From Mobula birostris (taxonomy: Eukaryota): DNA of 64,000 nucleotides. The position numbers were made by a program, and so were the translations under genes. The notes under the pieces were generated by a model, which was not told the origin of the DNA, did not search any database, and worked only from the letters and a program-made list of their open reading frames with translations. Positions within the stretch are counted from its first letter, which is position 1, and each line of letters opens with the position of its first letter. The stretch spans positions 16,795,258-16,859,257 of the forward strand of contig NC_092386.1 in the NCBI RefSeq assembly GCF_030028105.1. The letters run 5' to 3'. Below are positions 1-64,000 of the stretch, in pieces.

Positions 1-150
1 AGTCTCAGGGCTGGGTGTGTTTGCACCCGCGACCCGCACCACCCTTTCCCCCGCCAGCCTGGCACTCCTTCTCTGCCACCCGACCCACACCACTCCCACA
101 GCACTCCACCCTCGCCATTCCCAACATCCTTTGTTCCCGCCAGGTTTACA
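1..150 (+). mobile_element. Fragment of the core of the hairpin-ended Tc1-type composite MITE family (same family as 44751-45279 and 54452-55000)
   Basis: gtctcagggctgggtgtg...cactccaccctcgccattcccaacatcctttgttcccgc aligns by eye to about 54768-54905. Confidence 0.7.
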
Positions 151-154
151 TATA

Positions 155-545
155 TAAGAATAGACTAACAGAAAACATTGTGCAAATAAAATGATAAGTA
201 AATGAGAGCATGAGTTGGAAAATCCTTGAATGTGTGCTTCTAGGTAGTGGAGTCAATTCAGGGTTGAGGTGAGTGAAGGTATCCATGATGGTTGTAGGGT
301 AATAGCTGTTCCTAAACCCAGTGGTGTGGACCTAAGACTCCTGTACCTTTTTCCCAATGGTACTTGCGAGAAAAGAGCACTTCCTGGATGATGGGAGTGT
401 TGGATGATAGATACTGCTTTCTTGTGGCAGCACTTCCTTGCAAATGCGATCAGTGATGGGGAGGGCTTTGCCTGTAATGGACTGGTCTGTATCTACTATC
501 CTTTGTAGACTTTTCTGTTCCTGGGCATTGGTGTCCGTACCAGTC
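155..545 (-). repeat. Degenerate short repeat derived from a Rex-Babar/L2-type LINE 3' end (abundant family)
   Basis: Shares blocks such as tccttgaa..., tgaagttatc..., ctgttcctaaacccagtggtgtggacctaag with 15558-16080, 27050-27470, 46315-46570 and 52740-53110. Confidence 0.55.
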
Positions 546-549
546 CAAG

Positions 550-910
550 ATGCCATCAGTCAGCTCCATCATGAGCACAAGTCTCCCCACTAAGACATCT
601 TCAAAAGGTGGTGCCTCGAGAATGCGGCATCCTTACTTTCCAGGACATGCCCCCTTCGCATGCTTCCATCAGGGAGGAGATACAGGAGCTGAACGACATG
701 CACTCGATGACTTAGGAACAGCTTCTTCCCCTCTGCCATCAGATTTCTGAATGGACCATGAACACCTCCTCACCTTTTGCTCTCTTTTTGTACTACTGGT
801 TATTTTATATATATTTCTTATTGTAACTTACAGAAATCTTTTGTGGTGACTGTACTGCTGCCGCAAAACAACAAATTTCACAATAAATCTGACTAAACCT
901 GATTCTGATT
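550..910 (+). repeat. Rex-Babar-type LINE 3' fragment or derived SINE with a taaacctgattctgatt tail
   Basis: Contains aacagcttcttcccctctgccatcagatttctgaatgg (NSFFPSAIRFLN, like the C-terminus of ORF 5829..6524). Related copies at 43045-43380 and 49025-49460. Confidence 0.6.
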
Positions 911-2125
911 TAGTGTTTGAAAAGAATACATCTAATATAATGAAAATGGAATTAAGGGTGTACGTTGTAGTCTGGCATTAGCTGCTCTTTAAATAAGTAA
1001 TATCATGCATCCCATCTTTCATTATTCAGCAGTTTGTGAACTTTCAAAGATACTGTACTCTCCATGTACACAGCGTGAAATAAATGAATTATTTACTCCT
1101 CACACTTGAGCAAGCATTCACAAATCCCTTGTGTGGTGTTGAACTCAGGGCACCGTCTTCATGTCTTCATCACAATGCCATTTCAGTCCCCGAATTTTTC
1201 AATATAAATTAACATAGTCTTAAAAATATATAATATAGCCTTTTCAAGCAATATTCAAATTTAGCAGATATAAATTCACTGCTGGGGTGAATTTAACAAT
1301 GCAAAAAGATGAGGCATTGTGTTGCAAATCGTTTGGTTGCAACTACCTTTGTCCTTACATGAAACTCCGAAGGCTTAGATATAGATTGTTCATCAGACCT
1401 TCGGCTGTTCATTTGTCACACTTAGAAATAGTTGCTGACATGTTTTCTAGCCAAATGAAAATGCATTTTAACAGACAGATCACACAGATAACTAGAAGCC
1501 TAGAATAAAGAAAATCATTCTCAGCGTTCCCTGGTAACCTTTTTTATATTCTATAATATTGGCAGCACAATTTTCTGTTTTAATGAAGCCACTGAATAAA
1601 ACAGGGTGAGCTGTCAGTTTACCTCAGGCATCTTTCATTCACAACTGCTATTTCTATTAGGTTCATTACTTTGTTAAGACGACAAGAGCTGTCTGTGATA
1701 AAGGCTAGAGCATTAACATTATCTCTTGGAGTAACAGCACTCTCCCGCTTTAATACTTAGCATTTAGGAGCTGGCATTGTTTAACTGAGTAGTATTTTGA
1801 AACAACAGTGTTAATCTATTTTAATCAGGCTTTTGTTCTTTTGACACGGGTGCAGGAATGCTTTCTTTCTGGATGAACCCAGGTCGCCGCTGTGTATCAT
1901 AATTAGGTGGTTCTTGGCACCGTTCCAACGTGCAGCACAATCGCAGGGCACTGCATTCAGCTGCGCGGTTCAGTAGCCTCACTTACACATCTACACAACT
2001 TTGTCCGTCCTTAACCATTTTGCAGAAGTAGGCCCTTGTGAAGGCAGAACCCCAGTGGCATCAACTAGTGCTCATTTTCCTAGCTTCAAGGCCTGAAAAT
2101 CTGCACAATATTGTTATTTTAATCA

Positions 2126-2735
2126 GCAGAGAGGGTCCAGAGGAAGTTCACGAGAATGATCCCGGGAATGAAGGGATTAATATATGAGGAGCGTTCGATG
2201 GCTCTCGGCCTGCATTCGCTAGAACTCAGAAGAATGAAGGTGGGGGGGGGAGGAGGGGGAGATCTCATTGAAAGCTATTGAATATTGAGAGGCCTAGATA
2301 GAGCGGATGAAGAGGGAATGTTTCCTCTATTGGGGGGTGTCTAGAACAGAGGGTACAGCCTCAGAATAAAAGGCTGTCCCTATAGAACAGAGATGAGGAG
2401 GAATTTCTTTAGCCAGAGGGTGGTGAATCTGTGGAATTCATTGCTACAAACAGCTGTTGAGGCCTAGTCATTGAGTATATCTAAGGTGATCCACACAAAA
2501 TGCTGGAGGAACTCAGCAGGCCAATCAGCATATGTGGAAAAGAACAGAGTCATTTCAGGCCGAGACACTTCATCGGGCATATTTAAAGCACAGGTTGATA
2601 GGTTCTTGATTAGTAAATGCGTCATAGGTAACGGGGAAAAAGCAGGAGAATGGAACTGAGAGGAATAATAAATCAGCCATGATGGAATGGTGGAGCAGGC
2701 CCAATGGGCCAACTGGCCTAATTCTGCTACTCTGT
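2126..2735 (+). mobile_element. CR1 LINE 3' fragment, interrupted by a PLE 3'-end fragment (about 2490-2576)
   Basis: Remnants of QRKFTRMIPGM...FFSQRVVNLWNSL and the CR1 3' UTR (atggaatggtggagcag...ggcctaattctgct). Confidence 0.8.
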
Positions 2736-3074
2736 TTTATGGTAATGTTATGCCAGAAAGTGTTGTTTATTACTTTAAAGCCTTGTAGCACATTGGAGTA
2801 ATAAATCATGCGTAATTTATAATGATATTGCTACATTTTACTGCCTACACTTTACATTCCAAAGCTGCTGTCGTGAACCAAATGTGTTGCCAATGTTTTG
2901 CCAGCCAATATGTTTTCCAAAGTAAATGTAGTTCTCAATAGAAGAATTTCCTGCATTAATATTTCTATACTGTTATTCCTTCTGTCAATATCTCCTTTTT
3001 GAGGAAGAACTTTATTGAGGTGCGATTTTATAGAAACCAGCTGCCCTCTAGTTCTTCAGCCACTTCAAAAGGAT

Positions 3075-3832
3075 TCAAAGTACGTCTATTAAAGTGTGCA
3101 TGCTATATACAACTCTGAGGTTCGTCTTTCCCGCAGACAGCTGCAAAACAAAGAACCATGGAACCCGTTCAAAGAGAAAAAAATAACCTCTGTCCCTCCT
3201 CCCCCACGCCCAAAAAAAAACAAGTTGGCCAAACTGGCAACAGAAAAGGAGTGACCAGAAACCAGAACACATCATGACCGTCAATTAGAGTCCACAATCC
3301 ACAAGGCATGTCGATTAAACCTTGCTCCAGCACCATCCTCCAACAGCATTGAGAGAGAGAGAGATCACTCAACGCAAGGACCCTCCTTCAGAAGCAGTGA
3401 GCGAGAGGGAGAGAGAAACCATCATACACAGTCACTTTTTCTGGCAGCAGCGAGCAAGGAGTTGGCAGACGGCGCTGAGCACATGCTCACCTTTTGCACT
3501 CGCCCCGATGATTTCAGCCTTCCTCCTCCCTTTAATCAGCAGGATCGGCGAGAGTTGGAGTCGACCGTGGGCTGGCAGCCCATCCCCAGGCTTCCTGGAC
3601 TCTATGCCACGTGCTTTGCTCACAGTCTCGTGGTACCCTGTCCGAGACAGCAAAATGCCAGTTTGCCCAGTCACTGCAAAAACACACCACCAGAATGTCG
3701 AAGACAGGCTGCAACAGTAGCAGAACCACATCTGAAATAAAAAGTCTAAAAGAAGTAAAAGGAGTTGCTCTATGACCTGTCTTGAGGATGTTGCCCTTGG
3801 CAGCGTTGTTTGTTGGCGCCAACTTCTTCTTC
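3075..3832 (-). mobile_element. Probable non-autonomous Rex-Babar-related retroelement
   Basis: Tail ...atagacgtactttga resembles the abundant tactttga tails; 5' end reads agaagttggcgccaac on the minus strand; similar layout at 48075-48785; no credible ORF. Confidence 0.4.
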
Positions 3833-4091
3833 TGCAGTTACTATGTCTGAGTCTGGTCATTCACTGTTCCGAGAACATGACCCTGAGGACAAATGGAAAA
3901 GATGCAGATGTTCCAAAATACTTACACCCATATTTTCTAGATGGTGTCATTGAAAGAAATGTTGCTTCTTATCTTCTCTCTCTTACAACAGGGAAACTAA
4001 GGACATTTGTAATCCTTATCAATCTGAACTGTCAGGTTGATCATTTATGTATCCAACAGATCACTATTCAGTACAGAGAGGATAGCATATT

Positions 4092-4430
4092 AACTTACTT
4101 ACTGCTCATTACACCACTAACGTTCAGGACAATGATGAAGGTCCTTCATCTCCGTCTGTGCTTGGCCACTCAGATGAAGAAGGGTTCTTCATTGCTGTTT
4201 CTGTAACAGTTTTGTTTTACCAGTCAGGGTTGTTAGCCCTGAGCTGAACCCCCAAACTTGGAGGTCCGGTGGACAACTCTTAGTCTGGACTCTACCCTTT
4301 GATCTGTTTGGCATGGGTGACCCTACCAAGAATCAAAGCATAACGCCCTGACTCCTGCCAATGTAATTCTCCGGGTCATTGAAGCATGCAATCCTCCAAA
4401 CCACAACAATGTTGCGGTCCTCTTGGAGGG
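4092..4430 (-). mobile_element. Bipartite RTE-derived non-autonomous element (5'-UTR-like part fused to 3' end)
   Basis: On the minus strand, a ggggttcagctcagggctaacaaccctg RTE-5'-UTR-like motif is joined to an RTE-like 3' end with an (agta)n tail. Confidence 0.5.
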
Positions 4431-4447
4431 ATACCATATTGAGTTCA

Positions 4448-4815
4448 TTCATTTGTTGTGTGCCACGTTGCATGACATGGGTGATCATGGTCTTTCCATG
4501 ACCATGAATGTTCTTGGCAATTTTTTCTATAGAAGTGGTTTACCATTGCCTCCTTCTGGGCAGTGTCTTTACAAGACAGGTGACCCAGCTGTTATCAATA
4601 ATCTTCAGAGATTGTGTGCCTGGCATCAGTGGTCACATAACCAGGACTTGTGATGTGCACCGGCTGCTCGTACAGCCATCCACCAACTGCTCCCGTGGTG
4701 TCATGTGACCCTGATCGGGGGCTAAGCAGGTGCTACACCTTGCCCAAGGGTGACCTGCAGGCTGGCAGAGGGTAGGAGCACCTCACACCTCTTTTGGTAG
4801 AGACACCCCACCACC
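4448..4815 (-). mobile_element. SINE-like element with an RTE-type tail; three copies in the window
   Basis: Collinear with 57560-57915 (same strand) and 43425-43795 (opposite strand): ttcttggcaa(a/t)ttttctac/tagaagtgg...gtgctacaccttgcccaagggtgacctg. Confidence 0.65.
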
Positions 4816-4934
4816 CAAGCATATTTAGATATCCTAAAATTTAGAGAGTAATTTTTTTTACTTTACTGTTAAAAATTAGGATACTTTGCATTGCTATGCA
4901 GAAATATAACAGGACAGAAGGTAAATGCAGAGCA

Positions 4935-5045
4935 GCACGCAAAATGCTAGATGAACTCAGCAGGCCAAGCAGCATCCGCAGAGGAGAATAAACAGTCAAT
5001 GTTTCATGTTGAAACCCTTCATCATCTGCAGAATCTCTTGTGTTT
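4935..5045. mobile_element. Short two-ended PLE remnant
   Basis: Minus-strand arm with a decayed hammerhead motif followed by the plus-strand terminal atctgcagaatctcttgtgttt. Confidence 0.6.
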
Positions 5046-5666
5046 ACAAAGCAAATACAGCTTCTTTTTCACTTTTTAATTGCCTACACCATCTTGAAGT
5101 ACATCGTTTAAGCAAAGAATATCAAGTCAACTCGGTAATTCAGATTCAGGCTGAGTCCAGAGCTTCGACCACATCAAACCTTTGCATTTTATGATCTGCA
5201 TCCTTGTGAAGTTGACAAAATGCCAGGTTAGTCAGAGGAAATCTGGAGTCTGGTTGAGCAGCTGTAAGAGGAAAGCAATGCATTTGCAATAAATTGAAAC
5301 TAATTCCATGTGAGCAGTTAATTTGTTCCTCCCATCACTCGGAACTGGAAGTGTACTGGAAACAGATTCAAAAGTAACGTTCACAAGAAATCTTCATCAG
5401 TACTTGGAAGAAAAAACAACGCATGGTGAAAGGGCAGCGTGTGGAATTATTGGACGTGGTATTGGCATTGGCTTTTTATTGTCGCAGATACCAGAATAGC
5501 AAAAAGCTTGCTTTGCATTGTGTTTATACACATCACATCATTACACCGTGCTGAAATTTGTGACGAGAGGCCTAGGCGAGGATGGTAAGGAACCAATTGC
5601 TGAAGTACCTGAGACTAGAATTGAGACACAATTTCAAGACTGAGACGAGAACAGGGTTCTTGACTA

Positions 5667-6585
5667 CATACTTTATACTTTATTGTCGCCAAACAATTGG
5701 TACTAGAATGTACAATCATCACAGCGATATTTGATTCTGCGCTTCACACTCCCTGGATTACAAATATTAAATATTACAAATATTAAAAATAGTTAAAATT
5801 AGTAAATATTAAAAATTTAAATTATAAATCATAAATAGAAAATAGAAAAATGGGAAGCAAGGTAGTGCAAAAAAACCGAGAGGCAGGTTCGGATATTTGG
5901 AGGGTATGGCCGAGATCCAGGACAGGATCCATTCAGCCGTCTTATCACAGTTGGAAAGAAGCTGTTCCCAAATCTGGCCGTACGAGCCTTCAAGCTCCTG
6001 AGCCTTCTCCTGGAGGGATGAGGGACGAAAAGTGTGTTGGCTGGGTGGGTCGTGTCCTTGATTATCCTGGCAGCACTGCTCCGACAGCGTGCGGTGTAAA
6101 GTGAGTCCAAGGACGGAAGATTGGTTTGTGTAATGTGCTGCGCCGTGTTCACGATCTTCTGCAGCTCCTTTCGGTCTTGGACAGGACAACTTCCATACCA
6201 GGTTGTGATGCACCCTAGAAGAATGCTTTCTACGGTGCATCTATAAAAATTAGTGAGGGTTTTAGGGAACAGGCCAAATTTCTTTAGCTTTCTCAGGAAG
6301 TAAAGGCACTGGTGGGCCTTCTTGGCAGTGAACTCTGCTTGGTTGGACCAAGTCAGGTCATTTGCGATATTGACCCCGAGGAACTTAAAGCTTTTGACCT
6401 GTTCCACTTGCGCACCACTGATGTAAATTGGGTTGTGTGGTCCGCTACTCCTTCTGAAGTCAACAACCAATTCCTTCATCTTGCTGACGTTGAGGGATAG
6501 GTTATTGTCTTTGCACCATGTCACCAGGTTCTTAATTTCCTCTCTGTACTCAAACTCATCATTACCCGAGATACGGCCTACAACT
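5667..6585 (-). mobile_element. 5'-truncated Rex-Babar clade LINE (RT C-terminal part, ORF 5829..6524)
   Basis: WCKDNNLSLNVSKMKELVVDFRR...FKFLGVNI...LYFLRKLKKF...NSFFPTVIRRLN; tail caataaagtataaagtatg. Confidence 0.85.
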
Positions 6586-6702
6586 TTCTCATCATGCTAG
6601 ATGAGAAACTGATGAGACTAGATGAGAATCCAAACAAGACAGAAATCCTAAACTCAATCACAGACTAAACCAAAGCTGAGATGACAATTGAGCAGTGAAC
6701 CT

Positions 6703-7631
6703 TTGTCTTCTTCTTCTGACTTTATACGGTGGTTGGCAATCCAACTTAAAGGTACAATACCTCCAGCAACTGGACTGGAGTGTGGTATAGAGAGCTGGGA
6801 AATAAAGCCCCTATTCGTTCTCAATCAAATGAAAACTAAATTACCCCAAAAAGCCCTGTAAGTTTTAAATAATGAAAGACAATATTGTGAATTAAATTAA
6901 AGTAACTTCCATAACTTATTAATGTGTTTAAATGAAAACTATCAACCCCTAAGGCTAGTAGTGCTGCCTGCATTTGCTTTTTTTCAACCTTATATGCTTC
7001 ACATTGTAAAATAATATGTTCAACTGTTTCATAATGATAACAAAACCTACACACCCCAGAGTGAGGTCTTACAACAATATAAAAGGAATAATTAAGCATA
7101 GTATGCCCAATTCTAAGTGGAGTCAATATATTTCCTTTCCTTCTTGTCTTCCTCCCTTCTCCCATCAATCCAACAGTTTTATGTATTTTGTAAAGGGGTC
7201 TCCCTTTATGCGTATTATCCCAAAGTTTTGCCATAATCCCCTAAATCTAAAACTTAGCCCCACCAAGCCTTTGGCTTCTGATTTGCTAAATAGAAGGTCT
7301 ATATCCACAGATGAACTTTTAACAGCTTTTTTGGCCAAACAATCAACCCGCTCATTCCCCTCAAGACCTCAATGTGCAGAGACCCATTAGAAGCAGATAT
7401 GAAGACCAATATTTAGAAAGTGATATAAAGTTTGAAGAGCTTCCAGCAGTAAATCTGACCGACTGTTAGAATGACCTGTTTGACTAGTCAAAGCTGAAAA
7501 AGACTGTGAACAAATTATAACTTTGCTAAAACAGATTTCCTCCACTCACTGTAAGCCCAAAACGACTTAGTTCTGCAGTACAAACTGATAAATAGCGGGT
7601 AAGATGCTTCTTTATTGTTACCTGCAATTCA
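6703..7631 (-). mobile_element. 5'-truncated I-group (Nimb-like) LINE with RNase H and C-terminal CCHC motif
   Basis: WVSAH*GLEGNERVDCLAKKA (RNase H C-terminus), LRIGHT...CRFCYHYETVEHIILQC zinc knuckle, (GAA)n tail. TSD agcagtgaacct 6691-6702 / agcattgaacct 7632-7643. Confidence 0.8.
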
Positions 7632-8089
7632 AGCATTGAACCTGAGTTCAGTTGCTCTTTAAATATCCAAATCTTGGCACCAAAACATGGCCACCAATTA
7701 GTGGATTGGGCCAGAATCTTTAAAGGGACTGTGCCAGTTATCTATACGCCAGAGAATCGGAGGGTCTAAACCCCATAGGCCAGCGTGGTCGGGCGTGTAC
7801 CATAACAGGGCTAAAATAAGGCAAAATAATAACCATGCAGAATAAGGTGTAATACCGAAAAGGGGCAGTGCAGGTAATCGATAAAATGCAGTGGAATAGA
7901 AGTTTCATTTAAGCCTGGTGGTATGTGCTTTCAGGCTTTTTTTATCTTCTGCCCTGTGGGAGAGGAGAGAAGGGAGAATGTCTGGTGTGGGTGGGGTCTT
8001 TGATTATGCTGGTTTCTTTACCGAGGCAGTAAGAAGTATAGACAGAGTCCACAGAGGGGAGACTCTTCCTGTGATGGGCTGATCTCCAC

Positions 8090-8375
8090 CTAGACCATAG
8101 CCCCCATACCCCTCCCATCCATGTACTGACCCAAACTTCTCTTAAATGTTGTAGTCAAACTCACATCCATCTCTTTCTCGGGCAGCTTGATCCACATTCT
8201 CACCGCCTTCTGAGTGAAAACTATCAATCAACATTTCACCCTAAGCCCATGACGTCTTACCCAATGTCCGTGGAAAAAGCCTGCTTGCATTTACCCTATC
8301 TATCCTCGTCATAATTTTGTATAATCTATCAAATCTCCCTTCATTCTCCTAAACTGCAGGAAATAAAGTCCTAAA
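8090..8375 (-). mobile_element. CR1 3' fragment
   Basis: Aligns to the reverse complement of the CR1 3' region seen at 49944-50737 and to 25390-26100. Confidence 0.7.
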
Positions 8376-8511
8376 GTCCTTTGAAAACTAGAAGAACTCG
8401 TAAGCTTGCTGCCTCAATACAAGAGAGTTTCTTGGTGTATGTCTCATCAAAGAGATGCCACCCCAAATACAGACCATCCCTTCAGTACAGCACTGCCTGG
8501 ATTACATGTAC

Positions 8512-9050
8512 TACTTTCAGTGGCCACTTTATTAGTTACCTCCTGTACCCAATAAAGTGGCCACTGGGTGTGTGTTTGTGGTCTTTTGCTTCTGTAGCCC
8601 ATTCACATCAAGGTTTGACATGTTGTGCGTTCAGGGATGCTCTTCTGTACACCACTGTTGTAATGCATGGTCATTTGAGCTACTGTCACCTTCCTCTCAG
8701 CTTGAACCAGCCTGACTATTATCCTTTGACCTCTATCATTAACAAGGCATTTTTGCCCACATAACTGTACTTCACTGGATGTTTTTTATGCTTTTTGCAA
8801 CATTATCTGTAAACTCTAGAGACTATTGTGCACGAAAATACCAGGGGATGAGCAGTTTCTGAGATACTCAAACCACCCTGTCTGACACCAACAATAGATC
8901 CATTGTAAAAGACAGCTAGGTCACAGTTCCTCCCCATTCTGATGATGTCTGCATGCTTCTATGCATCGTGCTGCTGCCACATGATTGGCCGAATAGATAC
9001 TTGCGTGAAAGAGCAGGCGTGCAGGTGAACCTAATAAAGTGACCCCTGCG
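8512..9050 (-). mobile_element. Internally deleted Tc1-family DNA transposon (family A) with a palindromic left terminus
   Basis: Terminal repeat cagtggccactttattag... versus right end acctaataaagtgacccctg; body collinear with 14330-14835, which encodes a Tc1 N-terminus. Confidence 0.8.
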
Positions 9051-10622
9051 TTTGGTCGCAGGAGGAGAGATTTAACTGACAGATCCCTGACTCTGGGTCA
9101 AGAGTGCTGCTACCAGCCAAATTGGCACTTAAGCAGGATACATGCAGGGCTCCAATATAAATCCAATTAATTCCCTGAGCAAAGATAACCTTTGTAGTTC
9201 ATGAATGACAATATAATTAGGTATTTTTTAGAAATAAGCTTTGGGTATTCCACTATTCCCTAGAAAATTCCCTTCTGACCTTCATACAGTATTTTTTTTC
9301 TTCTTTTCATCCTGTTAATTAGAACATTCCATGGTCACTTCTGTAAGCCTCCAGGGTTTAAATAAAATGATTTTGCTATTAATAATGTTGAATATCATAA
9401 TTATAAAACTTATACTTTAAGACATGAAAAATGCATTCTAAAAAGAAAACAGGTATTTCTGATTTCTTTCACATTTAAGACATAGTACAGGGGATTCAGA
9501 TGGAAGATTATATTTATTTTTCATTTGAAGGTAATGGAGTAAGGACTTGCCACAATTACTGTTGCTGATCAGGGCCAGACCAGCACTGCCAGTCACAGCA
9601 CAGTTCACATGCCTTCGATTTTTATGGTGCACAATCTCTACATAGTATGGCTGCTTGCAGATTGCAGTAAACTGCTGCGTTAAGAAACAGCCTCACTGGT
9701 GTTGGTTCCTTATTGTCACATGTATCAAGATAATGTGAAAAGCTTACTGTCTATACTGATCAGATTATTACACACTGCACAGAGTATTTTAACTTTTAAG
9801 GAAACTACAACTCGTGTTCTCAGTATCATTTATTTATTTATTATTATTTGTTTTATTTTGCATTTGCTCAGTTTGTCTTCTTTTGCTCATTGGTTGTTTG
9901 TCAATCTTTGTTTTATGTATAGATTTTCATTGATCCTATTGTATTTCTTTGTTCTAATGTGAATGCCTGCAAAAAATGAATCTCGGGGTAAAATATGGTG
10001 ACATATACATACATTTATAATACATTTACTTTGAACTTTGATTTTCAGGTTAGAACTAAGTAAAATAGTTACAGAGAAAGTGCAGTGCAGGTAAACAATA
10101 AGGTTCAAGATCATAATGAGGTAGATTATGAGGTCAAGAGTCCATCTTTTCTACCAGATTTAGATAACTGTTAGACAGAAGCTCTCCTTAAGTCTGTCGG
10201 TTTGTGCTTTCAGGTTTTTATACCTTCTGGCCGACAGTAGAGGGGAGAAGAGAATTTCCTGGGTGCTTATGGTTCTCGATTAAGCTGGCTGCTTTACCGA
10301 GCCTGCAAGAAATGCAAACAGAGTCCATAAGGAGGATGATTTACACGTTGTGTTGATCTGTGTTCACAACCCTCTGCAAGTTTCTTGCAGTGATGGTTAC
10401 TTGTCAGAATTCATGGCTCTGTCTTAATTGCGCAGTACTTCTTTAACCCAACCTGTGAGTGGATTATTGAAAGGTCAGACTATGGTGGCTGCCACAGAAG
10501 TAAAGTTCTAAAAGTCACAATAAAGTCCTAAAGTCCTTTGGATACTGAAGAATTCTAGTGCCCGCTGCCCCAAATACTGGGCCATTCCTCAGTACAGCAC
10601 TGCCTGGATCACATGTAACATA

Positions 10623-10905
10623 TTCAGTGGCCAGTTTATTAGTTACCTCCTGTACCCAGTAAAGTGGCCACTGGGTGTGTGTTTGGAGTCTTCTGCTGCT
10701 GTAGCTGAGGCACTTCAAGGTTCAACATACTGTGCATTCAGAGATGCTCTTCTGCACACCACTGCTCTAATGCATGGTTACTTGAGTTACTGTCGCCTTC
10801 CTGTCAACTTGAAATAGTCTGGCTATTCTCCTCTGACCTCTCTCATTAACAAGGCAGTTCCACACACAGAACAGCCCCTCGCTGAATGATTTTATGTTTC
10901 TCACA
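10623..10905 (-). mobile_element. Partial Tc1 family A copy, truncated by a PLE 3' fragment (10910-11005)
   Basis: Same left hairpin and body as 8512-8790; followed by cctgctgaagggccttggcccgaaacatcggctg. Confidence 0.75.
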
Positions 10906-12104
10906 CCCTCCCTGCTGAAGGGCCTTGGCCCGAAACATCGGCTGTACTCTTTTCCATAGATGCTGCCTGGCTTTCTGTGTTCCTCCAGCACTTTGTGTGT
11001 GTTGCCTTCATGAAATTGATGCCCAGTATGACTTAGGAAGGCAATCAACACAATAGCACCTAAGTAAGGACATTACTGAGCTCAGCTTTCAGTCCACGTC
11101 TCTGTTTGCTCTTGTGGATTTACCATGTGGCCCTGAAAAAAGGGTTTAATTTAGGAAAATTTTTAAATGACAGGTTCCATTCAACCACATGAACAGTAAT
11201 TGGCTATTTCTATATATACACTTCATATATTTATTAATTCACACATTCAGTTTCTAAAATAAAGTAGAAAAAAAAATGGCTCATTCAGAAAAATCCTGGT
11301 AGATTATGCCCCTCTCAGGCAGTTCATAATGCAATATATACCTACTGTACACAATAAATTATGTCATTGAAGAATGCAAGTCCAGTTGCACTCACTCTGC
11401 TTTAGCATGGCGAACAATACCAGTCCACGCCTCTCTAACCCTTTTAATTCCATCTTTCCATTACATGCTTCATTTAGTTCATTTATCATGCTAATATCTT
11501 GACAAACGTAAAGGCTTTACTCTTATTAGTATTTCTAGCTGTTTGTTAGGCTTTCATTTTATAGACTTTACCACAAACAATGTAAGACAGCAGCAATAAT
11601 TGTTTTTTTTATGAGAATCTGATCCTTAGGGATTTTGACGTATGTTTAAGCAACGTTATCATTATAAACAGAGCTCTCAGTGATCCTTTATTTAATTACA
11701 TTACATCCTGAAAATTGATTCTAATATATACAGTACTAGATTATTTTAGTATTGGTTTCATATGTGAATATTCGTGCATCTATAAATGGTGTTTTTGTTT
11801 TTAAAATTTTGAATCCTGTAACTAATTACTGCCTGAGCATATGTTATCAAATATTTTCAAACAAGGTATTGGTTTCCTGCAATTATTTTGAAGAGTGTCA
11901 TCAAAATCTACAAATGTGTTTGCCAATTTTTTTCTGCTTTCACCATTTTGGAGCTTTGTTTCCCACTGAATGGCAGCCAACGTGTATTATCAGAGGAAGC
12001 CCTGGATTGACTCCAGGTCTTTTGAATGTCTCTGTACTCTGTTCACTTTAGATTGATTTCGGAACCAAGCACCTTGGATGAGGGTCCTCTCCGAGCATCG
12101 GCAC

Positions 12105-12440
12105 CCTGTCGTGTTGGAGAAACTTGTGAGTTCCTGAGATCCCAAGAGTTTAGTCATCTGGCGCGTATCTCCTGGTAAGGTCACTCATGGAGGTAAGGTC
12201 AAGGGGGAGATCAATCCAGCCAAGACCTCATTGGTGGAGCTGGCAGAAGATGATGACACAACAGTAAGGCAGTGAAGAGAGAGGAAGATTGCAGCTGTGA
12301 AGGGTCCCCAATGCATCTTGCACTGCATGCCACTGTACTCTGACCCTGACCTGTCAAGAGTCATGTGGCGGCTGCCCATGCATCAGCCTCCCCACGTTAA
12401 ACAAAGTCACGCACAGGCATTCTCCATGAAGGGAATCCAC
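12105..12440 (+). mobile_element. RTE-derived non-autonomous element; second copy at 19150-19420
   Basis: gtcgtg..ggagaa.c.tgtg.gtt.ctgagatcccaagag...ctcctggta.ggtca..catgg.ggtaaggtcaag is shared by both copies and resembles RTE 5' UTRs. Confidence 0.55.
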
Positions 12441-14058
12441 CCTAACATCCCGGTTATATGGATCTCAGATTGGCCTCTACAACCACCAATGGACAATCCC
12501 TCAGGAGAACATACTCAACTCGAGTGGTTGCATTGTTACCACTACTAGGATGAGCATGAGCCTAATTTTTACATAATAAAATTGCCTTGCTTTGCATTTA
12601 TATAATGCAGCTTTCAGAATGACAGTGCATAAATTATTTTATCAATAAACCAATAAAACCAAAGAAATGTAAGAGAATTCTTTACGTTAAATTTAATTCC
12701 AGTTACTCTGATGGACAAACAGCTGAATTTTAGATTTTTAAACACTTATCCAATAAATCTATGTACATCCAGAAGGATAACTCTCTGAACTAAACCATGC
12801 TCTGCATCCCTAAAACCACATTATCTCAATATAATACATAATTTATAATTCTATTGATTTGTTAGTTAAATAAAATTAAAATCAAGCCATTTTTAGAGCA
12901 AAGATGATGCTACTCATCTTGCAGTTGTATGCAATGAAATGAAATACCAATTTTTGCTTCATTACTGTCTGTTGGTTTTTGCAATCATGTATGCCAATTG
13001 AATGTAATTTGGGGCTTTTTTCCCAAGCACCTTAGGAGATGACAGATAATAAATTATCTTTATAGAAAACAAAATTAATGAACAGAATTATGAATTATGT
13101 TGAAAATTAGGGTCTAGTGAAGCACAAAGTATTTTAGTGGAAGTCTTTTTGCTGTAAGTGTTTAATTGAAACCTGTTCTAGCTAGCTTTCCAGGCATCTA
13201 ACTAGCAATAAAAGATTTACTGGTTTCATTTTTCACCTCAAAGTAGAAGCACTTATTTAAATTAAGCACTTTAATTATGGCAATTTCCTTTAACAGCTTC
13301 CATGTGCAAAATAATGTGGGGCATTTGTGGGATTTTCACATTAAAGGACTTGTGTGATGGGAGAAAATGTTCTGTATGACTTTCTGAGGAAAACTAATTC
13401 AGTCACTGGTGAACATGCAAAAATGCAATCTCTTTGACCGAAGCCGGATAGTTCAAATCTTTCATTCATCATTAGTTTACCACTAATACTGAAGGAATTG
13501 ACTTTTGCAGTAAACTGTTTTTCTATTTAATCTCTTCAAATATTGATTAGTAATTGCCTCTACAACTTTTTTTCAGTCAGAAAAAAAGGAAACTGCTGTA
13601 GTTAGCAAGATTGCATTCCCAAAATGTTATTATATGTAACCATTAAAAAAATTACAGTAAGACTTCAAGAGTAATTTTATTGGGCAGCAACTATATAAAA
13701 ACTGGAAATGTTAAGATAATATTGGTGAAGGTACTCAGATATGAATGTCAATAGTGCTGAAGCAGTGGATATATGTAAAAGATGATGATCTTAATTAATC
13801 TATATTCTACCTTCATTGTAACACAGTCCTTAGAGCTCAGCATTTTCTGTTTTATAACAAATCTATGACTTTTGCGAAGGCGATATTCCAGGGAATAAAC
13901 CATGAAAATGTTCTGTGATATTAGCAGATTATATTTATTGGTGAAAATGGGATGGATAAAGTATGTTTAATGCCTTTTCTTTTTGTAGAGAATAACAAAA
14001 ATATGTATTCTGATTTGCGTATTATAAAAATATACAATATACATCAAATGTGGATGTA

Positions 14059-14835
14059 CACTCAGTGGCTATTTTATTAGGTACAGGAATGGAACCCAGT
14101 GTAGTCTTCTGCTGCTGTAGCCCATCCACTTCAAGGTTTGACGTGTTATGTATTCAGAGATACTCTAACAAGAAGAAATAAAAGCCTGACTACAGGCCGA
14201 AAAATGGTTTCTGGTAAGCTTGGAAGATCACAATGCTTTTGTACTGCCATTATGCTATGGAGTTTAAATCTGAGTAATTAAGTCTCAGTAATAGTAACCA
14301 TAAAACTACCATAAATGATGGTCTTCTGGGAAGTATGTTTGTGGTTTTCTGCTGCTGTAGGCCATCCACTTCAAGGTTCAAAGTGTTGTACATTCAGAGA
14401 TGCTCTTCTGCATACTGCTGTTGTAACGCATGGTTATTTGAGTTACTGTCACCTTCCTGTCAGCTTGAACCTGTCTGGCCATTCTCCTCTGACGTCTCTC
14501 ATCAACAAGGCATTTTCACCTACAGAACTGCTGCTCACTGGATTATTTTGTTTATTGCACCATTCTCTGTAAATACTAGAGACTGCTGTGCATGAAAATC
14601 CCAGGAGATCAGCAGTTTCTGAGAAACTCAAATCACCCCATCTGGCACCAACAATCATTCCACGGCCACAGTCACTTAGATCACATTTCTTCCCCATTCT
14701 GTTGGTCTGAACAACAACTGAACCTCTTTACCACATCTGCATGTTTTTATTTTGCATTGAGTTGCTGCCACATGATTGGCTGATTGGGTATTTGTACTAA
14801 AGTGCGGGTGTACCTAATAAAGTGGCCACTGAGTG
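14059..14835 (-). mobile_element. Internally deleted Tc1 element (family A) retaining the transposase N-terminal HTH remnant
   Basis: Terminal inverted repeats cactcagtggctattttattaggtac / gtacctaataaagtggccactgagtg, TA on the left. ORF 14449..14697 MGKKCDLSDCGRGMIVGARWGDLSFSETADLLGFSCTAVSSIYREW matches the Tc1 paired-like domain pattern. Confidence 0.85.
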
Positions 14836-15557
14836 AGTCTATATTCATGTGGACCTTTTTAGTTACTTTTATTTTGTAAAGTTGCAACCACAGTCATGAA
14901 AAAGGAACCTCCAGCAGCTAGTACAAGCAGGAGTGTGTAAGCAATCTATCGTTGAAACCTTAGGAAGTTGAGAGTGGGTGGGTAGGGTAATGCCCAATGA
15001 GATACAGGAGACATTCAGGTCCAGTCCTGGGACAAATCCAATCCCTGATCACATACGTTCTGCTTTTTTGATTCGGCATTCTTCTGGATGGGGAGATTGT
15101 CCAGTGGCAGCAGCAGTTAAACCCCATTTTAAGAGAGAAATTTTCAGATTAAACATGAAGCAACCCATCATGTAGAGTTCTCTTCCATCCCATTAAACAT
15201 GCATGAACAGTGGGAACCTCTCCCATCCCATTTAATATGCATGAACAGCCCCAGTGGTTGGAAGGATTAAGTCGAAGATTTTTAAAATATTCGAATCTCA
15301 CCATCTGCCAAGCCACAAAATCAAAAGTAAATAAGAATCGGAAGCACTAACCGACGAGCAGTCTTGACTTCATTGACAAACACAAGTGAGAGCCCAGGAT
15401 CTATTGGAAATCATCAAGAAAATGTAAGAATAAAATTTACAAGTGGAAAGAGATAAAAATCACTTTCAGTACTAAATATGTATCCATCTCTCTCCCATAG
15501 ACTGATTATGTATCCTATAGAGTGTATTTTTGAGCTTTAGATCCACATGAACATCCA

Positions 15558-16080
15558 AGTTCAAAGTAAATTTATTATCAAAGTACATATATGTTACCAT
15601 ATACAATCCTGAGATTCATTTTCTTGCAGGCATGCTCAGTAAATCCAAAAACCGTAATAGAATTAAGAGATGGACAACCAGTGTGCAAAAGACAACAAAC
15701 TGCAAATACAAAAGACACAAAAAATATATAAATCAGTGAACAATAAATATCGACAGCATGAGATGAAGAGTCCTTGAAAGTAGTCCATAGGTTATGGGAA
15801 CAGTTCAGTGATGAGGCAAGTGAAGATGAGTGAAGTTATCCCCTCTCGTTCAGCAGCCTGATGGTTGAGGGGGAATAAGTGTTGGTGGTGCGAGTCCAAA
15901 GGTTCCTGGGCCTTCTTCCTCATTGTAGCAGTGAGAAGATTGTAACAAGGATGGATGCTTGCTTTCCTGCAACAACACTCCATATAGATGTGCTCTGTTG
16001 TGGGGAGGACTTTACCCATGATGGCCTGGGTTGTATCCACTACTTTTTGCATTGGTGTTGGTGTTGGTGTTTCCATACCT
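15558..16080 (-). repeat. Abundant Rex/L2-tail short repeat; further copies at 9790-10040, 27050-27470, 46315-46570, 52740-53110 and 60205-60492
   Basis: Diagnostic end aagttcaaagtaaatttattatcaaagtacatatatg...cctgagattcattttcttgcagg. Confidence 0.7.
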
Positions 16081-16529
16081 GACCGAAACATACAGTGAAA
16101 TGCGGCATTTGCGTTAACAACTAACTGACTCACCCATGGATTTTCTGGGAGCAGCACCCAAGCTTTGCCACTGCTTCCGGCACCAATATAGCATGCTGAC
16201 AATGAATGCTCAGCAGAATATGAGCTCATGTCTTCCATTACTGCTCTGTCAGACCACCAAATATTTCTGCATGTGTCTCCAAATGAGAAGGGTGGAGTTA
16301 GGTTGTGACAGGTGGCTAAAAACGTAAAGGTTTTGGAGGTCTGAAGGCTGGAGAAGGTTAAGGAGGTTATGTGGAGATGAAAATGGAACAGATATATTGT
16401 CAGAACTTCATCTTGGTTCACAGGAGACCAAGAATGGAGACACTTTAGTTCACCTTCTTGAAGGGAGGGAATGTGGTAAATAGAGTTTGTGATGAGAACC
16501 TAAAAACAACATTGTCACGGCCAGAAAAT

Positions 16530-17285
16530 TATATTAGGCCACAAAATATAAGAGCAGAATTAGGCTATTTGGCCTGTTAGGTCTGCTCACCATTTGATCA
16601 TGGCTGATTATTAATCATCTCATCCTCATTCCCCTGCCTTCTCTTCTTCACTGTTGATGCCCTTACAAACCAGGAACCCATCAGCCTCCGCTTTAAATAC
16701 ACCCAATATTTACCCTCCACAGCTTTCTATGGCAATAAATTTCACAGATTTACCACCCTCTGGCTGAAGAAATTCCTCCTCATCTCTGTTCTAATGGGAC
16801 ATCCTTGGATGCTGTGCCCTCTGGTCCTTGATTTCCACTATTGGAAGTACCCTCTCCATATCCACTCTGCTAGGTCTTTCACGTTTCAGTGAGATTCCTC
16901 CCACCCATGCTTCTAAATCCAGCAGGTACAGGACCAGAGTCATGAGATGTCATCATATGTTAACCTTTTCATTCTCAGGATCACTCTCGTGAACTTTTTC
17001 TAGACCGCCAGATCGTCCTTCTTACATTGCTGTTCCTCTCTATGCCTTGCCGTTTCTTTCGCTTTGTCAGTTTTTTACGAGGCCGAGTTGCTATCTCAAC
17101 ACTCAACCCAGCACGGATGGAAAGCGTGTAAGGAGCTGGCCGGATTCGAAACTAGAACCTCTCACCTCAAAGTCCAGTGCGGATGCTACTTCACTACCGG
17201 TCAGCATCCTTCTTAGCTAGGGGCACAAAGCTGCTCATAATACCCCCAATGTGGTCTGACCAATGTCTTATAAAGCCTCATCTTT
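16530..17285 (-). mobile_element. CR1 3' fragment interrupted by a tRNA-derived SINE
   Basis: Reverse complement of the CR1 3' UTR and RT C-terminus; resumes after 17215. Confidence 0.8.
17025..17206 (-). mobile_element. tRNA-headed SINE with 9-bp TSD
   Basis: Minus strand reads gctgaccggtagtgaagtagc...gtttcgaatcc (A- and B-box-like). TSD tccttctta at 17016-17024 and 17207-17215. Confidence 0.75.
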
Positions 17286-18495
17286 ATACATATCCTAGAC
17301 AGCATTCTTCCCTGAACGGATAATTAGTTAATTTTCTATTTGTGGAATCTCACTAAATGTATATTCATTGCTGTTTTCCTACATAAGCACAGTGACCATG
17401 CTTGAGAAATAATCAAAAATGGTTTTGGAAATTCCATAGGATGAGATAATATGCGAACACATACTTTCCCCTTTATAATCTTCTCTTCCATAGTTGTCTG
17501 GCTTTCTGAGGGGCAGGTGTGAACTTTGAAGATGGGGAGAAATCCGGCTTCCAACGCTATCATGGGAAACAGTCTTTTCCCTTCCTTCTGTTTGCCTTCT
17601 GATTCCTTTGCGGCAAAGCCTCCAAGACAAAGTGCCCCAGCTGGGATACATTATTCAAAATGCTTGATTATAATTGTGTTTTGAAGCCCATCTGGGTCCT
17701 TTTTTCGTTTGTAAACCTGGTTATAATGAAGTCAGCAGGCAAACAGGAAACTAGCCGAAGATTGTCATCCAAAAGCAAAAAGAAAATTAGCGCCACAAGC
17801 TGGATTTCTCAGCTCTGCGTATGAACACAGTTCAACGCCAGGGTTCTGTGTGTATGTAAGTAAATATAACCAGTGCTTTTTGTTTTAAGTATCGTCCCAG
17901 CTGGAATTCACCCACCAGCTTGGCAAAACTGGACTCCCATGTGACTGAATTCCTCCTGCCTTCAGTATTTGTTTTTAGTTTTGATTTGACTAGATGAAGT
18001 CCCATCTCCAATGATCATTATCTGTAAGATGCTAGCCACTTGCATAATAATGTTCCATTGATCGCAGCCAAGAAGGAAAATAGTGATGCAAGCTAAATAC
18101 GGTTTCATTATGCCCCAGAGGCATTATGTTCAGACCTATATATAGGTTATGCTGTTGAAAAGGTTAAGGGAGCAGTCTAATGGCTTAGCAGTAGGCTAAG
18201 CATTCATTTATCAACCCAAAGCCACGGGCTCGATAGCTGTCATTGCAATCTGACTGCCAGGCTGAAATCAGCTTTATTCATTTGTAACCCACGCGGCTAA
18301 ATGGTCCATTTTATATCAGCAGAGTATCTTTTGAATGTGGGAGGAATGCTCTGTAGCTCTTGTTTTTAAATCCATCTTTTATGTTTCCTCAGCTGATCAT
18401 TAGTTCAGTCATTCAGGGTACAGCATCCAATACAGCTCTGTTTTAATCATTTGGATCTGTGGTGAAAATCATTGAAGTGATTTTACTTTTAAAAT

Positions 18496-18702
18496 GACAC
18501 ACACTCAAAATGCTGGAGAAACTCAGCAGGTTGTGCAGCGTCTACAGAGAAGAATAAAGAACTGACATTTCGTGCTGTGACCCTTCAGCAGGAGTCCTGA
18601 TGGAAGGTCTTTGCCCAAAATGTCAGCTTTTTATTCCTGCTGAGCTCCACCAGTAATTTCCGTGTTACTCTGGATTTTCAGCATCTGCAGAATCTCTTAT
18701 GC
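18496..18702. mobile_element. Miniature head-to-head PLE insertion with 13-bp TSD
   Basis: ttacttttaaaat at 18483-18495 and 18703-18715; two inverted PLE 3' ends meet at about 18595. Confidence 0.8.
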
Positions 18703-19864
18703 TTACTTTTAAAATCTTACCAAATGGGAAGACTATTCTAATCGAAGGAGAGGAAAAAGTCATCTACCAGTCCAAACACAGTAAGTCTTTACAAACACAG
18801 AGCCATGCATCTTAACTGATCCTGTTTCAAATCCAGTGAATTTCATTCTATCAAGAGCCAGTTAATTTCAGCCTCTCCATGTCCAGCACATCTTATTTAG
18901 TGCAGATCTGCCTCACCTAATTAATTCAAATCTAATAAAGTAGAAAGTCAGGAAGCTGCGTGCTTCACCCAGTGTCTGTCCAACATAAAACAGCTGCTGC
19001 AAATATAAATGCATTATTATTTAGCAGTGAAGCCATCTCAATCAATCGCAATTTCCAAGAGAAAGTACTGATTGTAAGTGGGATTTAATCATAGGTGAAA
19101 TCTTTATATTGATCAATGTGTATAACAAAAAGAAAGAAAAGCATAAAGAAAGTCTTCTCCGAGGATCATCAGCTTGTCGTGGCGGAGAAGCGTGTGCGTT
19201 TCTGAGATCCCAAGAGTGATGCATTTGGAGTTTAGCTCCTGGTAGGGTCAACCATGGTGGTAAGGTCAAGAAGAAGGTTCCAGACAAAAACCTGAATGGG
19301 GGAGCTGGCGGAAGGTGATGACATACCACAATGTCAGTGATGCAGAGGAAGGCTGTGGCAGTGAAGGTCTCCAGTCATCTTGTGCACCACTCCAATGGAC
19401 TCTGACCCCAATCTGCAAAAGCACTTTATGTATCATTTTGTTTTGTTTTAATGGCAGGAAAAAAACCTTTATAAATCCTAAACTGTATAGCATTAACAGA
19501 TTGAACCAAAGATACCTAATGGCAGCTGAACATTTTCCTAAAATACTCCATGAGTTTCATCATGAAAGTAGACCATGCCCTAATCTTCTAATAGCCTAAA
19601 CTAATTCATTAAAAAATATAATGAAATATATGGGTTGGGGAATCAGGGACAAGGGGGCATACAGTTAAGGTGAGAGGGGAGAGATTTAACAGGTATCTAA
19701 GGAACCATTCTTTCCATGCTGATGATGGTCAGTATATGAATGACTGCCAGAGGAAGTGGTTGTGACAAGTTCAAGTTTAATTGTCATTCAACTGTACATG
19801 TGTACACAGTTAAAGGAGGCATTGTTCCTCTGGGGCCAAGGTACAAAATAGAGTGCATAGTCAT

Positions 19865-20403
19865 TAGGGTTGCCAACTGTCCCGTATTAGCCGGGACATC
19901 CTGTATATTGGGTTAAATTGGTTTGTCCCATACGGGACTGCCCTTGTCCCACATTTCCCCAGCTAAGGTAGAGCGTTCCTGTGAAGCGGTTCGTAAGCGG
20001 AAATGGCATAAAGCGAAGAAGCAATTACCATTAATTTATATGGGAATTTTTTTTGAGCGTCCGCAGACCCAAAAATAACCTACCAAGTCATGCCAAATTA
20101 CACATAAAACCTAAAATAACACTAACATATAGTAAAAGCAGGAATGATATGATAAATACACAGCCTATATAAAGTAGAAATAATGTATGTACAGTCAGGA
20201 AGATTAAGCCAAAACCGATTTGTAGAAAAAAATCGGCATGTACACGCATGTGCACGTCATGTATGCGCACATCACATATGCGCACACAGGTGCCTGAGCA
20301 AGGCTTCACGGTCATGGTAGTCTTTCTCGGGGTAAACACAAGTGTCTCGTATTTGACTGCCTCTTTTGTCCCTTATTTGGGAGTGAGAAAGTTGGCAATC
20401 CGA
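19865..20403. mobile_element. hAT-type non-autonomous DNA transposon
   Basis: Terminal inverted repeats tagggttgccaact / agttggcaatccga; 8-bp TSD atagtcat 19857-19864 / atagtcac 20404-20411. Confidence 0.8.
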
Positions 20404-20577
20404 ATAGTCACACACAGCACATATAGTTAGGATAGCACATATAGTTAGGATGGCACATACAGTCACATAAAGTATTATTAACCCAAGTCCCTGAGAGGCA
20501 TGGCCTGCATATTGATGCAACACACATCAAAGTTGCTGGTGAATGCAGCAGGCCAGGCAGCATCTGTAGGAAGGGGT

Positions 20578-20620
20578 GCAGTCGACGTTTCAGGCCGAGA
20601 CCCTTCGTCAGGACTAACTG
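20578..20620 (-). ncRNA. Minimal type I hammerhead ribozyme motif in the PLE 3' region
   Basis: Minus strand UAGUC-CUGACGA-AGGGUCUCGGCCU-GAAA-CG-UC-GACUG: catalytic core, helix I UAGUC/GACUG, short helix II, palindromic ACGU in place of helix III. Confidence 0.75.
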
Positions 20621-20908
20621 AAGGAAGAGTGAGTAAGGGATTTGAAAGTTGGAGGGGGAGGGGGAGATCCAAAATGATAGGAGAAGACAGGAGGGGGAGG
20701 GATAGAGCCAAGAGCTGGACAGGTGATTGGCAAAAGGGGATACGAGAGGATCGTGGGACAGGAGGTCCAGGAAGAAAGACAAGGGGGGGGGAACCCAGAG
20801 GATGGGCAAGAGGTATATTCAGAGGGACAGAGGGAGAAAAAGGAGAGTGAGAGAAAGAATGTGTGCATAAAAATAAGTAACAGATGGGGTATGAGGGGGA
20901 GGTGGGGC

Positions 20909-22946
20909 CTAGCGGAAGTTAGAGAAGTCGATGTTCATGCCATCAGGTTGGAGGCTACCCAGACGGAATATAAGGTGTTGTTCCTCCAACCTGAGTGTGG
21001 CTTCATCTTTACAGTAGAGGAGGCCGTGGATAGACATGTCAGAATGGGAATGGGATGTGGAATTAAAATGTGTGGCCACTGGGAGATCCTGCTTTCTCTG
21101 GCGGACAGAGCGTAGATGTTCGGCAAAGCGGTCTCCCAGTCTGCGTCGGGTCTCGCCAATATATAAAAGGCCACATCGGGAGCACCAGACGCAGTATATC
21201 ACCCCAGTCGACTCACAGGTGAAGTGTTGCCTCACCTGGAAGGACTGTTTGGGGCCCTGAATGGTGATAAGGGAGGAAGTGTAAGGGCATGTGTAGCACT
21301 TGTTCCACTTACACGGATAAGTGCCAGGAGGGAGATCAGTGGGAAGGGATGGGGGGGACGAATGGACAAGGGAGTTGCGTAGGGAGTGATCCCTGCAGAA
21401 TGCAGAGGGGGGGGAGGGAAAGATGTGCTTAGTGATGGGATCCCGTTGGAGGTGGCGGAAGTTACGGAGAATAATATGTTGGACCCGGAGGCTGGTGGGG
21501 TGGTAGGTGAGGACCAGGGGAACCCTATTCCTAGTGGCCTGGTGGGAGGATGGAGTGAGAGCAGATGTACGTGAAATGGGGGAGATGCGTTTAAGAGCAG
21601 AGTTGATAGTGGAGGAAGGGAAGCCCCTTTCTTTAAAAAATGAAGACATCTCCCTCGTCCTAGAATGAAAAGCCTCATCCTGAGAACAGATGCGGCGGAG
21701 ACGGAGGAATTGCGAGAAGGGGATGGCGTTTTTGCAAGAGACAGGGTGAGAAGAGGAATAGTCCAGATAGCTGTGAGAGTCAGTAGGCTTATAGTAGACA
21801 TCAGTAGATAAGCTGTCTCCAGAGAGAGAGACAGAAAGATCTAGAAAGGGGAGGGAGGTGTCGGAAATGGACCAGGTAAACTTGAGGGCAGGGTGAAAGT
21901 TGGAGGCAAAGTTAATAAAGTCAATGAATTCTGCATGCGTGCAGGAAGCAGCGCCAATGCAGTCGTCGATGTAGCGAAGGAAAAGTGGGGGACAGATACC
22001 AGAATAGGCACAGAACATAGATTGTTCCACAAACCCAACAAAAAGGCAGGCATAGCTAGGACCCATACGGGTGCCCCTAGCTACACCTTTAGTTTGGAGG
22101 AAGTGGGAGGAGCTAGAGGAGAAATTATTAAGAGTAAGGACTAATTCCGCTAGACGGAGCAGAGTGGTGGCAGAGGGGAACTGATTAGGTCTGGAATCCA
22201 AAAAGAAGCGTAGAGCTTTGAGACCTTCCTGATGGGGGATGGAAGTATATAAGGACTGGACATCCATGGTGAAAATAAAGCGGTGAGGGCCAGGGAACTT
22301 AAAATCATCGAAAAGTTTAAGAGCGTGGGAAGTGTCACAAACATAGGTAGGAAGGGATTGAACAAGGGGTGATAAAACAGTGTCGAGGTATGCAGAAATG
22401 AGTTCGGTGGGGCAGGAGCAAGCTGAGACAATAGGTCGGCCAGGACAGGCAGGTTTGTGGATCTTGGGTAGGAGGTAGAAACGGGAAGTGCGGGGTGTGG
22501 GAACTATAAGGTTGGTAGCAGTGGATGGGAGATCCCCTGAGCGGATAAAGCCGGTGATGGTGTGGGAGACAATGGCCTGGTGCTCCTTAGTGGGGTCACG
22601 ATCGAGGGGTAAATAAGAGGAGGTATCCGCGAGTTGTCGCTGTGCCTCGGCAAGGTAGGGGTTATTACGCCAGACTACAACAGCACCCCCCTCATCGGCG
22701 GGTTTAATAATAAGGTTAGGATTAGTGCGGAGGGAGTGGAGAGCAGAGCGTTCGGAAGGAGTGAGGTTGGAATGGGGACAAGGTGCGGTGAAGTCAAGAC
22801 GGTTGACGTCCCGTCGGCAATTAGCGATAAAGAGATCCAGAGCAGGCAGAAGACCAGAGCGGGGTGTCCATGAAGAAGAGGAGGGTTGAAGACGGGAGAA
22901 GGGGTCATCGGTGGGGGTAGAAGAGTCCTTGCCGAAGAAGTAGGCA
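20909..22946 (-). CDS. Penelope-like reverse transcriptase plus GIY-YIG endonuclease, 5'-truncated but open for about 678 codons
   Basis: IIKPADEGG, FYLLPKIHK, GRPIVS, TMDVQSLYTSIP, GVARGTRMGP, LRYIDD, FLDL, and VIYCVWCSRCGLLYIGETRRRLGDRFAEH. The MKPHSG start in the ORF track comes from an inserted fragment. Confidence 0.93.
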
Positions 22947-23022
22947 CCTGAGTGTGGCTTCATCTTTACAGTAGAGGAGGCCGTGGATAGACATGTCAGA
23001 ATGGGAATGGGATGTGGAATTA

Positions 23023-23221
23023 CCCCCAGCCTCCCCCCTCCCCCCTCTGATCCCAGCTCTCATCCGTGCCGGGTCTTTACCATCCCCTCCGACCTTCAAC
23101 TGTCGGAGGCAGAATGCTCTGTTCTCAGTAAGGGCCTGACCTTTGTCCCCCTTCGCCCACACCTCAGCGAGTTCCGTGTTCGCCACGATGCGGAACTTTT
23201 CTTCCGCCGTCTCCGTCTCCG
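23023..23221 (+). mobile_element. Inverted PLE ORF segment immediately upstream of the RT arm
   Basis: LSEAECSVLSKGLTFVPLRPHLSEFRVRHDAELFFRRLRLR, whose natural continuation AYFFGKDSS starts at 22946 on the opposite strand. Confidence 0.85.
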
Positions 23222-23532
23222 GAGGTTGGTGAGAATGTGGACTGAGTTGCCAGTGGAAATAGTGGATGTAGGTTTGATTTCAATATTTAAAAGCAATTTT
23301 GATTGGTGCATGGATGGGAGCAGTTTGGAAGGCTACCGTCCGGGTGCAGATCGATGTAACTAGGCAGATTAATAGCTTAACATAGATTAAATGGGCCGAA
23401 GAGCCTGCCTCTGTGATGTAGAGTCATAACACAATGACTCTATAATGAAATTGAATTATTAATTACTAATCAAGTCAAGAGTGACATATCTGAAGCCATA
23501 GCTGATGAAATACTTCAAATTACCACACAGGA
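23222..23532 (-). repeat. Inverted near-identical copy of host segment 25298-25608 embedded in the PLE insertion
   Basis: 311 bp; I found only two mismatches by eye. Confidence 0.93.
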
Positions 23533-24285
23533 CGAGGGAGATGTCTTCATTTTTTAAAGAAAGGGGCTTCCCTTCCTCCACTATCAACTCTGCTCTTAAA
23601 CGCATCTCCCCCAATTCACGTACATCTGCTCTCACTCCATCCTTCCGCCACTCCACTAGGAATAGGGTTCCCCTGGTCCTCACCTACCACCCCACCAGCC
23701 TCCGGGTCCAACATATTATTCTCCGTAACTTCCGCCACCTCCAACGGGATCCCACCACTAAGCACATCTTTCCCTCCCCCCCCCCTCTGCATTCCGCAGG
23801 GATCGCTCCCTACACAACTCCCTTGTCCATTCGTCCCCCCCCATCCCTCCCCACTGATCTCCCTCCTGGCACTTATCCGTGTAAGTGGAACCAAGTGCTA
23901 CACATGCCCTTACACTTCCTCCCTTACCACCATTCAGGGCCCCAAACAGTCCTTCCAGGTGAGGCAACACTTCACCTGTCAATCGACTGGGGTGATGTAC
24001 TGCGTCCGGTGCTCCCGATGTGGCCCTTTATATATTGGCGAGACCCGACGCAGACTGGGAGACCGCTTTGCTGAACATCTACGCTCTGTCCGCCAGAGAA
24101 AGCAGGATCTCCCAGTGGCCACACATTTTAATTCCACATCCCATTCCCATTCTGACATATCTATCCACGGCCTCCTCTACTGTAAAGATGAAGCCACACT
24201 CAGGTTGGAGGAACAACACCTTATATTCCGTCTGGGTAGCCTCCAAACTGATGGCATGAACATCGACTTCTCTAACTTCCGCTAA
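23529..24285 (+). pseudogene. Second PLE arm: thumb/linker and GIY-YIG coding remnant with frameshifts
   Basis: ORFs 23505..24074 and 23959..24285 match the C-terminus of 20909..22946 (RTREMSSFFKERGF...YIGETRRRLGDRFAEH...MNIDFSNFR). Confidence 0.9.
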
Positions 24286-24575
24286 TGCCCCACCTCCCCC
24301 TCGTACCCCATCTGTTACTTATTTTTATGCACACATTCTTTCTCTCACTCTCCTTTTTCTCCCTCTGTCCCTCTGAATATACCTCTTGCCCATCCTCTGG
24401 GTTCCCCCCCCCCCTTGTCTTTCTTCCCAGACCTCCTGTCCCATGATCCTCTCGTATACCTTTTGCCAATCACCTGTCCAGCTCTTGGCTCCATCCCTCC
24501 CCCTCCTGTCTTCTCCTATCATTTTGGATCTCCCCCTCCCCCTCCAACTTTCAAATCCCTTACTCACTCTTCCTT

Positions 24576-24618
24576 CAGTTAGTCCTGACGAAGGGTCTCG
24601 GCCTGAAACGTCGACTGC
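24576..24618 (+). ncRNA. Minimal type I hammerhead ribozyme motif in the PLE 3' region
   Basis: tagtc CTGACGA (24585-24591) agggtctcggcct GAAA (24605-24608) cg TC gactg. Confidence 0.75.
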
Positions 24619-25389
24619 ACCCCTTCCTACAGATGCTGCCTGGCCTGCTGTGTTCACCAGCAACTTTGATGTGTGTTGCTTGAATTTCCAGCATCTGCAG
24701 AATTCCTGTTGCCTGCATATTGATGTTGTCCTGGAGACACACTTCTGCAAGAACAAACACACAGCAGTTCCTCATCTCGCCCTGTGTCAGCAGGTTAACA
24801 CTGAACAGCAGGCACATTAACAGCATTTAAAAGGTATTTAGACAGGTGCATAGAAATGGTTCAGATGGAAAAGGGACAGTTGTGGGCAAATAAGACCACA
24901 AGACCATAAGGTACAGGAGCAGAGTTAGGCCTTTGGCCCGTCAAATCTGCTCCACCATTTCATCATGGCTGATCCAATTTTCCTCTCAGCCTCAATTTCC
25001 TGCCTTCTCCCTGTATCCCTTCATGCCTTGACCAATCAAAAATCTAGCTTAGCTAGGAATCTTGGTTAGTATGAAGCAGTTGGGGCAAATGGCCTGTTTC
25101 CATACTGTAGTAGTTTATGAAAAATATCTGCAGTATATGCTTTTGCCTTATCTACATTGGACAGCAACATAAACATATTGATAGGTGATGTTAATTCGAA
25201 GGAAGCTTAATTTATTCCAATGGCATTTTGTTCAGTAATAATCAAAATTTGACAGTAGAAAGTAATGTTGGATCCAAATGTTCTGAAAATTTTAGTTTCC
25301 TGTGTGGTAATTTGAAGTATTTCATCAGCTATGGCTTCAGATATGTCACTCTTGACTTGATTAGTAATTAATAATTCAATTTCATTATA

Positions 25390-26105
25390 GAGTCATTGTG
25401 TTATGACTCTACATCACAGAGGCAGGCTCTTCGGCCCATCTAATCTATGTTAAGCTATTAATCTGCCTAGTTACATCGATCTGCACCCGGACCGTAGCCT
25501 TCCAAACTGCTCCCATCCATGCACCAATCAAAATTGCTTTTAAATATTGAAATCAAACCTACATCCACTATTTCCACTGGCAACTCAGTCCACATTCTCA
25601 CCAACCTCTGAGTGAAGCCGTTCCCCCTCATGTTCCCAATAAATACTTCACCTTTCATCTTTAACCCATGACCTCTAGTACTGTATAGTCTCATCCAACC
25701 ACAGTGGAAAATGATTGCTTACCCACATAATTTTGTATACCTCTATCAAATCTCCCCTCACTCTCTTACGCTGTAGGGAATAAAGTCCAAACCTGTTCAA
25801 ACTTTCTAATAACTCTCAAGTCGTCAAGTCCCTGCAACATCCTTGTTAATTTTCTATGTAGTCTTTCAATCTTTCCTGTAGATAGCTGATCAAAGCTGCA
25901 CACAATACCCCAGATTAGGCCTCACCAACATTTTATACAACTTATACATAACATCCCAACTCCTGTACTCAATTCTGTGATTTATGAAGGCCAAAGTGCC
26001 AAAAGCTCTCCTTATAACTCTATCTACCTGTAATGCCACCTTCAAAGAATTATGGATCTGTATTCCTAGATCCCTCCATTCTACTGCACTCCCCAGTGCA
26101 GTACA
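25390..26105 (-). mobile_element. CR1 3' fragment
   Basis: RDLGIQIHNSLKVALQVDRVIRRAFGTLAFI...LYKMLVRPNLGYCVQL; FTQRLVRMWTELP. Confidence 0.85.
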
Positions 26106-27859
26106 TTGAGTTTTTAAAACCAACAAACAACTTAAAGAATGCCACACAAGCAAATTCTTTTAGAAATTCCTGCAACACAAGTTGAAGGCAGATGAATGGT
26201 TTGGTCCAATCATCTATCTATAGTATTCTTGATGGCCTGCAATGTTTATATTCCACTAACAGCCTATTATGCACCAATGCTTCCAATACTTTCTCCTTCC
26301 TAATACAGGCATGCACCAGAATATTCAGCAGACCCCTCCCTTAACTCTTCAGCCTCCGCATCCCTCTTCCTGGTGAATATTGATAAGAAGCATTTATCTA
26401 AGACCTCACTCATCCAGATCCTAACATAAATCAGCCCTTTGTTCTCTAGTGGGAACTGCTTTTTCCTTACCTACGCTATGGCTTATAACATCCTTATGAA
26501 GGGCTTTAGGGTCATGGTGGGGAGGGGTCTGTTTGTGATAGACTAGTCTGTATTCACCACTATCTTTAATTCAGTATATCAGTATAGATTAGTAATAGCA
26601 GGATTCTCTCTAATGCTACCTGTCAAGGATACCTTCATGGAAATTTCGCTTGCGGTCTTCTTTTAAGGTAGTTGGTTAGGTTAGGCAGCTGGTAAAGGTG
26701 AACCTAATATAGGCACCATTTCTTTGGATTTTGGAATTGAATTTTGAGTTTATGAACATGATAAAAACAATTTCCAATATGTGGAAGATACAGGAACAAG
26801 CATGGGTAGAGTAGGAAAACAAAATGGAGAACTTAAGTCCAATGAACAGGAGACAGGAAGCCAGTGCAGTGCAGTACTAAAAGGGTGATGTATATGGAAT
26901 AATCACACACTCATCATGTCCAACACAATAACATCCATGACATATGTCCAGGTCAAGCCTGGGGCAACATATTTCTTCAAAAGTTTCAATTGCAATGATA
27001 TGAGAACAGAGTTAACGAATGGAAAAATGGATAAAGAGCAGGACAATAGTCAAAGAAACGTAAATTTATTATCAAGGTACATATATATTACCATATACTG
27101 CTTTGAGATTTATTTTCTTGCAATGGAATACAATGGAATTTATTAAAAAAGCCAAACATTAAACAAAACTGACAATCAATGTGCAAAAGAAGACAAACTG
27201 AGGAAATGAAAAATAAATAATAGTGACAACGTTTTGTAAAATCCTTGAAAGTGAGCCTGTAGATTGTACAATCAGTTCAGAGTTGATCTGAGTTAAATTA
27301 TCCACACCAGTTCAGGAGTCTGATAGCTGGGGGGGGGGGGGGCAGGGTGGTATGGCCTGGATGATTTTGAGTCCTTGATGATTGATGCTGCTTTCCTGTG
27401 GCAGCGCTCCATGTAAATATGTTCAATGGTGGGGAGGGATTCACCTGTATCCACCGCTTTCTGTAGATCAATATATCAGTATAGATCAGTAGTGGCGGAC
27501 ACTAAAATTGAACATGGGTCATATATATTAACAAAGTCTGAGTGAGAAGGAGAGGATGCACCATCTCTGGCTAAGTATGTTTAATGGGGGTAGAAATATT
27601 TTTGAATTGATTACTGAGTAAACTATTATCATATGGGCAAGTGCCCCACCAGGAGATTATTTTTTCTTGATCTCACACTGTGGAAGTCTGTATGCAGGTA
27701 CAGATTAATGATGTATAAAATATTGGATAAGGTCTCCGGTATAGAAACTTGGTAGACACAATGGGCCAAGTGGCCTACTTCACTCTATGATTTGATGAAA
27801 AACTATGAAGGGTTATAGCATCTGTGAAAACTCACCAGGCTCTGATGAAAAATATTCCT

Positions 27860-28529
27860 AAAATCATGAAAAGAAATAATGAAAGCAATTTTCTAATCAC
27901 CTCTGGCTAGAGGAAGTGATGGCTGAGGGCTGGGAGACTGCTAATATTGTACAGTAGTTTAAAAGAGAAGGAAAAAAGATAATCAAAAGAATTAAGGGCC
28001 AGTCAGATTAACAGATGGACAAATAATTGAAATTCATTCCAAGGGATTGTGGAGATCATTATTTCAATTGGCACTGTTTAATCAGGGGCAATCATTCTTT
28101 TTCTGAATAATACTTCACTTATGTTTTTGAAGAAGTAGCAAAGGGGGTCATTGAGGGCAATGCATTCAATATAGTCTACTCGGATTTCAGCAAGGCTTTT
28201 GACAAGCTTCAACGTGACATGATTTCAAAACAAAAGGCTGCATCCAAGGAAGAGGGGCCAATTGGGCCTAAGGTTGGCTCAGTGACAGATAGAAAAGGAA
28301 CATTGTTCATCGGTGTTTTTTGCGACTGTACCTCTCAGGACTAGCCTTTTGATTTTGTAATAAACGCTAATAATTTAGATAAAGGTGTGGGGACATTGAT
28401 AGGGCAGTTTACAGGATTCAAGCAATTGGCCATGCAATTAAAAGTGAGGAAGACAGGCTGAGATAGCAGGAATGCATAAATAATCCAGTGAGTTTGGCAT
28501 CAAAACAATAACTAGAATTTAATCCAGAA
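27860..28529 (+). mobile_element. Old CR1 RT remnant, outermost layer of a nest; resumes at about 33570-33600
   Basis: gatttcagcaaggcttttgacaag (DFSKAFDK); gaatttaatccagaa followed after the nest by aagtgtgaagtattgcac (EFNPE-KCEVLH). Confidence 0.7.
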
Positions 28530-30204
28530 AAACATAGAAACATAGAAAATAGGTGCAGGAGTAGGCCATTTGGCCCTTTGAGCCTGCACCGCCATTCACT
28601 ATGATCATGGCTGATCATCCAACTCAGAACCCTGTACCAGCCTTCCCTCCATACCCCCGATCCCTTTAGCCACAAGGGCCATATCTAACTCCCTCTTAAA
28701 TACAGCCAATGAACTGGCCCCAACTGTTTCCTGTGGCAGAGAATCCCACAGATTCACCACTCTCTGTGTGAAGAAGTTTTTCCTAATCTCAGTCCTAAAA
28801 GGCTTCCCCTTTATCCTCAGACTGTAACCCCTCGTTCTGGACTTCCCCAACATCGGGAACAATCTTCCTGCATCTAGCCTGTCCAATCCCTTTAGGATTT
28901 TATACGTTTCAATAAGATCTCCCCTCAATCTTCTAAATTCCAACAAGTATAAGCCTAGCCGATCTAGTCTTTCATCATATGAAAGTCCTGCCATCCCAGG
29001 AATCAACCTGGTGAACCTTCTTTGTACTCCCTCTATGGCAAGAATGTTTTTCCTCAGATTAGGGGACCAAAACTGCACACAATACTCCAGGTGTGGTCTC
29101 ACCAAGGCCTTGTACAACTGCAGTAGTATCTCCCTGCTCCTGTACTCAAATCCACTTGCTATGAATGCCAGCATACCATTCGCCTTTTTCACCGCCTGCT
29201 GTACCTGCATGCCCACTTTCAATGACTGGAGAAGCTGACAGTGATGCAGGTGGATGCTTTCCTGGTGTCAAGGATTCTTGATTACCTGACTGGCAGACCG
29301 CAGTACGTGTGCTTGCAACACTGTGTGTCCAACAGAGTGATCAGCAGCACTGGGGCTCCACGGGGGACTGTCTTTTATCCCTTTCTCTTCACCATTTACA
29401 CCTCGGACTTTAACTACTACACAGAGTCTTGTCATCTTCAGAAGTTTTCTGATGACTCTGACATAGTTAGATGCATCAGCAAGGGAGATGAGGCTGAGTA
29501 CAGGGCTATGGTAGGAAACTTTGTCACATGGTGTGAGCAGAATTATCTGCAGCTTAATGTGAAAAAGACTAAGGAGCTGGTGGTAGACCTGAGGAGAGCT
29601 AAGGTACCGGTGACCCCTGTTTCCATCCAGAGGGTCAGTGTGGACATGGTGGTGGATTACCAATACCTGGGGATACGAATTGACGATAAACTGGACTGGT
29701 CAAAGAACACTGAGGCTGTCTACAAGAAGGGTCAGAGCCGTCTCTATTTCCTGAGGAGACTGAGGTCCTTTAACATTTGCCGGACGATGCTGAGGATGTT
29801 CTACGAGTCTGTGATGGCCAGTGTGATCATGTTTGCTGTTGTGTGCTGGGGCAGCAGGCTGAGGGTAGCAGACACCAACAGAATAAACAAACTCATTCAT
29901 AAGGTCAGTGATGTTGTGGGGATGGAACTGGACTTTCTGACTGCGGTGTCTGAAAAGAAGATGCTGTCCAAGTTGCATGCCATCTTGGTCAATGTCTTCC
30001 ATCCACTACATAATGTACTGGGTGGGCACAGGAGTACATTCAGCCAGAGACTCATTCCACTGAGATGCAACACAGAGTGTCATAGGAAGTAATTCCTGCC
30101 TGTGGCCATCAAACTTTACAACTCCTTCCTTGGAGGGTCAGACACCCTGAGCCAATAGGCTGGTCCTGGACTTATTTCCTGGCATAATTTACATATTACT
30201 ATTT

Positions 30205-33200
30205 ATAATGATAGAGCAGAGGAAAGGGAAAACAGAAATAAATCTAAGATAGTGAGCAGTAAAGCTGTCAGGAAAGACAGGCAGGTGATGGGGCAAATTT
30301 GTAGCCATTGGGATGAGTTGCAGTGCAATAAAGTTGCAGTGAAATCAAAGCAAAAAGTATCAAATACTGGTCTTAAGGTGTTGTACTTAAATGCACGCAG
30401 CATAAGGAATAAGGTGGATGATCTTGTTGTACAGCTACAGATTGGCAGGTATGATATTGTGGCCATCACTGAGATCTGGCTAAAGGATGCATGTCTCTGG
30501 GAGCTGAACGTCCAAGGATACACGGTGTATCAGAAGGATAGAAAGGTAGGCGGAGGGGGAGGCGTAGCTTTGTTGGTAAGAAATGATATTAAATCATTAG
30601 AAAGAGGTGATATAGGATCGGAAGGTGCAGAATCTTTATGGGTTGAGCTAAGAAATCGCAGGGGTAAAAGGACCCTGATGGTAGTTATTTATAGGCCTCC
30701 AAACAGCTGCAGGGATGTGGACTACAAATTACAACTGGAAATAGAAAAGGCTTATCAGAAGGGCAGTGTTATGATAATTGTGGGGGATTTTAACATGCGA
30801 GTAGATTGGGAAAATCAGGTCAGCACTGGATCTCAAGAGAGAGAATTTGTAGAATGTCTGCAAGATGGCTTTTTAGAACAGCTTGTTGTTGAGCCTACTA
30901 GGGGATCAGCTGTACTGGATTGGGTATTGTGTAATGAACTGGAGGTGATTGGAGAGATTGAGGTGAAGGAACCCTTAGGAGGCAGTGATCATAACATGAT
31001 TGAGTTCACTGTGAAATTAGAAAAAGAGAAGCCGAAATCTGATGTGTCGGTATTTCAGTGGAGTAAAGGAAATTACAGTGGCATGAGAGAGGAACTGGCC
31101 AAAGTTGACTGGAAAGAGACACTGGCGGGAAAGACAGCAGAGCAGCAGTGGCTGGAGTTTATGTGAGAAATGAGGAATGTGCAAGACAGGTATATTCCAA
31201 AAAAGAAGAAATTTTTGAGTGGAAAAAGGATGCAATCATGGTTGACAAGAGAAGTCAAAGCCAAAGTTAAAGCAAAAAAGAGGGCATACAAGGAAGCAAA
31301 AATTAGTGGGAAGAGAGAGGATTGGGAAGTTTTTAAAACCTTACAAAAGGAAACCAAGAAGGTCATTAAGAGAGAAAAGATTAACTATGAAAGGAAGCTA
31401 GCAAATAATATCGAAGAGGATACTAAAAGCTTTTTCAAGTATATAAAGATTAAAAGACAGGTGAGAGTAGATATAGGACCGATAGAAAATGATGCTGGAG
31501 AAATTGTAATGGGAGATGAGGAGATGGCAGAGGAACTGAACAAGTATTTTGCATCAGTCTTCACTGAGGAAGACGGCAGTGTACTGGACACTCAAGGGTG
31601 GCAGGGAAGAGAAGTGTGCGCAGTCACAATTATGACAGAGAAAGTACTCAGGAAGCTGAATAGGCTGAAGGTAGATAAATCTCCTGGACCAGATGGAATG
31701 CACCCTCATGTTCTGAAGGAAGTAGCTGTGGAGATTGCAGAGGCATTAGCGATGATCTTTCAAAAGTCGATAGTTTCTAGCATGGTTCGGAGGACTGGAA
31801 GATTGCAAATGTCACTCCGCTATTTAAGAAGGGGGCAAGGAAGCAAAAAGGAAATTATAGACCTGTTAGCTTGATATCTGTGTTTGGGAAGTTGTTGGAG
31901 TCGATTGTCAAGGATGAGGTTACAGAGTACCTGGAGGCATATGACAAGATAGGCAGAACTCAGCATGGATTCCTTAAAGGAAAATCCTGCCTGACAAACC
32001 TATTACAATTTTTTGAGGAAATTACCAGTAGGCTAGACAAGGGAGATGCAGTGGATGTTGTATATTTGGATTTTCAGAAGGCCTTTGACAAGGTGCCACA
32101 CATGAGGCTACTTAACAAGATAAGAGCCCATGGAATTACGGGAAAGTTACATACGTGGATAGAGCGTTGGCTGATTGGCAGGAAACGGAGAGTGGGAATA
32201 AAGGGATCCTATTCTGATTGGCTGCCGGTTACCAGTGGTGTTCCACAGGGATCAGTGTTGGGGCCGCTTCTTTTTACATTGCACATCAACGATTTAGATT
32301 ATGGAATAGATGGCTTTGTGGCTAAGTTTGCTGACGATACGAAGATAGGTGGAGGGGCCGGTAGTGCTGAGGAAACGGAGAGTCTGCATAGAGACTTGGA
32401 TAGATTGGAAGAATGGGCAGAGAAGTGGCAAATGAAGTACAATGTTGGAAGGTGTATGGTTATGCACTGTGGCAGAAAAAATAAACGGGCAGACTATTAT
32501 TTAAATGGGGAAAGAATTCAAAGTTCTGAGATGCAACGGGACTTGGGAGTCCTCGCACAGGATACCCTTAAAGTTAACCTCCAGGTTGAGTCAGTAGTGA
32601 AGAAGGCGAATGCAATGTTGGCATTCATTTCTAGAGGAATAGAGTACAGGAGCAGGGATGTGATGTTGAGGCTCTATAAGGCGCTGGTGAGACCTCACTT
32701 GGAGTACTGTGGGCAGTTTTGGTCTCCTTATTTAAGAAAGGATGTGCTGACGTTGGAGAGGGTACAGAGAAGACTCACTAGAATGATTCCGGGAATGAGA
32801 GGGTTAACATGTGAGGAATGTTTGTCCGCTCTTGGACTGTATTCCTTGGAGTTTAGAAGAATGAGGGGAGACCTCATAGAAACATTTCGAATGTTAAAAG
32901 GCATGGACAGAGTGGATGTGTCAAAATTGTTTCCCATGATGGGGGAGTCTAGTACAAGAGGGCATGACTTCAGGATTGAAGGGCGCCCTTTCAGAACAGA
33001 AATGCGAAGAAATTTTTTTAGTCAGTGGGTGGTGAATCTATGGAATTTGTTGCCACGGGCAGCAGTGGAGGCCAAGTCATTGGGTGTATTTAAGGCAGAG
33101 ATTGATAGGTATCTGAGTAGCCAGGGCATCAAAGGTTATGGTGAGAAGGCGGGGGAGTGGGACTAAATAGGAGAAAATGGATCAACTCATGATAAAATGG

Positions 33201-33272
33201 TGGAGCAGACTCGATGGGCTGAATGGCCTACTTCTGCTCCTTTCTCTTGTGGTCTTATGGTCTTATGGTCTT
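30205..33272 (+). mobile_element. CR1 LINE with an essentially complete ORF2; innermost layer of the nest
   Basis: Inserted in the Rex 3' UTR; ends in a (ggtcttat)n tail at about 33250-33272. Confidence 0.92.
30252..33166 (+). pseudogene. CR1 ORF2 (APE endonuclease plus reverse transcriptase), broken by one stop (31164-31166) and a frameshift near 31790
   Basis: YLNARSIRNK, VAITE, IYRPP, VGDFN, LDWVL, GSDHNMI; KSPGPDGMHP; YLDFQKAFDKV, GVPQGSVLGP, KFADDTK. Confidence 0.92.
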
Positions 33273-33614
33273 AACTATTTATGGTTTTATTACTATTTAA
33301 TTATTTATGGTGCAACTGTAACGAAAACCAATTTCCCCCAGGATCAATAAAGTATGCATATGACTATCACTATGACTATCTATACAATGACACGCAGGTC
33401 TCGTTGCACTTCCCCTTTTCCTAATCAGCCACCATTCAGATAATAATCTGTTTTCCTGTTCTTGCCACCAAAGTGGATAACCTTACATTTATCCACATTA
33501 AATGGCATCTGCCATGAATTTGCCCACTCAGCTAACCTATCCAAGTCACCCTGCATCCTCCTCACAGCTAACAGAAGTGTGAAGTATTGCACCCAGAAGG
33601 GCATGGAATCACAG

Positions 33615-34772
33615 AGTAATACATCCCTTACAGGTCCTTCAGCTGGAGACCACGCCGACTACGGTTCCCACCCGGATAGTCCCAATTTCCTGTGTTTAGT
33701 CAGCCATATCCCTCTAAGCCCCATACCTTCACGTACCTATCCAAGTCCTTCTTAAATGTGCTATTGTACTTGGCTCAACCACTTCTTCTAGATGCTCATT
33801 CCAAATACTCACACCCTCTTCCCCCCTCTGCACCCTCACACCCAAAATTTATGCCCCCATCGTTCTGGTCTTTCCTACCTTTGGAGAATATTACTGTCCT
33901 CTCATAATTTTACACATTTCTATACTGTCATCTCTCGTTTCGAAGAGTAGAGACCTAGCCTGGCCAATTTCTCTCTCTAGTCCTGGCAACACCATTGTAA
34001 ATATTTTCTACTCTCTTTACAGTTTAACCACATCCTTCCTATAACAGGGTGGCCAAAACTGTACATTATACTCTGAATGCGGCCTCACCAATGACTTATA
34101 CAGTTGCAACATAATATCCCAACTCCTAAGGGTCTCAGCCCGAAATGTCAACTGTTTGTTCATTTCCATTGATGCTGTCTGACCTGCTGAGTTCCTCCAG
34201 CATTCTGTGTGTGTTCCTGTACTCAGTGCCCTGATGGATGAAGGGCAGCATGCTGAACACCATTTTCAATATACTGTCTTCCTAGGATACTGCTTTCAAT
34301 GAACTATGCACTTGTATTCCTAGGTGCCTCGGTTCCATTACACTCACTTGTGCCCTACCACTCATAGCATAAGTCCTACACTAGTCTGACTTCCCAAAAT
34401 ACACCAACCCCTGTGGCACACCACTAATAACCAGCCTCCATTCCAAGAAACGACCTTCAGCCACCAACAAGAGAAAATCTGCAAATGCTGGAAATCCGAC
34501 TAAAGTCCTGCCAAAGGGCTTTGGCCCAAAATGTCGACTGTATTTTTTTTCCACAGATGCTGCCTGGCCTGCTGAGTTCCTCTAGCATTTTGGGTGTGTG
34601 GCTTCAACCACCCCTCTGCTTCCTACCTCTGAGCCAACTTTGAATCCACTTAACTCGCTCTTCCTGGATTCCATGGGACTCAACCTCATGGATCAGCTTT
34701 CTGAGCAGGATGTTGTCAAAGGCCTTGCTAATGTCCAAATAGGTGACATCCACTGCCCTACCCTCATCTAGA
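33615..34772 (-). mobile_element. Older CR1 fragment hosting two PLE 3'-end insertions (34129-34215 and 34466-34601)
   Basis: Decayed reverse-complement RT motifs such as ttgtcaaaggccttgctaatgtccaaat (LDISKAFD). Confidence 0.7.
34466..34601. mobile_element. Miniature two-ended PLE insertion with 11-bp TSD
   Basis: Flanked by cttcagccacc / cttcaaccacc; the left arm is the inverted terminal ~32 nt and the right arm runs from the hammerhead motif to ...tgtgtgg. Confidence 0.7.
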
Positions 34773-34774
34773 GT

Positions 34775-35512
34775 AACACACAGAAAATGCTGGAGAAACT
34801 CAGCAAGTCAGGCAGCATCTATGGAGAGGAATAAAGAGTCGGCATTTCTGGCTGAGATCCTTCATCAGGACTGGAAAGGAAAGAGCAAAAGCCAGAATAA
34901 GAAGGTGTGTAGAGGGGAGGGAGTACAAGCTGGAAGGTGATGGGTGCAGCCAGGTGAGAATAAGTGGGTGGGTGAGGGCAGTTGGGATGAAGTGAGAATC
35001 TGGGAGGTGGAAGAAGTAAAGGCCTGAAAAAGAAGGAATTAAATAGGAGAGGAGAGTGGACCATGGGAGAAAGAGAAGGAGGAGGGGCACCAGGAAAAGA
35101 GAAAGGGTATGAGGAAGCCAAACTAGGGAATGGAAAAGGAGAGAAGGAGAAGCGGGGGTGAAATTACTGGAAGCTGGAGAAGACAATGCTCATGTCAAGG
35201 CTTTGTAAACAAAATATAAGGTATTGCTCCTCCAGTCTGAGAGTAGACTCATCATGACAGTCGAGGAGGCTATGGACCAATATGTCAGAAAGGGAATGGT
35301 GAATGGTTGGCCACTGGGAAATCTTCCCTGTTGTGGATGAAGAAAAGGTGCTCGATAAAGCAGCCCCCCAATCTACAGTGGGTCTCACCAATGCTGAGGA
35401 AGTCGCACCAGGAATACCAGCTACGTTAGATAACACCAACAGATTCACAGGTGAAATGTTGCCTCACCTGGAACGACTGTTTGGGGCCCTGAATAATAGT
35501 GAGGGAGAAGGT
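34775..35512 (-). mobile_element. Degenerate PLE 3' fragment (GIY-YIG remnant, pyrimidine-rich UTR, hammerhead remnant)
   Basis: HDESTLRLEEQYLIFCL; minus strand ccagtcctgatgaaggatctcagccagaaatgccgact. Confidence 0.8.
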
Positions 35513-35785
35513 GAATTGTCAAGAGTAGCATTTGTCGCTTGCCCTACCAGCGGGTTACAACATTTGATAGATCAACCTCTGCAATTTCATAGAACACAGA
35601 ACATAGATCAGTACTGTACAGCACAGGAAAAAGCCCTTTGGTCCACGGTGCCTATGCTGAAGATGAAGCCAAATGAAACTAAATCTCTTCTGCCCGCACA
35701 TCATCCCTATTCGTCCATTCCTTGGGTATTCTTGTCTCTTAAACACAATCACAAGCAGTCCATTCCAGGCACGACCCATTCTCTG

Positions 35786-36090
35786 AAGCATGGTAGCGTA
35801 GTTGTTAGTGTAACACTATTACAGCACCAGCGATCTCTGATCTGGGTTCAATTCCTGTCGTTCTCTGTGAGGAGTTTGTACATTCTCCCCATAACAGCAT
35901 GGGTTTCCTCCTACATTCCAAAGTCATATGGGTTAGTGTGTTGTGGACATGTTATATTGGCGCCAGAAGCCTGGCGACACTTGCAGGCTGCCCAGCGCAA
36001 TCTTTGCTGATTTTGGTTTGGCGCAGAACAGCAGATTTCACTGTATGTTTTGATGCTTTGCTATACATGAGGCAAGAAAAGCTAAACTCC
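35786..36090 (+). mobile_element. HE1/V-type tRNA-derived SINE; related copies at 39060-39375, 41278-41580, 47926-48055 and 56085-56410
   Basis: A box tagcgtagttg, B box ggttcaattcc, central ttctcccc...tgggtttcctcc domain. Confidence 0.7.
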
Positions 36091-36754
36091 CTTTCAAAAA
36101 CAATTCCCCAGCACATCTCCTTTACACCTTCCCCATCTCTCACCTTTAATGAGATACTAACATCAGGAACAATCTCCTGTCTCTTCCCATTGCAGCATAT
36201 TGAAGGGATTAATAATTGCAAAACTATAGTCAGTGGAAATTTTTTTGATCCCCGTCTGGTAAACACTGTTATTTCTGTATATGTGGAATATCTTTATAAG
36301 AAATTAATCTGTACATAATGCTACAGTTGGAATTGGTATTGGTTTATTATTGTGTGTACTGAGGTACAGTGAAAAGCTTGTCTTGCATACTGTTCATACT
36401 ATTCAAATCATTATACAGTGTATTGAGATAGAACGAGGTAAAATAATAACAATACAAGATAAAGCGTAATAGTTACCGGGTAAGTTTAGTGCAGATATAC
36501 AATAAGATAAAAGATCATAACAAGGTGGATTGGGACTTCAAGATCCAATTTATCATACTAAGGAACATTAGTCCTATAACTTTGGGATAGAAGCTGTCCA
36601 GGAGCCTGGTGGCATGTGCTTTCAGGCTTTTATACCTTCTGTGCTATAGGAGAAGGGAAAAGAGAGAATATCTGTCATGGGTTGGGTCTTTGATTTGTTG
36701 GCTGCTTTACTGAGAAGTATAGACAGAGACTACAGACAGTTCTGCTTGGATGAC

Positions 36755-37090
36755 TTATCTCCTTCCTCGGGTGCCCCTCCTCCTTCCCCTTCTCCCATGG
36801 CCCACTCTCCTCTCCAGTCAGATTCCTTCTTCTTCATCCTCTTACCTTTCCCACCAATCACCTCCCATCTTCTCACTCCGTTCCCCCTCTCCTCACCCAC
36901 CTACCTTCCCCCTCACCTGGCTTCACCTATCATCTGCCAGCTTGTACTCTTCCTACCTTCTTATTCTGGCATTCTCCCCTTTCCTTTCCAGTCCTGATGA
37001 AGGGTCTCGGCCCGAAACAAGGTCTGTTCATTGCTCTCCGTTGATGCTGCCTGACCTGCTGAGTTCCTCCAGCATTTTGTGTGTGTTACT
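36755..37090 (+). mobile_element. PLE 3'-end fragment with hammerhead core
   Basis: ccagtc ctgatga agggtctcggccc gaaac at about 36988-37019, followed by the conserved gatgctgcctgacctgctgagttcctccagc. Confidence 0.8.
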
Positions 37091-38616
37091 CCTGAAGGAT
37101 TAGCTAGATGCTGCTTGCACTGTTATTACTTAATATTCTTGTTAACGTTCAGATCTGCAGATGCAAACAGCAAGTTCTGTATCTACGGGGTTAAATGCTT
37201 TAACTGATGCAGACGATAACATTCTTGAAGTATTGGATTAGACGCTTAGTGTACCTTTTCTGCCAAAGGAGTCTGTTTTCACAAGAGTTACTTGCCTTTA
37301 ACAAAATAATTAATTTTTACAACGATAATTTTATTTACCGAATGGTTTTGCCAAAAGTCACCAGCAATTTAGATTTTGCGTCCGTTTCTCAGTTTCAGAG
37401 CAACATGAAAGATCATGCCCATAAAACACCTGATAGCCCTGCGGCAAAATGATGGAAGAAAGCGGAAGTTTCCCTTTCTGTCAGGTTGCCATCATTTTGT
37501 TAATAGCTGGGACAGATGTTATTACAGTACATAGTTTTTACCAAGTACAAAGGTGTATGATTTGTCCGTCAACTGCAGAAAGTATCGCTGTGCCTTGCAG
37601 CAGACTACAAATTGGGGTCTATTAGCTAAGAGTATGCACTTATCTCTATTGCAGCTTCCCCTGAAAAATTAGCCTGTCACAGCCCCGAGGCCGATAGGCC
37701 CGTGTGAGACAGTGATTAATGAGTGGCTGGAAATGCTGAGAGCAAATCTTGGGATTGTTGTTCAGTGTAACTGTAAGGCAGGGTAGTGGGAATGGGTAAG
37801 GGTAACAGATTCCAGTTCTTACCCAGTACAAAACTCTGTGTAAGATTCATTTCTGAGATGATTTTTGAACATCAAGGACATACAGACACAGAAAGGTTTG
37901 GGAAAAAGGCCAGCAATATCATAAAGGTGCCAATCTACACTGCTCATAGACTCTTTGTCCCTCAAGGAGGAGGCACTGTAACATTCATGCCAGGACCACC
38001 AGACTCAACAACAATTATTTTCTCCAAGCAGGAAGGCTGATCAATACCTTGACTCGCTAAAACTCCTCCACACCCCCACCACTGCTACTTTATCATTTCC
38101 TGTCAGAATCACCTTATGTACAGACGTTCCTGTGCCTAGTCTCACTTTATGCACATATAATCAACTATGTATATAAGCTATCTATATATTGTGACTTTTT
38201 ATTACAGCGTTCCTTATCTTAGTGTGTTTTATGTCCTGCATCGTATCCGGAGTAACAATAATTTTTGTTCTCCTTTACAACTGTGTACTGGAAATGACAT
38301 AAAGCAATATTCAACAATCAAAGATGGCATAGTCACTTGCAGCTTACTTCCTGTCCAAATAATATTACTTTTTGATAGTCCCCTATCGTGATTGTTGGCA
38401 TGACACAGGAATGAGTGGCAGTTGCCTTGATTGACCCAATTATTTCTTTTGTTACGTGAAAATTGTGTTAGGAATTCTATCACACTCTTTGTACATTATA
38501 GATGAGGGAAATTCTTTGGAGTATCAAGAAGTGAGTCAGTCACCAAAGGATGCTCTGTTTTGACCTACTCTTAAGCCCATAAAATTGATGGAGCTGGTCC
38601 AGTTAAATTATAGTCA

Positions 38617-39000
38617 AAGTCAGTCAGTCAGTCAGCCCATCCCTCCTACTGGGGCATAGACCACCAACAGCAGCTTGCCAGAATCCTCTGTCCTGGGCCA
38701 GTCTTTTCAGCTGCCCCTAAGTGTAGCCCATCTTCTTGGTGTCAGCTTCAAGGTCGTGTTACCAGGTGTCCTTTAGCCAGCATCTCTTTCGAAGGTTGAT
38801 ATGTGCTGTAGCTGCCATGGATTTTTGGCTTTCACCACATCATACGTCTTCTTGGCGAAGATCCTTCCTCTCTCAAGGTTGAGATCTTTGGAGCTTCTGT
38901 TGGCAACTCTGTAGTTCTGGGTTCTTACAGAATGGGTTGCAAACCCTATGCCCATACCTCCTCCTTTGGCAGCTGGGCTTGGGACCGTCGATGACAAGGT
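38617..39000 (-). mobile_element. Bipartite RTE-derived non-autonomous element
   Basis: Minus strand starts gacggtcccaagcccagctgccaaaggaggagg (RTE-5'-UTR-like) and ends tatgccccagtagg...(gact)n. Confidence 0.6.
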
Positions 39001-40786
39001 GAACCCCATAATGAAGGTGAGTTCATTGACAATGGGAATGTCGATTCCACTTTTGCAATGGCACGGTAGTGTTGCAATTAGTACGATCCCTTTACAGCAC
39101 CAATCGTCACTGATTGGGGTTCGATTCCCATCACTGCCTGTAAAGATTTGTTCTCCCTGTAACTGTGTGGGTTTCCTCCGGGAGCACTGGTTTCCTCCCA
39201 CAATCCAAAGGTGTACAGTTAGGCTTAGTGAGTTGCCGGCGCACTATGTTGGAACCAGAAGCGTGGCAACATTTTCAGGCTGCCTCCCAGCGCCTTCACA
39301 GACTATGTTGGTTATGGACGTAAACAAAGCATTTTACTGTATTTTTCAAAGTTTCAATGTATCATTAACAAATTAAATTAGTCTTAATGCCTTCAGATAT
39401 GCTGTGCTGAAGAGCTGGCTGCACATTACATCACAACGCATCTGTTTCATCAGCTTTACTCCAACCATCGCTAGCACGTGGGTTGGCGCAGTACCATAAC
39501 AGTGTGTGTAACACTATTACAGCGCCAGTGACTTATTTTTAAGTTAACGTTTATGACTTTTGTTTAACGATTTCTATATTTTGCAATAAATTAATCGATT
39601 TGAATTGCTTTTATGCACCTCCGACCATAGACATTTAAAAGCAGTTCAATACCCTTTAACAACAGCAGACTGTCAAAAGGCCGGCAGAGCAGTCTGGCGA
39701 TAGGACCTCAGAAGCTGCTAACTGAGGTCTGGTTGCTCCTTGCAGGCTACTCTGTTTCATGGGACAGTACTGACCGTGAATAATGCTGCTCGACTCACCC
39801 TGCAGGTCCACAGAAAGGGTGGCTCTGGGTTTAGCACATGTGAAAGACATGAAGTATTTATTAGATTTGGAATGACCTAACCTGTAGCGCATATAATTAT
39901 TTTTTCTCTGAAGAACTTAAAAATATCAAAAATATCGACCCTGATGCCATAGATTTTGTTGATGGGAAAAGTCTCAGAAATTTCAAGGGATGCACCATGA
40001 CCTTTTGCTCTTCATTTAAAAAAGTATTTTCCTTCCCAGACTTCCAAACCTCTTCTTATCCAATTTCGTGCAATACAAGATAAACAAAATGTCAGATGAA
40101 ATCACAGTATGGAGTATCGATTTGATCTACAGAAAAGACATATAGCTTGCAGTAAATGCCCACCTGAAATCTCCCTTTCCAGGCAGCTAAATTGAAGCTT
40201 GATATACACCAGTGACCATTAACAATTTGGCCAAATATAGGATAAACATTTCAAATTTATGTGTTGCTGGGAGCCGTAAGTGGACTCATTCCCATTTTGC
40301 TGAATTACTGATACCTCTTCAAAGTTTTTTTTTCCACTTAGGTGCAAAGTAAAATTGAGTGTTTTAGATTGGCTGAATGATTCAGCAGTTCAAAAAATTG
40401 GATCAATATAGAAACATTGTCTCAGTTTCCCATCATTCTGCAAAATCATAGTCAGAGAGTACTGTAGCACAAAAACAGGCCCTTTGGCCCATCTAGTCCA
40501 TGCCGAATTATTATTCTGCTTAGTCCATCAACTTGCACCCAGACCATACCCTCCAAACCCCTCCCATTCTTTTACACCATTCCAATACAAAGGAATTTTG
40601 TGCATCAAAGACCGGAGAAATTCAATCATTCCTGAATAGCAGTGTGACTCTGATATTTTACAGTAGACGTATTCATACAGGTGAGGTCTTGATGTGAGTT
40701 TGGATTATGATTGCAATGTAAAAGCTCAGACACGTTTACAAATCCCAGACACCTCCTTATATTAAAGCAGCACTTGTCACATCAAA

Positions 40787-40932
40787 AACACGAGAGATTC
40801 TGCAGATGCTGGAAATCCAGAGCAGCATACAAAATGCCAGAGAAACTTAGCAGGTCAGGCAATATTTGTAGAGGGGATTCTGGCTTCTTCCCCTTTCCTT
40901 TCCAGTCCTGATGAAAGGTCTTGGCACGATTA
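40787..40932. mobile_element. Miniature two-ended PLE insertion with 11-bp TSD
   Basis: gtcacatcaaa at 40776-40786 and 40933-40943; inverted full 3' end on the left, plus-strand hammerhead fragment on the right. Confidence 0.75.
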
Positions 40933-40959
40933 GTCACATCAAATAGACTTTGAATTTAG

Positions 40960-41760
40960 TACATCTGCTTGCATCTGAAGCATAAAATGATATCCAGGCC
41001 ACCAAAGGTGGAAATTGCAGAGATATTTACCATGATCTACCACACATCAGTCGATACAATGGTGCTCCTGAGGGATGGAGAACCATAAATATTGAAAACT
41101 TGCTCAAACCAGTACGTAAGGATGAAAACCAGAAGCTATAGTCCATTAGGATGAGCTTTACAGTGGGGAAAATATTTAGAAAAAGTAATCAGGAATAGAG
41201 TGAGCACGCACTTGGATAAGGGCAAAGTAATTGCAGAAACCAGTACAGATTTGTTACAGATAAATCATGTCCAATTGTGGGGCGTCACAGTAGCATAGCA
41301 GTTAGCATGACACTATTACAGCTCAGGGCGTTTCGGAGTTCAATTTCAGTGTCATCTGTAAGGAGTCTCCATATGTCCTCCCCGTGGAATGTGTGGGTTT
41401 ACTCCACGTCCTCCAGTTTCCTCCCACAGTCCAAAGGCATACCAGATAGGTCAGTTGGTCACATTGTGAATTGTCCTGTGATTAGGTTAGGGTTAACGGG
41501 GGTTGTGGGGTTGCTGGGGCCAGAAGGGCCTACTCCTTGCTGTACTGCTTTATATAAACAAATAAATAAAAATTAAATAAACTAACCTGACAGAGATTTT
41601 CCGTGAAGTAACTGAAAAGGACCTTTGCAGTTGAACTGTATTTTAGGCTTCCAAATGCTGTTTGATTAAATGTCACATAGAAGACTTATCATCAACATGG
41701 AAGCCTGTGCAACTGAAGTGCTTAATTGGCAGTACACAACAGATAGTTGTGAGGCATTTA
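40960..41760 (+). mobile_element. Old CR1 RT remnant interrupted by an HE1-type SINE (41278-41580)
   Basis: aaatcatgtc...actaacctg (KSC-TNL) is split by the SINE; ttccaaatgctgtttgat resembles the FQKAFD motif. Confidence 0.55.
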
Positions 41761-41829
41761 TTGGACAGGAGCAGAGTTCACCAAACACCAGTACCAGAGG
41801 GATAGATTCCTCAAACATACTCATGCTTT

Positions 41830-42211
41830 TGGTATGAACATCGATTTCTCGAACTTCTGGGAATTGCCCCACTCCTTCATCTCCTTCATCCTTCCCCATT
41901 CCTGTTTCCCTCTCTCACCTCATATCTTTCCCCACCCATCCTTCCCTTTCTTCCGTGGTCTACTACCCTCTGCTATCAGATTCCCCCTCACCAATCAACC
42001 TCCCATCTCTTGACTTCACCCACCCACCATCTTCTGGTTTCACCTATCACCTACCATCTTGTGCTTCTTTCTCCCCTCCCCCCACCTTCTTACCCTGACC
42101 TCCTCTTCTTTCCAGTCCTGATGAAGGCCCGCAGCCCGAAACATTAACTGTTTACTCTTTTCCACAGATGCTGTCTGGCCTGCTGAGTTCCTCCAGAATT
42201 TTGTGTGTGTT
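41830..42211 (+). mobile_element. PLE 3' fragment with hammerhead core
   Basis: ggtatgaacatcgatttctcgaacttc (GMNIDFSNF) and ccagtcctgatgaaggcccgcagcccgaaacattaactg. Confidence 0.8.
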
Positions 42212-44750
42212 CCTCACACCAATGATAGTTGACTTCATACCTGCTTTGGTTTCAAGGATCAACTTTTTTTGCCATATACATTTACATGTATCAGGAATTT
42301 GCCATGGTGCATTGGCGTGACATGCAACAAAAAATCAACATCCAACAATTACAAAGAACATAAAATTATATAAAAAATAAAGTTAAAGGTTAAAGTGTGG
42401 ATATGGCTAAAATGTGCATACATATATAAATACCAGCATATACAATGTGAACAGCACTACATAAAGTGGTTTGAGGTGTTTACAGTGCAGTGACTGAGGT
42501 AAAGAATAGAAGTGGGGGGGGGGGTCAACTATAATAGATGATTAGATTAACTTGCTGGGGGAAGAAATCTTTAAGATGCTGTGAAGTTTTTGTTTTAATG
42601 GCCCTATAGCACTTTCCAGAAGGGAGCTTTTTGAAAAGGCAGTTTGCAGGGTGGGTAGTGCCTGTAGTGATTTTTCCTATCCGTTCCTTTGTTTTGGACA
42701 CAGTAATGGCAGACTGCAGCCAATGATTTTTTTTTCCTGCTAAGCTGACAGTTCTCTGTAGTTTTCATAGTTTGTTAGGTGCTACACCAAACCAGACAGT
42801 AACCAAAGGACAATTCATGAAAGAGGGAAGGGTTGATTAGTGAACTAGGGAAACTGGCACCAGCAGAGGTAACTTATGGTTTCCAACATACAAAGACCTT
42901 GATATAGTTGTCAAATCCGATGGGAGATAGGTAAGCCAATTGTGCACCAATTATTCTTACCATTGCCGCTTAAGGTACAAATGAAAAGCTGATAATATTT
43001 CCAGCTTCTTCTGCATTTATTTCACACTTGGGTACCACCAGCCTTTGCACAGGAACAGAAAAAACTTGCAGAAAATTGTAAACTCAGCCAGCTCCAACAT
43101 GGACACTAGCCTCCCCAGCACTGAACACACCTTCAACGGTGATGCCTCAAAAAGATGGCATCAAAAAGGACTCCAATCACCCAAGCCATGTCCTCTTCTC
43201 ATTAATGCCATCAGGGAGGAAGCACAGGAGCTTGAAGGCACACACTGAATATTTTAGGGATGGCTTCTTCCCCTCCAACATCAGATTTCTGAATGTTCCA
43301 TTAATCCATTTACACTACCTCACTATTTTTTTCTTTTTTTCCTCTCTTTTTGCACTACTTACTTAATTTAATTTATATATATGTTGAGATAAGGGCATCA
43401 CCAGCAGACAAACTACAGTATATTTGGGTGGTGGGGTGGAGATGCGTCTCTTCCAAAGGAGATGTAAGCTGCTCCTTCCCTCCACTAACCTGTAGATCAC
43501 CCTGAAAGGTGTAACACCTGCTTAGCTCCCCCTCCCCAACCGATCAGGGCCATGGGAGCAGGTGGTGGATGGTCGTATGAGAAGCTGGTGCATTTCACAA
43601 GTCCTGGTTATGCGACCACTGACGCCAGGCAGACAATCTCTGAAGAGCATTAATAATCGCTGGAGTCACCCAGCTTGCAAAGACACTGTCCAGAAGAAGG
43701 CAATGGCAAACCACTTCTGTAGAAAAATTTGCCAAGAACAATCATGGTTATGGAGACCGTGATCGCCTACATCATATGATGCGACACTTAATGATGGGGG
43801 TCCTGGTGAATGGAAAAATGAAGGTTAGATAGAATTGTGTACAGCACGTTTTGCTTTGGAAGATCTCATCTGCAGGAAATCATTGATGCAATGTTCGTTA
43901 TTTTTCTATCTACTAACTTTAATTGACAAAGATTTGTGGGCAAAACGCCAGTGGTTGTCGGAAATATCAGCAGAATTCTAGTTGACAGTGCAGAGTCAGG
44001 AATCAATAGACATATACTGTGCTTCATATCTCTTTACCTGTTCCTGGGATGTGAACTTGAAAGTCAAACGTGCAGAGAGAACTTCAGCTCTGGTGTCTGG
44101 GTGGGCTCAGATGCAGGCAAGAACATAAATAAGCTCGGAGTGGTAATAGGTCAGGAATAAAAACAAATATTATAAACACTCAACAGGTCAGGTAGCATCT
44201 GTAAAGAAGGAAAACTTGTTAATGTTGAGGATCCCCTTCGTCAAATAAGTCTGATGCAAGATCTTCAAACTGAAATGTTAATTCTTCTTCTTTTGCCACA
44301 GATACTTCCTGACCTACTGAGGTGCTGGCAAATTCAATATGGTCATCACTCAATAAGAACAATATCAAAGGATATGTTATCTTTAGTATATAAATAAAAA
44401 GTCTCCCAACAGCACATGTTTAAAGACCATAGGCATCCGTCCATAATCACAGCCCAGAGTCAGAATCAGAATCAGGTTTACTATCACTGACACGAGTCGT
44501 AAAATTTGTTGTTTTGAGGCAGCAGTGCAGTGTAATACATAAAAAATACTATGTTATAATAAGAAATGTATTAAAATTTAAATAAATGTTTCAAAAAGAA
44601 AGCAAAATGGTGAGTTTGTTCGTGGTCCATTCAGATATCTGATGGTAGAGGGAAAGAAGCTTTTCCTAGTGCATCATCAAGCCCCTGTACCTCCTCCCTG
44701 TTAGTAGCAATGAGAAGTAATCAGAAGGAACTGCCAACAAATAGTACTTA

Positions 44751-45279
44751 CAATACTGTGCAAAAATCTTAAAAGCATATGTATAGCTAGAGTGCCTAAG
44801 ACTTTTGCACAGTACTGTAGTTATGAATGTGGAATGGAGAGCAAGTTTGTAACAGGAGCGGGAGCAGAGGATGTTGGGACTGTTGAGGGTGCTGCGCCAT
44901 GGGAAGGGTGCAGGACAGGTAGCAGAGAAGGAATGCCAGGGGTGGGGTGCAGTGCATCCAGCCCTGAGACACCAGGCAAGGTCATTTGATTCCAAAAGAA
45001 AATGGTTTATTGATCTTTACAGAATATCTCTCTGGTGCTTTCTGCTCCCTCCCCGTTCCCTTCCTCTTTTCCCAACCATAATTCCCTCTCCCTGCTCCCT
45101 TCACACTCTCAGTCCACAATAGAAACCCATATCAGAATCAGGTTTATCATCACTCACATATTTCATGAAATTTGTTTTTTGTTTTGTGGCAGAAATACAG
45201 TGAAATAAATAAAATTACTACAGTACTGTGTAAAACACCCAAGCTATATATATGAGCCTAAGACTATTGCATAGCACTG
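44751..45279 (-). mobile_element. Tc1-type composite MITE (family B) with palindromic 59-72-bp termini
   Basis: TA-flanked; hairpins at 44751-44817 and 45221-45279 built from cagtactgtgcaaaagtcttagg; core matches 54526-54931 in reverse. Confidence 0.8.
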
Positions 45280-46674
45280 TAATTAGATGCCATTTACAAT
45301 CACATATCTTTGACTCCAACATGATAACACTGCAACATCTCATTCATTGTTTCTGTGCCAGCATATCCTTGTTCTTTCAGAGCCCTTTGTTATTTTATGC
45401 TCAAATCCTTTTATAATAGACAGAATACTGCTGGCATCCTAATTGCCTGCATATTAACGTTAAATGCTTTGTGTAGAATAGCCAGCTCCCTCAGAACACT
45501 AATATCTATCACCATTTATTCTCACACCATTTTAAACACATTAACTCATTTTACCAAAGTGGACAACCTATTTTTTCCGCATTGTATTCCGCCATGAACT
45601 TGTCCATCCACGTAGCCTCTCAATATCCCTTTCTCAGTTCACACTGCTCCCATTTTAGTACAACCAGGAAACTTGGATATATTACACTTGAACACCTTAG
45701 CTAAATTATTGAAATAGATTGTTAATACTGTGAACCCCAGCACCAGTTCCTGCAACACTTCATTGGTCACAGCCTCCCAGCCTAATAATGACCTAACTAT
45801 TCGTATTCCCTGTATTCTGTATTTTGGTATTTCACCCAGATGCCTTTATTTTAATTTTGTTTAATAATCTCCTGTGTGGCATGTTCTTAAAAACATTCTG
45901 AAAGTCTAAGTATCCTGTATCATCTGGTTTGCTTTAATCTTCCCTGACGCTTACAACATCAAAATTCTAGCAGATTTATCAATACGATTTCCCTTTCATA
46001 GGTCCATGCTGTTTCTATCAATTCTATTCTTTATTTCCCAAGGGTCTTGTTACCACTTCCTTAGTAATATTTTCACTACCACTGATGTCAGCCTAACTGG
46101 TCTGTAATTCTTTGTTACTGTATCTCCTTGTGTATTTTCAGTACTGAGGTTATATTTGTTACCTGCCATTCTGTAGAGACCATTCTCAAATCTGTGGAAA
46201 GTTGGAAGATGGCAGTCAGTACCTCCATTATCTTCATGGTCACCCCTTTAAAATTTTCAGACTCAGATAATCAGGTCTTGGAGAATTATCAGTTTCCAGT
46301 CCCATTAATTTCAAAGTTCAAAGTAAATTTATTTTCAAAGTGACCATATAATACCCTAAGATTCACTTTCAATGTGCAAAAGACAAACTGTGCAAATACA
46401 AAATAAACAAATAATACTGAGAACACTAGTTGTAGGTTCATTGAAAGTGAGTCCATAAGTTGTGGAATCATTTCAATGTTGAGGTGAGTAAGTTATCCAC
46501 AATGGCTCACGAGCCTGATGGTTGAAGGGTAATAACTGTTCCTGAACCTGGTGGTGTGGGACCTAACTCTCCTAGCTTCTCTCGGACTGATTTAGCCAGA
46601 GGGTGGTGACTAAGTGGAAATCATTGCCACATACGGCTGTAGAGACCAGATCATTGGGTATACTTAAAACTGAA

Positions 46675-46766
46675 GATGATAGGTTCTTGATTAGTAAAAA
46701 GTTACAAGCAGAAGGCAGGAGATGATAGGTTCTTGATTAGTCAAAAGTTACAAGCAGAAGGCAGGA
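46675..46766 (+). repeat. 46-bp tandem duplication inside a CR1 3' fragment (about 46590-46860)
   Basis: gatgataggttcttgattagt(a/c)aaaagttacaagcagaaggcagga twice, one mismatch. Confidence 0.9.
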
Positions 46767-47520
46767 GAATGGGGTTGAGAAGGATAATAAATCAGCCATG
46801 GTTGAATCATGGAGCAGATTCAATGGGCTGAATGCCTAATTCTGCTCCAATGACATGTTATGTCCCACAGATCTCACTTCTCCCGATTTGACATAGTAAC
46901 TAAGCCATGTGGTACCGAAACAACAGACTCAGCATCCACCTCTACATCAACTTCCAGTTGCCACGGTTACATTCTGCACTCATTCGGGTGCAGCAGAGCC
47001 TCTGGGCAGGTATCCCTTGCTCACAGGACGAAGGCCTAAAGGATGCAGTCTTTGACCTGAAACTCATGCTGCTGGACCAACTGAACATTTCCTGTATTTG
47101 CTACCTTTATCAAAGATTTCCAGCATCTGCAGATTTTTTTTTGTCTGTGTAGTGTTCATGAACCATTCAGAAATCTGATGGTGGATGATATTATTAGAAT
47201 TAACAATATAACACTTACACTTCAATAATGTACTAAGAAGACATAATTATACAGCATACCAATCTCTGTGATGATATCAATTTAAGTAATGCACTTTTTA
47301 CAGCCTTTGCATTAAAGAATATTGAGGCTTTTAGCACAAAATGCCAAACAGGAGAAGTTAAAGTGAAAAAAGGGGGAAGGAAATATTGCCCAAGGGGAAG
47401 CCCAAAGGCCCTTATAAAGGAAAAATTGAGGTTGCAGTATTGTAAATGATTACATACTTAACTGCCCTGCAGAGATTGACTAAAGTTAAAGTCAACATTG
47501 TGTTTATTATCGAGTATATA

Positions 47521-47802
47521 TGTTATGTTTTGTAACTCATTAAACTAATTCAAAGGAAGACACAGAAGTCCAAAATGTGCATTTAACTTACTTAAAGCCA
47601 GTCGAACACGGATCACGTGGTAGTGTGATGACGTATGCAATTCCCGTATTTATACATATAACCTGTAGTGAATTATTTAAATGAACAAGAATGCTTAATC
47701 AACAGCATATTTACAAGATAACCCAAATATTATTAAATGCCAGTGGTGTAACAGGTGGTAACTAACTAACTCAAATATTACTGAAATATTAAATGCACAA
47801 CA
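47521..47802. mobile_element. Candidate solo LTR
   Basis: TGTTATGT...GCACAACA short inverted termini; flanks atata / atatg. Confidence 0.5.
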
Positions 47803-49943
47803 ATATGTATGCCAGCCGCAATGAAAAACGTACTTGCATCAGCAGAGCAGGCACATAGCATCACACAAGAAAAACATATATTATACTCTATTTTTACAGG
47901 AAAACACAAAGAGAACAAAAGGGAATGGTGTGATAGCATACCAGTTAGCTCAATCGCTTTACAGTGCCTGCAATTACCGATCAGTGTGTGATTGCCGCCA
48001 GATTGTACGTTCTCCCTGTGACCGATGGGTTTCCTGCGGGTGTTCCAGTTTCAGGTTCGGATGTCTTTGTCATTCAACCATGCATGAATACAGCCAAAAA
48101 AAACACTATTACTCTGGGGCCAAGGTACAAAACATAGTACCAACAGTCTAAAACAGCATAAGGCACATATAAAACACCTAAGATAGCAGCAAAATACAGT
48201 CTCACCAAAGATATATAGTCCAAGTCCCTAAGTCCATGAATGTTGCAGCAGTCTGCAGTCAAACACAATAGAGCTTGCCTTCTGCCAAGCGAACACTGGG
48301 GCCAGCACGGACTCCAGCTTGGACGCCACGCCACACCGCACCCAGCATTCCGGTGAAGCATCCAACTCTGTTGCCTCCCCCTGGATGGCTGGAAACAGGC
48401 AACCATGCTGCCTGAGGCCTAGTTCTTGCAATGACTAAGGCCACACAGCTCCCCCACCTTTCGCTAATAAACAAATGGATTAGGCTTGCAGCATTTGACA
48501 CCAGCAATGTCCAGCAGGTTCTTGCGATCAGAAGAAAAGTGACTAAGATGATCACTTGCTGTTAGACTGCACGTTGCCTTTGTGCCCCGACGCCTCTTGG
48601 TCACAGGCAGCAGGACAGTCCATCTTCTTCATATTCTCCACCAACGAGCACCTTGCAGACGGGGTAGGCCTGCAATACTTTAATTTCTTAATGTCCAACA
48701 GGGTCTTGTGAACATAAAAACATGTTTAAAAAGGACACTGTCATCTTTGATTGACCCCATAGAAGCGGCTGCTGCCATTTTTACCACCTTTCTCCCACGT
48801 TCCAAAGGTGTATGGTTAGAGTTAGGGCTGGTAAATTCTGAGCATGCCACCTTGGTGCAGGAAGCTCGGCGACACTTGCAGGCTGTTCTCACCAACTTTA
48901 GCTCATTTGGTTTGACGCAAATGACACATTTCACTGCATGTTTCGATGTGCAAGTGACAAACACAGCTAATCTTCAAAGGGAAGATAAAAAGTTCATTTT
49001 AGTGCGAAGTGGTCATCCTGTTGTTAAACTGCAGAAAGCTGTAAACTCAATCAGCTCCATCATGGACGCCAGCCTCCCCGGCAACCAGGACATCTTCAAG
49101 AAGCGATGGTTCAAAAAGGCAGCATCCTTTATTAAGGACCCCATCATCCAGGACATGCCCTCTTCTCATTCATACCATCAGGGAGCGGGGTGCAAGAGCA
49201 TAAAGGCACAACCTCAACAATTCAGGAACAGCTTCTTCCCCTCTGCCATCAGATTTCTGAATGGACATTGAACCCACAAATACTACCTCACTACCTCTTT
49301 TCCTCATTTTGCACTACTTATATAACTATTTTAATATACACAGTATATACTTCTTACTGCAATTTACCGTTTTTATTATTATGTACTGAAGTGTGCTGCT
49401 GCGGCATAACAACAAATTTCAAGACCTATGCCAGTGATATTAAACCTGATCCTGATTCTGAACTGCAGTGATTAGGATCTTGCCGGTTGACTCAGGATCC
49501 AAATGGATAATGGGAAGTAGCTATTCTTGAACCTGGTGTTGTGGGACCTCCTGCCTGATGGTAGCTGAGCAAAGCTGACATTGCTTCAGGTGTGGGAAGT
49601 AATAGAGCTGAACCATTCTGCTATCATTCAGATTGACTGTCTTGAAGCCTAATTGTACTAAATATAGCATCAAAATTAAAAATTCTTAACTGGATCATTA
49701 ATAATAATTTTGCTCAACCATCCTTCATCGCTAGAGATTGCAATCATACTCCTTGAGGTAGGAGTGAAAATCATGTACATTTATAAAGGCCATTGCATGA
49801 TTTTCATGCAAGTTGAGTCACATTTGCACAATAAACCCAGTTGAGTACTGTACCATTTCACTGTGCTAGAAAAATGCATAATCCCATGTTATACAATGAA
49901 TTAACATGACAATGCAAAGGAATTAGTATCACTATAGTTTCAA

Positions 49944-50738
49944 GTGTGTGAGGTATTGCACGTTGAAAGGACAAACCAAGGTAGAACATACAGGGTTAAT
50001 GGTAAGGCACTGAGGAGTGCAGTGGAACAGAGGGATCTGGGAATACAGATACAAAATTCCCTAAAAGTGGCATCACAGGTAGGTAGGGTCGTAAAGAGAG
50101 CTTTTGGTACATTGGCCTTTATTAATCGAAGTACTGAGTATAAGAGCTGGAATGTTATGATGAGGTTGTATAAGGCATTGGTGAGGCCAAATCTGGAGTA
50201 TTGTGTTCAGTTTTGGTCACCAAATTACAGGAAGGATATAAATAAGGTTGAAAGAGTGCAGAGAAGGTTTACAAGGATGTTGCCGGGACTTGAGAAACTC
50301 AGTTACAGGGAAAGGTTGAATAGGTTAGGATTTTATTCCCTGGAGCGTAGAAGAATGAGGGGAGATTTGATAGAGGTATATAAAATTATGATGGGTATAG
50401 ATAGAATGAATGCAAGCAGGCTTTTTCCACTGAGGCAAGGGGAGAAAAAAACCAGAAGACATGGGTTAAGGGTGAGGGGGGAAAAGTTTAAAGGGAACAT
50501 TAGGGGGGGGCTTCTTCACACAGAGAGTGGTGGGAGTATGGAATGAGCTGCCAGACGAGGTGGTAAATGCGGGTTCTTTTTTAACATTTAAGAATAAATT
50601 GGACAGATACATGGATGGGAGGTGTATGGAGGGATATGGTCCGTGTGCAGGTCAGTGGGACTAGGCAGAAAATGGTTCGGCACAGCCAAGAAGGGCCAAA
50701 AGGCCTGTTTCTGTGCTGTAGTTTCTATGGTTCTATGG
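49944..50738 (+). mobile_element. Young 5'-truncated CR1
   Basis: ORF 49944..50546 CEVLH...RDLGIQI...LVRPNLEYCVQFWSP...MRGDLIEVYKIM; tail tttctatggttctatgg. Confidence 0.9.
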
Positions 50739-50837
50739 CTGTATGAACTGATAATCCAATGGGAAAAGTCTTTTGGGGTCGCTTGAGAGAAAATAATTTT
50801 CATTCAGGATTTACAAATCCTTTGTTAAATATTGTTG

Positions 50838-51260
50838 AACATAGGACAATACAGCACAGTACAGGCCCTTTGGCCCATGATATTGTGCTGATCTCTTAAC
50901 CCACTCCAACGTCAATCTAATCCTTTCCTCCCTATACTTTCCTCCAATCACCTTAAAATATGCCCCCTCACATTAGTCATTGTGCCCTGGGAAAAAGGCA
51001 CTGGCTGTCCACTCTATCTATGCCCTAAACAGTCCATTCAAGTCACGTCTCATTCACCTTTGCTCCAAAGAGAGAAGTCCTAGCTCGCTCAACTTTTTGT
51101 CATAAGACATGCGGTCTAATCCTGGCAGAATCCCGGTAAATCTCCTTGGTACCCTCTATAAAGCTTCCTAATGCTTCCTGTAATGAGGCAACCAGAACTC
51201 TACACAGTATTCCGAGTGTAGTCTAACCGGAATTTTACAGAGCTGCAAAATTATCTCAAG
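50838..51260 (-). mobile_element. CR1 3' fragment
   Basis: Reverse complement of the CR1 3' UTR (gaacataggacaatacagcacagtacaggccct) and decayed LVRLHSEYCVEFW. Confidence 0.65.
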
Positions 51261-51520
51261 CCCAATCTGGCAAAGGGGAATTGTGGAGCATTACTCAAGA
51301 AAACGTAAGAGCATCAAATTTGGTCATCTTCAAAATTCTGGAAAAAAGAATTTCTTAAAACTGTTCTATTTTTGCAGAACAACATTTGAAACATCTTCTT
51401 CATTTTTCCTTTGTTACACAGAAATGTAGTTGTAAAAGAAATCTGCTTTATCTTAGCATGAAATGATGATTTTAAAAAAATGATTCTATAAGATTGCCGC
51501 GAGCAATGAGAAACCGAAGC

Positions 51521-51790
51521 CGGGCAGCATGGTAGCATAGTGGTTAGCACAATGCTTTACAGTACCAGTGACCTGGGTTCAATTCCCGCAGCTGCCTGTA
51601 AGGAGCTTGTATGTACTCCTCGTGACCGCGTGGGTTTCCTCCGGATACTGTAGTTTCCTCCCATAGTCCAAAGATGTACTGATTGGAAGTTTATTTGGTC
51701 ATTGTAAATTGTCCCGTGATTAGGTTAGTTTTGCTGGAATAGCTGAAAGGGCCTAGTCCACTCTGTATCTCAATAATTAAACAATAAATA
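51521..51790 (+). mobile_element. HE1/V-type tRNA-derived SINE (best-preserved copy)
   Basis: gggcagcatggtagcatagtggttagc (A box), ggttcaattcc (B box), gtgggtttcctccgg central domain, CR1-like tail gaaagggcctagtccactctgtatctc plus A-rich end. Confidence 0.8.
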
Positions 51791-54236
51791 AATTTTAAAG
51801 AGAGTTCAGACAAACCAAAAGGTTACAGGTATTAGATTCAGATTCAGATTCATTCATTTATCACGTGTGCATCGAAATGTACACTGAAATGCATAGTTTG
51901 TGTTAACAACCAACACAATCAGTGGATGTGCTGGGGGAAGCCCTTAAGTGTCGCTACACATTCTGGCACCAACATAATATGCCTATACTGTTTGGTGGAA
52001 CAAAATGTACTCTGGAAATCTGACAGACATGTTGTAAATATTTAGGATAATTTTTTTATCTAGTTCTAGTGTTTTTCCTATGGTGTCAAACTTTATTAAA
52101 AACTCAGCTATTCAAGTTAATAAATGATACAATGCTGTGGTATAAATGAATCATAAAGGATTGAACTGAGAAATGTCAAACAAGTATCAAACAATTCACT
52201 GATTTCTCAGTAAGTGAACAGCCTTCCACCCTTTCTGTTGCTACTCTGCTAAACATCCTCTCTGTAAGATGAATGGCCATTTTATAATCTAAAGAAAAAT
52301 TCATTACTAAATTGTACAACTATTACTAAGTCATCTGGATGCACTTTGCTATCCTCTCAGGGTGCCATTTCCTAGAAATGAGGAATTGAAGATATTTTCT
52401 CAGCTTTTGGAAGAAATCCCAAGAGGTTTTTTTGAGTTAAAGCTGCTGAATAACACTTTGTTTACCATTTGCTGGGGTACAATTAGCTGTTCACTAAATG
52501 TACACGTTGTTAAGCATGGATTGAGTTTAATTTCATGGAGACTTTTCATCTGTTGATGGAGCATCTATGCCAGTGCAAAATTGATTTTCTACAACAGTGA
52601 AAATACTGAAAGACAATTTTTTTTTGGCTCTAAGGCAGAGATCATGAGAAGAACTGAGATAACTGCAATGAAAATTTTTAAAAAACTACAGATGCAGGAA
52701 GTCAAGCAGCACCTATACAAAGAGAAAAAAGCTAATATTTCAAAAGTCAAAGTAGATTTATTATCAAAGTGCATACATGTCACCATTTACACCCCTGAGA
52801 TTCATTTTCTTGCAGGCATTTACAGGAAAAGACTGACAAACAACCAAATATGCAAAAGAAGACAAATTGTACAAATAAAAAAAAACTAACACTGACAACA
52901 TGAATTGTTGAGTCCTTGAAAGTGAGTCTGTAGGTTGTGCACTCTTAGAGTTGAGATGAGTGAAGTTATTCACACCTGATCAGGGGCCTGATGGTTGAAG
53001 GGTAATAGATGTTCCCAAACCTGGTGGTGTGCTACCTAAGGCTTGATGGCAGTTGTGAGAAGAGAGCATGGCCTGGATTTGGGGGTTCTTTGATATTGGT
53101 GCTGCGTTCTTCTTTGAAGACCTGAATTCTGATGAAGGGTTTTCAACATGCCCTTCACCACAGATACTGTTGAATGTTTACAGTACGATTTTTTTTCTTG
53201 AGAAAGCTGAAGTCCACACATCCAAGACAAGTGAATAATTTTGTTACACCTATGAGTAAAGTCAAAAGATGGATAAAGCATCCTTACTCAATCAATTATC
53301 AAGGGCTCGAGGTTAAGAGGAAAAAAAGTTCTATTCAACATAAACCTGGATTATTGTTTTTTAAAATGAGCTATTTGTTCAATACATAATGATCTACTGT
53401 ATATTTCTTTGACATAATTTTAAACTATTTTCAAACCAATACAGCTAATGTAATAGTTAGGATATTTTATCAAATATATTGTTACTTGTGATGTTTTCAA
53501 TATTCTCCGTCACATAATGTTAAACATCAAATTATAAATATTACAAATCATCCCTCAGCAAATAGCACTACATCTGGTTGACAAAAGAATGGAAAGATAA
53601 AAGGCAAACCACATCAAAGGCCTTGCACCTTCAAGGCACAAGTCAAACCTGAATGGTTCAAATATGTTTTGCTCTAGATACTTCAGAAGGGTGCACCGCA
53701 ATCTGCAGAGAAAAAAGGGCTAGACCTAATAGATCTCTTATTTGAAGTGCTGTAATTATTTCAAACTAATGCTTTAAAAAAATCATTATATCATTTAATT
53801 CCAGGCAATCATCTTATTTAGGTTAATGTACAAACTAGCAAACGTATACATTTCAATATAAAATGTCTATATGATACAGTGAAAAAGCTCAGCTTTACAA
53901 TTTTTGCCTCATTTAACATGCAGATTCAACAACACATAATCTGCTTTTACAGGTTTGTTTTCACTGTTAATAATAATATTTAAAGTAAAGGAGAGAGGTT
54001 GGAAAGATTGTTTTTTTTAACTTGTCAGATGGCACCATCAGTGCAGAATGTTGGCAGTGCTCTTTTACTTCCTGTCATTGACATGTGCCTGAACCATTTG
54101 TTCATGAAGCGTAGTGGTGATACGCTGGAACTCAGCGCTGTGTCTTGGTTCACAACTGCTATCTTGTGATTTGTATTTTATAATCAGAGTGGCAGTGTTG
54201 ACACTCAAGAACTTAAATCGAGCTTTACAATTCTGG

Positions 54237-54397
54237 ACACAAGAAATTCTGCAGATGCAAGGAATCCAAAGCAAGACATACAAAATGCTGGAGGCATTCA
54301 GTCGGTCAGGTAGCATCTATGGAAATGAATAAACTATCAGCGTTTTGGGCCGAGTCCTGAAGAAGGGCGTCGGCCTGAAACTTCAACTGCATATTCG
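54237..54397. mobile_element. Miniature head-to-head PLE insertion with perfect 13-bp TSD
   Basis: tttacaattctgg at 54224-54236 and 54398-54410; two inverted arms meet within their hammerhead motifs at about 54355. Confidence 0.82.
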
Positions 54398-54451
54398 TTT
54401 ACAATTCTGGTCCCCCTTTAACATGAGAAGTGTAAATTCAACAACATTATA

Positions 54452-55000
54452 CAATACTGTGTTAAAGCCTGAGGCGCATATACTGTACATAGCGAGGATG
54501 CCTAAGACTTTTGCACAGCACTGTAGCAATGTTAACTATTGCACTGTGCTGGTGCCACAAAAAACAAAATTCATGACATATGTGAGTGATGATAAACCTG
54601 ATTCTGATATGGGTCTCTATTGTGGACTGAGAGTAGCAAGGAGACAGGGAGGAGGGGATCATGATTGGGGAAAAGGGAAGGGAGAAGGGAGGGAGCAGGA
54701 AGCACCAGAGGGACATTGTGTAATGATCAATAAACCAGTTGTTTGAAATCAAATGACCTTGCCTGGTGTCTCAGGGTTGGGTGGGTCTACACTTGTGCCA
54801 CCACCCAGATCATGGCACTGCTTCGCTGCCACCTGTCCCACACCCCTCCCACAGCACTCCACCCTCACCATTTCCAACATCCTTTGCTCCCGCTAAGTTT
54901 ACAAACTCGCTCTCTGCTCCACGTTAACAAATACAGTACTGTGCAGAAGTCTTATACCTTTTAACTATATATATGTGCCTATGACTTTTACACATTTCTG
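54452..55000 (+). mobile_element. Tc1-type composite MITE (family B), second full copy
   Basis: TA-flanked; hairpins at 54452-54523 and 54934-55000. Confidence 0.8.
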
Positions 55001-55049
55001 TACGTATATCTGCTTTTTTAGTTTTAACAAAGATTTTGGGACAAAAAAG

Positions 55050-55668
55050 AGACTTAGAAAAGAGAGGTCAGGAAGTTATGTTACAGCTTTGGACAACTTC
55101 AGTTAGGCTGCATCCGGCGTTTGGCATACAGTTCTGGTCACCCCATTATAGGAAGGATGTCAAGGCTTTGGAGAGTGTGCAGAAGAGGTTTACCAGGATG
55201 CTGCCTGGATTAGAGGGCATGGGCTGTACCAAGAGTGTGGACAAACTTGGGTTGTGTTCTCTGGAGTGGCAGAGGATGAGGGGAGATCTGATAGAGGTTT
55301 ATAAGATTGTGAGAGGAATAGATAGGATAGACAGACTGTATTTTTTCCCCAGGGTTAAAATGTCTCAATACCAGTAGGCATGCATTTAAGGTGAGAGAGC
55401 GTAACTTCATAGAAGATGTGAGGGGAAAGTTTCTTTTTCAGAGTAGTGGATGGCTGGAATGCGCTGCCTAGAGTGGTGGTAGAGGCAGAAACATTAGAGA
55501 CTTTTAAGAGATGTTTAGATAAGTAAATGAGTGTGAGGAAATGGAAGGATATGGACATTGTGTAGGCAGAAGGGATTAGTTTTAATTACTAATTGCTAAT
55601 TTAATTGGTTCAACTCATCACTGTGGGCTGAAGAATCTGTTCCTATGCTGTACTGGTCTATGTTCTAC
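55050..55668 (+). mobile_element. CR1 3' fragment
   Basis: QFWSPHYRKDVKALESVQKRFTRMLPGL...MRGDLIEVYKIVRG; 3' UTR. Confidence 0.85.
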
Positions 55669-58169
55669 CCTATTTTTAATGCTCTAATTAAGTCATTATT
55701 TACAGCAGTGCTAAGCAATTCCAGATTAGGTTGTTATTTTCATCTTGAAAAGTGTGGTATTCCTCCAAAAAGTTGTCCAAGAACATATTTAGCAAGCTAC
55801 TATCAAGTATGCCAACATTAGAGATGCAACATGCTTGACTTTGGCTTTTCAAGTTTGCATTGTGCTATTTCAGGCCTTGCAGATGAACACAGAGAGATGG
55901 AGCCTTTGGGCTGTGGAGATCAACTTGGTGAATGACAAGAGGAAGAAAACCAAAGTGAATAACTTAAGTGAAGAGAACATAACTTGAAAGCAATGCAGAA
56001 AGATTTGTAATCGGTCAGTCAGAAAAGCTGTCCACTTGGGACAGATAGAGGAAGGGTCAGCTTAAACCTTGTGGTTTACCGTGTGGGCAGCATGGTAACA
56101 TAGTGGTTAACATAATGCTTTATAGTGCCAGCGACAACCCTGGTTTAATTCCCGCTGCCATCTGTAAGGAGATTGTACATTCTCCCCGTGACCACATCAG
56201 TCTCCTCTGGGTGCTCTGGTTTCCTCCCGCATTCCAAAGACATATGGTTAAGGTCAGCAAATTGCAGGCATGCTACGTTGCCGCTGAAAGCATGAAAACA
56301 CTTATGGGCTGCCCCCAGCTCATCCCCAGACTGTGTTAGTGCTTGATGCAAATTACACATTTCACTGTATGTTTTAATGTTTCGATGTACATCTGATAAA
56401 TAAAGCTAATATTTTTCAAAATCTTTTAAACCCAAGTTAAAGGAATATACTGTGCTGTGTGCTTAATGCAGCACCGGCCAAAGAGCAGCAAGTCCTAAAA
56501 GTAACCCCAAGGATTTATCTGTACTGTGTAGATGGGGAGCATACAATGTTGGTTAGGATTGTGATGTGTTACATGATGACTTAAACAAAAATAACCTTGA
56601 AACAGATAGATTCACAGGGATGCAAGGATCAGGGGCAAATAGCAACAAAAAACCTCTTATGGGCAAGTTTCTGGACCTGTTAATGAAGATGATTTTGCAA
56701 AAGCTCTACATCAAAGAAAAAACGTATAAAACTGATGATGTCTTCATTCAAAAAAGAAGGCATGGCAAGAGAACATATCCTGGGAAGTAGAACTTTTTTG
56801 TTCAGTTGAAAAGCTTCATGTAAGAAAGGAGATGGGAAGAAATAATTTTGCCTTTTGCTGGAAGAAGTAGTGGAACAGACTCCTAAAACAATCAGTTCAG
56901 ATTGAGTCAATCAGCTTTCTCTTTTAAGAAGAAGCCAGATAATTATATGGAGGGGATGGGATCAGAGGCTAACAGATGGTTGTAGATTGGGTTGATCAAA
57001 CAAACCACAAGAAACAATGACTCCTGCGGTGCATGAGGGTTGAAGGAGAAGCGTCTGTGAGAGAAAAGAGCTGCTGGATAAAAGGGGATATTACGGTGAC
57101 CATTCACCATCTGGGGTTTTGTTTAATGAACTTAAGTGAAGAGATTACTTTTACAGAACATTTCCACGGCTGATCACTGATGATGAGACTTTGACAATCA
57201 CGGGCTGGTCGAAGTAGATTGAGTCAATTGAATGTCTTTATCGCATTTCTGCCCAAGCTCTTACAACAGAAGCATTATTCCATCTTTCCCTCGCCTTAGT
57301 GAACTGCATTAGCTGCAAGACAATGCACTGGATGACTCATTTTGCATTACCATTTTCCTATAATTAAATAACATCTCAAGAGTTAAATAACCTAGTAGGA
57401 TAGAATGATCAAATAAAATGAAAAACATAACTACAAACTACATAATTAAAAACAGTATTTATCTTCAACTAAACTTGCAATGGATGGTGAAATGATTGGT
57501 CATAAAATATGTTCTTTATTTTTATTGAAAAGCCTTTCTATAAAATACTTGGGATCTCATCGTCATCATCATTACATGCCGTGTCATGTGACATGGGCGA
57601 TCATGGTCTACTCATGACCATGATGGTTCTTGGCAAATTTTTCTACAGAAGTGGCTTTTTCTGGGAAGTGGCTTTACGAGATGGGTGACCCCAGCCATTA
57701 TCAATGTACAGAGACTGTCTGCCTGGCATCACTGGTCACATAACTAGGCCTTGTCATCTGCACCAGCAGCTCAAACCACCACCCACTACCTGCTCTCCAC
57801 CTGACCCTATTCGGGGGGAATAAGCAAGTGCTACACCTTGCCCAAGGGTGACCTGTGGGAGAGTGGAGGGCAGGGGCACCTTGTACCTCCTTTGGTAGAG
57901 ACGTATCTCCATTGCACACCCTCCAAACATAAGACCTCATGCACTCCTTACTAGTCCTTGGCCAATGTTCTCATCAAATGTGGCTCCCCACACATCAACA
58001 GTCTGACTGTTGCAAAAATAATGGGTATGAAATTTTAATTCATTCCCACTCAAATATTTAGGCAACATGCTGGAATGATACTTCAGATCAACGGTTTGTG
58101 ATTTATTTGACTTTTTGTCTTGTTTGAAGCCATGTTATTTTTGGTAGTTGAAGGATTGTGGAGGCATAG

Positions 58170-59560
58170 GGTGTGATCTTTCAACAATCACTAGAATCAC
58201 AAATGATTCCGGAGAACTGAAATTGCTAATGCCACTCTCTCCACTCTTTAAGGAAGGACAGAATACAAAAAGCAGGAAAAAGCTGGTTAGCCTGACTTCA
58301 GTGATTGGTAAGATTTTAGAGACTATTACTTGCAAACACCTAATAAAGCAAGCCGAAGTCAGTATGGATTTAAGGGGAAACCTTGCCTGACAAGTCTGGT
58401 GGAATTTTTTGATGAAGTAAAAGGCAGGATAGACAAAGGAGAGTTAGTGAATTTTGTTTACTTGGATTTTCAGAAGACCTTTGACAAGGTGCTGGACATG
58501 AGGCTACTAAACAAGATAGAATCCCATGGTATTACAACAAAGGATAGAAGATTGGCTGAAGGGAAAGAGTAGGAATAAAAGGGGTATTTTCTGGTCGGTT
58601 GCCAGTGACTGGTGGTGTCTCCCAGGGAGTTAGTGTTAGATCTGTTACTTTTCCTGTTATATATTAATTAATAGCTTTGTGGCCATGTTTGTGAATAATG
58701 CAAAGTGTTGTAGTGGGGGAGATGGTACTGATGAAGCACGAGTCTGCAGAAGGACTTGGATAGGTTGGGAGAATAGGCAAAGTAGTGACAGATGCAATAC
58801 AGTTTTGGGAAGTTTATGGTCATGCACTTTGGTAGAAGGAATAAAGGCATAGACTATTTTCTAATTGGGGAGAGAGTTCAGAATTGGAGATGCAAGGAGA
58901 CTTGGGAGCCCTAGTATAGAATTCCCTAAAAATTAACTTGCAGGTTGAGTTAGTAATAAGGAAAGTAATTGCAACGTTAGAATTCATTTTTGTGACGACT
59001 AGAATATAAAAGCAAGGATGCAGTGCTGAAGCTTTAGAAGGCATTGATCAAAAGTACTGTGAACAATTTTGGACCCTACATCTAAGGAAGGATGTACTGG
59101 CATTGGCAAGGGTACAGAGGAGGTACATAAGAATGATCCTAGGGACGAAAGGGTTAACACACGAGAAGCGTTTGATGGCTCTGGTAACCTGTACTCACAG
59201 GAGTTCAGAAGGATGAGAGGATATTTCAGGGAAACCCTATCAAATACTGAAAGGAATGGGGAGAATGGATGTGGGGAGGATGTTTCCAGTGGTGGGAGAG
59301 TCTAGGACCAGAGGACGGAGCCTTTGAATTATAGGGCGTCCCTTTTGAACAAAGTCGAGTTGAATTTCTTTAGCCTGTGGGTGGTAAATATGTGGAATTC
59401 ATTGACACAGATGCTTATGAAGGCCAAGTCATTGAGTGTGTGACTTGGAGAAGGCAGTAGAATGGGGTTGAGATGGAATACTAAACCAGCCATGATGGAA
59501 TAGCAGAGCAGATTTGATGGGCTGAGTAGCCTAATTCTGTTCCTACAGTATGTTCTATGG
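58170..59560 (+). mobile_element. Degenerate CR1 RT fragment
   Basis: QYGFKGKPCLTSLVEFFDEV...VYLDFQKTFDKV; tail tgttctatgg. Confidence 0.85.
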
Positions 59561-60494
59561 TCATTGGCATGTGTGGTGAATTCAGTTCTTTAAAGTGTGA
59601 CATTAAACATACCATGATTTCCCAGTAAGGAGAAAGATTGCATAAAGTGTTCCACAGATAATAAGATTGGAGGAAACTGAAATATTGCTTGCATGGTACT
59701 GTCACCAGTCTACAACATGTCCAGTTCATGTACAGACTTGAGTTACGGTTACGTGTGTGTATTCAGCATTGTGAAGAAACAGGCACTGGAATACAAGTAC
59801 TGTACAACAATCAGTCCACTTCAATAAGATTTTGTTCTCCATTAGCCACTTCGTTGTCAAAAAGGAGCTGGCTATGTATTTTCACGGCAGCATTGATTTT
59901 TGTGAAATAAGTAATTGTGGTGCCTGATTGCTTCTATCTAGCCATCAGTCAGCTGGACTGTGACTAAAATAGAAGACTGTTCAAAATTGTCTTCAGAATT
60001 GAACCTCTTGTTCTTTGAAGATCAGAACATCACTCCATTTTTTATTTTAGAATGTATTTTGCTATATGCTTTTTTCCTAGTATTCGGTTTAGTCAGAATT
60101 GTGAAACACGAAGAGATGATATTACAGAAAAATTATGAAGAGTAACTTTCCGAAATAAAATCTCAATATGCAGCACAACTAATAATGCTACAATCAAATT
60201 AAAGCACCAGAACTCTAAACTGATTCCACAACCTATGGACTCATTTCCAAGGGCGCTACAATTAATGTTCTCAGTGTTATTTATTATTATTATTATTAGC
60301 AGTAGTAGTGTTCGCACAGTTTGTCTTCTTTTGTGCATTGTCAATCAGTCTTTGTCTGTCAGTCTTTGTGTGCAGTTTTTTATTGTATTTGTATTTCTTT
60401 GTTCTACTGTGAAGGCCTGCAAGGAAATGTATCTCTGAGTAGTGTATGGTGACAGATATGTACTTCAATAACAAATTTATGTTGAACTTTTGAA

Positions 60495-60758
60495 GCTTCT
60501 GACTTCATACCTCCTCCCCCACCCACCTACCTTACCCCCTCACCTGGTTTCACCTATCACTTGCCAACTTGTACTCCTTCTCCTCCCCCACTTCTTATTC
60601 TGGTTTCTTCCCCCTTCCTTTCCAATCCTGATGAAAGGTCTCAGCCTGAAACATCGACTGTGTATTCCTCTCCACAGATGCTGCCTGACCTGCTGAGTTC
60701 CTCCAGCATTTTATATGTGTTGCTTTGGATTTCCAGCATCTGCAGATTCTCTTGTGTT
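60495..60758 (+). mobile_element. PLE 3' fragment with hammerhead core and full terminal tail
   Basis: caatcctgatgaaaggtctcagcctgaaacatcgactg...gcatctgcagattctcttgtgtt. Confidence 0.8.
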
Positions 60759-63091
60759 AAAAGTTACGATTACAACCTGCAGGCAGGGTGTGGAAAGATT
60801 ATCAGTGGCGAGAGATTAGTCAGGGGGTTGGTGCAAGGATCACTAGGCTGGCAGTAGGAGGAGGGAGCTGTGTGCTCTGTGCACTCAGAGACAATGTTGT
60901 GGCAAGCACAAGGAAGTATATAAAAACAGAAAATGCTGGAAAAACTCACCAGGATAAGTAGCATCTGTGGAACGAGAAACAGTCAACCTTACAGGGTTGC
61001 GACCCTTGGTCAGAACTGGGAAAGTAATGGGGCACAGGTTAGTTTACGTAGAAGAGAAGTTGGGGGAGGGATGTGTTAAACAAAGAGACTGTATATGATA
61101 GGGCAAGTCAGGATGGTGTAATGGTTGCAGTTACCAACTACTTAGTTATGAAGTCATTGAGGTACATACCATAGAAGCAGTCTCTTTGGAATTGTCTATG
61201 CCAACCAAGTTGCCAAGCTAGTCCCATTTGCCTGTGTTTGGCACATAACACCTGTCCAAATGTCCTTTTAACATTATTTAATACCACTTCCTCTAGCAAC
61301 TCATTCCACATATCCTCCATCCCCTGTGTGAAAAATTGCCCTTCAGATCCTCTTTAAAAAATCTTTCCCCTTTCACATTAAATCTATTATCACTGGTTTT
61401 AAATACCTATGCCCTGGCAAAAAAAAATTGACCTCAGCAAAGCCTAATCTGTAAAATGCTTTTGTATTTCTTTCCACTGATACTACCTGCGCTGTTAAAA
61501 TTTCCCAGTGTTTTCTGTTTTTTATTTCACATTACCACCATCTCTGTGTTTTTTCCCTCCCTCCAAGGAGATTTAGCTGACGAAAGTTGCCAGAGATGGA
61601 TTCAGTCAGGTCCCCTTTAAATGCCACTGAAGCAGGCAACACATTTATACCTATATTGACATGCGTAGAGAAAAATTCCAGTCTGACATCGGGGGGACAC
61701 AGAGTGAAATTCAATGGACTTCTTGCAGCACAAGCTTTCTATATTCCTTTGTTTGTTTTAAACCGAATTGAATTACATAGCAACGAAAAGCATGGCATCA
61801 TGCTTCCCAGTTTCTGGACAACTGTGACAATAAGTCTCGTTTTTTTTCTAATGAGACTCGTGGAAACTAAAGCAGATTCCCACTTCTCCCTCATAGACTG
61901 ATGAAGTTGGAAAACGGTCATGAAATATTCAGACCTTTTGTTGCTAGTTGCTAAGAAAAATAATGCCTTAATCAGACCTGAATAATTTTGCTTCCTAGTT
62001 GTTCCATTATTGTGGTATGTCCTTTAATCCTAATTGCTAATAAGCGATATCTTGAGCATGGAATACTAATGTAGATTCTAATATTTTGTCTGGAACCTTG
62101 CCAGGCTGACAAGCTGTTAGAGGCTGCATTCAATGCAGTTCTGAGTGATAATTGTCTTTTAATTGTTTCTTTACAAGCAATTTAACTTTCACAGTCACCA
62201 AGTACTAGTTAATAGCTTGCTGAAGCAGCCTGTGGAGGAGTCATCCTAAGACAAGCCGGTGACCTCAGGAATAAAATAAAATGATCTGTTCTCCACAGGT
62301 GGTTAATCTTTCAATGTGCCTGATTCTCACTATGAGGTCATTTCAGAGGCTGTAAAGACAGCTTTCTCTAAGCCATATGCTTTTTGACAGTAAATGGGAA
62401 GGATTTTCTCCACCATGGAGCTAATTTGGAAGCAGCATACTGCCTAATTGGCACCTGTCGAGAGACCAATCCTTCGTGCAGACCTTCATTACTCGTCCGT
62501 AATTGGTGAATTTTTCCGCATTTGTATTACCATAGTAAGCTGCAGTGTCACTTTCCTGATGACCCACTTGTCAATTTTGTAAATTCTAAACCAGACATCC
62601 ACTGCACACAGAGTTCACTATGAGCCAGGATATCAGTGAACACAGTTTACTAAAAATAAAAATCTTGAATGTCCTTCGAATGACAAGAAACTAAGTGGGG
62701 TGACAATTATTAGGGAGTTTTAAAACATACACTCGTGTATACTATTCGTTTTGGTGTTAAATACTCAGAAAATAAATCCTCAGTAATAATCTGTGTGGAT
62801 TGCTGAAAATATTTTGGTGCTCAGTGACCACTATGTATTCTTGTAGGAGATAAGTTCATGACTTCACTATAAAATCATGATATTCTCCAAGAAACTGTAT
62901 GGCTCTAAGGTTTATGTACAGTACTGCTGGGATGGGGTACCGTTACTGATTGAGGAAAGATTTCAGGGATATTTGGGGAATGGAGAGATTTGATTATCGT
63001 GGAATCTAGTTCCATGAGATCTGGATAATTGGAAGTCTTAATCTGTTTTATTTCGGGAGATTAACTGGAATTGCATAAAAACAGTAACGTG

Positions 63092-63312
63092 CACTCAGTG
63101 GTATGTTATCCACCTCCTGTACCTAATAAAACGATGAATGAGTGTATGTTTGTGATCTCCTGCTGCTGCAGCCCATCCACTTCAATGGTCGAGGTGTTGT
63201 TCATTCAGGGTTGTAACCTGTGGTTGTTGGAGTTACTGTCATCTTGCTGTCAGTTTAAACCAATCTGACTATCCTCCTCTGACCTATCTCATTAACAAGG
63301 AACTTTCGTCCT
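63092..63312 (-). mobile_element. Degenerate Tc1 family A fragment
   Basis: cactcagtgg...cacctcctgtacctaataaa...gagtg followed by ctgctgctgcagcccatccacttcaa. Confidence 0.65.
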
Positions 63313-64000
63313 CACTAATCACTTGTGGCTGTCATTTTGTTATATCTCACTATTCCCTTTCCTTAAGGCACCATTCTAATCTAGTGCCGTCTCTCCTTCA
63401 GCCATTAAATCTGCTTGGGTATTCCTCAGTCTTATTCATTAGCTACAGGTTGCTCTTTTTTTGCTGAGTCTTAATTCTGACATTCAACCTTATATTAATG
63501 CTTTATTCACAACCCGTCATGGCTGAAAACTGATTTGTATTTTGCCAAACTAATTCCTTTTTAACCCTCTAGCCAAACAGCCAACGTTTTTCTTCCAAAC
63601 AGCCCGATTAGACAGAACTGGACAACTGATAACCAAAGGTGCAAGAGGTTCCTGCAGGTAGACGGGAATTCAGAGCTGAGGTAACGTTTATCTTGGTCAC
63701 AACCTCATTAAATGGTGGAGTAGGGTCAGGGGGCCAAGTGATCTACTTTTGCTTGAGAATCAGAACTAGGTTTATTATCACTGATATATGTCATGACATT
63801 TGTTGTTTTGTGACACAGTATATTGCAACACATAAAAGTTATAGAAACTACAAAATAAATAGTGCAAAGGAGTGGAATAAGAATAATCAGATTCGGGTTT
63901 AATATCATTGATTGTCATCAAAGATCTCACCATTAAATGAGTGGACGTTGTTATCGGATTTCGATGGATAACCGAAGAAGAAGAAAATGTCATGACATTT

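Follow-up and report, generated by a model that had tools for sequence, protein, structure and literature searches.

Penelope-like elements (PLEs) are already known to have a two-armed architecture. In PMC3846280 and PMC8557442, typical Penelope structure is described as head-to-head inverted pLTRs with a tail on one end and one 9- to 10-bp target site duplication (TSD), and D. virilis Penelope, A. vaga Pen2a and Pen3a, and the Naiads alike have an inverted, 5'-truncated copy on the 5' side. PMC8557442 calls the origin of PLE tandem and inverted structures undefined; the sole explicit model that we found is self-priming (PMC3846280), and a paper on killifish Neptune (PMC12602865) contains nothing on structure. 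For PAc, a Poseidon element of Anolis carolinensis, both strands are cleaved and extended in vitro, the protein is modelled as a dimer, and the ORF-pLTR junction of the element itself is also cut in vitro (PMC11167929). For L1, twin and dual priming are described in PMC2837659; dual priming is a postulate there, indistinguishable from twin priming (see also bioRxiv 10.1101/2024.12.14.628481). An earlier note on the DNA analyzed here contrasted its two-ended insertions with established PLE knowledge, and this contrast was overstated, since the inverted pLTR layout and both priming modes had been described. What the window contributes is that the arms are not mirror images at 5 of 7 sites, that the 4.2-kb insertion has captured 311 bp of its downstream flank, and that arms stop at the 5' end of a putative hammerhead ribozyme.

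The window (the whole 64-kb stretch of Mobula birostris DNA that was analyzed) contains two-armed insertions that, judged from sequence, are pieces of a Neptune-type PLE. The left arm of the largest of them, site E, has a stop-free 678-aa frame (22945-20912) containing reverse transcriptase (RT), a C-x4-C-x2-C linker, and a GIY-YIG/CCHH endonuclease (EN), which is the single-ORF arrangement, RT and then C-terminal GIY-YIG, of an EN+ PLE. Pfam detects RVT_1 (E = 2.9e-4) and GIY-YIG (E = 8.7e-4) in this frame, both below the curated cut-off. The CCHH motif consists of two Cys between GIY and YIG (GVIYCVWCSRCGLLYIGET) and downstream histidines. The linker that precedes the EN, CKWNKCYTC, fits C-x2-5-CxxC, a pattern present somewhere in 116 of 120 homologues. 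This RT-EN linker is common to the Neptune and Nematis clades and is missing from Penelope/Poseidon, and the Neptune assignment was made by this motif, which is also a Nematis trait. The vertebrate PLEs in one survey are Neptune or Poseidon. The closest named proteins are from Mobula (90 to 93%), and 684 of 8000 scored candidates match the PLE protein at E ≤ 1e-30, with the RT family on most among the matches listed. The structures, TSDs, arm coordinates, and junctions observed are given in Table 1.

Table 1. Coordinates of PLE features in the window. Ranges of the form (-133 to 0) are RNA positions, with the tail end as 0, numbered on copy 60494-60757.
Feature	Position	Strand	Description
Copy A, single arm	2477..2588	-	Inside CR1 3' end; TSD ~10 bp (8/10)
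Site B	4921..5044		Body ~4921-5024 minus (-128 to ~-24); outer tail 5020-5044 plus (-23 to 0)
Site D	18483..18715		Left 18496-18593 minus, tail-less (-131 to ~-34); right 18593-18702 plus, tailed (-133 to 0, 22-nt gap)
Site D TSD	18483-95/18703-15		13 bp
Site E TSD	20503-17/24711-25	+	15 bp
Site E left arm	20518..22947	-	Tail-less, 2.43 kb, 5'-truncated
Site E 77-bp second copy of 20989-21065	22946..23022	-	100% vs left arm, 1 mismatch vs right arm
Site E inverted ORF piece X	23023..23221	+	Ends at homolog residue 123; left arm starts at 124 (P0001; 86/87 in P0016)
Site E captured flank	23222..23532	-	311 bp; inverted copy of downstream flank 25298-25608, 2 mismatches
Genomic donor of captured flank	25298..25608	+	
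Site E right arm	23529..24710	+	1.18 kb, tailed, frameshifted; minimal hammerhead motif (putative) 24581-24616
Copy F, single arm	34125..34218	+	In CR1; 3-bp TSD from flank overlap on paralogue
Site G	34455..34612		Left tail only, 34466 to ~34502, minus; right 34504-34601 plus, tail-less (-133 to -34)
Site G TSD	34455-65/34602-12		11 bp, 1 mismatch
Copy H, older single arm	34754..35548 (copy 34766-35535)	-	9-bp exact flanking repeat
Site J	40776..40943		Left 40787-40877 minus, tailed (0 to -91); right 40877 to ~40929 plus, internal (-160 to ~-108)
Site J TSD	40776-86/40933-43		11 bp
Site L	44156..44341		Two decayed head-to-head arms joining near ribozyme 5' end; outer ends uncertain
Site N	54224..54410		Left 54237-54353 minus, tailed (0 to ~-117); right 54353-54397 plus, internal (-133 to ~-90)
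Site N TSD	54224-36/54398-410		13 bp
Copy O, single arm	60494..60757	+	Tailed; coordinate reference

Seven of the 17 PLE loci in the window are two-armed and 10 are single-armed. All seven two-armed sites are head-to-head, with the minus piece on the left and the plus piece on the right; the arms abut at six of them, and the seventh has a spacer between its arms. The five TSDs reported in the earlier note (13, 15, 11, 11, and 13 bp) were confirmed at their junctions, while the two sites that it called decayed versions, B (4935) and L (44160), are two-armed and lack a TSD, the best matches there (7/9 and 4/6) being inside the null range. Positions 4926 to 4934, the repeat probably seen earlier at 4935, were rejected because they overlap tail-matching sequence. 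By chance, exact repeats of at least 11 bp occur in 1 of 2992 random position pairs and 0 of 3000 nearby pairs, and when one mismatch is tolerated the counts are 1 of 2994 and 2 of 3000, respectively. Six abutting head-to-head pairs were observed, compared with at most 2 in 20,000 random placements of 24 arms. At the five TSD sites, the inserts contain no stretch of the TSD exceeding 7 nt, and no second TSD was found at inner arm junctions.

Three of the 10 single-armed loci have a TSD (A, F, and H), and that of A is corroborated by flanks that overlap by 9 to 10 nt on a CR1 paralogue; no TSD was found for copy O. Two pairings were considered as single large insertions, H (34766, minus) with I (37091, plus) and P (60924) with Q (61525), and were rejected for lack of a common TSD by eye, the flank search having been made per copy only. 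Proxies for the empty site exist within the window for G, A, and F only. Site G is located in a CR1 RT fragment, and its flanks are contiguous CR1 minus one TSD copy (17 nt versus 19 in the paralogue, or 28 with both copies, by hand count). For D and E the flanking sequence is unique within the window, and for J and N it has repeat matches there only away from the junction.

As in canonical PLEs, for which the published descriptions give a 30- to 40-nt tail on one end only and a single TSD around the unit (8 to 10 bp in A. vaga), the tail here (~34 nt) is confined to one end at D, E, and G. A tail model has 8 matches at E < 1e-4 in the window, six of them its seeds, and 0 in the reversed window. 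In contrast to canonical PLEs, TSDs here are 11 to 15 bp, most two-armed inserts are only 136 to 207 bp and lack an ORF, the second arm is in several cases an internal piece, and the 64-kb window has neither a direct-tandem pLTR copy nor a full-length copy. No two of the two-armed sites are alike in structure, and arm identity within sites is 60 to 97%. The proposal that each site consists of two 3' ends is true of 18496, 20518, and 34466 (D, E, and G), in all three of which a tailed terminus is paired with a tail-less one; it is not true of 40787 and 54237 (J and N), whose right arms are internal pieces, as in L1 twin priming; these end near -108 and near -90 and miss the tail-less terminus (-34) by 55 to 75 nt. 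At these two sites and at 4935, one of the arms begins at an internal position of the RNA, and in these decayed copies (J, N, and B) the target end matches the putative internal priming site over only 2 to 3 nt. The two pieces of B are the body and outer tail of one 3' end. On RNA coordinates, the arms of J are separated by a 16-nt gap, those of G overlap by a few nucleotides at most (0 to 4 nt), and those of N overlap by ~28 nt. An inverted internal segment with little or no overlap and an intact TSD, which is the twin-priming pattern, is found at G, at J, and in piece X of E.

Within site E, the 77-bp piece joins the end of the left arm via 2-nt microhomology, the captured flank and the right arm share a 4-nt microhomology (AGGA), and beyond the flank copy the same strand returns to the RNA at the exact point where the left arm ends. 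An inverted copy of the element's own flank at the end of the right-arm cDNA is expected if that cDNA was joined to the right flank. The E arms differ at 28 of 1143 positions, versus 2 of 388 in the internal duplications (p = 0.018), a significance that is gone when CpG-type changes are left out (p = 0.18). These differences were not seen as shared source variants among ray homologues, and 11 named shark and ray proteins were uninformative. The D arms differ at 20 of 74 positions (27%) inside a 13/13 TSD (p ~0.017) and the N arms at 11 of 28 inside a perfect TSD, a comparison that is biased in that the sites were noticed through their perfect TSDs. The divergence of the E and D arms hints that two templates may have been used.

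The two arms lie within a single TSD with no further copy at the inner junction, and the pairing of tailed and tail-less ends matches the two start sites of PAc; both observations favor priming from both 3'-OH ends. We conclude that such priming is likely, on the basis of one window and 7 sites. As the earlier note had proposed, it is the best explanation of the orientation, the single TSD, and the non-mirror arms, although the symmetric pairs of 3' ends that the note envisaged are not what is found. Counted against it are the lack of a TSD at B and L, the 10 of 17 loci that are single-armed, and the junction palindromes at D (5 bp with a 1-nt loop) and G (4 bp). We infer the cut geometry, the order of priming, the number of RNAs, and the joining pathway as follows. 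Each insertion would be a single retrotransposition event in which the GIY-YIG endonuclease cuts the strands ~11 to 15 nt apart, as the TSDs suggest, leaving 3' overhangs, and both 3'-OH ends would then prime reverse transcription, as seen in vitro for PAc. One DNA end would usually start at the tail terminus (0) and the other at the tail-less site (-34) or deeper in the RNA; the two cDNAs would extend toward each other, and their ends would be joined via 0- to 4-nt microhomology, at times after template jumps. Where the arms tile the RNA (34466, 40787, and 4935), both ends may have primed on one RNA (twin priming), and where they repeat one region (18496, 20518, 44160, and partly 54237), a second RNA or a repeat copy in a tandem RNA would be needed (dual priming). 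Priming of only one end would give a single-arm copy with a TSD.

Self-priming, proposed for PLEs in PMC3846280, would instead form the inverted intermediate before integration, by hairpin priming in which either the first cDNA or an antisense template is copied. It predicts palindromic junctions like those of D and G, palindromes at inverted junctions are described in the same paper, and the arms of D, and also those of L, end at the same position. However, each arm has sequence that is missing from the other at five sites (B, E, G, J, and N), so one folded-back cDNA is no explanation there, which leaves D and L as possible cases. Site E has no palindrome at its junction and includes sequence copied from the flank of its target, the D arms differ by 27% inside a perfect TSD, and the D palindrome is explained by a common stop position alone. 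We regard this model as unlikely to account for the insertions. The within-site divergence of the arms would also suit a second element inserting at the 5' junction of the first, or arms produced by later recombination or repair, and PLEs can nick their own pLTR, as the cutting by PAc of its ORF-pLTR junction in vitro shows. Such a history is improbable given that the inner junctions have no second TSD, the orientation is always head-to-head, X and the left arm abut exactly in E, and the arms tile the RNA at G, J, and B. Chance adjacency might be entertained in a window so dense in repeats (17 loci in 64 kb), as might an assembly artefact, but the null models exclude chance, and the arms are TSD-bounded and less than 100% identical, unlike palindromic assembly chimeras; we give this explanation almost no weight.

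Priming from both ends also agrees with the in vitro results for PAc (PMC11167929). L1 primes on poly(A) and uses an AP endonuclease, and the Mobula PLE differs from it in being two-armed at 7 of 17 loci and in having defined internal start sites. The two are alike in their TSD-bounded inverted fragments, and in L1, internal priming by the 3' end of the top strand takes place on the same RNA in the twin mode and on a second RNA in the dual mode, and self-annealing ends give local inverted duplications (PMC2837659 and bioRxiv 10.1101/2024.12.14.628481). In PAc, as in the Mobula PLE, two start sites of reverse transcription bound the tail and a hammerhead lies upstream of them; PAc belongs to Penelope/Poseidon, whereas the Mobula PLE has the Neptune/Nematis linker, and the PAc scenario of nick, reverse transcription, second-strand synthesis, and repair does not include the joining of two cDNAs (PMC11167929). 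Unlike those of PAc, the targets here are not uniformly AT-rich, the TSDs ranging from 33 to 92% AT. MITEs are likewise short, with inverted ends and a TSD, but the PLE arms are asymmetric, variable, and divergent pieces of the 3' end of an RT element. High-copy, TSD-bounded two-armed miniatures offer thousands of natural tests of fold-back versus twin versus dual priming and connect the in vitro result of two strands and two start sites with genomic products. If both ends of a staggered cut are extended by a telomerase-related RT, this also bears on how the second strand and the 5' junction are formed and on the counting of such repeats in annotation.

Arm stops cluster at the 5' end of the putative hammerhead, where nine of the 13 short arms stop within 6 nt of each other. 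The ribozyme, a candidate minimal type I hammerhead situated in the terminal repeat, was recognized by its core boxes, an unpaired nucleotide before helix II, and a palindromic ACGT. Its helix I pairs 4/4 in both E arms, and 76% of cells are paired, versus 5 to 46% in slid controls; covariation is not above shuffles, an Rfam search gave no hammerhead match, and the minimum-energy fold of the terminal 152 nt is unremarkable (z = -0.9). The cleavage site (after -102) was rejected as the origin of arm ends, as none of the arms begins at it; at 40787 the right arm terminates ~6 nt ahead of it. Two-ended priming might even be a main PLE integration route, with a dimer assigning the tail start to one DNA end and the tail-less start to the other and with the abundant 100- to 130-nt arms as run-off (strong-stop-like) cDNAs that reach the RNA 5' end at helix I, a proposal that we make tentatively and consider rather doubtful. 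If true, the tail, the inverted pLTR, and the pLTR length would follow from one mechanism, and the self-priming model would be replaced. In D. virilis Penelope, a spliceosomal intron extends up to the 5' end of helix I. A polypyrimidine tract and AG lie immediately 5' of the hammerhead core in five of the six long arms shown and are mutated in one; shared exon-1 sequence ahead of the short arms would indicate a spliced template, and none was found among the 10 arms shown. The tail and tail-less start sites both follow a repeated TCCAGCA motif, and both end in TGTGTT.

The window is eukaryotic DNA dense in repeats. BLAST, together with profile searches built on copies within the window itself, identified 17 loci with the 3' end of the Penelope-like element (PLE), of which 7 are two-armed and 10 single-armed; weak matches near 52700 and 53150 (E of about 0.06) and four others at E >1 were excluded, and locus 47040-47144 was included based on a tail match. 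The 4.2-kb site E contains a 678-amino-acid stop-free frame (22945-20912, minus strand) that has weak Pfam matches to both reverse transcriptase (RT) and GIY-YIG, a CCHH-type endonuclease motif, and a C-x4-C-x2-C linker. Its nearest named proteins are from Mobula hypostoma (90 to 93%), followed by those of Hypanus and sharks. Such a linker is characteristic of Neptune and Nematis, and Penelope/Poseidon lack it (PMC3846280 and PMC8557442). Because the linker is present, we call the element Neptune-type, a class name taken from a motif that Nematis has too. Two homologous proteins, P0007 and P0032, are ray gene models that bear host-gene names (divergent kinase domain 1C and chitinase-domain protein 1 isoforms) and are made up largely of the element's ORF; they are likely annotation chimeras or exonised copies.

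Arm positions are given on the scale of the copy at 60494-60757, in which the tail end is 0, the tail-less end is -34, the hammerhead cut site follows -102, and helix I starts at -133. The earlier note had described two PLE 3' ends at each of five sites with target-site duplications (TSDs). This holds for three of them (D, E, and G), which each have two true termini, always one tailed and one tail-less, but not for J and N, where one arm is an internal piece. Some "tail-less" ends reach 7 to 10 nt into the tail, at -27 to -24 (34766, 4921, and 44156), and thus the inner start covers a zone, not a single base.

Element copies, shared arm ends, and other repeats in the window
Feature	Position	Description	TSD
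Site B	4935	inverted body to about -24, then outer tail	
Site D	18496	left arm tail-less, to -131; right arm tailed, from -133	13 bp
Site E	20518	left arm tail-less, 2.43 kb; right arm tailed, 1.18 kb	15 bp
Site G	34466	left arm tail only; right arm tail-less, from -133	11 bp (1 mismatch)
Site J	40787	left arm tailed, to -91; right arm internal piece, -160 to about -108	11 bp
Site L	44160	two decayed arms, junction near -131	
Site N	54237	left arm tailed, to about -117; right arm internal piece, -133 to about -90	13 bp
Copy A	2477-2588	single arm	about 10 bp
Copy F	34125-34218	single arm	3 bp
Copy H	34766-35535	single arm	9 bp
Shared arm ends	2578, 5024, 10908, 18593-18595, 34504, 44246-44250, 54353		
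CR1 ORF2	30159-33250	near full length (endonuclease and RT), interrupted by stop and frameshift	
Further LINE RT fragments	5829-6596, 28605-29267, 29226-30092		
300-nt dispersed repeat family	8461-8760, 10568-10867, 14224-14523, 63112-63314	two copies match Rfam mir-9256 at 34.5 and 31.1 bits, below the cut-off of 80	
MITE-like repeat	44745-45281, 54432-55006	internal inverted symmetry, multiple copies	
Tandem duplication	46674-46768	46 bp (97% identical), within CR1 3' end	

All five direct repeats claimed by the earlier note are present as stated. Exact repeats of at least 11 bp were found in 1 of 2,992 random pairs and 0 of 3,000 nearby pairs, and there are six abutting head-to-head pairs in the window, compared with never more than two under random placement (20,000 trials). 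The host sequence of site G is a CR1 RT fragment, and both halves of its flanks match a CR1 paralogue after one TSD copy is discounted. Sites B and L, previously read as decayed versions, do have two arms, but no TSD was found at either. Single-arm copies A, F, and H also have TSDs, which indicates that one-ended insertion occurs as well. Fragments of CR1 LINEs host four insertions (2477-2588, 34125-34218, 34455-34612, and 34766); no more than 700 bp separates three of these.

Priming of reverse transcription from both ends of a break would yield both the head-to-head orientation and a single TSD; arms that tile would reflect priming of both ends on one RNA, while arms that overlap would reflect two RNAs or one tandem RNA. 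We consider this the probable origin of the two-armed sites. If instead one cDNA folds back on itself, the arms must be mirror copies. The short palindromes at the D and G junctions are consistent with such folding, which is possible at D and L, but it does not account for B, E, G, J, and N, where the arms are not mirror copies, each having sequence that its partner lacks. Within the perfect TSD of site D, the arms mismatch at 20 of 74 positions, which favours two templates, in a comparison biased by the way the sites were found. Sequential insertion of two elements predicts a second TSD, but none is seen, and no TSD copy was found at the inner junctions. Judged from the junction sequences, two-ended priming is favoured over the published self-priming model. 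The observation in the earlier note is partly confirmed, and its interpretation, priming from both 3'-OH ends, is partly supported: the single TSD, the orientation, and the non-mirror arms agree with it, but the 3' ends are not paired symmetrically.

Three pieces separate the arms of site E: one repeats 77 bp of the left arm, one (X) is an inverted part of the ORF, and one is an inverted 311-bp copy of flank 25298-25608 that meets the right arm at a 4-nt microhomology. In intact homologues, the codon that ends X and the codon that opens the left arm are adjacent, in that order (residues 123/124 of P0001). On the bottom strand, the right flank would be followed by cDNA begun at the tail end, which would fold back onto its own flank and then jump to RNA exactly at the end point of the top-strand cDNA before joining. 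This layout is the trace that would be expected from two cDNAs, one on each break end. For L1, local inverted duplications are attributed to self-annealed ends in bioRxiv 10.1101/2024.12.14.628481. The arms of site E differ at 28/1143 positions versus 2/388 for the internal duplications (P = 0.018, or 0.18 once CpG-type changes are removed), no more than a hint of two templates.

Among the 13 short arms whose 5' end falls between -260 and -60, nine stop at -133 to -128, an outcome seen in 0 of 100,000 simulations. With one arm per locus, 6 of 9 stop there (2 of 200,000 under the null and 120 of 200,000 under a narrower null). Left out of these counts are two pieces that consist of tail alone, six long arms, and three loci whose ends are unclear, and the site L end positions are estimates. 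The shared end falls at the 5' start of helix I in a predicted minimal hammerhead, with a polypyrimidine tract and AG immediately upstream, and its sequence presumably matches the initiator consensus. Possible explanations are an RNA 5' end (giving run-off cDNA), a splice site, and stalling of the RT. The short arms show no exon-1 sequence; in Drosophila virilis, an intron terminates at the helix I 5' end (PMC4209133).

The architecture is already known, and the window supplies a new batoid example. The typical PLE structure is an inverted pseudo-LTR with one tailed end and a 9- to 10-bp TSD, most commonly head-to-head, with self-priming as the proposed origin (PMC3846280); PMC8557442 gives the same structure and terms its origin undefined. 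In PMC11167929, both strands are shown to be cleaved and extended, with two start sites for RT; PMC4209133 describes opposite-strand ribozyme pairs spaced 100 to 700 bp, PMC2377424 shows inverted termini, and L1 twin priming and dual priming are defined in PMC2837659. "Dual priming," "twin priming," and "strong-stop" were not found in the PLE literature searched, which mostly did not extend to subscription journals, or in the available supplement text of PMC11167929; some works do mention Penelope and twin priming together, and Evgen'ev and Arkhipova 2005 and Arkhipova 2006 may contain such a model. The value of the window lies in junctions that favour two-ended priming over self-priming and in the sharply defined point at which cDNAs stop; each can be tested across the genome.

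Copies 60924-61034, 61449-61525, and 47040-47144 are older and divergent, with a different terminal sequence, and probably belong to another subfamily; by eye, no TSD shared by the copies at 60924 and 61525 was seen. The tail duplicates the upstream signal (60694-60758 and 24650-24711): an older subfamily has TCCAGCA twice, at a spacing of about 30 nt, and TGTGTT ends both start sites. The tail also contains a palindrome centred on CTGCAG, which might help RNA pairing. Single-arm copy K (41807-41826) has a flanking repeat of 8 to 10 bp and, at its 5' junction, about 14 nt loosely resembling a tiny inverted tail-less arm; it could be an eighth two-armed site.

Follow-up and report, generated by a model that had tools for sequence, protein, structure and literature searches.

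Results

A two-armed Penelope-like element in the window

The window, a stretch of 64,000 nucleotides from Mobula birostris (contig NC_092386.1, positions 16,795,258 to 16,859,257), contains at positions 20518-24710 two head-to-head, 5'-truncated copies of one Penelope-like element (PLE) with their 3' ends facing outward, together with insertions at five other places (Table 1). The left arm carries the shorter and the right arm the longer of two 3' ends, hereafter called the short and the long end. Positions relative to these ends are given as p, with p = 0 set to the final G of the short end, at window position 24678. The junction between the two arms shows host repair: an element fragment is joined to an adjacent inversion, in which the template directly upstream of the left-arm stop appears in inverted orientation, and to an inverted copy of the nearby host flank 25298-25608. 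This central host insert broke the block search, so the large element lies outside the set of 192 insertions described below and was checked separately.

The initial annotation had reported arm ends at 20518 and 24710 with the right arm 32 nt longer, short+long pairing at 18496-18702, 34466-34601 and 4935-5045, and partners truncated earlier at 40787 and 54237; all six places were re-checked and found as described. At 40787 and 54237 the partner arm ends far upstream, at p -81 by the alignment and at about p -60 by eye. TSD quality is good at five of the six places and degenerate at one (4935-5045).

Table 1 Features of the PLE insertions in the window.
Feature	Position	Strand	Remarks
Left TSD copy, large element	20503..20517	+	exact repeat of 24711-24725, 15 bp
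Left arm, 5'-truncated PLE copy, short 3' end (p 0) outward	20518..22945	-	97.2% to natural full-length copy L371 over 2428 nt
716-codon open frame; RT, CX4CXXC linker, GIY-YIG nuclease with CCHH	20909..23059	-	element-derived up to 22945
Minimal hammerhead-like motif, left arm	20580..20615	-	read from sequence
Composite central junction	22946..23532	.	77-nt element piece, inverted 200 nt, inverted 311-nt host copy
Right arm, 5'-truncated PLE copy, long 3' end	23529..24710	+	
Minimal hammerhead-like motif, right arm	24581..24616	+	core motif by eye
32-nt tail between the two start registers	24679..24710	+	runs on into the ORF start in L175/L371
Right TSD copy, large element	24711..24725	+	15 bp, exact
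Older-family mini insertion, short left (p -2) and long right (p 37)	18496..18702	.	exact 13-bp TSD 18483-18495 = 18703-18715
Older-family mini insertion, tail-only long arm left (p 5..36) and short arm right	34466..34601	.	TSD 34455-34465 / 34602-34612, 10/11 matching
Older-family mini insertion, short arm and tail-only long arm	4935..5045	.	degenerate TSD 4918-4930 / 5048-5060, 10/13
Long arm and partner ending inside hammerhead-like motif	40787..40932	.	exact 11-bp TSD 40776-40786 = 40933-40943
Long arm and partner ending just beyond hammerhead-like motif	54237..54397	.	exact 13-bp TSD 54224-54236 = 54398-54410

Identity of the element

The core motifs at 24581-24616 and 20580-20615, read by eye, are putative minimal hammerheads; an Rfam search of the window returned no hammerhead match. 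The 716-residue frame matches RVT_1 at residues 253-368 (E 2.9e-4) and GIY-YIG at 619-693 (E 8.7e-4), both below the Pfam curated cut-offs. The full-length homologs P0031 and P0006 clear the RVT_1 cut-off, and P0031 also clears that of GIY-YIG. A single ORF therefore encodes an RT followed by a C-terminal GIY-YIG nuclease, as is characteristic of EN+ PLEs, and the pseudo-LTR, the inverted 5'-truncated copy, the 30-40 nt tail and the TSD that characterize EN+ PLE insertions are all present. The motif ADKGG is invariant across 54 aligned sequences and reads ADEGG in the window copy. Within the nuclease, VIYCVWCSRCGLLYIG is followed by two His residues, corresponding to the definition of EN+ PLEs by DKG and CCHH with two Cys between GIY and YIG. 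The linker CKWNKCYTC between RT and EN has the CX2-5CXXC form of Neptune/Nematis. By these linker and CCHH definitions, as given in the available text of PMC8557442, the window element is, judged from its sequence, a Neptune/Nematis-type PLE; assignment to the Penelope/Poseidon clade, which requires absence of the linker, was rejected. Among 7999 scored candidates 965 are relatives, and the nearest named ones are from rays and sharks.

The natural full-length copy L371/L175 consists of a 340-nt pLTR whose tail leads into the ORF (ATG at p +73), followed by a 3510-nt unit ending short, with a 12-bp TSD around the whole. Since the template continues beyond both ends into the ORF in this copy, the long and the short end are both internal template positions.

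Two end registers and their pairing

Exact matches in the 4.0-Gb genome number 63,100 for the 21-mer directly upstream of the short end, 27,254 for the tail 24-mer and 35,060 for a 25-mer of an older family. Insertions were sampled from search loci and from 180 stretches chosen by place, mostly in the first 30 Mb of contig C1, and pair types were counted within fetched sequence, from 160 of 183 planned stretches together with the search loci, rather than genome-wide. The 316 merged stretches (1.43 Mb) yielded 501 end anchors. Of these, 28 lay at a locus edge and were discarded, and a further 169 (90 long, 69 short, 10 other) showed no TSD at the threshold and were left unclassed; the remaining 304 collapse to 192 unique insertions. 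In a control of the TSD caller, 0/400 shuffled flank pairs reached the threshold.

Ends of young arms, counted only at loci not chosen by a long-end query (n = 361), are bimodal: 176 are short (p -12..14) and 172 long (p 27..55), with five between, six earlier and two that run on. The initial annotation had envisaged two defined initiation positions rather than a continuous distribution. The two registers and the discontinuity were borne out by this histogram, but each register is a cluster about 15 nt wide and not a single base.

The 192 TSD-bounded insertions comprise 122 long+short pairs, eight pairs of a long arm with a shorter one (p -25..-61), 39 single long arms, 22 single short arms and one single intermediate arm. 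No long+long and no short+short pair was found among them, as expected from the earlier suggestion that paired arms are long plus short rather than like with like. Under random pairing the probability of no like-with-like pair in 122 is 0.5^122 = 2e-37. The two orientations are represented by 65 and 57 pairs, and 105 of the 122 come from stretches not picked by the tail alone. Exactly one tail is present in all 130 two-armed TSD-bounded insertions (130/130), and the aberrant end is never the long one (eight long+shifted, zero short+shifted). Single arms in unbiased anchors are long in 24 cases and short in 21; these similar frequencies imply that neither register is always first.

When the TSD is ignored, 137 abutting pairs are obtained: 126 long+short, three long+long, two short+short and six other. 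The five like-with-like pairs, a counterpoint to a strict rule, all lack a TSD (Fisher p = 5.5e-5), and one of them forms the interior of a larger short...long insertion bounded by a TSD. In a run of 100 consecutive tail matches, three minus/plus neighbours also resembled long+long pairs, and none held on inspection. As long+long candidates, L372 proved to be two separate single-arm insertions, each with its own TSD, L373 a long+short pair plus a separate long-ended copy, and L374 a short+long insertion with a partial tandem.

Arms of the older family (n = 211) end short in 96 cases and long in 93. Its pairs within 400 bp are 20 long+short, two short+short, zero long+long and two other, and its 40 neighbour pairs are 28 long+short, four short+short, one long+long and seven other, where the pairs spanning more than 400 bp probably include many unrelated neighbours. 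The ten TSD-confirmed pairs all have one long end (nine long+short, one long+shifted).

Geometry at the target

TSDs are 10-19 bp long, with a mode of 14. In standard target-primed insertion, a TSD lying outside two outward-facing 3' ends implies two nicks, each of which gives a 3' end used as primer. The offset between paired ends, initially put at a consistent 30 nt or so, is real and amounts to 32 nt in the large element, but is typically larger, with a median of 38 nt (10-90%: 30-47); the positions of the two ends are uncorrelated. On either side of the TSD the flanking target is rich in A at -8, -7 and -3, and no position distinguishes the two edges below p = 0.05; the shared profile indicates that the asymmetry is not in the DNA. 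Microhomology between end and TSD averages 1.54 nt at short ends (n = 111) and 1.29 nt at long ends (n = 95) vs 0.68 nt in simulation, these means omitting ends with more than one unaligned base (9 short, 27 long). Short ends abut the intact TSD with zero gap in 105/120 cases, and the motif TGTTG occurs at both start sites.

When 191 nt around the ends were folded, the structure was not unusually stable (z -0.91). Among 287 tails, a 6-bp stem spanning the tail is paired in 95% of cells, compared with 84% when slid by one, and includes one compensated pair (T-A 205, A-T 28, T-T 43, A-A 3). The stem is weak and is not the minimum-energy fold of the commonest tail; the compensated pair may be a single lineage change, so that the stem serves only as a hint.

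Templates of the two arms

The two arms of an insertion are related in haplotype. At ten transversion sites 28/357 comparisons are discordant (7.8%) vs 36% in shuffled arms, and 20 rare variants are common to both arms vs 1.9 after shuffling. In 16/25 long pairs the partner is among the closest tenth of arms. Discordance nevertheless exceeds background: polymorphic transversions differ between arms in 24/293 cases vs a background of 0.47%, and 21 pairs carry a transversion mismatch vs 2.4 expected. Nine pairs differ at 3-10 polymorphic sites that are linked to one another across the arms, in L204 spread from p -1143 to -48. In tail type A, 52/271 sites are discordant vs 112.6 expected for independent arms. 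Hypermutable sites were considered as the cause and rejected, since in tail type B, where these sites are fixed, the arms agree at them (2/85 differ). Discordance is found close to the start, with 12/55 at p -48 and 10/53 at p -60. It falls within one tail type, so a comparison of partner-arm haplotype with the tail carries no information.

A two-class mixture assigns 0.29-0.32 of pairs (interval 0.19-0.45) to independent templates. Because RNAs derived from one source are indistinguishable, this fraction sets a minimum for two-RNA events. Together with the 52/271 discordant sites, this fraction shows that a single RNA segment templating both arms does not fit all cases. Discordance between arms could also be produced by tandem transcripts, template jumps or ectopic gene conversion. 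Haplotype-discordant pairs are still long+short.

Arm-length classes are coupled, with 39 pairs in which both arms exceed 120 nt, 66 in which both are shorter and 17 mixed, and the coupling is seen in both tail types. Among long pairs the short arm reaches further in 27 vs 12 (p = 0.024). Over all 122 pairs it extends more than 5 nt past the 5' stop of the long arm in 67 and more than 100 nt in 29, and the long arm extends beyond the short arm in 42. In nearly all 122 pairs the region upstream of p 0 is represented in both arms; a few long arms are tail-only. As a counterpoint to a two-RNA model, haplotype sharing and coupled arm lengths are simply explained by one RNA, and a further-reaching short arm is what a leading polymerase on a shared RNA would give.

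Discussion

Two start registers, one per target strand, are strongly supported by the bimodal ends, the strict pairing, the TSD-abutting ends with microhomology and the template that runs past both ends. One initiation position per target strand had been proposed in the initial annotation, and strict pairing with both ends abutting the TSD upholds it. A single RNA-protein complex had been proposed as well; one complex fits the data, but a single RNA for both arms fails in some insertions.

Our preferred reading, held at slightly better than even confidence, is a single asymmetric complex in which each of two RT centres would serve one target strand, the centres working at two fixed registers and often on two RNAs. 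Two GIY-YIG domains would nick both strands about 12-14 bp apart and so provide two 3' ends, each of which would pair by a few bases with an internal UGUUG-type RNA site, one in the long and one in the short register, the latter lying about 36 nt upstream of the tail-end start site. The complex could sit on the target in either orientation. Both cDNAs would run toward the RNA 5' end, often stopping at the 5' edge of the hammerhead-like motif, and host end-joining would fuse the two cDNA ends head to head, at times capturing nearby DNA. Single-arm insertions would then reflect the failure or loss of one arm.

We put forward only tentatively a functionally asymmetric two-RNA, two-polymerase complex, in which a symmetric double nick would prime both strands at once, with one polymerase fixed at the tail-end site of its RNA and its partner placed 36 nt upstream on a different RNA molecule, the two possibly joined by a dimer-type hammerhead. 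If this were true, every insertion would be two-armed, and a single architecture would account for the tail, for the inverted repeats and for the mosaic haplotypes of PLEs.

The main rival, which we regard as rather unlikely, is twin priming on one RNA by a dimer with two tandem start sites, where the upstream polymerase leads, the tail-primed one follows by displacement, and mismatches stem from template jumps, unlike tandem units or gene conversion. Strict long+short pairing would follow without an extra assumption, and TGTTG at both sites, the coupled length classes with a short arm that tends further, the close partners in 16/25 long pairs and the occurrence of long arms that stop at the short site are all consistent with it. 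Such stops are few, however, with only 10/122 long arms stopping within 25 nt of the short site. The nine pairs that differ at several linked sites, in L204 from p -1143 to -48, are also difficult to accommodate, as is discordance already present beside the start, at p -48 and -60.

A third possibility, improbable in our view, is that both arms start at the long site and that one tail is removed by nuclease or repair before joining, the 'EN-mediated resolution' of PMC8557442. Short-end microhomology could then stem from end-joining, and the wider upstream spread of short ends than of long ends (to p -14, with eight cases at -25..-61) would be natural. Tail removal is opposed by the 22 TSD-bounded single-arm insertions that end short, by the absence of a gap at the intact TSD in 105/120 short ends, and by the anole enzyme, which starts at both sites in vitro (PMC11167929).

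Fold-back self-priming, in which the cDNA would turn back and be copied short of its own tail to give the inverted arm, is related to an idea in PMC3846280 and predicts head-to-head arms, a one-sided tail and correlated lengths; the 42/122 pairs with a further-extending long arm suit it. A short arm nested in the long one is required, and fold-back is therefore ruled out for the 67/122 pairs in which the short arm reaches more than 5 nt further (more than 100 nt in 29). Arms should moreover be identical at birth, and many differ in haplotype. It could hold only for a subset and is very improbable as the general explanation. Two independent complexes, or separate insertions at the same cut, with random start sites would agree with ends that are half long and half short overall and with the five like-with-like pairs without TSD, but predict 1:2:1 where 0:122:0 is observed among TSD-bounded insertions, for which random site use is refuted, so that the chance of this reading is negligible.

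Inversion inside one TSD is also said to arise in L1 by twin priming (Ostertag and Kazazian), in which both target strands reportedly prime cDNA and the two segments are reportedly adjacent and non-overlapping, with a variable second site. The arms here instead copy the same region from two fixed registers, often with different haplotypes. L1-type twin priming, which needs an inverted segment that does not overlap the 3' segment, was rejected, as the arms overlap in nearly all 122 pairs.

A tail on one inverted repeat of EN+ PLEs has been described previously (PMC3846280, Arkhipova et al. 2013; PMC8557442, Craig et al. 2021, Fig. 2 legend). The canonical unit in these papers, an inverted 5'-truncated copy with a 30-40 bp tail, is the same as here. 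Their available text presents the tail as a frequent or optional feature and explains it by endonuclease resolution or self-priming, whereas 130/130 insertions here have one tail and the self-priming of PMC3846280 fails for most pairs. PMC8969392 restates the PLE insertion structure, and a 34-bp repeat is known in Drosophila Penelope (PMC2377424). The mechanism of tandem and inverted PLE insertions is called open in PMC8557442 and PMC11167929.

In vitro work on Poseidon of Anolis carolinensis (Frangieh et al. 2024, PMC11167929) located two internal RT start sites, one at each end of the tail; both strands were cut and extended, and a dimer was modelled. The window element likewise has two internal starts, which lie close to the ORF start and downstream of a hammerhead-like motif. 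The two belong to different clades, the window protein having the CX2-5CXXC linker that Penelope/Poseidon lacks, and on the sense strand the sites of initiation are rich in GU here and in AC in the anole element. The available text of PMC11167929 gives no strand difference, no homology at the start and no test of single-molecule pairing, whereas strict pairing and a 1-3 nt microhomology excess are seen here. Its lack of a strand difference was measured in bulk and does not conflict with a complex that is oriented at random.

Our literature search for the pairing rule, with some older papers outside its reach, returned no pairing count and no two-template test. The one-sided tail itself is already published; strict pairing, the symmetric target and mixed templates appear to be new. 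A qualitative statement that the tail is often at one end becomes a counted rule, and these three properties constrain PLE integration and make the question testable. With tens of thousands of young copies, this genome amounts to a large natural experiment on PLE integration. If integration does draw on two RNAs, PLEs would be unlike R2 and L1 in that two templates contribute to a double-ended insertion; this would bear on how repeats are annotated in shark and ray genomes and on the engineering of retroelements.

Minimal hammerheads have been described in metazoan PLEs (Cervera and de la Pena 2014, PMC4209133), with a palindromic helix III region in the terminal repeat and with pairs 100-700 bp apart on opposite strands, for which dimeric folding was proposed. 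A putative minimal motif lies in the terminal repeat here also, but arm 5' ends (n = 244) pile up at its 5' edge (49 at p -100..-93) and not at the predicted cut (14 at p -68..-61). These counts do not favour ribozyme cleavage as the main cause of the 5' stops.

Junctions and ends of the element arms

The centre of the large head-to-head Penelope-like element contains, at window 23222-23532, an inverted copy of host DNA from 25298-25608 (311 nt, 99% identity), a source lying about 590-900 nt outside the insertion. This copy is adjoined by a 200-nt adjacent inversion of template and looks like a templated insertion made during joining. Elsewhere in the genome, at L006/L041 (G000:C28:63669696-63672846), a single target-site duplication (TSD) surrounds a short arm together with a direct copy whose end is short, some 400 nt of non-element DNA and a copy whose end is long; host DNA may have been captured between repeats here. 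Head-to-head pairs with both ends long or both short were rare (L145:1432-2232, L293:3425-4271, L382:3499-3600 and L113:2416-2642), and none of them has a TSD; they possibly arose by recombination, or as two separate events in which target was lost.

Genome-wide, arm 5' ends pile up at p -100 to -93 (window 24578-24585; p = 0 is the last G of the short end), on the 5' border of the hammerhead motif and next to an initiator-like TCAGT. This pile-up may mark the RNA 5' end. A 6-bp stem with one compensated pair is a possible, tentative fold across the tail (24682-24705).

Other repeats in the window

Other repeats and insertions of the window
Feature	Position	Strand	Character
Dispersed repeat, about 300 nt	8461-8760		internal hairpin
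Dispersed repeat	10568-10867		internal hairpin
Dispersed repeat	14224-14523		internal hairpin
Dispersed repeat	63112-63314		internal hairpin
Broken endonuclease/RT frame	30159-33166	+	motifs
Broken endonuclease/RT frame	28605-30092	-	motifs
Broken endonuclease/RT frame	5829-6596	-	motifs
Broken endonuclease/RT frame	49938-50546	-	motifs
Separate insertion, directly left of large element	19860-20400		terminal inverted repeats (tagggttgcca...tggcaatcc)

Judged by their motifs, the broken frames resemble CR1-type and other LINE copies, and the separate insertion looks like a non-autonomous DNA transposon. The dispersed repeat, about 300 nt in length, is probably a MITE or SINE; at 8509-8575 and 10616-10682 its hairpin matches mir-9256 of Rfam weakly, below the threshold.
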